NCBI GenBank assembly: GCA_001275005.1
Contig: JWZX01002898.1
Coordinates: forward strand, 1 to 49,855
Source: Chrysochromulina tobinii
Lineage: Eukaryota
Length of the DNA: 49,855 nucleotides
Reading direction: 5' to 3'
Both the position numbers and the translations under genes were made by a program. Each line of letters begins with the position of its first letter. Position 1 is the first letter of the stretch. The notes under the pieces were generated by a model. The model ran no database searches and was not told the DNA's origin. It saw only the letters and a list, made by a program, of their open reading frames with translations. Of the stretch, positions 1 to 49,855 are shown in pieces.

Positions 1-3000
1 CGATGGTGGAGCCCGGGGCGCTTGCACCGCAAGAGACGCACAGCACGCGCGATCTCGCGCCAGCCGATGGCCGCCTCGCGCCTTCATCCGATGGCACCAC
101 CCAGCAGCTCACGTACACGCTCGTCAGTTGCCTGGGCGACGAGCTGCGATCGAGCTCATACCACGTGAACGCGCTCCGCCTGAAAGCGAGCTGCGGCATC
201 GGCTGGATCAGACCAGATGCCGCGCGCGATGATCCGTCCTCAGCGCGCTGCATCAGCGCGTGCGCAATCGTGCCGCTGTACCCGAACGAGCTCACGCCCG
301 CCACATGACGCGTTCACGTTCTCGGCAGTCTGCTGGACTCCCATCATGCCGCTCACAGATTGTATTTCCCGTAAAACGTGTGGGTTGACCACGCGCAGCT
401 GAGCATTCGGCGCGCTCGCACGGTGGGTGAGCTGTATTAGGAGCCGAAGCAGCCCAACTCCTCCCGCAGCTGGCTCCGCGTGGCCATAATTTGCCTTTCC
501 GGACGATACTCGGCGCTGGGATTGAGAGCCAAATTTGAGCACACTCAAAGCAAGGGAGCGCACCTCGATTGGATCGCCGAGTGCCGTTCCAGTCCCATGG
601 GCTTCGCAGAGATGGACAGCGTCCACAGAAGCAGCAGCATCGGCGAACGAAGCGCCGATGAGAAACTGCTGCGCCAGCCCATTCGGTGCCGTGAGACTCG
701 CCGACTGGCCGTCCTGCCTCACAGCACCTCCTAAGAGAGCAAATGGCGCCGTGCGCTCCATGCCGATCGCCAAGGCACAGCTGGCTTCTGCACGTGCGTA
801 GCCGTCAGCCCGGGCATCAAACGTGTGGCATTTGCCGAGCGCAGACGTCATGCCAGCGAGTGCAAACCGCGCGCTGATGGTCGGGCTGAGCATCAGGTTG
901 ATGCCCAACACGACGGCCCTATGGCACTCTTGGCGCCTCAAGACCATGGTTGCGGTGTTGCACGCAGTCAGGGCAGCTGAGCACGCAGTGTCGATTGAGA
1001 GGCAAGGGCCATGCAATCCGAGTGCGAAGCTGATGCGACCCGATGCGACTGAGAGGCTACTGCCCGTGGCCGCAAACACCGAAGCTCCGACTGGGGAGGA
1101 AGCCAAGTGCTCCTCGAAGGCGAGGAACGAGATGCCTACGAATACACCCGTCAAGCTCGCGACCAACGTGGCGCGCGTCAGGGAAGCGGCATGTAGGGCC
1201 GCGTACCCATGCTCAAGGAGTAGACGCTGCTGAGGGTCGGTCGCAGCCGCCTCTGCCACAGAGATCCCAAAGGCCACATTGTCAAAGAATGACGGAGTGT
1301 TCAAGAAGGCGCCGTGGCGTTGTCTGCGAGCTTCGACGTCTAGAGAGTTGGCCGGCGGCCTCACATCCCACCTAGTCTGCGGAACTTGGCCAACCACGTC
1401 AGCGCCAGCCACTGTCATTGCCCACGCGCTGGACAGATGCACGATACCGCTCGGAAGAGCCAGGCTAGTCCCCAGGATGGCCACCGCGAGCTCTCCATCC
1501 TTTCGAATCTGAATGGCGGGACAATGATGGCTGAAGACGGGAGCTTCTGGTTCCGCCGTGTGACTCGTGAGCAGATGCTGTGCCAGTCGGCGCGCCGTGG
1601 GCTGCTCGAAGATGAGTGTCGATGGTAGCTCTATACTGGGGCCGGCCGCCTGCTGGAGCACGTTCCGCAACTCGACCGCTCCGAGGGAATCGAGCCCCGC
1701 CTCCATCAGCGGCTTGTCAGCGTCCGTCGGACTGCCAACTGTACGTGCCACAAGGGCAAGCACCTTCGCCAGGTCAAGCCCAGTAGAGCCAGGCTGAGGC
1801 ATCGTGGCCGCCTTCGCAGCTGCCTCGTCAGTAGGCAGCGTGATGGCTACATCGCTCACAAACGCCACTGCACCGGGTGGCAGATGCGGCAGTAAGGTGC
1901 TCCAATTCACAGGCAAGACGGCCCAAACCTCTGGACTACTCGGCAGCACCGCAGCTTGAAGCGCAGCGAGCCCTTGCGCGCTGCTGATCAGACCGTAGCC
2001 TTGCGCGCGCCATCTCCGAGCAATCTCCGTCTTGGAGGCCATCCCGATCTCCCCCCATGGGCCCCACTGCACACTCGCCGCATGCTGGGCGCGTGCACGT
2101 CGCTGCACAGCGAGGGTGTCCAATATGCTGTTCATCGCACTGTAATTGGCTTGCCCGACGGCTCCGAGCAGCGCTGTGACGGATGAAAAGAAGAGGCACG
2201 GCTGCACGGGCACGTGCGCCAATGCACGGTGAAGGAGTTCGGCAGCGCCAGCCTTGGAACTCGCAACCGTGCGCAGCAGCTCGCCTCGTTGATTCGCAAG
2301 CAGCGCGTCGGCTAGTAGTCCAGACGCGTGCCAGAGGCCGCGAATAGGAGGCTGCTGGACTCCACTGATGGCGCTCCGCACATCTGCGTAGCTGCCAGCA
2401 TCGGCACGTACCACCCAAACTCGTGCATTGGCTTCCTGTAGCTGGCGGGCCGATTTTGGCTCGAGTACCCCCGTGCGCGACATGAGAAGCAACGCGGACT
2501 GGTACTCTTTCGCCAACCAGCCGGCGGTCAAGAGCCCCAGCCCTGCAGTGCCGCCGGTGATCAGTTGTGTCGAGGGCGCCTCCAGGACTGGCCCGGCGAG
2601 CCAGAGCACGACCTTACCGGTATTCGCGCCACTTTGCAAGAGTCGGAATGCAGCAAGGTAACGGCTCGTGAGCTCGAACGGACAGAATGGAAGGGCGTGA
2701 GCAATCCCAGCATCAATCCGAGAGGCAAGACTCTGCATCACTCCTTGAAACCATGTAGGGCTGGCTGCCCAATCAACATCCAACGCCACCACGTCGTAGC
2801 GAGCCGTACCCCCGCGGTGTTTGACTGCCGCGGCGGCGCGCAGACTGCTCCACACGCCGCGCTTACCAATCTCTTCCACAGCGGCGCCTTCGCCGGACAG
2901 CGCGAGTGAGCACGAGATGAAGTCGTTCGAGAGGCTGTTGAGAGTACAGGACAGGCGGCACGCCCTGAGCAGAGTTGACTGGCCCACGCAGAAGCTCGTG

Positions 3001-6000
3001 CTGTCCCGAGAAGACACATGACGAAGAGGTCCACGCTCGTGAAGAGCAAGGTGTTTGAGACGGCTGCCGGCAGAGACGAAGACATCAACGCCGAGCCAGT
3101 GCGCGTATTCAAGCGCTGCCAAGCCCACTCCACCAGCAGCCGCATGCAGCAGGAAGCGTTGAGCCCCACGCAGCTTTGCGCGGCCGAGGGCAAGATGCAC
3201 TGTACTCCACGTCACCGGCAGCGTACATGCCGCTTCAAACGAGGTCGACACGGGCTTCCGTGTGACCAATCGGGAATCGGCTCGTGCCATCGAAGCCAGT
3301 GGCGATTGTACGACGCCAAACACGGCCCGCCCAGGCACCAGGCCCCCCACACTGAGCCCGCACTCGACGGCGACGCCCGCGCAATCGCCTTCAAGCCATG
3401 GCACATCGCCGGGGTACTCACCAAGCACGTTGAGCACATCCCGAAAGTTGAGGCCGACTGCTCGAACCTGAAGGATGATCTCATCGCTGGCTGCCAAGGT
3501 GGGCATTGAAAAGGAGGCGACGCGAATGTTCGAGATGGCGCCCTTGGTCTCGTACTGGAGACGGATGGGCAAAGGGAGGGGTGGATCTGAACGTTCGAGC
3601 CTGGGTACAAGCAGTCGATCTCCCGGGGAGGATGCAAGCTCGAGCTCGAGCTCAGACTGACGTGCGATCTGCTGCATCAGAGCGCTAGGCAGATGAGATC
3701 CGGAATGTGCGAAGCATCGCAAGTCCAGCGAGGGTATTTCTTGCCTTGCCGAGCGCGCAAGCCCCCAAGCGCCGACGCCGTGAGTCGATGTAACATGGTG
3801 AGCTAACGCCACAGGAGCAGTGCACGTGAGCACCCAAGCCGTGAGAGACCCGGACGATGAGTTTGCTTGTATGACAGCAAGAGTAGCATCGAGGAGCGTG
3901 AGCTCGTGCCGCTTCGACCAACCTAGCTTGCTAATTGCAACCACCACGGCCATCACGTTGCGAGGGGGGGGCAGCATCGGCGCTTTGGCTTCAGTCCCGA
4001 CAAGGTCATCGCCAAGCACGAGTGCGGAGCAGGGCTTCGGAGCGCCGGAGGACGATGCGGCAGCCCAGGCTGTACGATACGTGTGCTTGTTGAGCAACCC
4101 GCCCTCGGCTTGGAGCTCTCGCGTCTGTATCCCCTCGAGCTGTGCCGACGGGGTGCGACCTTCTTTGTCGGTGAGGATAGCCGCACCGCGTGTGTTCGCG
4201 GCGGCCCACCACACCTGGCACTCGCCCTGCAGACGTGTTTGGCGGATGGCAAACGGTAGACGCAACGCCACCCCCGTGGAAGTCTCGGGCGGCAGAATGC
4301 TCAACTGAAGAGCGGCATCGACGTCCGCAGGGTGCACGAGGGTGCCCTGGAGACTGATGCGGGAGCGCAGCCGAGCGAAGACGTGTTCTCCGTCTTCAAG
4401 CACTCGTTGCAGTCGCCGGTACGAAGGACCATACTGGAGCCCGATGGCATGAAAGCTCGCAAAGACGCTTGTTGGGCTCCTCTCCGTCGCATTTCGTGAA
4501 GGGCGTGCAGGAAACGACAGAAGGCTCGAAGCGCCGTCCTCTGCTCGTCCGACGCAATGGGCATCCCCGCTACCGGAGCCTACGGAGCGCACTTCAAACG
4601 CGAAGCCCCGATAGGTGCATTCAATGGCCTCCACGTCCTCTACGAGGAGAGCGGCGATGAAGCAAACGTCTGTCAAGCCAGAGGGCAGGGAGAGCTGGGC
4701 GGCAGCTGCGGTCGCCATCTCGAGATAGCCGGCCGCTGGGAAGACGACGCGCCCACGGACAATGTGATCCGACACCAACGCAAGCAGCGCTCCAACAACT
4801 GGCGACCGGAACACTGTCACCTCGGCATTCGGCGTGACGAGGCGTTGTTGCGCGAACGGGTGCCGCGAAGAAGCCCATGCAAAAGAGCGCCGACTATACA
4901 CGAGCTTCGGAGGTCCAGAAGCGGCGACTTGCCGGCTGCTTGGGGAGCTCTGCAAGACGGCATGCGAGATGGTGCCACTGTACCCAAACGACGAAACGCC
5001 TCCAAGGTCGGCTTCGGAATAGGCCGGCTGGGTATGCAGCCGCGCGCGCAGCGATCGAAAAGGTGGCGCGAGGAGCCTGTTCAGCACACGCAACTTGGCA
5101 TTGACCGGAGCCACCGTCTGGTGCTGCGATCGGACCAGCGCAAGGAGGCCTAGGAGACCTGCGGTTGGCTCGGTGTGCCCAAGATTGGCTTTGGCGCCAC
5201 CAATCGACAGGTTCTCCGCCGAGGCGCCCAAGGCGCGCTCCAGGGCCCGTGCCTCGGTCGGATCCCCTAGCGCCGTGCCTGTGCCGTGTGCCTCCACCAG
5301 CTGAAGCTTGGAGATGGCTGCGGACCGGATCACCGCGCCGATCATGTTCGCTTGGGCTGAGCCGTTGGGCGCGGTCAGGCTTGCACTCTTGCCATCGGAC
5401 CGCACGGCTGCAGCAAGGAGCTTTGAGATCGCGCCGCCAGAGAGAGCGAGGGTGACTGCACCCACACCTTCGCCCCGGACATAGCCATTCGCTGCGGCGT
5501 CGAATGTTTTGCATCGACCGTCCACCGAGAGCATCCCAGCTCGGGCATACAGCTGATGGGTGAGGGGAGACATCATGAGGCTCACAGCGAGCGATAACGC
5601 TGCCTGGCACTCCACTGCCCGGACGGCCGACGATGCAGCGTGAAGCGCCACAAGAGCAGAGGCACACGCGGCATCATAGCTGACGCAGGGTCCTTGGGTG
5701 CCGAGTACAAAGGAGAGGCGCCCCGCAGCAATCGAGATCGCGCCTCCGGTCGCCTCGTAGACGCTCTCACGCTCCCTGTGCATGGCCGAGAAGTCGGCGT
5801 TCATGATGCCCAGGAAAATGCCCACCTCGGCGCCCAAGAGCGTCTCACGTTTGTGGCTCGCCGAGTGGAGCGAGGTGTACCCCACTTCGAGGAGCAAGCG
5901 CTGCTGTGGATCCATGGCTGCAACCTCGGCGTCCGAGACGCCAAAGAAGCGCGAGTCAAAGCATTGCACGCCATGCAAAAATGCGCCATGGGCCGCTGCT

Positions 6001-8825
6001 TGCGACAAAGGGCCCACGTCCCATCGCTGCGATGGCACGAGGCTCACGGCATCTCCGCCTGCGGGGAGCAGACTGAAGGCTTCGGTGCCGGCGCCAGCCC
6101 ATCGAGCGCATGCGCCATCGAGCCCTGGGTGTGCACCTCCTGCTGCGGTGCATGAGGTGGCCCCAGGCGTGGAGATCAGGCCGGAGATCGAGGAGATCGA
6201 AGAGATCAGGCCGGTACCAGCAAGGGTCTGGTGGATGTACGCACCCAGTGCCTTCACATTCGGGTGCTCCAGGAAGCTTGTGGTGCCGAGCGTGACGGCG
6301 GGAGCCAGCCTGGCATTCAGACCACGCACGAAGCGCACGGCGTCCAGCGAGTCGATCCCCAGATCCATGAACGCGGCGCGCTTTCGACCCGCATCCCATT
6401 CCCGGGTCTGGGTATAACTCAGCTCGTCCATGACAGCGATGATCAGGGACTCGCACTCGGCGAGTGATCGTGGCAGGTCCAGCACGGGCTGCGTGCCCGG
6501 CGCGCCGCCTCCCTGAGCGACGCTGCGTTGGCTCAGATCTCGTGCGCGGAGAGCGTACGAGACCAGCACGCCGTACCCGAGGTTTGCCACGTCATCGGGT
6601 CGGTAGTCCGTCACGAGCTCGCCCACGACAGCGCCCACCGCCGTGTGGAAGAGCAGGCCAGGGTCGGTGCCTTGGGCCACGTGCGCCTGATAGCTCAAGC
6701 CCCGAGCGGGCTCGTATGAACGGCAGCGCGTGATGGCGCACGCCCGGTCGATGGTGGCATCCAGTCGCGCAAGTAGCAAGCCGAAGCGACGCAGCTTGTC
6801 CGCCACTCGTGCACGAGGGAGCTGCACGACGCTCAGGAGGTGCAGGGTGGAGCCAGCTGGCGTATGCAGGCCGAGCTCGGTCTCCCGACGCGCGCTCAGC
6901 AGCGACTCGTACGAGTGTACGCGCTGAGTGTACATGGCACCGAGCAACGCGCCCTCAGGGGAGGTAGCCGCGTATTGGCCCAGTGCGTGGGCTGTGAGCC
7001 GTTGGCGTAACGTCCCTTCTGGTGCGCGCAGTCCGTCCAAGTTGCACTCCTGCTCGAGTTGGAGCAGGTTGGGCAGCTCGGAAAGGGTTGCCAGGCGGAT
7101 TGTGATGCCTGCGGGCCGCAACTGCTGCAGCACGATTCGCGTGTACGGTGCATCCTTTGGGTAAGTGAGCAGGCCCTCCTCCGGGAGTAGCCCGGCGCTC
7201 GCCGCCCCGAGCGAGAAGTGAGTCGCAGGCATCAAGAGCTGACCCGAGTGGGCCTGCACCGCGTCGAAGTGCATCGAAGTCGACTCCTCCATGTACCTGC
7301 GCGTCGAGATCACGTCGAGATTGGAGACCTCGAGCACGAGGAGCCCATGGCGCCCAAGACAGCGCTCCCAGCGTTCCCAATGCTCAATGAGGGACGCGAA
7401 TGCCTGCGAGGGCGTCACTAATCGACCGTTGGCCCCACTGGCCCCACTGGCCCCATTGGCCACGTACGCGGCATCACTCGCGTCGATCGCGTGCGCCACG
7501 AGCGGATCCAGAGGACGCTCTGCCAGGAGAAAGGGGCGGTCGTGGTCGAGGAAGGAGCGTACATGCAGGACTTGGTCGCGCGTGACGCCAAACTGACTCT
7601 CGAGGTTCGCCTGCATCGGCTGCGGGTCGCCTATGTCTCCAAACATAAGTCCATGCGGCGCGCCGGCCGCCGTCAGCGTGGAGCCGGTCTCCTTGAGCGA
7701 GTCGGTGTTGAAGTCGACACCGCACATTGTAAGCGGGTGAGTGCCCAGGTGCTGGCCGCGCCGCGTCTCTGCCCGGATGTACAAGTACGTGGTCTTCAGG
7801 AGAGTGCCGTCACCGCACCCCATGTCGGCAATGACGCGTGGCTGCTGATCGAGAGGCTCTTCGTCGAAGATGCGCTTGACGCAGACGCTCATCATGTCGG
7901 CAAAGTATCGATTGTGCATGAAGCCCGAGCCGATGACATTGAGCTTGCGGTCGACCCACGCCTCATGCGACCCGTCGTACCTGAAGACGCTACCGGTCGA
8001 TCCAAAGGTGGCCTCGCCCAGCAGGTGAAGCATCGGCCGGTACGAGAGGCATACGCCAAAAGCGGGGCAGCGCTCGATGATGAACAGCCCGGCCTCACTC
8101 AAGGCGAGCAGCTGTGAAGCAGCCGTGTACGTGCCCCACTGCTGCGACACGAAGAATTCTCCGATGCGTTCTGCGGTGGTCTCGTCGACTGACGCTAGGC
8201 TCACCGTAGGCGAAGCATGCTCGTGCGCACCTTCGTCTGCTTTGGCCGTGTACGAGCTCGAGAGCATGCGAAGCTCAAGCAGGAGCGGTGCGATCACGGA
8301 GCCGGCTAGCATCTGCAGTAGATGTGGCACGTCTGCTGCATCGTCTGGCAGCGCCCAGCCCGCCGTGATGCTTGGCAGCCACTTCGCCAAACGAGGCAGG
8401 TGGGTACCCCATGCTATATCAGTGCGCTCGCTGCTGCTGCTCTGTCCGTAAACGTCTTCGCAGAGCGCCGCGAGAGTCGGACTTGCAGCACAACTGGCTA
8501 CGCTCCTCGTCGTGTGGTACACGCCCTGTTCGTGCGTCACCCAGCCCAAGGTGGAGAGTGTCCGCAGCATGATTGCCAGATGGCCAGAATTTGCGCGCAA
8601 CTGAATGCTGAGCTGCTCAAGCGTCGCCTCGGAGGCCAGCAGCGAGGAGATCACTGAGCGGCTGTGGTAGAGCGTGGCCACAACAGCAAAGCCGTGTGGC
8701 CAAAGATGATAGCTCTCGGCACCAATCGTGACTGCAAGTGAGGCGCCACCGCCTCTGAGAGCAACCCACGTGTGCCGGCGGCCCTTGCTCGCTTCTGGTG
8801 TGCACTCACAATAGGCTCGTGCCAT
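1..8825 (-). CDS. Modular type I AT-less (trans-AT-like) polyketide synthase, 5' part: MT-GNAT-ACP | KS-DH-ER-KR-ACP | KS-... (continues off the left edge)
   Basis: KS motifs DPQQRLLLE, DAACAS/DTACSA, EAHGTG, GHTE/GHAE (two copies); DH HIVRGRVVFP and HPADVDAALQ; ER GLNFRDVL and HAAAGGVG; KR ITGGTAGLG and GQANYSAMN; ACPs GIDSL and GLDSL; N-terminal DMGCGDG methyltransferase plus GNAT-like domain; no GHSxG AT motif seen. Likely ATG 8825 with an in-frame 78-nt intron 8809-8732 (GTGAGT...TTGCAG). A 1-nt frameshift near 297-299 hides the continuation GVSSFGYSGTIAH..., which is open to base 1. Confidence 0.95.
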
Positions 8826-9099
8826 GTTCCCGCGAGGAATGGATGAGGCCCAGGATCGCGCGTGTCCGAGAGCGCAGGACGAACGCCGCGACGACGAAAT
8901 CTCGCAATCCGTTTTAGGCGAGCTCAAATTTCTCATGATGACATCAAAAGATTAGGTGTTGAAGGGAGTGAACGAGTAGAGACCTGTCGTGAAATCCCTG
9001 CCCAGTGGCACTGTACAAGTCCTTGAAACTCTCAACCTCTCTCAAACGAAGGCGGCGGCCGTTCTGGAAGGCCGAGGCTGACGAAACTCTCAACCTCGC

Positions 9100-10565
9100 T
9101 CAAAGGAAGGCGGCGGCCGTTGGAAGGCCGAGGGTGACGCTGGCGACTCCTGCGGCGGCCAGGACCATGACCGCGGCGACCCCAAAGTGCAGCCCTTGGG
9201 GAAGGGCGCGAGGGCGCGCCGTATCTGTCACGTAAGCGAGGATGGATGAGAAGAGGAGTGTGCCAACGGCGCGTGTAAGCTCTGCGACGGAGCCGAGAGC
9301 GCCCAACAGCGCGCCTCGCTCGTCCTCGCCGCCCATGTTGGCCACAAATGCTTGGAGCGCCGGCTGCCACATGCTGCCCACCGCCACGACGAGAATGCCG
9401 CCGATGAACCCGCCCGCGGAGGGCGAGGCGCCGATGGTGAGCAGGCCGGCAGCGAAGGCGAGCATGCCGGTGAGGATGGCCTGGCGCATCCCGAGGAGGG
9501 GCACGAGGAGGCGAGGGAAGATGGCGACACTCAGGCCGACGAGCAGCATGAGCGGCCCCGCTTGCTCCTGCGTCCACCCGAAGCGCAGGCTCGTGTACTC
9601 TGGAAAGTGGTCGAGAGAGACTTGGGCCAAGGTGACTAGGGTCCATGCGACCGAGACGCCGCTCAGCACTGCGCTGGTTGAGAAGAGACCCCGAAGCAGT
9701 GCGAACGGGTGGCTCGCGCTCGGGTCGAGAGCCTTCTTGCGCTGCGCCTTTGGAAGCGACTCGGGGAGCACGAACAGAATGAGCGCGCAATTGACGAGCT
9801 GGATCGCGGCCCCAATGAGCATTGGAGGGCGCGGCCCATACTTCGCACCGAGGATGCCTCCTATGGGGAAGCCGACGGTGAGGCCCAATCCTATCGACAG
9901 GCCCTGGAAGATGCCGAGGTGCGTGGCGCGCTTGTTGGGCGCCGAGCAATCGGTGACGTACGCCTGGCAGATGTACGTCATGCACGAAGAGAACCCGTCC
10001 AAGACATCTGCCAGATAGAGCGCGGCTGGCCCGCGGGCTGTCGCCTGTAACAGGTGGGTCAGCATGAAGCCGAACGCTGACCAGGCCATGAGAGGCTTGC
10101 GGCCAAGCACGTCGGACAGGGAGGCGAGGACTCCGACGCCGAGGAAGGTGAGCAGCTTGTCCACAAACTCAACCCGGCCACCCAATGCAATGGAGTGCGG
10201 AGAGGGTTTTGTCGTCCCGGTGATCTGTGCGATGAGGAACGCGATGTTGATGGCGTCTGTGCGCGAGAACCGATCGGTCACACGATGAGAGGGCACAGCA
10301 TGTGCAGAGGAGCGGCCCTTCGGCTCCACGCACTGAAGCTCAACGAGACAAAGTACAGAAAGTTGGGAAGGAGTGCCCAGTAGAAGGATGGTGTGATCGT
10401 GGGCGCTGCGACTGCCTTGGCAGCCTGCAGCGTCGGCTTTGAAGCATACACAGAGGACCGTGCAGAGGGAGCAAGTGAGGGCCGGGTCAGGCCTCGACCT
10501 GCTGGCACCTCTGAGGATGCGGCCAACGCGCCGCAAAGGAGCGCTAGCGCGATGACTCGTCGCAT
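9100..10565 (-). CDS. Major facilitator superfamily transporter (TetA/DHA1/MFSD14-like) with N-terminal signal-like extension; 2 exons
   Basis: Motif A-like ASLSDVLGRKP, AYVTD, G-rich motif C (GLTVGFPIGGILG), ERGALLG, many hydrophobic helices. ATG 10565 (MRRVIALALLCGALAA). Intron 10333-10257 (GTGCGT...GCACAG) joins the two frames as SLSF-N-AINIA. Confidence 0.9.
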
Positions 10566-10621
10566 GATAATTGAGGGGGAAAATCTCCGAGGCGCGAGGT
10601 TGTGGGTGACCGCTTTTGAAA

Positions 10622-11629
10622 ATGCCAATAGCAGAGCGTCTCAAGGGCAGCCCTTTCGTCCTCGCTGACAAGAAGAAGGTCGAGACGGCGCCGGCCAAGA
10701 GCGAACAGAAGTGGACGTTCGCACCACTGGTCGCATCGGTGTCGGTCTTCGCGCTCGCCGGAGCGCTGTGCTGGGTCTCGCCTTCCGAGGTCCTCAGCGC
10801 CGCGGGCTTGGATAGCAACAACGTCCCTGCGAGACTTTACATGCGCCAGGGTGCGAAACTCGCAGATTCTCCAATGACAGAAACGAAAGCCTGCGCTGTC
10901 GTACACCCACTGCCGCAACGAAAATCCTCGCTGAGGCGCGCATGTTTGACTCCCGAGTGGCAGTGGGTGCATGGCAGCTGGTCGCGGCGTGCGTGTTGTG
11001 GACAGGGCATGTGAACGGCGTGCAGGCGGCCTCCAGGGCAGCTCTCCTGGCCAGCGCCCTCGCCGTTCTGGCGTGCATCCCGGTGAACGAGTATCTCGAC
11101 CGCCCCAAGAACGAGGCAGTAGCGGGCGTTGTGACTCTGGCGGCACTGGGCATCCTCAACGGGCGGGTGAGTGCTCCGTCCTCCCGAGGCGTCCTCCCGC
11201 TCACACCGGCTCTGCCGCAGTCAGGCTGACGCAACCCGATCTGCTGTGCGCGCGGCCGCGCAGTTGGGGGGCCCTCGCGTCGCAGCGGGCGTCCTGAGCT
11301 TCATAGGCCTCCTGATACACTTCACACCTATCGAGACGGCGGAGCTCTATCAGATTCAGGCGGAGCAGCGGTCGCCGCTGCTGTTCGTCATGATTAGCCT
11401 GATGGGGGCGACGATCTTTACAAGCGGACTCTTCGTGGGCGCGCTTGCAATGGGCCTCGCGCACCCGCGCGCCCTTGCAGGCTCCTTGCTTGCGAACGCC
11501 GTCCTCACGTCCAATCTGGCGACCCGAGATGCAGCCTACCTCGGCATAGGGGCACCGAAGACGGCTCCGCTCGTGTGGAGCGTCATCACGACGGGCCTCG
11601 CGGCGAGTGCCCTCGTGCTCTCGCGGTGA
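10622..11629 (+). CDS. Uncharacterised multi-pass membrane protein; 3 exons
   Basis: Three hydrophobic ORF segments join in frame through GT-AG introns 10851-10963 and 11167-11263; ATG 10622, TGA 11627-11629. Confidence 0.7.
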
Positions 11630-12096
11630 CTCGTTCGGGGACAGAGAGCTGCAAATGAACCACTCACCCGCTGCAGGGGCTCGCAGCATGACCCCATGCA
11701 TGCTTCAAAGCCCATGAGCGCGGCACTCACATGTACTTTAGATCCATATAGATGACCCTTCAGCTCCATAGATAAGATTTGAATTGAAGAGATTTGAAGA
11801 GATTACGGTTTCGTCAGCACACGCCAACAAATTTAGCGTCCTTATTGTACACGTTGGAGGCCCCAGGCCCCTCCTCAGCTCCTAATCTTGAGTGCACTAC
11901 CGAAGATTCCGAGCAGGCGGCCGAGTCATGACCCACCTAATCACACTGCACTAATCACACCACAGAGTCAGCGCGCGAAGAGCATGGAGAACCCTGACGC
12001 GATCCCTGACGCTGCGCAAGAGGCCATTCTCTGCGTTGAACGGCTGACTGCGAGTCGCTCGCCGGTCCCGTAGTCGCGTGCGTTGGCCTCTTGCAA

Positions 12097-13038
12097 ATGG
12101 CGGCAGTCATCCTGTTGCTGAACACATGCACTGCGTGGTCGAGTTTACGACCTGCAATGCGCCAGCCAGCGTGCAGCCCACGCATGCAGCTATTCGCCAA
12201 TCCGTTCGAAAAGATGGCCGAGCTCATGGGGCCCACTGATGGACCTATCAGCCTTGCGCGAGACGACTTTGCCCGGCCGACGTGGGACCTGACGCAGCTG
12301 CGCGAAGCGAGCTCGGCGCCACCCGTGTACGTCATCGACGATTTTCTAAGCGAAGCGGAGTGCGACGCTTGCCGCATGGCCGCCGAGGAAGGCAGGTTCC
12401 CGGCGGTGCCTTACGGGGCGAAGAACAAGATCTTCACGGGCACCAAGTGGGCGGCCCATCAGCAGCACGAGTCCGTCGACGTCTTCCTCGAGCGCGCGTG
12501 CAAAGCCTTTAACGGCGTGCCAGCGAGTCGGTTCGACCCGGTGACCGTCACGCGGTACGGTCCGGGCCAGTACCAGGCGAAGCATCTGGACGCACGGCTA
12601 CCACATGAGATCAAGCGCACAGCCGCGTACCTGGCCAGCGGCGGTCAGCGCATCGCGCAAGTGATCTGCTACCTGCAAGCGCCCGAAGCGGGAGGTGCGA
12701 CCAAATTCTTTGGGCCTGCGTTCAAGGGGCTCGCAATCGAGCCGAGAAAGGGGCGTGCGCTCATCTTCCCAACCGCGACGCTGGACGGGCTCGCGGACGA
12801 GCGCTACCTGCACAGCGGCGAGCCCGTCGACGCTGGCACCAAGTGGATTGTGGGCACGTGGCTGATGGAAGCGGATCGAACGGACGCGAAGGAGGTGGCC
12901 AAGGCGATCGAGCAGCTGTGGAAGCTCGAGGGGCGCGAGCCTCCGCCGATGCGAGCCTCTGCTAGGGGCTTGGGCGAGGCAGCGAAGAGCGGGCTGGCGA
13001 TGGGCAAGTCCAAAAGTGGTAAGGCCAAACGCAAGTAG
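12097..13038 (+). CDS. 2-oxoglutarate/Fe(II)-dependent dioxygenase, prolyl 4-hydroxylase-like, probably plastid- or secretory-targeted
   Basis: IDDFLSEAECD, RYGPGQ..KHLD (HxD), ICYL...GGATKF, LHSGEPV..GTKW; hydrophobic N-terminus followed by S/R/P-rich transit-like segment ending SPRM. Confidence 0.9.
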   Translation: MAAVILLLNTCTAWSSLRPAMRQPACSPRMQLFANPFEKMAELMGPTDGPISLARDDFARPTWDLTQLREASSAPPVYVIDDFLSEAECDACRMAAEEGRFPAVPYGAKNKIFTGTKWAAHQQHESVDVFLERACKAFNGVPASRFDPVTVTRYGPGQYQAKHLDARLPHEIKRTAAYLASGGQRIAQVICYLQAPEAGGATKFFGPAFKGLAIEPRKGRALIFPTATLDGLADERYLHSGEPVDAGTKWIVGTWLMEADRTDAKEVAKAIEQLWKLEGREPPPMRASARGLGEAAKSGLAMGKSKSGKAKRK

Positions 13039-13485
13039 AGACGAGAGCCGCACCGCGCTGCTCCTGATGGTCCGTTCGATTTGATGAAGTGGCACCATCT
13101 TTCGTTTCCCGTACAAGATGTGCTCGGCTGTCGTGTGTACGACAGTGACGCAATGTAAAAAGTAGTCTGTCCCATTCGTTTTCGCCTCACCCGCTCATCC
13201 TTTCGAGATTCGACACTTCCATACAGGACAGTTCTTCTTCCAGGTGACGTGACTCTAATTATGCATGGTGAGCTGCCGCTCTCGGGGTGGCACTGGCACA
13301 CTCTGGCAGCTCGGCTGGTGCTGGAGCGGCGCGGTCCTCCAGCGAGCCGGTACGACGTACGTGCACCCCAAAAGGCTCACTGCCGCCCCCGCTCACTTTC
13401 TCGGGCGTGAACGCCGTCTCGGGCGCGAGCGCCGTCTCGGGCGTGAACGCCGTCTCGGGCGTGAACGCCCACGGGCTCACCCCGC

Positions 13486-16400
13486 TCACTTTCTCGGCGA
13501 CGGCACAGACGTGCGGCGGTAGTCAGGGCGAGAGTCAGGAGCCTCAATCGGCGGCGGCGCGACCTTGCCGAGCTTGGCGAACGAGCCAGACGCCTCGGAG
13601 GCTGCACGCTTCAATGGCGTCGGCACGCCGCTGGGCCGCGCGGAGCTGGCGGCGGAGGTGGTGCTACTCCTACCGACGCTGCGCGGCGAGTCAGCGGACG
13701 AAAGCGTTGACGAAACCGTTGGACGCGGCGAGAGGGCGGGAGCGCGCGGCGAGAGCGCCGCAGAGGCGCCGGCGCCGCCCGTGAGCGCTGTACCTGTAGT
13801 GAGCGCGCCGCGGGGCGACTTGGTCGGCACCGGGATGCTGCTGGGCAGGCCGGATTTGGGTTTCGTCAACGGGCTGCCGCTGCTGGGCAGGCCGGATTTG
13901 GGTTTCGTCAACGGCTCCTTGGCAGCGCCGGAGCTTCCCACAGCCTGTGCGAGCGGCGATGGAGGTAGGCCCCCCTTGAGCAGGGCCGTCGTCTTGCTCG
14001 TCTTGAGATTGCTGCCGGAGAGCGCCGTCGCGGGCGGGCTGCCGGAGAGCGCCGTCGCGGGCGGGCTGGGCGAGAGCTCTTCGGGTTTCGTCACTGGCGG
14101 CTCTTCGGAGACGGCGGCGGCCTCCCTGGACCTCTGATCCGTATGGCGCCTCAGCGAGTCCGCATACGCGGCAGCTGCGGACGAGGAGCGAGTGAGCTTC
14201 TCAAGCGCACTCAGCGGCGCACTCGGCGGCGCTTGAGCGTCGTCTCGAGCGGGCTCGGACGAGGCGCGCTCGAGCGCCGTGGCGAGCTCCGCACCGCCGT
14301 CGCCTCGCAGCGCCCACGACGGCGCTCGAAGCGTCGTCTCGAGCGCACTCGGTGGTTTCGTGCCATCCAACGGCCACGCGCTCGCCACTCGCGGCGTCAG
14401 CGCGGAATCGTGCTCTCGCTGTGGGGAAAGCACCGATGCGGAATCGCGCTCTCGCTGTGGGGAAAGCACCGATGCGGAATCGCGCTCTCGCTGTGGGGAA
14501 AGCACCGTCGCAGCCCGCGCGCCTGTGGACGAACGAGCGATCGGGACGGCAGCGGCTAACTCACTCGCGGCGGTGGCGACGGCGGACAAGTCAGTCTTGG
14601 ACATCTCACGACAGATGAGCTCATCCCACGACAGAGAATCGTCGAGGCATGAGGGGAGGCATGAGGGGTGCCCTGCGGCCATTGCATCGGATGCGGCAGC
14701 GTCGGCAAACGCGTCCGATGGCCCAGGGTCGGCGCCTCGCCAGGATGCCAGGGCCCGCGCTGCCTCGCTGTCGGGCGCCGTCGCGGCGGGCACGCGCACG
14801 CCCGACGGCGGTGGCGCGCCCGCGCCCGTGCCCGCGCCCGTGCCCGCGCCCGTGCCCGCGCCGTAAATCTCCATGCGAGCTCGCATCTGCGTGGGCGCGC
14901 TCCTCGGGTCCTCACAGTGGCAAGGCGAGGGCGGCACGGGCGCGGTGGTGGGCGCGCGCCCTCCCTCGACGCCGCCCGCCGCGTCGCCCGCCGCATCGCC
15001 CACGCCATGGCCCATGCCATCGCCCAGCACGGCGCCTCGCGACCGATGGCTCGAGGCGGCCTCTTCGTCCTCCCCGAGCGGACGAAGCTGACGAAGCTGA
15101 CGAAGCGAGGCGGGCTCCCCATCCTTCGACTCGTCCTCCTCGTCGTTGACCAGGTCCTGTCGGGTTTGGAAGATCCACGGATCGCGCGGGTCGTCCTTGT
15201 AAATGAAACCGCCGCCCACACGCTGGTACGACTTGGACGGGGGCAGCAGAGGCGGCGGCAAGCTCGACGAGCGGATGGGCGAGGTTGCCTCACGGCTGAG
15301 GCACGAGGGGGGTCCGAGAGAGGGCGAACGCTTGAGAGAAGGCGGCGGCGACGCTTTCCCGCTCCCCTTGCCGCCGCCGTCCCCCTTTGCGCCGCCGCCG
15401 CCCGTGCCGGAGCCGCCGCCGCCCTTGTCGCCGAGGAGCATGCGCATGAGCTCGCGCTCCTCTTGCAGGTCGCGACGCGCGACGCGCTCAAGACGCGCGG
15501 CGTTCTCGAGCTGCACACGACGGCGCGCGTCCTCCTCCGCGGCCGCTCGCTGCAGCGCCTCCGCGGCCAGGGCGGCTTGGGCGGCCTCGCGCCGTCGAGC
15601 TCGCTCGAGCTCGAGCTGCGATTGGAGCTCCTCGAGCTGCGATCTCGCCTCGGTGCGCGCCGCGACCACGCGCTTCTCCGCTTCGTCAGCTTCGTCAAGT
15701 CGGAGCCTCCGCTCCTCCTCAATCGCGCCCAACGCGGCGCGCATCGCGCTCTCTGCCTCCCTCTCCACGTCGGCCACGCGCTGCTCGGCCGCGCGCTCAG
15801 CACGGCGCAGCTTGGCCGTGTCCGCCTCGAGCGCGTCCACGCGCAGGCGCAGGCGCGAGGCCTCCCGCAGCGCCTCATCGCGCTTGCGCGCCTCGCTCGG
15901 CAGCTCGGCCGCGACAGGCGCGAGGCGGTGGCGCTCCTCATCGCTCGCCTTGAGCGCAAGCTCGAGGCGCTTGCGCTCGTCGTCCGCGTACCTGTGGAAG
16001 GAGGTGATCAGAGGTCATCGGAGGTCATCGGAGGTCGTCGGAGGTCATCGGAGGTCATCAGAGGTCATCAGCGGTCATCGGAGGTCGTCGGAGGTCGTCG
16101 GAGGTCATCGGAGGTCATGTGAAGGTCATCAGAAGGTCATCAGAAGGTCATCAGAGGTCATCACCGATGCGCGTCCTCGAGCCGCCGGCGCGCCTCCTCG
16201 CTCGTGTGCAGCGCCGTCTCGAGCTCCGCTACCTTGGCGAGCGTCCGCTGCATCGCGCGCGCCCCCTCGTCAGCATGCACGCGCAGCTCCGCCGCCTCCG
16301 AGCGGACCCTCTCAAGGTCGCGCGCGTACCTGATGAAGGAGGTCATCAGAGGTCATCAGAGGTCATCAGAGGCCATCACGTACCCGCTCAGCTGGCGCTG

Positions 16401-17513
16401 CGCATCGGCCTAATGAAGGAGGTCATCAGAGGCCATCAGAGGTCATCCGAGGCCATCACGTACCCGCTCAGCTGGCGCTGCGCATCGGCCTCGAGCTGGC
16501 GGCTCGACTCGGCGAGCACGCGGCGCGAGCGGCCGAGCTCGCGATCCATCTCGTCCGCATGCCGCTGAGCTCGGCCGAGCTCGAGTTTCGTCGCGCTCAC
16601 CTGTGGGGTGAGGGCGCCGTGGTGGGCATTTGCATGCTGGGACTGGGAAGGGGCCGAGCTCGAGTTTCGTCGCGCTCACCTCGGCGCGTAGCTGGTCGAG
16701 CTCGTCCGTGCTCGCGGCGAGCTGCTCGCGGTGCTCGTGGCGCTCGAGATGGCGCTCGCGCTCGAGGGTCTGAGCTGCCTCCTCCGCGACGCGCGCGCGC
16801 CGGTTCGCGTGCTCCAGCTCGCCGCGCAGCGCCTGCAGCTCCGCCTCGTGACGACGCTCATCGGCAGCCATTGTGCGCCGCAGCTCCCGCTCAATCTCGC
16901 CACAGCGGTGCGCCACGTCGGCGATCTCGCGATCTCGCCCAGCTCGGAGCCGCTCGAGCTCGTCAGCCTCGCGCCCCTCGCGCTCGCGCAGCTTCTCCAC
17001 CTCGGCCGTCCGCTCGCGCAGCGCATGCATCAGCACCGCGACCTGCTTGTCGCGCTCGGCTGCCCGCGCCTCGGCCACAGCCACCTCGGCCTGCGCACGC
17101 TCGGCCGCTTCCAAAGCATCGCGCTGCGTCGCGGCCGCAAGGCGCGACTGCGACTCGAGCGCGCGAGCGCGCTGCGTCGCCGCGTCGATGCTCAGCCCGC
17201 GGTCGGCGAGCGCCGCATGCGCTGCCCCGAGCTGCACGGCGAGCTGGCGCTCGCGGTCGTGGCGTGCGGCGAGCTGATCCGCGACTACCTGCTGCGAGGC
17301 ACGTGCTGTACTCGCGGTGGCTTCAGCGGCCGCCGCTTTCTTCTCGGCGCTCTCCTTTTCGGTGCGCAGCCGCTCGACCAGCGCGTACAGCCCCTCGATC
17401 TCGTTATGGAGGGGCTCCGACAGCTGCGAGAAGCCGCCGCCCACCCGCCTCATGGCGGCGGGCGTGAGAGTCGGCCGCGAGCCGATGTAGTTCTTCGCAA
17501 AGGTGGGCATCAT
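13486..17513 (-). CDS. Large coiled-coil protein with low-complexity Ser/Pro/Ala-rich tail; 4 exons
   Basis: E/R/A/L heptad-rich ORFs join in frame through introns 16679-16601, 16463-16330 and 16164-15992; last exon 15991-13486. No recognisable enzymatic domain. Confidence 0.7.
15992..16463 (-). repeat. Intronic 10-mer satellite arrays (TGATGACCTC / CGATGACCTC on the gene strand) in two introns
   Basis: Tandem gaggtcatca/gaggtcatcg units on + at ~16001-16164 and ~16339-16458. Confidence 0.95.
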
Positions 17514-17730
17514 CGCAGCCATTCGCGACGGTGCCTATGACAGGGCACGGCAGCCACCGACGGAGGACCGGCGGGAAATGCCATGTGCGGTTCTTCAACA
17601 ATCCGATTCAAGTTCCGGACGAAACGCGCCGTTTTGGTCCCTTCGCATGCAATTGGGGGGAGGGGGGGGAGGGGGGGAAGATGGGATTTCGTAGGGAGGT
17701 GCGAGATCGAGAGCGACGCTAAGTCCACCC

Positions 17731-20700
17731 TCACTCACAGTGCCCCACGCGCATGATTTGAAAGCAGGGGCCGAGAGCCCAAATATCTTGAAACGTCCAT
17801 GGTGCGGCTGTGTACTTGGCATCGGATACATAGCCGCCCTCGCTCAACAGCAGCTCGGGGAAGGTCCAGCGCTGGTAACAGATGGCCGGGCCTGAGAGGT
17901 CGAGAACGCAGTCTAAATAGACTGGCGAAGGGCCTGCGCTCGCAAGAGCAGAAAACCAAAGCAGCGCTCCTCGCCGCGCCCACTGCGCCCGCCCCGTCTG
18001 CTGCGGCCGCATCCGCCGCGCCCTGTGCAGCAACTGCACCACCTGCAGCGGCGGCATCGGCAGGGGCAGCAACGATGGCAGCGGCCATCGCCGCAGCTGC
18101 ATTGTTCGCAGCGGCAACAGAGGCCGCTTGGAGATGCGCGGCGTTGGCCTGGAGGGCCTGCAGCTGCGCTGGAGGTGGCAACGGTGGTGGAGGTGGCAGT
18201 GGCGGCGGGGGAGGAGATGGCGATGAAGGTGCTGAGGGAGGAGGCGGTGGTGATGGTGCCAGCACATCCTCAAACTCAAACTCAAACTCATAGTTCGAGT
18301 CATCCGTCTGATGTTCCGCGTCTGAATCATCGTCTGATGGTGGTGGCGGTGGCATGGTGGGCATCCGCTGTGGAGGTGGTGGTGGTGGTGCGGTAGGACG
18401 ACCGCAGTCGTGGTGGAGTGTCATGTGCCCCCCCGGAGGAGTACACCAACACCCTTCGGATGGTTGCCCCGGCCTCCAGCAACATGTTGCTGAGAAGCCC
18501 TTTCCCCAGTCTGGAGGCCTCATGCACCTTCGCATCCAGCGAAAGGTACGCATTTGCTAAAGAGTATCTCCTGCCCCTTTTGAAGCTCGTCTTGTCCCTG
18601 CCACCGCCCGTCTCGCCACCGTCTCCACCCGTCAGCTTGTCAATGGTTGCTTCAAAATTAGAAACTGCTTGCGCATGCGCTGCCAAGTGGGCCGCTCGCT
18701 CAGCATCTGTCGCTCAGCATCTGTCAGCACCGGGGCAGCTGGCCCGGCGGCATCGCGCATCGGGTATGCGCACTATGCCATCTGCGGACTGTGCCTCATA
18801 TTGACGCCCATCACTAGCGACTGAATTATTAGCCCATTGCGAGATACGGTTTGCGAGCTCACCCGCACGGGTTCTTTGCCGGACAGTCACGTGCGGCGCG
18901 ATGATTTGGCAGATGTCGACGCATCCTCTTGGTGTTGTCGGCAGACCGGGGGGTGCGGGATGCAGGGGCATTGGGTTAAAAATCGACTCACCCTGAAATG
19001 CCCCGTGGGGCACCGTCGGGTTGGTCGCAGCGAAGCGGTGAAGGCGCCTTCCAAAGTTCGGACTGGTACGGTGTTGAAATCTCATCAGGGATGAGTCTCC
19101 ATGAGCGAAGCCAACACGAGAGGGGATCGCGGTGGAATGGGATGCCATCCACGCCGCCGCGCCAGTTTGATTGCCACGCTGGAATGATGCCACTGCCAAA
19201 GCTGAGGCATGGTCAGTTGGTACCTGTCCCGTATTGCCTGCACCCATTCGGGAGAGCCTTTGGCTGGATGGTCGCACAGAGACCCCCCTCTGTAGTAGAT
19301 TTCCTAGATTACGTTGGGGAAACCGTTGCCGCCTCGAACAAAGGCACCTCGGAACCACATCGTGTCCGCAGGCGCGATATCGTCAGCCACAAGATTACCG
19401 ATCGCGGAGTTGTCGGCCCCAGCAAAGAGCTCGTTGAAGGCCTTCACCCGCGCAACCGGGTCCTTGCCCTCCAAGGTGGCGATAAAGTTGTCCCCGATCG
19501 GGTTTGTTGAATAGCGAAGCGCGCGTCGAGAGGGCACGCCAAGGCAGCCGCTGCGACACGCGCGAGCAGGCCTTGTTGGTGAGCCTTCTCGAGGAGCGCG
19601 GCCGCGGCCTTCGACTTCGGGCTCTTGTTGAAGTGCGGATGCGTGACGGCGTTCGTGAATTTTTTCACCATCGTGGTCTGCGACTTACCGAGGTCGCCCA
19701 GTGCCTTCGCCTCGAGTAGCGGTTTGAGGAAGCCGACGATCTGCTGGAAGGTGAGCTTGGGCTGGAGAATTTCGGCCTGCTTCCAGGCCTCGTAGAGGTC
19801 GATCTCCTTGTTCTCGGCAAATGCCCGCTTGTAGCCCCCCCCAGCAGCCACCACTGCAGCGGCCGCCGCCTTGACCTCGGCCTCACCTGCACCCTCTTGC
19901 TCGGCTGTCTTCTTCAGCTCGCACGCACGCCGCTCCGCCTCCTTTGCGAGGCTCCGAGGCTGTGCGGGTGGGACTCGCTCATGTGACGCGCATGTTCGTC
20001 AGCCCGCTCCTGCGCCGCCCGCGCGGCCGCCACTGCAGCGGCGGCTGCCTCGGCGAACGAAAACATGTGGGTGAAACGGCCTGGGGTGAGATCGGCCATA
20101 CGGCCAAGTTCTCGTTGCTCAGCAAGCCCGCGTCCCCGGTGGATAGCCAGGCAAGCTGGCCCTGTCGCAGCCCCCCGAGCGTCGAACCGAAAGCAAGTTT
20201 GCCTCCGCGGCCTCCGCGGCCTTCTTGCCGCGTTTCATCTCGTCGCGCAATGCCCGGAGCCCGTGCTTGTACGCACGCAGCTCCTCGGCTGACAGCTGCG
20301 GCGTGGCGGCGACGGCACCGCCGGTGCAAGGGCGCCGGTGTCATCTCTGATGCCTGCTGCAGTGCAGCCTCAAACTCCTCACCGAGGATGCGAGGAATCA
20401 TAGGTGAGATGATTATCACCTGCGCGGGCGAGGCTGAGCTCGTCGAGCGTGCGCGCGCTCGGAGCGTCACCAGCGTGACCTGTGGAAGCCGACGGCCGTT
20501 GAGGATCAAGCGCAATAGTTCCTCGGGAGGGTGTATCGCCCCCGTCCCTGGACTGTTCTCCTGGAGTAGTCGGATGAGCGTCTTGGTGGTTGTGTACCGG
20601 GGAAGGTCTCTTTGCGAGACGCACCTTGGCGCCATTCCGTCTTAGCGCGAAAACGTCGGTCAAGATGCGTCTCGCTGAACCGATCTCGTCAAAACCGTAG

Positions 20701-21250
20701 AACTCAACCACCTTCTTCTTCTTCGGTCAAGATGCGTCACGGGCGGCTTGAGGCTCCTCCCGATCCTCCTTCGGATCCTCCAAGCTTGAGCGCTGGACCA
20801 CAGCCTTGTTCTTCACTGTTGCCTTGTCGTGCTCCTTGATCCCAGTGAACTGGTTCACGAGGTCGCTGTCGACCTGAGCTTTATCTAACTGCAGGTGCCA
20901 TCCCGGAGAGCGATAAGGCGCTTCGCGTAGCCCTTAGGGTCCGCGGCGAACTCGCCGAAGCCCATGCCGGCAATATGATGCAGCGTGAGCTCATCACACT
21001 TGGCGTGTGACCCCGCACTCTCGGAGCAGACGATCAGGGGGCCCAGATCCAGGCGGGCCTTAGAAGTCGCAAACAGCGCGAGCACGTCCGGCTGCATCTG
21101 CTCCCCGGTGAAGACCGCCATCATTGACTCGCTTCTGCGTTAGTGATTTGGATCGGCGATGCTTGAACACGAGCGCACGCCCTTGAGCGCACGACACCGC
21201 GTTCTCCCAAATCTCAATTGAGATTTTAAGGAATCGTGAAGACATATCAT
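17731..21250 (-). pseudogene. Multiply frameshifted coding remnant, probable decayed mobile or foreign insertion
   Basis: Protein-like minus-strand segments repeatedly switch frame or hit stops with no evident splice sites (e.g. 20885-21124, 19979-20635, 19444-19854, 19304-19537, 18327-18686, 17735-18553). Flanked by CTCA repeats on both sides. No transposase or RT motif recognised. Confidence 0.5.
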
Positions 21251-21290
21251 CTCACTCACTCACTCACTCACTCACTCACTCACTCACTCA
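21251..21290. repeat. (CTCA)10 microsatellite
   Basis: Directly visible. Confidence 0.98.
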
Positions 21291-21368
21291 AGAGCGTGGG
21301 ACGGCTCCCGTAGGAACTTTTCCCCACATAACCCGACGCGTTGTATTGGCGGCAAGGGCGTTCAGAAA

Positions 21369-23418
21369 ATGGCGCAGAGACCATCGTCGCCTCGCAGCCA
21401 ACTCAGCTCGCTGCTGCTCGGCAAGCTCGGCGTGCCTGAGGACTCGCTCGATGCGGTGATGGCCGAGGCCCAGGAGAAGCTCACCGCCTCGGACGCTGAG
21501 AACAAGCTGCACAATCGCAAGCTCTACTTGGTGCGCTGGCACACCGTGCGACGGTGGACTGCACGCAGCGAATGGGGGCATCTGCTCAGCGTCCACTCCG
21601 CCTGGCAGGTAATCGATCTCGACGAGACGCTCGTCTACTCCAAGCGCCTGGAGCCTGGCGCGACGCCGGTCGGTTCGCTCATCTACGTGCGCGGCCAGCC
21701 TTTTGACATGCAGCCCCGCCCCGGGCTGCAGCACTTTTTGCAGATGGCCGCGAGCAGCTACATCGTCTTCTTGTACACGATGGGCGACGCCGATTACGTG
21801 CACGCGGTCATGAATGTCATAGACCCCGAGCGCCAGTACTTTCGAGGTGCGCGCCCTCCGCAACCTCGCCATGCCTCCCCCGCGCTCACCGTTGCCCCCT
21901 CTCGCCCCCGCCCCCGAACGCCTCGACGATGCGGCAGGTGGCATGTGCTGCTGGCGGCCGACCGAGAGCCGCCAGAGCAAGAGCCTCGCGCGCGTGCTCA
22001 CGGAGAAGCGCATGACGCTCGTCGTGGACGACTCGATCGACGTATGGGCCGAAGATCTCCCGAACTTGTGCCTGACGCGCCGCTTTGTGGGTGACAAGCT
22101 CGACGATGGGCTGCAGCTCCTCTCGTGGCAGCTCAAGCTGGCCCACCGCGCCTTTTACCAGGACGTGCCGCCCGAGGGCTACAGCTACGAGGCCACGATG
22201 GCGCGCGCGCCGCCGAGCTTACCGAACGTGCTCCGAGAGACGCGAGGCACGCTGCTCTCCGGCTGCACGATCGCGCTCACCGGGGTGGTCAGCGACCAGC
22301 GCGAAGAGCACGCCGAGGTGCAGCCGCTCTGCGTCCTCATCCGCCTCTACGGCGGCGAGTACACGCTCAACGTCGACGCGGCCACGCACCTCGTCGCACG
22401 ACGCAAGGATGGTTGGCAGCGCTCGCCAAAGATCAGTCGTGCGCTCAACAGAATACAGGTGCGTGCCGCTCCGACCCCGCACGATAGTAGGTCACGCGCG
22501 CGCGCGCCTCCCCCGCTCGCAAACCCTCCTTGGACGCCACGCAAGTCGCGCGCTACGCGCCGCGCGAGCACGCGCGCTGCTCCAGCTGCTGTGGCGGGGC
22601 CGAGGCCTGCGTCCCCTTTCTTGAGTCCGACGAGCCCAGCGGGCATCGCCCTAAATTTCGCCGAGAGAGGGGGATGGTGCCGACAGCTTTCGAAAATCGT
22701 GTGCCCCCGTTTACGGCGCGGCGGGGTGCGGGTGTGTCTCAAACGACGACGGCATCGAGAGCGGCCCACAAGTTCTCAAGTTCATGAGAGCAGCCCCCAA
22801 AGCGCGCAAATATGATATGCATACCCCGGGGCGCTTCCGTCACGGTTCAGAAGATTGATGAGCATCTTTCTGAGCTCGCGCGCGCGAATTAGAACGCCCT
22901 CTCAGCAACATGCGGACCTCGCTCGGCCAACCCCCAATGTCGTTACGGCAGGCCACTCGGCGCCGGCCCCTGAGCGCCGTCCCGAGCGGACGTTTCGCGC
23001 GCGCGTTGTGGCGGGCGCATCGGTCGAAAGAAAACCCAGCGCGTCGTCACGAATGCTTAACGGGGGTCGCCTGCATCCTGACGTGCGTGCTATCCCCTGC
23101 CCCTTGGTGTGCGCTCAGGAGGGCGCGTCCAACTTTTACGCTGTGTGGGACCACTGGCTGCTTGACACTTTGGCCTCGTGGCAGAAGCAGTCCGAGGCCA
23201 GCTACGCGATCAGCCTCGACGAAGAGCGCGGCGAAAGCCCACCGCCCACGTTCCATGATCACGTGGCACAACAGCTTGCAGGCATCAAGCGTGAGCACGT
23301 CGCGGATGATATGAGTGACGCGCTGACGAGCGTGCCTCTCAACTCGGGCGTGCCTCTGCGGAAGCGAAAAGCACCGGAGGCGGACGACCTTCCGCATTCA
23401 CAAATATTTAGGACGTGA
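21369..23418 (+). CDS. RNA polymerase II CTD phosphatase, FCP1/CPL-like (FCPH/NIF + BRCT); 4 exons
   Basis: KLYL-VIDLDETLV (DxDxT), RPGLQHFL, YTMG..DY, LVVDDS.DVW; BRCT LSGCTIALTG...ATHLVA...WLLDTLASW. Introns 21531-21608, 21847-21937, 22459-23118 all splice in frame. Confidence 0.92.
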
Positions 23419-23668
23419 AATCTGAAGAGGAAGACCGGTGGGCACACCCCCGTTGGCGGGGGTCCACGTACAGAGCTCAGAACCACGCGCTTCGTCATCT
23501 CAAAAGGCGCGCACTTCCCACTTCGAGCACTCGTTCACACTTCTCGGCACTCGTGAGGTTCGAGATTTTCTCAGAGGACGAGGGGCGGGGGTTGGGTTTT
23601 GAGCGCGGGTTTCTTCACGTGAACAGTTTGAAGGGAACTTGAACTGGGGGTTTGTGAATTGCGAGTAA

Positions 23669-26600
23669 ATGCTCGTCGCCGTCTTGCACGAGATCGTCGG
23701 CGTGGTGGGTGCCATTTTCGAGGCACTGATTGCGTTTGTGCACTCGTGTTGCGGCGAAATTTATCGGCGACGGCGACGGCCTCACGTGACAGTGCTCATG
23801 CTTCTGACCATCTGTGTGCTCATCGCGTGGCTGTCGGTGCAAACTTCTGCCGAAGTGGTGAGCACCGGAAGCCCCACGCCACCGCACCTAGAAGAGTCGG
23901 CGATGCTTCCGCCTAGCACTCCAGAGTCGCGACCATCGGTTACAAGCCGACATGGCACACACTCGCGTGTCGCCGTGACCATCCGATCGCTCCATACCAG
24001 CAAGTACTGGCAGCTGCAGAAGGAGGCCGACGGCACCAGGATGCGCCTCTCTGCCAGTGCGCCGCCGGAGCAGCGAGGGCTTGAGAGCACGGTCTTCCTG
24101 CTGGAGCGCGAGGGCGATCCCGAGAGCGGCGGCTGGGTGCTGCTCAGGTGGCTCAAGACAAGGCAGTTGCTCGAGGCGGTGCCGCCGGGCGTGCTGGGGC
24201 GCGAGGAGGATGCTTGGAGCGTGCGCCTCTCGGAGGCGCCGGCGGTGAACGAGCTGCACAAGCTCATCATCGAAGATGATGCGACGCACTCGCAGTCACA
24301 CATCTGGTCTGTCGGGCTCCACGGCTATCTCAACCAACTTGCCTCCTCAGACGACGTGGTCGGGCACGGCGACGCGTTCCCGCCGACGGTGGCCACCGAG
24401 CCGCCGCCTCGCGGCGCGGTGGCCGTCGAGCGGCTCACGAGCGGAGCCGCGTGGCTGATGGAGGCTCTCGAGCGCCGAGATGAGCAGCTCGACGCGCTGC
24501 AGGAGCAGCTTGATGCGGCGCGTGCCGAGCTGGCGGCGATCTCATCGAAGGTGAGGGGCACGCCCGGGATTGTGATGGATTGTGATGGATGGCCAATGGA
24601 GTGCCACTCGTGAGCTTCGTCAACCCAATGTACCAGGGGAGCGTTAGGGTCTCCTTGACTGTCCTCGATTGCCCTTGATTGAGTGCCACTCATGAGCTTC
24701 GTCATCTCCTCGGCACGCGCCGCGCAGTAGCCGACGCCATGATTGTCCTTGATTGACGAAGCTCATGATTGTCCTTGATTGCCGCGCAGGAGCCGACGCC
24801 ATGTTTGTCCTTGATTGACGAAGCTCATGATTGTCCTTGATTGCCGCGCAGGGGCCGACGCCATGATTGTCCTTGATTGACGAAGCTCATGATTGTCCTT
24901 GATTGCCGCGCAGGAGCCGACGCCAGGGCGACCGGTAAGCTCGCGCGTGAGCCCCACTGCCGCCGCCGCCGCCGCCGCCACCACCACCATCACCACCGAG
25001 GTCTCGACGGACGGGAACGGCGCCTCGACGATGCCCAGCGCGAGACCCTCTGCTGAGGGCTCTCTGGTGGCCGTTGGGACGACCGTTGGGACGGCCGTTG
25101 GGACGGCCGTTGGGAAGCTTGTCGAAGCGCGGACGGCGCCCCAGCGACGCACTCATGTGCACGTCGAATGCCCCGCGAGCGGCGCGAGCGGCGCGAGCGG
25201 CGCGGCGGCAGGCGCCGCTGCTGCCCCAGCCCGCCGCACGAGCGCGCGCAGGCACCGAGGACGAGGACGAGGGCGACTGCGCGAGGCGGCCCCGGGTGGC
25301 GCCCACGACAGCACCACGGACGTCGACGAGGGCGCCCAAGACGACGCGACCTTGAACGCCACGAGCGTGTGCTCTGCGGACGGCCTCCCGATATGGAGTT
25401 ACATGGCGGGGGCCGAGTATCTCAAGTTCGTGCGCGCGATCGCGAGCCGACTGCGCCTCGGCAGCGGCGACGCCCTGTTGGATCTCGCCGCCGGAGATTG
25501 CGGCGCCTCCTCGCTCGCCATCCAGCAACTCTATCGCGGCCGCCTCAAGTCCTTGGCCCTACTGCCGACGGAGGGCTCGGTGCACCTGTTTAGGCAGGCG
25601 TTGCATGCGAGGAGCACGCTGGGCACGCCGCAGGGGCAATTGCAGGGGCAGTTATTACAGGGGCCATTTGCGCCGCAGGTGAACACGTGTGTGGCGAGCG
25701 CCTCCAGGCATGCACGTGCTCACTATGACGCCCTCTCTCCACCCCGCAGGTGAACACGTGTGTGGCGAGCGCCTCCAGGCTCGACTGGCTGCCTCCCAAT
25801 AGCTTCGACGCGGCCATCACATTTGGCGCCTTTAGCATGCTTCGCTCGCGGGCTCGGCTGTGCTCCTCGTACCGCGCCGTCTTGCACACCCTCCGTCCCG
25901 GCGGCCGTTTCGTCATTGCGGACGTAGAGCATCCCGACCGCTGCTCGAGGCCGAGCAGCAGCAGTGGCCCCTCCTCGTCGTCCCTGGCCGAGGCCGCGTC
26001 ACTCAACGGTCAGCCCGATGAGTGCGCCAGCTGCCATTGGCGCGTGTCGGTACCCCTTGCGTTTTGGATTGCATGCACACCAATGGACCTCGAGGTCACC
26101 GTCAGCACCGTCGAGCACACCGACCTGCCGGGTACCTCCACGTATCCGTGCGCCTCGCGACACTTTGCGCTGCTCGCGCAGCGGGCCTCAACGCCGCACG
26201 AGGTGAGGGCCACCATCGAGGCAAGCTCGGAAGAGAGCAAAGCGAGCAAGGTGGCGGTGCTTCTCTCCCTGTCGGCGAGCGACACGGTCGACGGCGAGTT
26301 CCAGCAGCGTGTGCAGTATCTCAAGGAGGCCTCGATCGATAACAAGCGCATGTACTGCGGTCTGCACGGCTACTCGCTCGTGATCGGCGAGGAGCTCCAC
26401 CATGCGCGCGACAGGTGGGCGAGTCGATTGCCATGGATTGCCATGGACTGCCATGGATTGCCATGGATTGTCATGGATTGCCACGGATTGCCATGGATTG
26501 CCATAGATTGCCATGGATTGCCATGGATTGCCATGGATTGCCACGGATTGCCATGGATTGCCTCCCAATGGCCTCCCAATGGCCTCCCGATGGCCGCCCT

Positions 26601-27418
26601 TCTCTCATGAGCTCTACCCTGGGCGCGGCAGAGGCTGGGACAAGGTGAAGTTGCTGGCCGCGCAGCATGCCAATTACGAGTGGCTCCTGTGGGTACCGCT
26701 CGATGCCATCTTTGCTGATACGGCGAGCTCTCTCGATGCGCTCACCGACGACAAGCGCGCAAATATCATCGCGTTGCAGGACGAGAGTGGCGATGGGATG
26801 GGGACTGGGGTACTTTCCGAGCCCCTTCTCATCCGAGGCAAGACCGAATGGTCACGGCGGCTCCTCGAGCAGGTGCGCTGATGGCCGCTGATGGCCACTG
26901 ATGACCTCTGATGACCTCTGATGACCTCTGATGGCCGCTGATGACCGCGGAGGACCTCTGATGACCTCTGATGGCCTCTGATGGCCTCTGATTGCGTCCC
27001 TCATCACTCCTTGAGCAGTGGTGGGGCTTTTACACCGATGGCTTCGGCGGCAGTGACAGAGAGGCGCTTCAGCTCATTCTCTCGTCGATGAACGAAGAGG
27101 AGCGCGCGCGGCGCGTGCGCATCATCCAGCCCGACGCGGTCTTTAGCTCGGTGGCGTCGGTGGAACCGCTCGCCTGGGCGCTGCCCTACACGCCTCCGGC
27201 CTTGCTCGTCTCCTTTGATGATAGCACGAGCCTCGTCGGTGCCGCCGAGCGTGCCCCCAGCACCATCGCCTGCCCGATGCGGAGCAGCGACCGTCAATTG
27301 CTTCGGTGCCTGCATGCCTTCACCTCGCACCATCTCAAGGCGATTCAGGCCGCCGATGCGCGTTACCATCCGCCGGCCGTCTTCGACACGACCGAGCACG
27401 CCATCACGACGACCGAGG

Positions 27419-27457
<39 letters not shown>

Positions 27458-29566
27458 GCAGTGCGGAGAGGGCACAAGAGGCGGGCGTGGAGGACGAGGC
27501 AGCCCGGGCGCGCAACTCGAGCGGCATGGCCGGTGGCGGCGGCATGGCCAAGAGTAGCGGCGCCGAGATCGATCTGGCGGGCCCAGATCGATCTGGCGGC
27601 GCCGAGATCGATCTGGCGGGCCGTTGGCTCACCCCTCGGCTTTCCTCGGGGCGCCCGATGGGTGGAAGTCCCCACAGGGCGATGGCCTGCCCCGCCGCAC
27701 TCTCGCGCCTTGCTGATGACGTGTCCAATCGGCTCAAAAAGAGGCCGGGGCGCGGGCGGAGCTTCCCGACACGGCTCCTGAGCGCGGCCAAGGAGCTCGC
27801 GTTGCATCAGGCGGCCGTTGCGCGTGAGGAGCGTCTCAAGGTAGGGCTGAGCGCCGACGTGGGCGCGTCTGTATCGCCAGGGAGCCAGGGGGGCGAGGGC
27901 AAGGGCGTTGAGGACGAGGAGCAGGCGGAGGCGGCATGCGCCACCGGCAGCACCTGGCCGCTCATGCCGCCCGCGCTCCTCGCCAAGCACGTGCTGGCCA
28001 TCGGCACGCGCCTAGCGCTAGGAGAGGGGATGTCCGTCCTCGACGTTGGAGCGACCTGTGGCCACGCGCTCGCGATTCTGCAGGCGCGCTACCGCAACAA
28101 GCTGCGTGCGATGGGCGTCGATGGCTCGAAGGCATCCTTGCAATATGCGAGGCGCACGTGCCAAGGCACCTTTTGCGTCGGCGACGCACGCCAGCTCTCC
28201 GGGCTCGCCGACGAGAGCTTCGACGTCGCGTTCACCATGGACATCATGTCTCAGTTGACCAGCACCGGCGACGTGTGTGACGTGGCCCGTGAGCTCGCGC
28301 GCGTGGTGCGACCTGGCGGGCGCGCGATGATCGTGTCCGTGCCGAAATCCTCGTGCGCGACCACGCATGACGCGAGCTGGGACTGCCCGCACTGCTTTTG
28401 GCAGCTCAAGAGCATCGACAAGAACTTTTGGGCGGCGTGCTTGTCGCAGCCGCCGGCGAGCGAGGGCTCGAGGGGGGGGAGGAGCTGGGGGCTCGGGGGG
28501 GGGAGGAGCTGCTGGCGGCGCGTACCGCATTGAGATTGTCGCGAACACGGAGCTCTTCCCCTCGAAGCCCGGGAGCTATTGCCATCGAGAGCACTACTCC
28601 GTGCTGATCCATAAAAAGTCGCCCGCCAGCGTCTTCGTCTTCCAGCAGCCGAAGCCCAAACTCGCCGTCCTCACCGTTGCCAGTACGCCCCCTATTGGCG
28701 AGTACGGCAAGCAGAAGGTGCATTACCTCACAGAGCTCTCGATCGAGAACAAGCGGCAGTACTGCGCGCAGCACGGCTTCGAGCTTGTCGTCGCGCAGAA
28801 CCTCGCTCACGGGCGGACGGCGCGCTGGGATAAGGTGCGGCTCCTCGCTGATGACTACTGATGACCACTGGTGACGCCTGATGACCTCTGATGACTACTG
28901 GGATAAGGTGAGGCTCCTCTCAGGCTCCTCTCAGGCTCCTCTCAGGCTCCTCTCAGGCTCCTCTCAGGCTCCTCTCAGGCTCCTCTCAGGCTCCTCTCAG
29001 GCTCTGGCGCCGGTGGCTCGCGTATCGGTGCTCACTACGGCGCCTCGCGCTCCCCACAGGTGATGCTCCTGCGCCGGATGCTCGCTCACTACGAGTGGGT
29101 GCATTGGGTGGACCTGGATACGCTCTTCATGAACCTGAAGCGCTCGCCGATGGAGTTCCTCGACGGCGCCTTTGACTTGCATGTGGCCAAGGACGCCAAC
29201 GGGCTGAACACGGGCTCGTTCTACGTCAAGGCCTCACCGTGGTCACACGAGCTCCTTCGGCGCGTGTGGGAGCATAATGACGGCGGTCAGGGCGAGTCGG
29301 ACCAGCGCTCGTTTGCACACGTGATCGCGCAGCTGTCCGGGCGCGAGCGGACAAAACACGTCAAGTACTACGCGCAGAAAATCTTCAACGAGTACCCCGA
29401 CCCGATCGTTTCTTTCAAGGGATGGCGCGGCCACTTTCGCGAGGGCGATTACCTGCTGCATTTCCCGGGTACCTTTTGCGGACTCTCGCCGAGCGGCGTG
29501 TACACGGACATGCACCTGCTCTCGTGCTTGCACCGCTTCACGATCCACTTTGTGGCGGCCATGTAG
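23669..29566 (+). CDS. Membrane-anchored protein with two tandem [class I SAM methyltransferase + GT34 (GMA12/MNN10-like) glycosyltransferase] units; 6 exons
   Basis: N-terminal RRRRR plus TM helix. MT motifs LLDLAAGDCG/SFDAA/LRPGGR and VLDVGATCG/SFDVA/VRPGGR. GT34 motifs KRMYCGLHGY..WDKVKLL..YEWLLWVPLDAIF and NKRQYCAQHGF..WDKVMLL..YEWVHWVDLDTLF..NGLNTG..DQ..GDYLLHFPG. Introns 24551-24913, 25679-25749, 26415-26631, 26873-27018, 28835-29059. One frameshift in the G-run at 28472-28479. Confidence 0.8.
24715..24925 (+). repeat. ~62-nt tandem repeat containing the 3' splice site (four CGCGCAG copies)
   Basis: AG at 24727, 24789, 24851, 24913, each followed by x-x-G-CCGACGCCA. Confidence 0.9.
26426..26561 (+). 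repeat. Intronic (GATTGCCATG)n 10-mer satellite
   Basis: About 13 tandem units, directly visible. Confidence 0.97.
26878..26993 (+). repeat. Intronic (TGATGRCCTC)n 10-mer satellite
   Basis: Directly visible. Confidence 0.95.
28848..29004 (+). repeat. Intronic compound satellite: TGATGAC-type 10-mers then (AGGCTCCTCTC)n 11-mers
   Basis: Directly visible; the 11-mer begins inside a copy of the donor junction. Confidence 0.95.
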
Positions 29567-29767
29567 AGAGTTGTGAGAGTTGTGGGAGTTGTACACTGTA
29601 CAGCACGGTGTAGCTCATCTAGGCGAGGGAATCCTATTCCTCGGTACGTTTTATATTGAAAGAACCATCTCGGAGTATTTTGGGGGATATTCGAAGCCCG
29701 AGCTCGCGGTGCTCAGCTGGACATTTCGTGTAAGCTTCGCGTGTCTGCATCTATTTCTTTCGCACAC

Positions 29768-30058
29768 ATGGTGGGAACCCGTCTCAGCGGGGGCGCTTCC
29801 GCGGCGCAGCCGCCGGCGAGACAATCAGCCGACCGCACCAGCACCACGAGTGCAGTCTCGTTGCCACTCGTCGACATCATCGAGGCGCTCGCGCACCACG
29901 TTCCGATGGAGAAACGTCAGACGGTCCTACTGCTCGCTCGTCTCGCTCGTGAGAAGCCGGAGCAGGAGCAAAGAGTCAAGGAGCAGTTGCTCATCGTGGG
30001 CGGCGCCGATGCGCTGCGCGCGGCAGTGTGCAGCTTGCTCGGCGCGCAGGACAAGGCG

Positions 30059-30097
<39 letters not shown>

Positions 30098-31876
30098 GTC
30101 GCTGCTCCCGCTCCCGCCCCTGAGGTCGCGGTGCGGCCGCCATCGCCGCCGCTCCGCCTCGCGCCGCTGCACCCGGTGCCGACGAGCGATCCGCGGATGC
30201 CGCCCGCCAACATGGCGGCCATCTTCGGCAGCACGCAGCCGAATGACGAGTTCCGCGCCTCGCTCATCCACGCCTTCCACTGCCGCACGCCCTCTTGCCC
30301 GGTCGCGGGGTGCGAGTCACTCACCTCGAAGCTCGGTCGGCTGCAGCAGCACGTCTCGTCGTGCACGGAGAGCTACTGCCTGCTGTGCCGCATCTGGACC
30401 TACCTCAAGTGCTACCAGTGTGCTGCGCCGCTCGACATCTCCAGCAGCCACTCGCTCTGCCGTCCGGTCGACGCGCCCTCTACCAACGGGCTTCACACCG
30501 GCTCGCTCGCGCCGGCGCCGCTGCTGCCTCGCTGGCACCCCGACGGGCGCATCTCGTGGGTGTCGCCGCAGGAGGCGCTCACGCACCTGCAGGCGCTCAC
30601 GAGTGGCACCTTCGATGGCGCCCGCGACGGCGCGGGCTCCGAGCCGCCCTCCAAGCGCCACGCCGGGCCCGGCGCCGTGCATGCAAGTGCTCGCCACGGC
30701 GCCTTCGACTTTGCGACGGCGCACGCGGACTACCTCGCATCGCTGCAGGGCGTCGTGCCGGGCGCGCGCGTGAATCATGCGGCCGAGCTGCCCAGGCCGA
30801 CCGCGCCCGGCACGACGCCGCGCGTCGTGCCGGCCGTCGAGCCGCTCGAGTCGTTCAACTTCGATCCGCTGGTCAGCCCGCTCGGCGACACGCCACCCCT
30901 GAACTCGCATCAGCACTTTGGTGACCAACGCTCGAACACAAAGCATGGGGTGGGAGGGGCGCCGAGCGCCGTGTCGAGCGCCTCCGCCGCCGTCCCGGGC
31001 ACATCAGCGCTACCCGCCGCTCCTCCTTTGTTCAAGGGGCGGCACAAGCGCACCCTGACCTCCGAGCCCACTCGCACGTCCTCTACGTTTGCGCGCTCGG
31101 CGAGCGGTCTGCACGTGCCTCTTCTCAATCCGCTGCCGTCGCAGGCCGGCCAGACGCCCGGGATGGCGCCTTGGATGGCGCCCGGGCTCTCCCAATTTGG
31201 CAACGGCGCGCACTCTGGCCTGGGCGGCAGTGACTTGCACGCGGGCGGCGCGCTCGTCGGCTCGCATGGCGGAGGGGGGAACCAGGGAGGTGGGGGTCAC
31301 CAACTACCCCCCGAGCTCAAGTTCGAAGTGATGCAGGGTCTCTCCATGCAAGGCTCTCGCTCCCTCAACCTGAGCGGCAATCTCGCCGATCTGCTGCGCT
31401 CCTCGTCCAATCTCGATCTGAGCCTCCTCGGGCTCGGCATGAGCTCGAGCGATCTGGGCTCCCTGGGCTTCCGCAACGATGCTAAGCCCCCCTCCTCGGC
31501 AACCGACCACTTCTGCTCCTCACCGGCACTGACCGGCCAGAGCTTCGGGCTCACCGACACCCCGAAGCTCGGCGGCTTACCCTTTGCACGCGGCCAGAGC
31601 TTCGGACTCACCGACACCCCGAAGCTCGGCGGCGTGCCCTTTGCACGCGGCCAGAGCTTCGGGCTCTCCCTCGTGCGCGGCCGCTCAGGCCTCGACAAGT
31701 GCGCGTCCGAGTTCTCCCTCTCGGGCTTCCTCAACGAGGAGGCGATGGGTGGGGATCAATCGAGCGGCTCCGGCGGCACCTCGCCCCCCGTGGACAAGGG
31801 GCTGAATGACATCATGAACGACTTCACCGGAGGGTCCGGACCGCAGCACTCGGGGCAGCGGCTCGTCTCAGCATGA
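29768..31876 (+). CDS. Putative transcriptional co-regulator with RST-like domain and TAZ-type zinc finger, long disordered tail
   Basis: Single long ORF. LPLVDIIEALAHHVPMEK...LLIVGGADALRAAV resembles RST; LIHAFHC-x4-C-x4-C...H-x3-C-x4-C-x2-C fits TAZ; 63-nt repeat (GQSFGLTDTPKLGGxPFAR) near the C-terminus. Confidence 0.7.
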
Positions 31877-32756
31877 CGGCTCGTCTCAGCATGAGAGCGG
31901 CGCGAAAGGCGAGGACCTCCCTCTTACTACGGGATAGGGGGCACTCAGGTGGCACTCGGCTCTCGGCGCGGCAGGCAGCGGCCGCGTGGCGACGGCAGTC
32001 GGGTATGCCTGCGCCGACGCCTCTCGTGCTACTCGCCGCGGGCCAGGCGTAGAGGGCACAGTGCTGCTGGGTCGTGGTAATGGAGAGGATGAGCCATGAA
32101 GCATATGTGAATGTGAATGAGCCATGAAGCAAGTGGGAAGGGACGTCAGCGCGAAGGATGCACTCTTCGATTCGGATTCGGCGCCCGCTCGTGCCATATG
32201 CAGCGCTCCACCGCGGTTCAACGCGTTGGGCGGCATGTCTTGAACCGTTTTTGGTGTACACGTTGGCGTTTTGGCTCCAGTGTGTCACACTACGGACCGC
32301 GTGTGTCCGTGCAATCGCGTGTAATGTCTCGTCTCGTCCGCCACCACGGCGCTCCATCGTGAGCTATTCGAATAGGCCGCATCTCGTCAGAGTTCAGAAC
32401 GAAGTCATGTCAACGAAGTAAACGAAATCGACCGGTCAGTTTCACGTCACTCTCCTGTAGTTTTTCAATTCATCCGTGCAGAGACCAGAGTCGAGGGAGC
32501 GCCGTGCACGCTTTTATAATAAAGCCTTACGACATCTGCATCGCCGCCCGCTCAGCGTCGGCCTCACGAGTCTTTTTGCTGCGCTGCTGCCGTCCAACAT
32601 CGATTCCTGCACATCACTTACACATTTTTGCATGCATTTCGTGTTCCATTTTCGTTGAAGTCTGTCTCGTGGGCGACTCCGACTGTGGCGACGCCGGACG
32701 CAGTCGGAGGGCTGCAGCCTCGAACGACCACAGCACAACCTCGAACAACCTCACTG

Positions 32757-34433
32757 ATGTGTGACTTCAAGAGCGCGCGGCATGAAGGGCAAGACCCCGA
32801 AAACCACATCGCCATCTGCACGGTCGACAAGGCCCCGTACGTGGGTATGCAGCTCGACGTCTACGAGAGCCCAGCGACCAACCTCTACGAATCGAAGATC
32901 ACGTTCTACATGCACGAGGATTCGCGCAAGGACTTCCCCCTGATCGAGCATTACTCAACGGCTCGCACCCAACATGGCATCGCGGTTGACTCCTTGATCA
33001 GACTGAAAGAAGGCAAGCTCTACCAGGCGGCGATCCGTGCAGCGGGCGCCATCGAGCCGCTCGTGGCGCTCGTGCAGCCCGCGGATGGCGGCAGCTCGAA
33101 GCCGGCCGCGCAGCGACAAGGTGGCAGCGGCTACGCTGAGCTCCCGGGCCACTTCCATGACGGCCTCGGCCGCGGTGTCGCGAACACCTTCCGCTTTGGT
33201 GGTCTGTCGTTTGGTTGCTATAAGGTGGCTACCCAAGCTTCAAACTCCAAGGCGGGCGGAATCAAGCCGCTCGTGGCGCTCGTGCGCGATGGCGACGTAG
33301 CAGGCAAGGCGAGCGCAGCCGCCGCGATGGAGAATGTTCCAAGCAGAGGCCTTGAGGACCGTGCTAAGGATCAGGTCGAGGAAGCTGCCGCGCTGGCAGC
33401 CGCGGCAGCGCGTGCGGACGCGGCGATGGTGGCACTGCTAGCAGAGGAAGAGAATGAGACTCGAAAGGTACAGAGCAAGAAGGGCAAGAAGAAGGGTAAG
33501 AAGAAGGCGGGCGGCCCTGCGGAGGTGTCGAGCGCATCCCATGCCAACTTGGAGGCGATGGCAAAGGCAGAAGTCGATGCCGAGCTAGTGGTGCATGCCG
33601 AGGCTGAGGTGAAGCCGGAAGCTGCAGCGGCTATCAAGGCACAGGCGGCGGCTGAGGCCATGGCACTTGCGGCGGCCGAGGCCGAGGCCAGAGAGATGGC
33701 GGCACGAGAACGAGCGGAGGCTCGTGAGATCGAGGCGGCGATCGCCCTGGTGGCGGCGAGGGAGCAAGAGGAGGCTGAAGCTGCCCTGGCGGCGGCGAGG
33801 GAGCAAGAGGAGGCCGAAGCTGCCCTGGTGGCGGCGAGGGAGCAAGAGGAGGCCGAAGCTGCCCTGGTGGCGGCGAGGGAGCACGAGGAGGCCGAAGCTG
33901 CCCTGGTGGCGGCGAGGGAGCACGAGGAGGCCGAAGCTGCCCTGGTGGCGGCGGCAGAGCAGCAAGCTCGCATGCAGGCTGAGCAGGAGGCTCAGGCGGC
34001 GGCGGCACATGCACAGTCGCAAGCTGCGAGGAACGCACCCGCGGCCGTGGCAGAGAGCGCTGGCCGCGGCGGGCGAGGGGGTCGAGGGGGGCGTGGAGGG
34101 CGCGGTGGGCGCGGCCCGACTACCGTGCATCCGCCGCCCCCTGCCGCTGCACTGCCAACGGCCCCAGCACTGGCTCCTGCAGCTTTGATGCCAGCGGGGA
34201 GGCCTCTGACGCTCGCCGACGTGGGCAACATCACCGGCCGTGTGCACGACGAGGCGCCCGAATCGACCATCGGCGGCCAGACCACGTGCATCGTGTGCAT
34301 GGTGGGGTCCAAGTCGCACCTCGCGGTGCCGTGCGGCCATCAGCTCGCGTGCGAGCGCTGCGCGGCCAACATGAAGATCTGTCCGTACTGTTGCGAGCCC
34401 GTCCGGGAATGGGTGATGGCACGGGTGGTGTAA
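32757..34433 (+). CDS. Armadillo-like repeat / coiled-coil / C-terminal C3HC4 RING protein (putative E3 ligase); start uncertain
   Basis: AAGAIEPLVALV and AGGIKPLVALVRDG ARM-like motifs; 13-aa tandem repeat AREQEEAEAALVA; RGG stretch; CIVC..HLAVPCGHQLACERC..CPYC RING. Confidence 0.75.
   Translation: MCDFKSARHEGQDPENHIAICTVDKAPYVGMQLDVYESPATNLYESKITFYMHEDSRKDFPLIEHYSTARTQHGIAVDSLIRLKEGKLYQAAIRAAGAIEPLVALVQPADGGSSKPAAQRQGGSGYAELPGHFHDGLGRGVANTFRFGGLSFGCYKVATQASNSKAGGIKPLVALVRDGDVAGKASAAAAMENVPSRGLEDRAKDQVEEAAALAAAAARADAAMVALLAEEENETRKVQSKKGKKKGKKKAGGPAEVSSASHANLEAMAKAEVDAELVVHAEAEVKPEAAAAIKAQAAAEAMALAAAEAEAREMAARERAEAREIEAAIALVAAREQEEAEAALAAAREQEEAEAALVAAREQEEAEAALVAAREHEEAEAALVAAREHEEAEAALVAAAEQQARMQAEQEAQAAAAHAQSQAARNAPAAVAESAGRGGRGGRGGRGGRGGRGPTTVHPPPPAAALPTAPALAPAALMPAGRPLTLADVGNITGRVHDEAPESTIGGQTTCIVCMVGSKSHLAVPCGHQLACERCAANMKICPYCCEPVREWVMARVV
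33744..33955 (+). repeat. 39-nt coding minisatellite (~5 copies)
   Basis: gccctggtggcggcgagggagcaagaggaggccgaagct repeated in tandem. Confidence 0.95.
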
Positions 34434-35230
34434 ACCCTTGCGCTTGGGGCGAAACATGGCCACGGGCCGAGGGAGTCACAGCATACAGGAATCCTACTTT
34501 TGAGGTTGAGCAGCTGCGAGAAGAGCCGCGGCGGGGGCCGTGAGGACCCGTGGCAGAGAGGCGGGGGCAGAACGCGAACAGAAGGACAGACGGTGGTCGT
34601 GACGGTGGTGGAGCTGATAGAGACGACAAGTTTTGACTTTGGTGCATTCGATTGAAAGTTGCGGAGCGGGGCCCGGAGCGCGGAGGATCGTAGAAAGGGC
34701 ATGAGAAAGGCGAGGGTTGACATTGGATGCGAGTCGGTCTTGCTCTTGGCAAGATGCATACAATTAGAGAAATAAACTCATACACGTCCCCGGCTCCGGC
34801 GGTGGAGGGCAGGTCCAGGAGGGGACGGCGTGCGACACGACACGCACGTTCGGGTAGCAAGGAAGCATCAACGCTAGTCGCTACTCGCTAGCATGCATGT
34901 CGCTTCGGTCCGGTGTGCCTTGTGTCGGGTCGGACGGCTAGAGGGTGCTGGTCTTTTTCAAGACGCAGCCTTTTTCGTTAAAGGCTTTTTCAAGACGCGG
35001 CCACAGCGCACTGAGAGCCCGCGCCATAGGCACAGCGGCCACAGTTCTCATTCCGACGGGACGCGGTCCGGATGTGTACACGGGATGCGTCGCCCTGTCC
35101 TTCCGCGCCTGTGCGGCTCTCCGTCTCCGGATGACGAGCGCACTTAGAGCGCACGGGCCGTGCGAGCGTGTAGGCAGGGGTGTCTGCTCGCTCTCACGCG
35201 CGGCCGAGCCCCTTCACCGCGGTCGCCACA

Positions 35231-37273
35231 TCACTGTCCCGGCTCCTCCGGCGCCAGCTTGATCATGTCGTCGATGCGCAGCACGGTAATGGCGGCTTCG
35301 GTGGCGAATTGGATCATCTTCACCTTGGAGAGGGCGGGCTCGATGATGCCGGCCACCAAGTTGTTCTGCACCTTGCCCGAGATGCAGTCCATCCCGTAGT
35401 GTCTGTACTCCGTCTTGGTCGGATCGGTCTGCGACGTGTTGTGATAGGCGCGCAGCTTCGCCACCATGTCCGACGCGTCCTGCGCCGCATTCACGGAGAG
35501 CTGCTTCGGGATCACAAGCATGGCGGTGGCGAACTCGGCAATTGCGAGCTGCTCACGTGAGCCGAGCGACGTCGCAAAGTTCTCGAGGTGGATTGAGAGG
35601 GCCGACTCGACGCAGCCGCCGCCCGGCACGACGCTCGCGGACTCGAGCGCGCGCTTGATAGCGCACAGGGCGTCATGCAGCGAGCGCTCGACCTCGTCGA
35701 GCATGTGCATGTTGGCGCCGCGCAGCAGCACGGAGCACGCGTTCGTGCTCTGGCCACCCTTGATGATCAGGTGGTCATCGTCGGCGATCCGCTCCTCGAT
35801 CACCTCGTCCGCCGTGCCGAGCATCTCGGGGGTGAAGGACTCATTGCCCTCCATGTCGGCGAAGGTGATCATGAGCGTGCCGCCAGTGAGCTTGGCGATC
35901 CGCTTCAGGTCCTCCTTCTTCACGCGGCGCACGGCGAGCGCGCCCGCCTCCACAAAGTACTTGATCGCCATGTCGTCGATGCCCTTGGACGTTAGGATGA
36001 CGTTTGCGCCCGCGTTGAGCAGCAGCTGAATGCGGTCGCGGGTGATGTCCGACTCCTTCTGGCGAATGTCCTCGAGCTTCTTGGGGTCGGTCACCACGAC
36101 CGAGACGCCCATCTGCATCTTGGACTTGCGCAGGTCAATGTCGAGCAGCGCGATCTTGGCGTTCTTCACAGTGCGCGGCATGCCCTGGCCCGCCCGCCCG
36201 CCGTACATGACGTAACCGTTGAAGAGCTGCGAGTCCTTAAAGGACTTGCCGTGCTGCTTGATGATGCCGACCGACTTGATCGGGTAGACGGTCTTGCCGG
36301 TCTCGGGGTTGATGGTCTTGATGGCGGACATCGCGTCGATCGCCAGGTTGGCGAAGAACTCGGACTGCTGCCCGAAGATCTTCGATGACAGCGTCGTCTT
36401 CGCGATGTTCAGCGCCACGTCACGGCCGAGCTTGTCCGTCTTGACCGCCAGATTCTCCTTGATGAACTTGATCGACTCCTTCATGGCGAGGCGGTAGCCC
36501 GACATGATCGAGGTCGGGTGGATCGAGTTCTTGACCAGCTCGTTGGCGCGCTTGAGCAGCTCCGCGGCCACGATCACGACCGAGGTGGTGCCGTCGCCCA
36601 CCTCCTTGTCCTGAATCTCGGACAGCTGCACAAGCACACGCGCCGCCGGGTGCTCCACCTCGAGGTTGGCCAGGATGGTGGCGCCATCGTTGGTGATGGT
36701 GACCTCGCCGAGGTCATCCACGAGCATCTTGTCCAAACCGATCGGGCCGAGTGAAGTCTTGACGACGTTGGCGACCGAGAGTGCGGCCGTCACTGCGGTG
36801 GGCGTGGCCGAGAGTGCGGGCGCGTGTCAGCGAGAGCGGTCGCAGACGGTCGGAGGTGGGCGGCAGGCCGGGCGACGCCCGGGCTGACGCAGGCCATGCC
36901 ATGCGCTGCGGTGGCCAGCAGCCCAATAGTGCGTTCGCTGAGCTCGCAGCCAGCGCTGCATGCGCAGCTGCACTGGCAGGCCGGCGTCGCTGCGGCTCAA
37001 ACGCGCGCTTGCAGCGAGCTCCAGATGGCATCGGCGTACCATTCTGCGTGCGGATCTCCTGGCCAGAGGTGCGCTCGCCCTGCCACACAGCACAGCACAC
37101 AGCGTGGCGGCGGTCAGGGCGGGCTCAGCAAGGCGTTGACGCGACCCATGCCGCTCGCCGTGCCACCGGGCTGCAGCGTCTCTCCGCTTAGCGAGACGCG
37201 ACGCGGAGCAGCAGCGCACATTGAGGTACAGCTGGTCCTTGTGGCCAGGCGGGGCGTTCGGAGCACCCATCAT
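35231..37273 (-). CDS. TCP1: T-complex protein 1 subunit alpha (CCT1); 3 exons
   Basis: [57 protein letters not shown]. Exons 37273-37220, 37079-37040 ([13 protein letters not shown]), 36792-35231 splice in frame. Confidence 0.97.
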
Positions 37274-37565
37274 GTTGGCTGTCGCGAACTGCAGTGCAAT
37301 AGCCAAAGTGTGTTCGGCGAGGGGTCAGCGCTGTGCCGTTGGATATTGCAGCTTCACACGATCGTGTTGCGAATTCACAGCTGTCGCGCCGCAACTGTGT
37401 TGCTGCATCGCAAGACCACAGATGTTGCTCAACCACTCCCCACTCCCCCATAGGCAGGCAGTGGGCTTTTCACCGCCTCCCTGACGAAACACCAGCGCCC
37501 ACCCAGCTCGCCCTCGCCTCCTCGGAGTGATAGGCTTCCTGTTGGGTTGTCTGTTGTTTATGAAG

Positions 37566-37594
37566 TGACTTGACTTGACTTGACTTGACTTGAC
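37566..37594. repeat. (TGACT)n microsatellite in the TCP1/kinesin divergent intergenic region
   Basis: Directly visible, about 5-6 units. Confidence 0.9.
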
Positions 37595-37661
37595 AAGCGA
37601 AACCGTCATCCAAGTTTGACCCTCCCTGGGGTTGAGGACAGCCCTTTGGGCGGGCGCGGGA

Positions 37662-40277
37662 ATGGCGCCCAAGAAGACCTCTTCCGCCGCCAAGGACAAG
37701 GGGGAGGGGGAAGAAGGGGCCTCTCGTGTGCACGTCGTGGTGCGTATCCGCCCGCCCGTGCGCAAGGATGAAAAGTTCGGCGAGGGCTCCGAGGCATTGC
37801 AATACGACGCCGAGAAGAACATGCTGTTCCTGCTTGCCAAGGACGATACAGGCAAGGCGATTCCCAAGCAGTACGTGTTCGACAAGGTGCTGTGGAAGGA
37901 CTCCGTACAGCAGGATGCGTGGGAGGCGGCCGGCCTCAGCGTGGTCAAGTCTGTCCTGCAGGGCTACACGGGCTGCGTCATGTGCTACGGCCAGACCGGC
38001 GCTGGGAAGACCTTCACACTGGCCAACGAGAAGCCAGGCCAGGAGGGTGTGATGATCCAGGCCTTCCACTACATTTTCAACACGCTGAAAGAGGAGCGCG
38101 AGCTAAAGTACGAGGTGCAGATCGCGTACCAGCAGGTCTACCTCGATGGCATCTCGGACTTGCTGCAGCCCAATACGCCGGTAGAGCTCCGCGAAGATCC
38201 CAAGGAGGGCGTGTACGTGTCGGGCGCCAAGTGGCAGGATTGCACGACGACGCAGGAGGCGATCGCGACGCTCCAAAAGGGCAACTCGAACCGCGCCACC
38301 TCGGCGACCAAGATGAACGCCGACTCATCCCGCTCACATGCGATCCTGATGCTCAAGGTGAAGTGCACTGGAGGCACGCGAACACTCAACGGCATGCTTT
38401 ACCTGGTCGATCTGGCGGGCTCCGAGCGGATCAAAAAGTCGGGCGTTGAGGGCGCGGGCCTCGACGAGGCCAAGGCCATCAACCAGTCGCTCACGACGCT
38501 CGGCCGCTGTATCGAGGTGCTCGCCTCGGGCAAAAAGGAGAAGCCGCCCTTTCGCGAGTCGAAGCTGACGCGGCTGCTCTCGAATGCAATCGGGGGCGGC
38601 GCGAAGACGACGCTGATCGTGTGCACGGCGCCCACGATGACCGACCAGTTCGAGACCACCAACACCCTCGACTTTGGGCAGCAGGCGATGAACGTCGTCG
38701 TGCGCGCCAAGGTGAACGCGTCGACCGACTACGGCTCATTGACCGCGTCGCTGCTCCAACAGCGTGACAAGAAGCAAAAGGCGATCCGTGAGCTTGAGGC
38801 CACGGTGCTGCGCGAGCTGGGGCCGAAGCTGGACGAGGTGTACGACCTCGAGGCCAAGTGCAAGGACAGCGCCATGCAAGTAGAACTCATGGAGGAGAAG
38901 GTCGATATGGAGAAGGACCGATGCGCCAAGGCCAAGGCGCTGGGCGAGACGGAGGCGGAGGCGGACCAGGCGAAGATGGTGCAGCTGCTCAACGAGCGCG
39001 CGAAGACGACCGAGGAGCTCGAGCGCGTGCTTCTGTCGCTCTCGACTGACCCCGAGATGAAACGGATACAGACCGAGCATGAGCAGGAGAAGGCGGACGT
39101 GACGAAACGCTCGATGCTGCTCCAGGAGCAGTTGCGCACAAGCGAGTCCGCAGAGCGGGCCGAGGGGCGGAAGGTGGAGGCGAAGCTGGATGGCGTGATC
39201 CACACGGCGCGCAACCTCGGCCAGATTGCCGTCTACTTTTTGCAGACGGGCGCGATGGAGGAGGCCGCCAACTTTTTCATGCGTGCCAAGGCCATTTTTG
39301 ACGATTGCCTTGGGACCGAGCACCCGCAGACGGTGCAGTGGCATGAGGATCTGTTCTTTTTGATCCATGCGCCCACGATCCAGGCGATGGTCAAGGACGC
39401 GCAGAGGACGATCGCGCCACCCGAGGGCTTCGATGCGAGCGCGCTGGACGCCATGGAGGACGAGGGCGGCATGCCCGCGCAGAATTGGTGGATGGGCAAC
39501 CTCTTTGACATGAACACGCGCACGGGCGACCGCGGCGACGAGGACGAGGACCTGTCCTCGCAGTGGTGGATGCAGAACTTGTATACGATGGGCAGCCACA
39601 GCTCGGGCCCGCGAGTGGACGACAGCGCCGAGGAGGCGAGCTACATGCATGTAATCTTTGGGACGCCACGCGGCGGCACGAACACCTCTCGTGGTGTGAA
39701 CACAGCTCGCGGGGGGCCTGCGTTCACGCCGCGCGGCACGCTGGTGGCACTCTCGCAGGCTGGTGGCAAGGCGGGCGCGGCTCTCTCGCTTGGGATGCCG
39801 CTCAAGCAGGCGGGCATCCCTGAGAATAGCGCCGCGGAGGATGCGGTCAACATGGGCTTTGCCAAGGATTGGGTCACACAGATCTTCGCGACGCCCCGCG
39901 GGCACGGCGGAGACGATGATGAGAAGTCGATGGCGTTGCGCGTGGCGGAGGCCGCTCAGTGGCTGCACGAGAACTTTGGGTTGGGCGGGGTCTCGGGTTC
40001 AGACACGGCGACGTCCAGCGGGAGCTCGATGGCAGGCACGCGCACCCCGCGCACCGCCGAGATGGAGAATGCGTATGCGGCGATGTCGCAGCTGTTCACA
40101 CCGCGGGGCAAGCAGGACACGTCGCTTCGCGGCCTGACTGTGAAGACGGATGACGCGGTGATGGCCGCCGCCATGAAGGCGGCGTTGTCAACACCGCGCC
40201 AATCGTCGCAGGTGGTCGACGATGCGCCGATGGCCGGTGCGGTGAACAAAATGTTTAAGGGCCGACAGGCGCTGTAG
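37662..40277 (+). CDS. Kinesin: N-terminal motor, coiled-coil stalk, TPR-like repeat, disordered tail; intronless
   Basis: VVVRIRP, P-loop GQTGAGKT, switch I NADSSRSH, switch II DLAGSE, PFRESKLTRLL; LGQIAVYF...AKAIFDDCLGTEHPQT resembles a kinesin-light-chain-type TPR. Confidence 0.95.
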   Translation: MAPKKTSSAAKDKGEGEEGASRVHVVVRIRPPVRKDEKFGEGSEALQYDAEKNMLFLLAKDDTGKAIPKQYVFDKVLWKDSVQQDAWEAAGLSVVKSVLQGYTGCVMCYGQTGAGKTFTLANEKPGQEGVMIQAFHYIFNTLKEERELKYEVQIAYQQVYLDGISDLLQPNTPVELREDPKEGVYVSGAKWQDCTTTQEAIATLQKGNSNRATSATKMNADSSRSHAILMLKVKCTGGTRTLNGMLYLVDLAGSERIKKSGVEGAGLDEAKAINQSLTTLGRCIEVLASGKKEKPPFRESKLTRLLSNAIGGGAKTTLIVCTAPTMTDQFETTNTLDFGQQAMNVVVRAKVNASTDYGSLTASLLQQRDKKQKAIRELEATVLRELGPKLDEVYDLEAKCKDSAMQVELMEEKVDMEKDRCAKAKALGETEAEADQAKMVQLLNERAKTTEELERVLLSLSTDPEMKRIQTEHEQEKADVTKRSMLLQEQLRTSESAERAEGRKVEAKLDGVIHTARNLGQIAVYFLQTGAMEEAANFFMRAKAIFDDCLGTEHPQTVQWHEDLFFLIHAPTIQAMVKDAQRTIAPPEGFDASALDAMEDEGGMPAQNWWMGNLFDMNTRTGDRGDEDEDLSSQWWMQNLYTMGSHSSGPRVDDSAEEASYMHVIFGTPRGGTNTSRGVNTARGGPAFTPRGTLVALSQAGGKAGAALSLGMPLKQAGIPENSAAEDAVNMGFAKDWVTQIFATPRGHGGDDDEKSMALRVAEAAQWLHENFGLGGVSGSDTATSSGSSMAGTRTPRTAEMENAYAAMSQLFTPRGKQDTSLRGLTVKTDDAVMAAAMKAALSTPRQSSQVVDDAPMAGAVNKMFKGRQAL

Positions 40278-40832
40278 TGGCGCTGTTGTGGGCGCTGTGG
40301 ATGTCCCCTTGATCATGTGGAGCATATGCAAGTGATGAGCCCCGCAATCGACGACGGACTTACGATGGCTAGAGACGAATATGTGCCGGCATCTGCGTGG
40401 ACTGTGGGGTTTCTGTGATGTGGGATGGGCAGTTGCCCGCAGTGAGTTTGTTGATGCGACACGACGATGCGTGGCTCGGCTTTCTGGTGTGAAGAGAGGC
40501 ACGACCTCTCTTGCCCGCGCGTCGTGGATGAGAGCGTCTGTGAAGAGAGGCGCGCGTCTGTGAAGAGAGGCGCGACGTGAGAGCGTGGTGCTGGCGTGTG
40601 GCTGTGCGGGGTGTGAGCGGCGGGTGTGTGGCATGCAAAATGCGAGGCCTCTACATGTGTGATGAGCATGTGAGTTGTGACCGGGGGAGTGGCCCAGAGT
40701 GCTCGATCTAGAAGTAGTACCAGAGACGGAAGATCTCCATGAACGCGTTTTCTTTTGACGTTTGAGACCGGTGGACCGGCGCGGTGTGAGCGATGCATCT
40801 CAACGCAATGGGACGCACGGCACCGAATTACT

Positions 40833-42782
40833 TCACCTCTTCGAAGGTTCGCCGCTCGCCCTCGAGATCAATGCACCCTCTGCATCTGCACCCAAGCGTG
40901 CCCACTCGCTCGCTGCCACTTGTCGAGCCATCTCCGGCGCCACAAAGACGTGGTCGTACGCCTGCTGAGCACAGGCCTTGCTGAAGCCCACGCGCGACTC
41001 GATCAGGCCCCGCGCCTCGCTCTCGCGCTGCAGATGGAAGCTTCGGAGCATGCGTGCCTCCTCGCGCTTCTTGGCAATCATCTTGGCGCGCTCGGCGGCC
41101 GCGTTGCGCCGTATAGCGTGCACCTCGGCCGACTTGGCACGCGCGTACTCGAGGGAGTCGCTCAGCCCATCACGGCGCGCCGCATCCCATTGCTGCACGC
41201 TCGCTTTGGTCGCCAGGCCCAACTCCATGCGCTGCATCGCTGCATACTCCTGCGCATCGACCGCCTCTGTGGTGAGCCCCGGTCGGTCGAGTTGGCTCGA
41301 GGCTCGCGCCCTCTGGTTCTCTTTGCGAACCTTGGCTGCGGCGGCGCGGCGCGTGCCTTCGACTCTGTGCATGACCGCCCGTGCCTCGGCCGTCTCTGCG
41401 CAGCGACGCACCTGCGTGATGAGGGATGCGACCCTCATTAGCATGCAATCATTAGCATGCAATCAGGCGACGCACCTTGAGCTCCATAGCATGTCATCGT
41501 TAGCATGCAATCATTAGCATGCACTCAGGCGACGCACCTTGAGCTCCAGTGCCGCCTGAGCGCGTCGCTGCATCGCCTCCCGCTGCGCCTCGACGGTTCG
41601 GTGACGCTGCAACCTCCCGTGGACCTCGTGCGATTCTCGCTGATGCACGAGGAACTCCAGATGCTGACGCTCGCGCTGCCGTCGTTGCTCGTCGCGCTGC
41701 TGGCGTGTCTCGGAGCCGAGTCGTGCGGCGCTCGCGTGCACCTCGTGCACCGCGAGTGCGGCCTTGCTGGTGCATCGGACCACGCCAAGGCTAACGCCAA
41801 GGGTGCCCAGAACCGAAGCCACAACCATTGTGGACGGCGTGCTAGCAAGGGGCTGGGAGGTGCTAGCATGGCTTTCGACATTCGCCCTGGCGGATCGCTC
41901 TCGAGATCGCTCTCGAGATCGCTCGGCCTCGCGCCGCCAGGTCAACTTGTTTGCTCGCAGCTGGGCCGCGCCCTGTCGGTTGTGGTCGACCACGCAGAAG
42001 CGCGCGAAACGAGTCGCTGAGCATGAAGCCTCCACGTCCCCCAGGGCGACAAGGGGCCCCGCCTCATGGGCCCGATCCTTCGCAATGGGGAGCTCGGGCG
42101 GCAAGCAACGCGCGGCAGCCCGAGACCGAGAGGCTTTGAGCGCGGCAGCGGCAGCAAGCATTCCAGCGTCGGCCCTCTGACGAACCTCGTGCGCCTTGAG
42201 CGCGGCCGCAATGACTCGCCGGGCCACTCGGACCGCCTCCCGCTGCGCCTCGTCGGCCGCCTCTGCCCGTGCGGCGTCTCGACGCGCAGCGCGACGCTCG
42301 GCGTCACGGTCAACATGAGCCAGGACTTGTCCGACTGTACAGCCCTCAGTGTAGAGCTCGTCGTCATCGTGCTCGATGTCATCGGCGTATGCGCGCTCGA
42401 GTTGCTCCGTGATCCGAGCACACTCCTGCTGCCACTCGTCAGGGTCGGTGATTCGTTGCGACAAGTCCAGATGCCCCAGCCTCTCAAATGCAGCAGACCG
42501 CTTGGCAGCCGGGTTGGCCGCCTCCTTGGCCAGCAACCGCATGCGCAGCGAGAGGCGGTTCTCTGCTGGTGCACTGGCCGTGGGGCGCACTTCCGGGATC
42601 GTGTGCCTAGCTGCAACACCGTACTCTGCGCCCGAATACAGAGACAGCACAAGCGGCAGCACCAATGGCGGTACAATTGGAGGTGGCGAACGCGGCGCCA
42701 CTACATGTAGCGGCTCGACGTCAGTGCCAATCGAGAGGTTGTCGACCGCGAACATGTCGACCACGTCGTCCATGCTATCCAT
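40833..42782 (-). CDS. Uncharacterised protein with charged helical regions; 2 exons; start uncertain
   Basis: ORFs 41514-42917 and 40833-41462 join in frame (LELK-VRRC) through intron 41537-41412; first in-frame ATG at 42782. Confidence 0.6.
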
Positions 42783-43021
42783 GCGGGTCCAAAAGCCCTG
42801 TAGCAAGGGATGTCCGTTTTCGCTATGAATACTGGACCGTTTTCGTGCATCTGCATGCAAACGATCTTCCTTCTCACAGTCTAAATCATCGCACACAGGT
42901 TTGAGCGTTAAGTCCACACAGTACAGCGGCGCTAAGGCAAGCGCGTCCCCGGAAATTCGCTACTCAAAGGTTTCACAAACTGATTCACAAGGAAAAAGGT
43001 CAGCCGAGACGCGTCGTCCTT

Positions 43022-44179
43022 ATGGAGCCCGCTATCGGCGCTCTCAAGAGGCCGCTCGACGAAGGCGGAAGCTTTATCGACGTACCGCCTCCGAAGCGTG
43101 CGGCCGATGGTGCACAGGGCGGGGCGCCAGATGCGCAAGGCAGCGCAAGCAACTCGATGGCGGCAAACTCCGTGGCCGCCGCGAGCACAAGCCTGGAGAA
43201 GAGTCATGGCAAATCCAAGGGCAAAGCGAAAGCCGCGGCAGCGGTGCAGCCACCGCCCGCGACCACCGCAAGCAAAGATCAGGAAACGAGCGCCAAGGCA
43301 GGCAAGCGCAAGTCGCCCAGTGGCGAAGCGGCCGCTGGCCCATCCACGGCCGCGCCCGCGCCGCCGCCTGCCAGATCGCGAGGCAAGGGCTCGCTTGGCA
43401 AGGGCGTGGCAGACGAGGCCGCGGTGGCCATGATCGGAGGCGGAGGCGGCAAGGCCGTGGCCGAAAAGCCGCCTCCGATCACGGAAGCGGCGGCTTTGGC
43501 CGCGAGCGCAGCGTTGGCGGGCAGCTGCGCGCGGCGGCTGACGCGTGGCGTCGTCCCTGCGCTCAAGGCTGAGCTCGTGAACCAGATGGCGTCGGCCCCG
43601 ACGGCGCCGATGGAGGGATGGCACCAGAAGGATGGTGATGACGACAGCATGGCGCACATCACGACATGGGAGGGCTGGGAGAGCCGACTAAAGGAGGAGC
43701 GCGTGCCCTCGTACGTCCTCGAGGAGCTGTGGAACCTCATCCGATCTCTCGTCGACGAGATCAGCCAGCAAGCGATGCAGCCCCCGGCGATGGCACGCAC
43801 GCTCGGATTGCCCGACATGGCGCTCGAGCTGCCCGGCACGGCGCCGTCCTCCTCCGCCTCGGCACCAGCGGCGCCGGCGGCGCCCGGCACGGCGCCCGGC
43901 ACGGCGTCAAATGCGCCCGCCACGGCGCCCGGCGGCTTCGGCACCGCGCCCGGCACGGCGCCCGACGCTCCATCGGCAGCCCCTGGGTGGAAGGATGGCG
44001 TCGTCGCGGGCGCGAGGGCTCCCGAGCCCACCGCTGCCCCTTGTGCGGCGCAATCAGTCGCAATCAGTCGCAATCAGTCGCAATCTGCCCCTTGTGCAGC
44101 GCCGCCCGTCTCGGCGCCGCAGCTCGCAGCCGCAGCACTACCACATGTACCACCACCACCAGCAGCAGTACTACCAGCA

Positions 44180-44219
<40 letters not shown>

Positions 44220-47200
44220 CGGTGGCCGCACCTTGCGAGCCGTCGCACTGCGCGTCCGCTATGGGCATGGCTTTCGAGCAGTGCATGCAACCGTCGCAGT
44301 GCATGCAACCGTCCGCTATGGGCATGGCTTTCGAGCAGTGCATGCAGTGCGACGGTTGCATGCACTGCGCGAAGCATCGAGTGCATGCAGCCGCTACGGG
44401 CACGGCCTTCGAGCGCAGCGCCAACGGGCAAGCGAGTAACGGCTGCATGCAACCTGCCGGTACCGAGGGCGCCAACGGCGGCGTGCGGCTGCCCCCTGGC
44501 TGCATGCAACCGGACGCGTACGACCTGAGCGAGCGCCTCCGCCGGTTGCTGCCCTTAGCTAAGAAGCCGCTCTCGTTCGGGCAGCTGTATTACCTTCTAC
44601 TCGGCACCCTCGTCGGCTATAAGAATCGTGTGATGCCTCGTACGATCGTGCCAGAGGGCCCATTGACGAAGCAGGCCCTCATCTCCGCCAATCTCGCCCA
44701 CCATGCCTACTCGCTGGGCGCGACAGTGCACAAGAGGCTTGATGAAGCCTTCCTAGAGCAGGTGCGCTGATGGCCTCTGATGGCCACTGATGGCCACTGA
44801 TGGCCTCTGATGGCCACTGATGGCCTCTGATGACCTCTGATGACCACTGATGACCTCTGATGGCCTCTGATGACCTCTGATGACCACTGGCTCACCTTGC
44901 CTAATCTGGCCACTGGCTCACCTTGCCTAATATGGCTCCCCTTGCCCCTTGCCCCGACCCGACCCGAGCAGTGTGCGCGTACCGCCCGAGCTTTGCGACT
45001 CGACCATCCCGTGAGCGGCGGCGCCATCCCCCTTCGGAAAGCACTCAAGGCTGTGCTCGAGACGGCGCCTTTCTCGCAGTACGAGGTGATGACGAAGCAG
45101 GCGTACAACCTGCTCATCGGCCAAAAGAAGCTGTGGGTGAGCGGCGAGCGTGAGCAGCTGCTACAGACCCTGTGCACACGGGATGGGCGCACTTGGATCA
45201 CACTCGACTTCTTCGTCCAGGTGCGATCGCCCCTGATTGCCCTATGATTACCCTCTGATTACCCTCTGATTAGCCTCTGATTGCCCACTGATGGGCACTG
45301 ATCTGAGCGCCGCTGATCACGCTCGAATGCATCGTGCGCAGCACACGTCGTGCAACGCGTCAGAGACATACGTGCTCGTGCACGCCCCCACGCGGAAGAT
45401 CGTGGGGCTTGCAGCCGTCTCCGACTTCCAGACGCCCTGGACGGCGGGCCAATTCCATCACATGGCGCATGCATGCCAGGAGGACCGCATGTTCTTCTTT
45501 GGGCGCAAGTCTGAAAAGGAGCTCACCCCCAAGGTACCATCCGACACTGATTGCCAAAGGAGCTGACCCCCAAGGTACCATCCGATTCTGATTGCCTCTG
45601 ACTTAAAAGGAGCTGACCCCCAAGGTACCATCCGATTCTGATTGCCTCTGACTTAAATGGAGCTGACCCCCAAGGTACCATCCGATTCTGATTGCCTCTG
45701 ACTGCTTCTGATTGCGTCTGAGTGCGTCCCTCATCAGGTCGCAATCGACCTGTCGGCCTCATTCGAGGGCGGCACGCGCTGGACAAGCCACTTCCACATG
45801 CCCACCCTCCTCTCGGTCGACATCATCTGCGTACAACCGGGCGTTCGAGGGCTAGCGCACTTGCTGCTCGCGCACATCTGCTGCCTCACCTCGTCCTTCA
45901 CCGCCGACCGCACCCATTGGCTCTTCGACATCTCCGGGCGCGAGAGCAACCTTCGCATGGTCCGCTTCACGCAAGGGATCGGTGCGTCGCACATGCAGAC
46001 CTTTGATGGCCTTTTGATTGCCTTTTGTTGGTATGCAGACCTTTTGATGGGTACATGGTCCACTTCTGATTACCTTTTGATTACCTTTGGATTACCTTTT
46101 GATGGGTACACGCTCCACTTCACACAGGTGCGTCGCACATGCAGACCTTTGCCGACGAGGCTCGCTCCGAAGGGTACGTAGGCGTCGAGGGCGACGATCC
46201 GTCCATTTACTGGACGTACAAGACCGCCAACGGCTTCGGGAAGGACGACGGGAGCACCGCAGGCGTGTACGCGGTCGACGTGGAGCTCGGCAGGTGAGTG
46301 TCGTTCATGATTGCCTCTTGATGACCTCTTGAGTGCCTCTTGAGTGCCTCTTGAGTGCCTCTTGATTGCCTCTTGATTGCCTCTTGATTGCCTCTTGATT
46401 GCCTCTTGATTGCCTATCGATTGCCTCTTGATTGCCTCTTGATTGCCTATTGATTGCCTCTTCTGAGTGCCTCTGATTCCTCACGCGGTCGATGTGGACC
46501 ATGTCGGCAGTACCATCGGCACCGAACACCCGGCCGTGCTCTTCAATGACCGCGTGACCCAGAGCGACTTTTTGCGAGGGGGCAAGAACTGCTCGTACTT
46601 TGCAGTCGCGCCACTCGAGGTGTCGAGGACGAAGCTCACCCAGCAGCTCGAGCAGCTCCGCGCCCAGGTGTGTGTCGTTCATTGCTGCCTCTTGATTGCC
46701 TCTTGATTGCCTCTTGATTGCCTCTTGATTGCCTCTTGATTGCCTCTTGATTGCCTCTTGATTGCCTCTTGATTGCCTCTTGATTGCCTCGAGCACGAAG
46801 CTCACCCAGCAGCTTGGGCAGCTCCGTGACCAGGTGCTTGGGACGGCGCTCGGATGCGCCCACTGATTGCATGCACGCGCTCACAACGGCGCCCCACCCC
46901 TCTTCCCCACAGGTGCTCGCCGAAGAGCTCGAGGCGGCGCTCGAGATCAAAGCTCGCGAGCTGGGGGCCACCGAAGCGCTCGCAGCCGCTGCCGCTGCGC
47001 TCGAGCGCCGCCTCGAGCACCCGAGACTCCCGTGGCAACACGCCCAATACGGCGCCGCGGGCGCGCCCGATGCGGCGCTCGATGTGGACCCGAGCATGTT
47101 GAACTCGCTGCTCGCCTCCCCCGAGATCTCCCCCGAGATCGACTCCTCGCCGAAGCCGCCGCTACCGCCACTCAAGGGCGTCCTGCCTCCTTGCATGCAA

Positions 47201-47305
47201 ACGCTCACAACGGCGCCGCACCCCACTGAGAGCGACCTGCCGCCCGTGGCGAGGGCAGCGCCTAGCGTGACGGCGCCACACTCGACGAAGCTTGACGAGG
47301 CTTGA
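43022..47305 (+). CDS. Large protein with low-complexity N-terminus and a probable GNAT-fold acetyltransferase domain; 7 exons
   Basis: Introns 44762-44971, 45221-45341, 45534-45737, 45982-46127, 46294-46510, 46668-46912 give a continuous frame. YVLV..KIVGLAAV, LSVDIICVQPGVRGLAHLLL (motif A-like), NLRMVRFTQGIG (motif B-like). Confidence 0.65.
44768..44890 (+). repeat. Intronic (TGATGRCCWC)n 10-mer satellite
   Basis: About 12 tandem units, directly visible. Confidence 0.97.
45516..45702 (+). repeat. Four tandem copies of the exon-3 end plus 5' splice site (GGAGCT(C/G)ACCCCCAAG|GTACCATCCGA)
   Basis: Copies start near 45518, 45559, 45609, 45659. Confidence 0.95.
46308..46790 (+). repeat. Two intronic (GATTGCCTCTT)n 11-mer satellites (~46308-46462 and ~46686-46790)
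   Basis: Directly visible; same unit in two neighbouring introns. Confidence 0.97.
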
Positions 47306-47554
47306 CGATGCTTTTCACCACCTGCATGAACCTTCCACACCGTTCACCGCCCCTTTAGCCATTCAATGGAGATCCGTAGACCAGTGAAAGGCCTTTCCGA
47401 GGGCTAGTATTCCTTTCAGTTACAGAAAATATTGGGATTCGGGGCGTTGTGTTGAACACTCGCCAATCTCTCGCATGGAATTCACCTTGCCGAAGGCGAA
47501 GGCGAGCGCCCGGCCAGCCTCGACGCGCCTGAGCTTGTGAGGCGACGAGGTGGC

Positions 47555-48932
47555 ATGGCTTGGCTATGGCCCACCCCGTGGACGCAGGCTTCCGCCGAGG
47601 ACTCCTTCAAGGCCACGCCTCGGTCCGTCTCGGGTGCGTCGACGCCTCGGCTCGGGGATATCTCACGGAATACATCACCACTCTCAGAGACCAGCAGCCC
47701 TCGCTCGGATATCAGCCAGCGAGCAGACCGGCTCCCACCCGCACTTGTGGGCTCCGTGTCCGACTGGCTCGAACGCGTGAAGAAGGGTTACGGTCGCTTT
47801 GCGGTCGCCTTCGAGGCGCTCGGCATCGAGGACACCAACGACATCCACAACATCGATCGAACCATCTTTGAGCATGTCGAGACGCTGTTGCGCGACGGTT
47901 GCGGCGCCAAGTCCATGCACCTCAAAAACATCCACATCGCCCTGCTCGAATACGGGTGCAACCTGCGCACCGCAAGTGAGGAAGCCACAGCGGCCGAGGG
48001 CGGCGTGCCTTTCCTCGCGCTGAAGGACGCCAAAGGGCGGCTCGCGCCAGTCGGTGCCAGCCATGCAGCCGCTGCCAGCGGCTCTGGAGCGGAGCTCGAG
48101 TCGGCTGCTCCACATGTGGCCTCAGTGGCTACGAACGTGCCTCCGATGCCGCCGCCACGGCCGCTGCTGCGACAATCTGATTCGAGCGTCGCGCGCGCGC
48201 AGCAGTGGGATGAAGTCGTGTCGGCGATGGCCGCGCAGGCGACGGGCAGCGGGCTGTGGAATCGGCTCGCGCGCGGCGTCGAGACGGAGCAGGAGCTCCT
48301 AGACTTCTTTCGTCGGCGCCAGGTGATGACCACTGGTGATGACCTCTGATGACCCATGATTGCCTCCGATCGGCCTTGAATTGCGAGAATTCGACGCGTG
48401 GCTCGAGCAGGTGATGGCCGCTGATGACCTCTGATGACCCCTGATTGCCTCCGATCGGCCTCTAATTGCGAGAATTCGACTCGAGCAGGCCTCCGAAAAG
48501 GGCGGCAAGATCCTGCACATCGCGTCTGCGGTCAAGGTCGTCAACAACGCGGCGCTGTCGCACTTTGCAGCCACGAAGCACCTGCATCTGCACCCGATGA
48601 AAGCGCACAAGACGGGCGACACGCTCCTCTTTCACGGCTGCCCGCAGGTGGCGGCTGTGAACATCCAGGCCGATGGGCTCAAGATCGGCTTCGCATCGAA
48701 CGGCATGCTCGGCCGCGGCTTGTACGGTGCACCCGACCCTCGCAAGAGCCTCCAGTACTGTAAGGACTCGCCCAATGGCCGATTCATGTTCCTGTGCCGC
48801 TTCAACCTCAAGGAGGCGAAGCACGCCGGGCCGGAGACCAAGCACCGCAACTCGATCTTTGACGAGTTCTGCATCTACGACGAGAAGCATGTGGTGGTCC
48901 TGTGGATGCTCAAGCTCAAAGAGCCTCGATGA
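47555..48932 (+). CDS. Sterile-alpha-motif (SAM) domain + PARP-like ADP-ribosyltransferase; 2 exons
   Basis: SVSDWLERV..YGRFAVAFEALGIE (SAM domain); LLFHG, GMLGRGLYGA, KSLQYC, MFLCRFNL, DEFCIYD (H-Y-E triad positions). Intron 48323-48488 splices in frame (RRRQ-ASEKGG). Confidence 0.8.
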
Positions 48933-49261
48933 TGATGTCATGATGACGTGGTCGAGCTTCGACAGGAGTGGAAGATGCATGATGATGATGGGTCGAATGA
49001 TAATGAGTGATCGATGACGTGCTCATGTACACATATGTGATTGCACATGAGGGACATGTGTGATAGAGTCTCCGTAACCTTAGCCATATTGCGCCGGGGG
49101 ATGGGCGCGGCGGGTCAGTGGCCGGGCGGGTGGCATGTACGGAGCTGCATGCAACATGAACTTCCATGATTTCGAGGAACAGACCTTTACTAGTATTTGA
49201 TTTTGAGCCCAACATTTCCAAGTTTCGAGGCTGACCGACGGCGCGTACCAGCGGTGGTTCG

Positions 49262-49855
49262 ATGCGAATCGTCGTCACTGCCTACCTGTTCACCGGAGCA
49301 GTTTCGATCAGCTGCACTACCACAAATGCCGCGGGCCAATGTTATGAGCTGCAGCCTGGGCCATCTACGAACCCGTATGGATGGTTCAGTCAAAACGCCA
49401 CCAGGAGCTGTCCGGATCTTCTTGCAAGTGGCATTGCTTGCCACCAAACGTGTGTGACACCGGGCTTCTGCCCGATGAAAGCTGAAGCAGCTTTAGGCAC
49501 TCCTTCTTGCGAGGAGATTGCATATTTGGACTCGACCGCACAGTCAACGTTGGTGACGCCCGAAATAAATAAAGGTCTTATCGGCTGCCAAGTCGACTCC
49601 GACGGGTTCTATCGCCACAATCGTCTTGGGACCTCAACCAGTAGCTGGACCATTGGTGGGATCACCCGCCGGATGTTTTGCGTTTCGCCGGACGCACGCT
49701 TCGGCAACGCTCAACAGGACCCCAGTTACAACGACACCACCTACCTGGGTCAACTGATGAAGCACTCGACTGCACCTTGCACCCCCTATCCGCCCCCATC
49801 ACCCCCACTCGCTCCGCCACCCCCCTCGCCGCCGCCGCCCTCGCCCTCGCCCCCG
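49262..49855 (+). CDS. Secreted Cys-rich protein with Ser-Pro(n) linker, 5' part only
   Basis: Not in the ORF track because it has no stop in the window. ATG 49262 opens 198 codons: MRIVVTAYLFTGAVSISC... signal-like N-terminus, ~10 Cys, ending YPPPSPPLAPPPPSPPPPSPSPP. Confidence 0.7.
   Translation, partial: MRIVVTAYLFTGAVSISCTTTNAAGQCYELQPGPSTNPYGWFSQNATRSCPDLLASGIACHQTCVTPGFCPMKAEAALGTPSCEEIAYLDSTAQSTLVTPEINKGLIGCQVDSDGFYRHNRLGTSTSSWTIGGITRRMFCVSPDARFGNAQQDPSYNDTTYLGQLMKHSTAPCTPYPPPSPPLAPPPPSPPPPSPSPP

What the first reader, a model, noticed from the sequence alone, without database searches (positions are those of the whole stretch)
15992..48488. Introns that contain copies of their own exon junctions: candidate intron birth or remodelling by local duplication
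Seen in about 12 introns of five genes. (a) Intron start equals next-exon start: 16679-16601 (28 nt GTGAGCGCGACGAAACTCGAGCTCGGCC), 25679-25749 (31 nt, both copies preceded by CCGCAG), 45982-46127 (24 nt), 41537-41412 (GTGCGTCGC). (b) Intron end equals previous-exon end: 26415-26631 (19/23 match ending CAG), 26873-27018 (11/12), 46294-46510 (ACGCGGTCGAyGTGGA..TCGGCAG). (c) Internal copies of a donor or acceptor: 16463-16330, 24551-24913, 28835-29059, 45534-45737, 46668-46912, plus an internal duplication in 48323-48488. Established: duplication of an AG|GT proto-splice site and staggered-break repair are proposed intron-gain routes with few clear natural examples. The copies range from exact to diverged, suggesting a continuing process. 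The TCP1, FCP1, MFS and PKS introns lack the pattern.
Basis: partly seen in the sequence, partly recalled or inferred. Interest (0 to 1): 0.85.

Follow-up and report, generated by a model that had tools for sequence, protein, structure and literature searches.

The report
Young introns bracketed by duplicated exon
In an alga that is likely a haptophyte, many introns carry copies, up to 37 bases long or more, of the exon sequence next to them and are missing from related species, which suggests that new introns are still being made, likely when DNA repair pastes in pieces of existing introns and duplicates the landing site.

Summary
The duplications are real. 10 of 24 window introns carry a junction-anchored exon copy (score ≥10), against 0.4% of cross-intron pairs and 6.7% of mock introns in exons. 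They occur only in introns built from satellites or a shared acceptor cassette (11 of 16, against 0 of 8 plain introns, score ≥9). It is not pure tandem duplication: foreign intron parts sit between the copies and supply the other splice site. For 11 of these 16 introns, an apparently genomic relative lacks the intron. Intron 25679-25749 is absent from 14 of 26 scorable same-species sequences that keep the next intron, a likely polymorphism; assembler collapse is not excluded. The same footprint lies antisense and in frame inside an exon (44034-44102). Internal junction copies differ between strains, so they remodel existing young introns. Best reading: repair-type templated insertion with a variable target duplication creates introns (0.55); rival: a retro-mobilised introner (0.25). 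Repeat-flanked intron gain is known (Daphnia, introners); the length range and modular inserts differ. RNA support is indirect and covers four of these introns. This scan noted a similar 15-base footprint elsewhere in this genome (e1-2577349).

The parts
15992..16164 (-). A3: satellite intron in coiled-coil gene A (17516 to about 13400); no long junction copy
   Evidence: frame opens with donor at 16164; score 2; no orthologue reaches it
16330..16463 (-). A2: satellite intron; 80-nt unit (28 nt of exon end plus the intron body) duplicated; 5-6 nt junction overlap
   Evidence: absent from orthologue P0084; L003 has 80 nt more here
16601..16679 (-). A1: 28-nt copy of next exon start supplies the donor, followed by a 51-nt acceptor cassette
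   Evidence: absent from P0084; present in 14 of 14 scorable same-species ORFs
24551..24913 (+). D1: intron in glycosyltransferase-34/methyltransferase gene D; 62-nt acceptor-spanning unit x3.3 and 18-19 nt inverted copies
   Evidence: strains L002 and L004 carry an extra donor-spanning copy and fewer acceptor units
25679..25749 (+). D2: 37-nt duplication around a short acceptor cassette; likely presence/absence polymorphism; 71- and 72-nt alleles
   Evidence: absent from L008, P0006, P0008, P0009, P0011, P0014
26415..26631 (+). D3: donor plus satellite insert; acceptor lies in a diverged 23-nt copy of the previous exon end
   Evidence: 19/23; absent from L008, P0006, P0008, P0009, P0013; P0012 has an insert about 2 nt away
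26873..27018 (+). D4: donor plus satellite insert; acceptor in an 11/12 copy of the exon end; shares 6 exon and 14 intron letters with F1
   Evidence: absent from L008, P0006, P0008, P0013
28835..29059 (+). D5: satellite, internal donor copy, 11-nt satellite grown from that copy, acceptor cassette
   Evidence: absent from L008, P0006, P0008
41412..41537 (-). E1: 9-nt start copy and internal 11-nt exon-end copy
   Evidence: no RNA cover; no orthologue searched
44034..44102 (+). Exonic insertion with the same footprint: 18-nt duplication (17/18) 51 nt apart around an antisense 10-nt satellite, in frame, no splice sites seen
44762..44971 (+). F1: donor plus satellite intron, 6-nt junction overlap
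   Evidence: RNA contig pieces begin at 44966
45221..45341 (+). F2: satellite intron, 3-nt overlap
   Evidence: RNA contig arithmetic; frame
45534..45737 (+). F3: three internal donor-spanning copies; only the outer donor fits the RNA contig
   Evidence: P0087 runs across the site
45982..46127 (+). F4: 24-nt copy of next exon start supplies the donor; satellite insert
   Evidence: present in 6 of 6 same-species ORFs; P0087, P0113, P0127 run across the site
46294..46510 (+). F5: donor plus 11-nt satellite; acceptor in a gapped copy of the exon end; 5' end shared with F6
   Evidence: P0113 and P0127 run across the site
46668..46912 (+). F6: nested: satellite, 45-nt copy of exon end joined to 5 letters of next exon start, then acceptor cassette
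   Evidence: 40/45; P0113 runs across; P0127 departs about one codon earlier
48323..48488 (+). G1: internally duplicated satellite intron in a PARP-domain gene; junction copy only 7-8 nt

Best explanation
These are young, lineage-specific introns, likely made when repair synthesis at a break copies a ready-made piece of another intron into an exon and re-copies 3-37 bases of the target, so that one splice site comes from the insert and the other from the duplicated exon. Two mirror forms occur: the insert brings the acceptor (a shared cassette or satellite ending in AG) and the exon copy brings GT, or the insert brings GT plus satellite and the exon copy brings AG. The satellites are arrays of a branch-point-like pentamer (CTGAT, TTGAT, CTAAT) on the intron's sense strand, mostly without AG, which would make the insert spliceable at once. 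The same process later hits existing junctions and piles up donor or acceptor copies inside the intron. Shown: the anatomy, the enrichment, absence in relatives, strain differences. Inferred: direction of change (gain), the repair mechanism and enzyme, the branch-point role, and that the intron-less D2 sequences are true alleles.
For: Enrichment over two nulls and confinement to satellite or cassette introns, 11 of 16 against 0 of 8, Fisher p=0.002. Exact overlaps range from 3 to 37 nt, unlike the fixed 3-8 nt of transposase introners. Inserts are shared modules, not whole-intron copies: best end-to-end identity among 276 intron pairs is 0.68, while ends match (D4/F1, F5/F6, A2/A3, A1/D2/D5/F6); the cassette also occurs in L001 and a plain satellite intron in L010; the satellite is about 3000 times single-copy depth in DNA run X1. 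Gene D is one 1611-aa ORF in genomic L008; relatives of genes A, D and F leave homology at their own positions. D2 is absent from 14 of 26 scorable ORFs, all 14 reading into unspliced D3. The footprint occurs antisense in an exon, and D1 holds inverted 18-19 nt copies, as expected of DNA-level template switching. Exons also carry many local duplications. Fill-in at staggered breaks makes small tandem duplications in mammalian cells (PMC8355091, abstract).
Against: No enzyme or mutant evidence. A retro-mechanism predicts the same variable duplication; the A1 insert is 51 nt, as is the one implied in e1-2577349 (66 minus 15), which hints at a unit-length element. Three relatives seem to have introns within 3 nt of window introns (P0010 near D2, P0012 near D3, P0127 near F6; protein only), so some sites may be older and have slid. 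Most relatives are judged genomic only because their ORF runs into intron-like text; only L008 is shown at DNA level. No intron-less D2 allele was recovered as DNA: of 7 loci from the metagenome scan, three same-species loci carry D2 and one ends inside the repeat. Flanking variants do not separate the two D2 classes. Five of the 16 introns have no orthologue test.
Confidence: 0.55

Rival explanations
1. A short non-autonomous element (introner), moved by a retrotransposon's reverse transcriptase priming at a nick, inserts with long variable target duplications; satellites and inner duplications are secondary.
For: Variable duplication length and inserts with a fixed AG end and variable 5' end (A1 51 nt, D2 about 35-40 nt). 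Cassette in 4 of 24 introns and in L001. Non-LTR introners exist (about 5% of classified cases, PMC12130899); marine Chrysochromulina MAGs carry introners.
Against: Mirror-image class with a fixed 5' end, inverted copies in D1, low end-to-end identity, several different insert modules, no poly(A) tail seen, no Rfam match for the cassette. Six ORFs from 18330-20641 gave no Pfam match; the genome could not be searched for a reverse transcriptase.
Confidence: 0.25
2. The introns are old and local duplication only remodels them; relatives lost them.
For: Internal junction copies vary between strains. Three near-coincident intron sites in relatives. Exons also duplicate locally (6.7% background).
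Against: Several relatives at 43-82% identity lack the introns and have their own elsewhere; in A1, D2 and F4 the donor itself is the exon copy; the 8 plain introns show no such copies.
Confidence: 0.09
3. The duplications, or the intron-less D2 form, are assembly artefacts.
For: Assemblies of what looks like the same strain differ by 80 nt in A2 and 124 nt in D1 (L003 against window). The 37-nt D2 repeat is longer than common starting word sizes of assemblers (recalled), whereas the never-missing A1 and F4 repeats (30, 25 nt) are shorter.
Against: Single DNA contigs with no differences span E1 and F4 (that run may be the window's source). Other strains carry A1, D2 and F4 with their own substitutions. 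The window's own allele keeps D2 in two records of 10 contigs each. The intron-less form is on 11 distinct contig lengths up to 13.6 kb. An artefact would affect copy numbers and the polymorphism claim, not the existence of the duplications.
Confidence: 0.07
4. Pure tandem duplication of an exon segment holding AG|GT, later overwritten by satellite growth.
For: D2 is half exon copy, with the same six letters before both copies; D5 grew a satellite from its junction copy.
Against: The non-exon part of D2 and A1 is a cassette shared with unrelated introns and with L001, although the copies are still 100% identical to the exon.
Confidence: 0.04

Closest known systems
Daphnia pulex neointrons attributed to staggered double-strand-break repair (PMC4202315; passages)
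   Same: New introns share a direct repeat with an adjacent exon, segregate in populations, and gain further internal repeats by repeated events.
   Different: Daphnia exon-shared repeats are 4-12 bp and the insert source is mostly unknown; here exact overlaps reach 25-37 nt, internal copies 45 nt, and inserts match modules of other introns.
Introners that take one splice site from the target duplication: Chrysochromulina sp. MAG family 5 (bioRxiv 10.1101/2022.06.06.494994; passages); Polarella and Symbiodinium classes (bioRxiv 10.1101/2020.10.14.339549; parts 1-2 of 4)
   Same: One site carried by the insert, the other recruited from duplicated exon; precise mRNA restoration; repeated intron sequence.
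   Different: Those have fixed 3-8 nt duplications per family; here the length varies from 3 to 37 nt, whole introns are at most 68% alike, and both polarities coexist.
Intron gain by tandem genomic duplication of AGGT (reviewed in PMC3443670; passages)
   Same: Duplicated exon sequence supplies a splice site.
   Different: The intron body here is foreign, repeated intron sequence, not exon copy.
10-11 bp tandem repeats in Emiliania huxleyi introns (recalled; paper not held; search found 0)
   Same: Intronic 10-11 nt satellites in a haptophyte.
   Different: No link to intron birth recalled or found.

Membership tests
DNA-transposon introner | Fixed-length target-site duplication | tested here: not met
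   Exact overlaps 3-37 nt over 16 introns
DNA-transposon introner | High end-to-end similarity among introns at unrelated sites | tested here: not met
   Best 0.68 among 276 window pairs; window only, so rare families could be missed
DNA-transposon introner | Terminal inverted repeats | tested here: inconclusive
   None seen by eye at intron ends; only D1 was scanned, and its inverted copies are internal
DNA-transposon introner | One splice site carried, one recruited from the duplication | tested here: met
   A1, D2, F4 (donor recruited); D3, D4, F5 (acceptor recruited)
Non-LTR/SINE-type introner | Variable-length duplication with one fixed insert end | tested here: inconclusive
   Fits the cassette introns, not the donor-carrying class
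Non-LTR/SINE-type introner | Structured-RNA head or partner reverse transcriptase | tested here: inconclusive
   No Rfam hit in window, L001, L010; no genome held
Break-repair neointrons (Daphnia type) | Direct repeat shared with adjacent exon above background | tested here: met
   10 of 24 against 0.36% and 6.7% nulls
Break-repair neointrons (Daphnia type) | Absent from outgroups | tested here: met
   11 of 16 introns lack a counterpart in at least one apparently genomic relative; 5 untested; 3 near-coincident sites
Break-repair neointrons (Daphnia type) | Segregating intron-less allele | tested here: inconclusive
   D2 absent in 14 of 26 ORFs, not seen as DNA or reads; A1 14 of 14 and F4 6 of 6 present
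Break-repair neointrons (Daphnia type) | Origin at a repaired break | not testable with these tools
   Needs mutants or induced breaks
Tandem genomic duplication | Intron body is a copy of exon sequence | tested here: not met
   Foreign cassette or satellite lies between the copies

The most novel reading that the evidence does not exclude
This alga has a self-feeding intron factory with no transposon: abundant intronic satellites and an acceptor cassette serve as templates during repair, land anywhere with 3-37 nt duplications, become introns when orientation and a GT or AG allow, stay as in-frame coding inserts otherwise, and are still segregating in natural populations, where the long repeat also allows exact loss.
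Probability: 0.35. Interest if true: 0.88.

Novelty: new variant of a known kind. Interest (0 to 1): 0.7.

Why it matters
The source of most newly gained introns is an open question (PMC4202315 and PMC3443670, passages). Here source modules, target duplication, a wrong-orientation exonic counterpart and a likely segregating allele sit within 35 kb of a cultured alga, so repair-driven and retro-driven models can be told apart with one genome and population reads. Screens for introners look for whole-intron similarity and would miss modular inserts: C. tobinii appears once in that screen's supplement, in the list of genomes examined (file cut when stored). Long exact junction repeats also mislead read mapping and gene prediction.

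Tried and rejected
No whole genome is held, so no genome-wide count. Cassette and satellite patterns in viral and prokaryote collections gave 1, 0, 0, 2 and 0 loci; only L001 and L010 were informative, and L010's satellite intron has just a 5-nt overlap, so a long duplication is not obligatory. RNA junctions for genes A and D remain unobserved. Gene E had no RNA cover in two runs, which is no evidence either way. Run X21 (share 0.03) gave only short pieces that span no tested intron. L006 and L007 lack the gene D introns but also lack their own species' intron seen in P0014, so they may be transcripts and were not counted. P0003, P0115-P0118 are uninterrupted but of unknown origin; used only to confirm the spliced protein. 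Linkage of D2 state with flanking variants: none diagnostic. One protein search timed out. Literature: 'Chrysochromulina, intron, introner' 3 papers; 'haptophyte, spliceosomal intron, intron gain' 15, none on this by title or abstract start; variable-length duplication plus target-primed reverse transcription plus intron gain, 1, off topic; two searches gave 0. The library lacks most subscription journals; bioRxiv supplements and the 2025 introner datasets were not seen and may list these introns.
Full report
Setting. The window is eukaryotic, about 64% G+C, with GT-AG introns. No genome is held.

Observation. All listed duplications are in the sequence. A junction-anchored score reaches 10 or more in 10 of 24 introns, in 0.36% of 552 intron-exon cross pairs, and in 6.7% of 1500 mock introns placed in stretches treated as exon. 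The high exon background shows that local duplication is common here, yet introns exceed it (p about 1e-6). At score 9 or more the signal is in 11 of 16 introns made of satellite or cassette and in 0 of 8 plain introns (Fisher p=0.002).

Are they spliced as drawn? RNA contigs show joints for both TCP1 introns. For gene F the evidence is arithmetic: one contig has pieces 44966-45217 at its letters 182-433 and 45736-45980 at 627-871, an offset change of 325, which equals F2 (121) plus F3 (204). So F3 uses its outer donor, not one of the three inner copies; the piece ends fit removal of F1 and F4. Orthologues are collinear across the A1, A2, D1-D5 and F2-F5 junctions. Genes A, D, E and G have no RNA confirmation.

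Anatomy. Between the copies lies sequence foreign to the exon. In A1, D2 and F4 the exon copy supplies GT and the insert ends in AG. In D3, D4 and F5 the insert starts with GT and the exon copy supplies AG. Inserts are drawn from a small kit: 10-11 nt satellites and an acceptor cassette that ends A1, D2, D5 and F6 and recurs in L001. Introns share ends but not whole length (best 0.68). D4 and F1, in different genes, share 6 exon letters and the first 14 intron letters, as expected if a broken end found its template by microhomology (inference). Satellite units hold a branch-point-like pentamer on the sense strand in genes on both strands, and most lack AG (consensus units; the D5 unit is an exception); the branch role is inferred. 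F6 is nested: its inner copy joins exon end to next exon start, so a cassette intron probably came first and a satellite insert with a 45-nt duplication second.

Age. Genomic locus L008, with neighbours on both sides, encodes gene D as one 1611-aa ORF. P0006, P0008, P0009, P0011, P0013 and P0014 cross D positions and leave homology at sites of their own. P0084 crosses A1 and A2 and then runs into what reads as its own satellite intron. P0087, P0113 and P0127 cross F3-F6 between them. So 11 of 16 introns lack a counterpart in at least one apparently genomic relative; A3, E1, F1, F2 and G1 are untested. Against this: P0010, P0012 and P0127 seem to be interrupted within 3 nt of D2, D3 and F6, judged from protein alone.

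Polymorphism. Of 29 listed near-identical gene D ORFs (29 of 36 cluster members), 12 carry D2, 14 lack it and 3 cannot be scored. All 14 read into unspliced D3 and two begin inside D1, on contigs of 11 distinct lengths up to 13.6 kb, so they are genomic. L004 ends on the last base of the first repeat copy, as a fork would. But I recovered no intron-less DNA, flanking variants are not diagnostic, and same-strain assemblies differ in repeat number elsewhere. I put a real polymorphism at about 0.7. A1 (14 of 14 scorable, 15 of 23 listed) and F4 (6 of 6) are always present.

Remodelling. Strains L002 and L004 have an extra donor-spanning copy at the start of D1 and fewer acceptor units than the window. 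Class (c) copies therefore come and go in existing introns; their numbers are assembly-sensitive.

A natural control. At 44034-44102, in gene F's first exon, an 18-nt duplication 51 nt apart brackets an antisense satellite and stays in frame. The event thus occurs without making an intron. D1 also holds inverted 18-19 nt copies. Both favour a DNA-level, splicing-blind process filtered by selection, though retro-insertion can also take either orientation.

Comparison. It works like Daphnia break-repair neointrons (PMC4202315 passages) and like introners that recruit one splice site from the duplication, but fails the fixed-length and whole-intron-similarity tests for transposase introners and the body test for pure tandem duplication (PMC3443670 passages). 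My searches found no paper on this in haptophytes, within the library's limits. This scan noted a 15-base footprint in another piece of this genome and read it as a mobile family (e1-2577349); I confirmed only that a shared cassette exists, and weight that reading at 0.25.

Verdict. Real feature; young introns about 0.85; repair-type templated insertion 0.55; new variant of a known kind; interest 0.70.

Noticed in passing
window 47194-47230 (+) and 30680-30710 (+): Acceptor-cassette look-alikes inside open coding frames (last exon of gene F; gene at 29770-31876); exonised inserts or unrecognised introns.
   Followed up: partly
window 14402-14507 (-): In-frame 36-nt tandem triplication in gene A's last exon whose unit contains an acceptor-like pyrimidine run ending in AG; a possible pure tandem-duplication intron in waiting.
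   Followed up: no
window 28464-28511 (+): Duplicated 24-nt G-rich unit shifts gene D's frame relative to orthologues; assembly error in G runs, a damaged allele or a GC-AG intron.
   Followed up: partly
L002 4111-4182; proteins P0001, P0054-P0066: A 72-nt allele of intron D2 has no stop and keeps the frame if unspliced, which could ease its establishment; the window's 71-nt allele does not.
   Followed up: partly
window 17700-21300: Stretch of short ORFs without Pfam match; L004 lacks about 720 nt (19900-20623) of it; possibly a mobile remnant.
   Followed up: partly
window 23670-29563 (+): Gene D is a conserved membrane-anchored-looking fusion of glycosyltransferase family 34 and methyltransferase domains (Pfam on orthologue P0003).
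   Followed up: no
window 43022-47310 (+): Gene F has a well-conserved C-terminal domain (65-93% in relatives) with no Pfam match, and its relatives each show different intron positions.
   Followed up: partly
L001 2880-3059; L009 1850-2024; L010: Algal-type intron DNA at the end of a phage contig and in two bacterial MAGs: likely chimeras or contamination.
   Followed up: no
window 36793-37039 (-): Plain TCP1 intron holds a 12-nt copy of next-exon bases 7-18 near its 3' end; perhaps an old, decayed footprint.
   Followed up: no

Follow-up and report, generated by a model that had tools for sequence, protein, structure and literature searches.

Repeated intron 3' ends between duplicated exon segments in Chrysochromulina tobinii, and their possible origin by local template switching

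Introduction

Seven ways of gaining introns have been put forward, most of them with few unambiguous cases according to the available text of a review (PMC3443670). In tandem duplication of an AGGT proto-splice site, as in the introns described here, a splice site comes from a duplicated exon segment and the intron is gained precisely, as far as that text goes (PMC3443670). In Chrysochromulina tobinii, however, the copies are separated by a foreign piece that carries a branch point, a pyrimidine tract and an AG, so that a donor-like GT is all that is required of the target.

Published introners, in the portions of the reports available, have target-site duplications of 3–9 nt, fixed within a family. 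The closest are those of Symbiodinium and of Polarella glacialis classes 4/5 and 6/8/10 (bioRxiv 10.1101/2020.10.14.339549; PMC9860276). In the available text of these sources, as in C. tobinii, the insert brings the 3' splice site, the duplicated target gives the 5' splice site, splicing restores the coding sequence, and hundreds to thousands of copies are present. The duplications described there are fixed at 4 or 8 nt, with inverted repeats in Symbiodinium, whereas in C. tobinii the duplication is variable, terminal inverted repeats are absent, the ends are not constant and the next intron is often the source. An introner family reported under the same genus label, Chrysochromulina, likewise lacks terminal inverted repeats in the part of the report available; the comparison is by description.

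New polymorphic introns with flanking direct repeats have been reported with repair as the proposed route; here the repeats are longer, and the source of the insert is identifiable as the end of another intron. Polymerase theta-mediated end joining makes short templated insertions copied from nearby, with microhomology at the junctions. The short, nearby-copied insert and the microhomology are alike in C. tobinii, whereas inverted inserts are not seen. A pan-eukaryote introner screen lists C. tobinii and C. parva among its genomes, and "tobin" occurs in the available text of its supplement only in that list. The literature covered, with most subscription papers and the bioRxiv supplements outside it, gave no description of the core family or of half-intron gain templated by a neighbour.

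Introns and exonic copies in the window

The window is the whole stretch of 49,855 nt that was analysed (contig JWZX01002898.1, assembly GCA_001275005.1). The first-pass annotation had noticed a shared acceptor cassette at six sites in it: at the acceptors of four introns in three genes, each with a junction duplication, and twice in apparently coding sequence without the terminal CAG. All of this holds (Table 1). A 25-nt core is found at five of the sites with 1–2 mismatches, while 100 dinucleotide shuffles yielded no match at all; the sixth, in intron B, retains only the 3' half of the core, as its annotated extent implied. The four intronic copies end in a C/T tract and CAG, and introns A and B share one gene. 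Junction duplications are present at all four introns, perfect in C and A, as upstream-exon copies in D and B, and as decayed downstream-exon copies in B and D; that of B is enlarged by an 11-mer array. The likely branch point of intron C presumably lies within the core, by the CTRAY consensus.

Table 1. Positions of introns, target copies and core copies in the window
Feature	Position	Strand	Description
Intron C	16679-16601	-	79 nt; 28-nt downstream-exon-start copy, short filler, core, pyrimidine tract, CAG
Intron C target, upstream copy	16652-16679	-	first GT is the donor; 28/28 identical
Intron C target, exonic downstream copy	16573-16600	-	28/28 identical
Intron C core	16613-16637	-	2 mismatches
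Intron A	25679-25749	+	71 nt; methyltransferase/glycosyltransferase-34 gene; 31-nt perfect downstream-exon-start copy joined to core, tract, CAG
Intron A target, exonic downstream copy	25750-25780	+	31 nt, perfect
Intron A core	25708-25732	+	2 mismatches
Intron B	28835-29059	+	225 nt, composite; 10-mer array at donor; core 3' half, tract, CAG
Intron B, short copy of upstream exon end	28900-28907	+	
Intron B acceptor cassette	29028-29059	+	5'-truncated
Intron B core	29020-29044		3' half alone retained; 6 mismatches required for a match
Intron D	46668-46912	+	245 nt, composite; 11-mer array at donor
Intron D, copy of upstream exon end	46789-46833		45-nt copy of 46623-46667
Intron D, 79-nt unit	46834-46912		decayed downstream-exon copy, core, tract, CAG
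Intron D core	46869-46893	+	1 mismatch
Exonic core copy	30679-30703	+	1-2 mismatches; no CAG; open frame
Exonic core copy, decayed tail	47193-47230 (core 47193-47217)	+	1-2 mismatches; open frame near C-terminus

The frame stays open after removal of each of the introns A–D. The spliced junctions of A and B are gap-free in homologues (4/5 for each; P0003 covers neither site). In RNA contig X14 record 4, the match begins at 25744, at the acceptor of intron A, with 38 unmatched letters ahead, and in X15 record 14 at 29058, at the acceptor of intron B, with 29 unmatched letters ahead. These are the positions where a spliced product would begin to match. Introns A–D are absent among the 15 of 97 RNA joints listed, and the splicing of these introns is supported only indirectly.

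Both exonic copies lie in open frames. The first-pass annotation had asked whether the copy at 30678 is spliced. It encodes HASA, a four-residue in-frame insertion relative to a sister protein cluster, and it adjoins older coding sequence that already resembled the 3' half of the core, only four codons having been gained. Judged by the alignment, this copy is to be read as a translated insertion, not an intron. The copy at 47193 and intron D, which lies 324 nt upstream of it, have two uncommon core variants in common. Neither at 30679 nor at 47193 was there a flanking duplication above background.

Anatomy of the family

A scan of 731 kb of sequence for the core gave 310 distinct copies, which extrapolates from this sample to thousands per genome. 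Besides the three window genes, the hosts include kinases, BEACH, TPR and EF-hand neighbourhoods; similar introns thus recur in many unrelated genes, as expected of introners (PMC9860276). As background, there was one match in viral contigs and three in 596 Gb of prokaryote genomes. There were no Rfam matches in the window, and five of six predicted RNA folds lay within the shuffle range (the outlier is L115, z = -3.2); the core units thus resemble no known structured RNA family by either measure.

A pyrimidine tract and YAG follow the core in 190 of 270 copies tested, compared with 845/20000 random positions (4%) and 1/270 on the opposite strand. An anchored duplication of the downstream exon start, 10–60 nt long, is present in 131 of these 190 acceptor copies (0.3% in a swapped-exon control). 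Its median length is 26 nt, 57 of the 131 are perfect, and the range is 10–47 nt among 50 perfect ones. Thus, the duplication is not a fixed short one of 3–9 nt but varies in length as in non-LTR or SINE-like insertions. Lengths modulo 3 are distributed 45/48/38. GT or GC opens 121/131 duplications as a candidate donor, and in 25/131 no base matches before the GT. Junction offsets, precise or codon-shifted, are for the most part due to small indels within the copied segment.

The first 24–60 nt of main-class introns, about one third of the intron, are a locus-specific exon copy, and similarity among introns does not, as the introner definition has it (PMC9860276), start in the first 10 intronic bases at both ends. 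Between the two copies lies a non-host insert (median 48 nt), so the introns are not made of host duplication only, as in gain by tandem genomic duplication. Nearly all simple introns (111/112) are at least 64 nt long. The sense orientation is found in 105/105 acceptor copies and 38/40 non-acceptor copies, together 143/145 co-oriented with the nearest intronic array; the two exceptions resemble introns of an opposite-strand gene. The 5' half of the core is missing in 12/179 acceptor tails, a count biased by the choice of loci via the full core. Truncation of the core is thus rare, and the core may be a true cis-element that serves mobility or splicing.

The remaining 80/270 copies fail the acceptor test, although 48 of the 80 still lie between duplications (control 7.5%), with the 3' end anywhere 0–25 nt past the core. 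Among solitary non-acceptor units, 8/13 lengths are multiples of 3, in too small a sample. Thirteen copies carry their own donor; these have a common 5' end and locus-specific 3' ends, and take the acceptor from the duplication. This feature is shared with the reported Chrysochromulina family, whose target-site duplication is 4 bp in the available part of the report. An own-donor subfamily with a shared variant occupies nine unlinked loci, so transfer in trans is real. The target–insert–target geometry also occurs with an unrelated intron-tail family, in at least 12 rows as read by eye.

Targeting by pairing between the first bases of the target and the core was hinted by three folds. This rule was rejected by the pairing energies (36 vs 42 control exonic donor-like sites, p = 0.68), and also by the lack of base enrichment past position 6.

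Local sources and presence/absence

Of the 114 copies that have a neighbour within 3 kb, 34 have that neighbour as the best match of all, where 1.76 are expected; for the other 80 it is not a neighbour. Same-strand pairs reach a similarity of at least 0.8 in 13/167 cases within 3 kb, in 0/28 at 3–20 kb and in 0.42% of 17,700 unlinked pairs. At least four exon-start bases are shared by 9/13 neighbour pairs, compared with 23% of unlinked pairs (p = 6e-4, repeated pairs having been removed by hand), and unlinked pairs of equal similarity have no such excess. This microhomology reaches beyond the AG into the next exon of the donor intron. Part of the local similarity could come from later gene conversion between neighbours. 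The copying direction, judged by duplication age, was divided, 5 vs 12 with repeated pairs included.

An 81-nt unit in L115 is absent from two culture assemblies, L016 and L057, which were compared without an outgroup. Over about 50 nt the unit is identical to the end of the intron that follows it in this gene, in the version of L016. This is the one case of whole-intron presence/absence among about 8 kb of aligned orthologous sequence, both the strain polymorphism that the first-pass annotation had proposed to look for and, in one instance, the presence/absence that marks introners (PMC9860276). Loss instead of gain may account for this site. No cassette gaps were seen in the paralogue alignments L008/L063 and L021/L060.

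Possible origin of the introns

On balance, the geometry is probably due to microhomology-mediated template switching, by which a nearby intron 3' end is inserted between the target copies. Where a gene is broken or nicked, DNA synthesis would change its template at a donor-like G|GT, by way of a short microhomology of a few bases, and continue on a nearby intron 3' end, either in the gene DNA or in unspliced RNA. After about 45–55 nt had been copied, synthesis would rejoin its own template 15–45 nt back, leaving target–insert–target with 15–45 nt of exon duplicated. The GT of the first target copy would serve as the donor and the insert would contribute the branch point, the pyrimidine tract and the AG; splicing would thereby restore the original reading frame exactly. 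Selection would keep the spliceable products and may set the 64-nt length floor, which would account for the long duplications. An occasional switch to an unlinked template would spread the family genome-wide, and the long direct repeats would permit array growth and precise loss via unequal exchange. On the other hand, a rarely truncated core is not what a generic switch predicts, transfer in trans is real with 80/114 best matches not local, and gene conversion could mimic part of the locality, with presence/absence resting on one case that lacks an outgroup.

Insertion of a retro-element or unspliced intron RNA by target-primed reverse transcription is unlikely. Here the staggered nicks of a LINE-type enzyme would account for the variable duplication, and 5' truncation for the variable start. 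Non-LTR insertions have variable-length duplications and a set 3' end. The variable duplications and the AG end of the main class fit this geometry, as does the sense orientation, and a nascent transcript as template would also account for local sources; non-LTR introners have been reported, according to the available text (PMC12130899). However, no poly(A) was found among the copies listed, nor the poly(A) or simple-repeat tail, shared with a LINE, that closes the fixed 3' end of SINE-like elements; in the non-acceptor and own-donor classes the position of the 3' end varies. Truncation seldom enters the core, an excised intron could not supply microhomology past the AG, and neither reverse transcriptase nor transposase was found among 35 long ORFs scanned.

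The first-pass annotation had suggested that a mobile acceptor cassette, inserted with a target duplication, creates an intron in one step. The donor supplied by the duplication and the sense orientation stand; the discrete cassette does not, and a mobile piece of the introner or MITE DNA-transposon kind is improbable. High copy number, the conserved core, the splice-site logic of the Symbiodinium and Polarella classes and the dispersed own-donor subfamily suit it, and introners are reported from a marine Chrysochromulina MAG in the available part of the source. For the main class it is already largely refuted: the duplications exceed the published range and vary, terminal inverted repeats are lacking (7/10 matches in only 2/112 introns, at most 6/10 in inserts), no clear antisense copies were seen among 145, insert ends are not fixed, an unrelated tail has the same geometry, and the source is often a neighbouring intron.

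It is quite improbable that the core is a selected splicing signal, an extended branch-point element whose copies in old introns stay alike through selection and gene conversion, with the duplications as later independent tandem events. Its rare truncation agrees with such a signal, and 25/77 decamer-array introns without the core also have junction duplications, some of them intra-intron repeats. On the other hand, one such intron is present in one population (L115) and absent in another (L016/L057), which speaks against an ancient splice signal. Many duplications are perfect, and simple introns have no older 5' part, since their donor–core gap is exon copy and short filler only. A paralogous glycosyltransferase domain in the same gene is intronless at the equivalent WDK|V position, and core copies lie in coding sequence too. 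The first-pass annotation had named low copy number, lack of association with 3' splice sites and presence in ancient conserved introns as results that would refute an introner-like element; the copy number, the acceptor association and the presence/absence case all point the other way.

That a retained lariat is partly reverse-spliced into a donor-like site, on a displaced DNA strand or in the same transcript, and that repair follows, is very improbable: the R-loop model proposed for Micromonas, in its available description (PMC4540971), agrees with the sense orientation, the local sources and the donor-like targets, but whole introns are not copied, target sequence replaces the 5' half of the source, microhomology extends into the downstream exon of the source, and non-acceptor inserts do not end at AG.

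Implications

Beyond template switching itself, it is possible, and proposed here tentatively, that introns breed locally without a transposon: a repair template switch, on the gene or on its unspliced transcript, would copy the branch-point-to-AG end of an intron to donor-like sites elsewhere in that gene. This single process, acting on several intron ends, would have built a large share of the introns of the genome and would still be active in wild populations. If true, this is an ongoing intron-making route, missed by standard screens for mobile introns. Other genomes may hide the same process, because the both-ends rule of the screen excludes such an architecture. The duplicated exon ends and in-frame remnants are a hazard for annotation and invite wrong gene models. 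The young introns have a readable target and duplication, often a source, and differ between populations, so the route of gain is testable in them. With an estimated number of thousands of young introns, the genome of C. tobinii bears on the long-standing question of the origin of spliceosomal introns.

Cassette Introns of the Window

The core, the 25-nt conserved part of the ~40-nt cassette that forms intron 3′ ends, occurs in the window as five copies at 1–2 mismatches (0 of 100 shuffles matched) and a sixth, at 29020–29044, that keeps the 3′ half only, and these copies are taken as real. The first-pass annotation had placed four of them at intron acceptors, and this placement holds; open frames result once introns A–D are taken out.

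Introns of the window that end in the cassette
Intron	Position	Strand	3′ end
A	25679-25749	+	acceptor core copy
B	28835-29059	+	acceptor core copy
C	16679-16601	-	acceptor core copy
D	46668-46912	+	acceptor core copy

The spliced junctions of A and B, which lie in one gene, align gaplessly in four of five full-length homologues. An RNA contig matches the window from 25744 after 38 unmatched letters and a second one from 29058 after 29, as expected for spliced products because exon end and intron end share bases. Among the 15 of 97 RNA joints listed, none joins across A or B, and splicing of the cassette introns is therefore supported indirectly.

The copy at 30679, which had been assigned to apparently coding sequence, was considered as an intron and rejected: the window protein reads GAVHASARHGA there, in agreement with 7/7 covering members of its own cluster (15 of 38 listed). 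HASA is missing from 14/14 covering members of an 84%-identical sister cluster (15 of 19 listed) and HGA is kept by a more distant homologue, which means a gain of four codons here, or their loss in the sister, beside older coding sequence already resembling the 3′ half of the core. The copy at 47193 sits in an open frame.

As to the surrounding genes, two methyltransferase and two glycosyltransferase-34 domains are fused at 24893-29566, and relatives have homologues of 1,500-1,600 aa. The TCP-1 alpha gene shares 99% identity with a cluster including C. tobinii KOO26038.1. A polyketide synthase ORF of 2903 aa (240-8951, minus strand) carries, before its ketosynthase, an AprA-like N-terminal, a winged-helix and a methyltransferase domain, a starter module unusual in an alga. 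RNA contigs from three runs match 19535-19838 at ~94% (18 differences) and represent an expressed paralogue or repeat; no Pfam match was obtained for the ORFs at 17738-20642. Outside the window, in one ORF (7171-11130) of a haptophyte-type contig, L048, a DabA inorganic-carbon transporter domain is fused to an antiporter membrane domain.

Copy Number and Anatomy

The available text of PMC4580454 gives the C. tobinii genome as 59 Mb, with 63.4% GC, 16,777 genes and ~1 intron per gene. At least 139 stretches of metagenome contigs match the exact core pattern, against a background of 3 matches in 596 Gb of prokaryote genomes, and the 731 kb of fetched sequence contain 310 distinct copies at up to three mismatches. 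Culture contigs, presumably of the same strain as the window and none overlapping it, carry 8 exact and 33 near copies in 266 kb at more than 3 kb from the seed match. Extrapolated to 59 Mb, this amounts to ~1,800 exact copies and ~7,000 near ones, probably too many because the flanks of cassette loci are gene-rich; the cassette is thus a high-copy sequence. One full cassette with its acceptor (L001, 3001-3060) lies on a contig filed as viral, which is probably host DNA within a viral collection.

Of the 310 copies, 270 have no more than two mismatches and sufficient flank; in 190 of these, a pyrimidine tract and YAG come next (4.2% at random positions, 1/270 on the opposite strand), confirming the link to 3′ splice sites. 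The duplication seen at the junctions is borne out as well: in 131 of the 190 acceptor copies (135 in a gapped test; swapped control, 0.3%), the downstream exon start is duplicated upstream of the core and would supply the donor, beginning with GT in 115 and GC in 6. These duplications have a median of 26 nt, are perfect in 57 and show no frame preference, and the insert between them (median 48 nt) has no inverted ends. Simple introns have the donor consensus G|GTRMG, and 111 of 112 are at least 64 nt long. Duplications flank 48 of the 80 non-acceptor copies, where host sequence returns 0-25 nt past the core; many of these copies are tandem units within an intron. Thirteen copies at nine loci each have their own donor and a 10-mer stretch, the AG coming from a duplicate of the upstream exon end in about half of the rows listed. 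In one cassette intron (L030, 2613, minus strand), six extra bases precede the duplicated target in the downstream exon, possibly an imprecise, in-frame gain.

Source of the Insert

A neighbour within 3 kb is the best match of the whole set for 34 of 114 acceptor copies (1.76 expected), giving 23 pairs, ~17 of them independent. Similarity of at least 0.8 is reached by 13/167 pairs within 3 kb and 0/28 beyond. The shared exon start averages 4.5 in best-match neighbours and 2.9 in unlinked, other linked and equally similar unlinked pairs alike; after five repeated pairs were removed by hand, at least four exon-start bases were common to 9/13 neighbour pairs versus 23% of unlinked ones (p = 6e-4). 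This points to microhomology extending beyond the AG into the exon of the source, which would imply an unspliced template. The 47193 copy and intron D have uncommon core variants in common.

Five orthologous pairs between assemblies (~8 kb aligned) revealed polymorphism. L115, from another population, has an 81-nt unit that includes a perfect duplication of 34 nt and is missing in the culture assemblies L016 and L057. The unit amounts to 27 codons, with two frames open, and about 50 nt of it are identical to the end of the following intron (524 nt downstream) in the L016 version; the L115 version of that intron differs by one base. As the comparison has no outgroup, loss via recombination between the repeats is an alternative. 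Between L011 and L044, the count of target-plus-core units varies, as does a donor-type duplication resembling the start of the upstream intron; at the remaining sites, introns common to the pairs are kept in both members.

Similar Footprints Without the Core

Scanning 315 kb off the seeds for an exon copy plus tail returned 13 rows with the core, 12 with a different 10-mer tail (our classification) and 20 of coding or array repeats (reversed-sequence control, 26 in 508 kb). Since an unrelated tail has identical geometry, the process is broader than the cassette.

Core-less introns of the window with similar footprints lie at 45983-46127, which has a perfect 24-nt duplicate of the downstream exon start, 45515-45738, 46295-46512, 16329-16491 (-) and 48315-48489. 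Duplicates of upstream exon ends also occur, some as arrays of 2-3 units. Two introns in succession have near-identical 5′ parts, 46295-46345 and 46668-46720 (donor plus 11-mer array), which suggests that the donor end was copied locally. Most other introns are filled by 10-/11-mer tandem arrays (e.g., 16000-16162, 26426-26562, 26878-26992, 44767-44882 and 46308-46482), which mark the sense strand in 105/105 cases; many units contain YTRAY, which we take to be branch-point-like. Three 36-nt tandem units in a long open frame at 14402-14509 (-), each with an acceptor-like tail ending CCCCACAG, are possibly a decayed cassette relative.

Mechanism of Intron Gain

Cassette introns probably arise when repair or stalled synthesis within a gene involves a microhomology-mediated template switch. 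The switch would duplicate the target, the intron end of a neighbour would be inserted between the target copies, and selection would retain those products that have a GT donor and a length of at least 64 nt. The analysis observes the products with their statistics and infers a break, a polymerase and a template of DNA or RNA. Against template switch, the core is truncated in only 12/179 cases of a biased sample, a local best match is missing for most copies, one subfamily is dispersed, and part of the local similarity could come from gene conversion. The main rival, target-primed reverse transcription, appears unlikely, and it would merge with template switch if the template were nascent RNA. 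We also tested whether target and core obey a pairing rule, and reject this.

The first-pass annotation had called the cassette introner-like. This stands in part: like introners, as far as they are described in the available text of PMC9860276 and bioRxiv 2020.10.14.339549, it carries the acceptor and borrows the donor from a target duplication, but it lacks their both-ends, TIR and short-fixed-TSD features, and therefore it is not filed among them. Cassette gain unites tandem-duplication gain and repair gain, both reviewed in PMC3443670 (available part). The literature search, which included accessible parts of PMC12130899, PMC11282704, PMC4540971 and PMC8469720, found no description of the cassette family. 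Cassette introns are real, abundant, young and mechanistically informative for intron gain.
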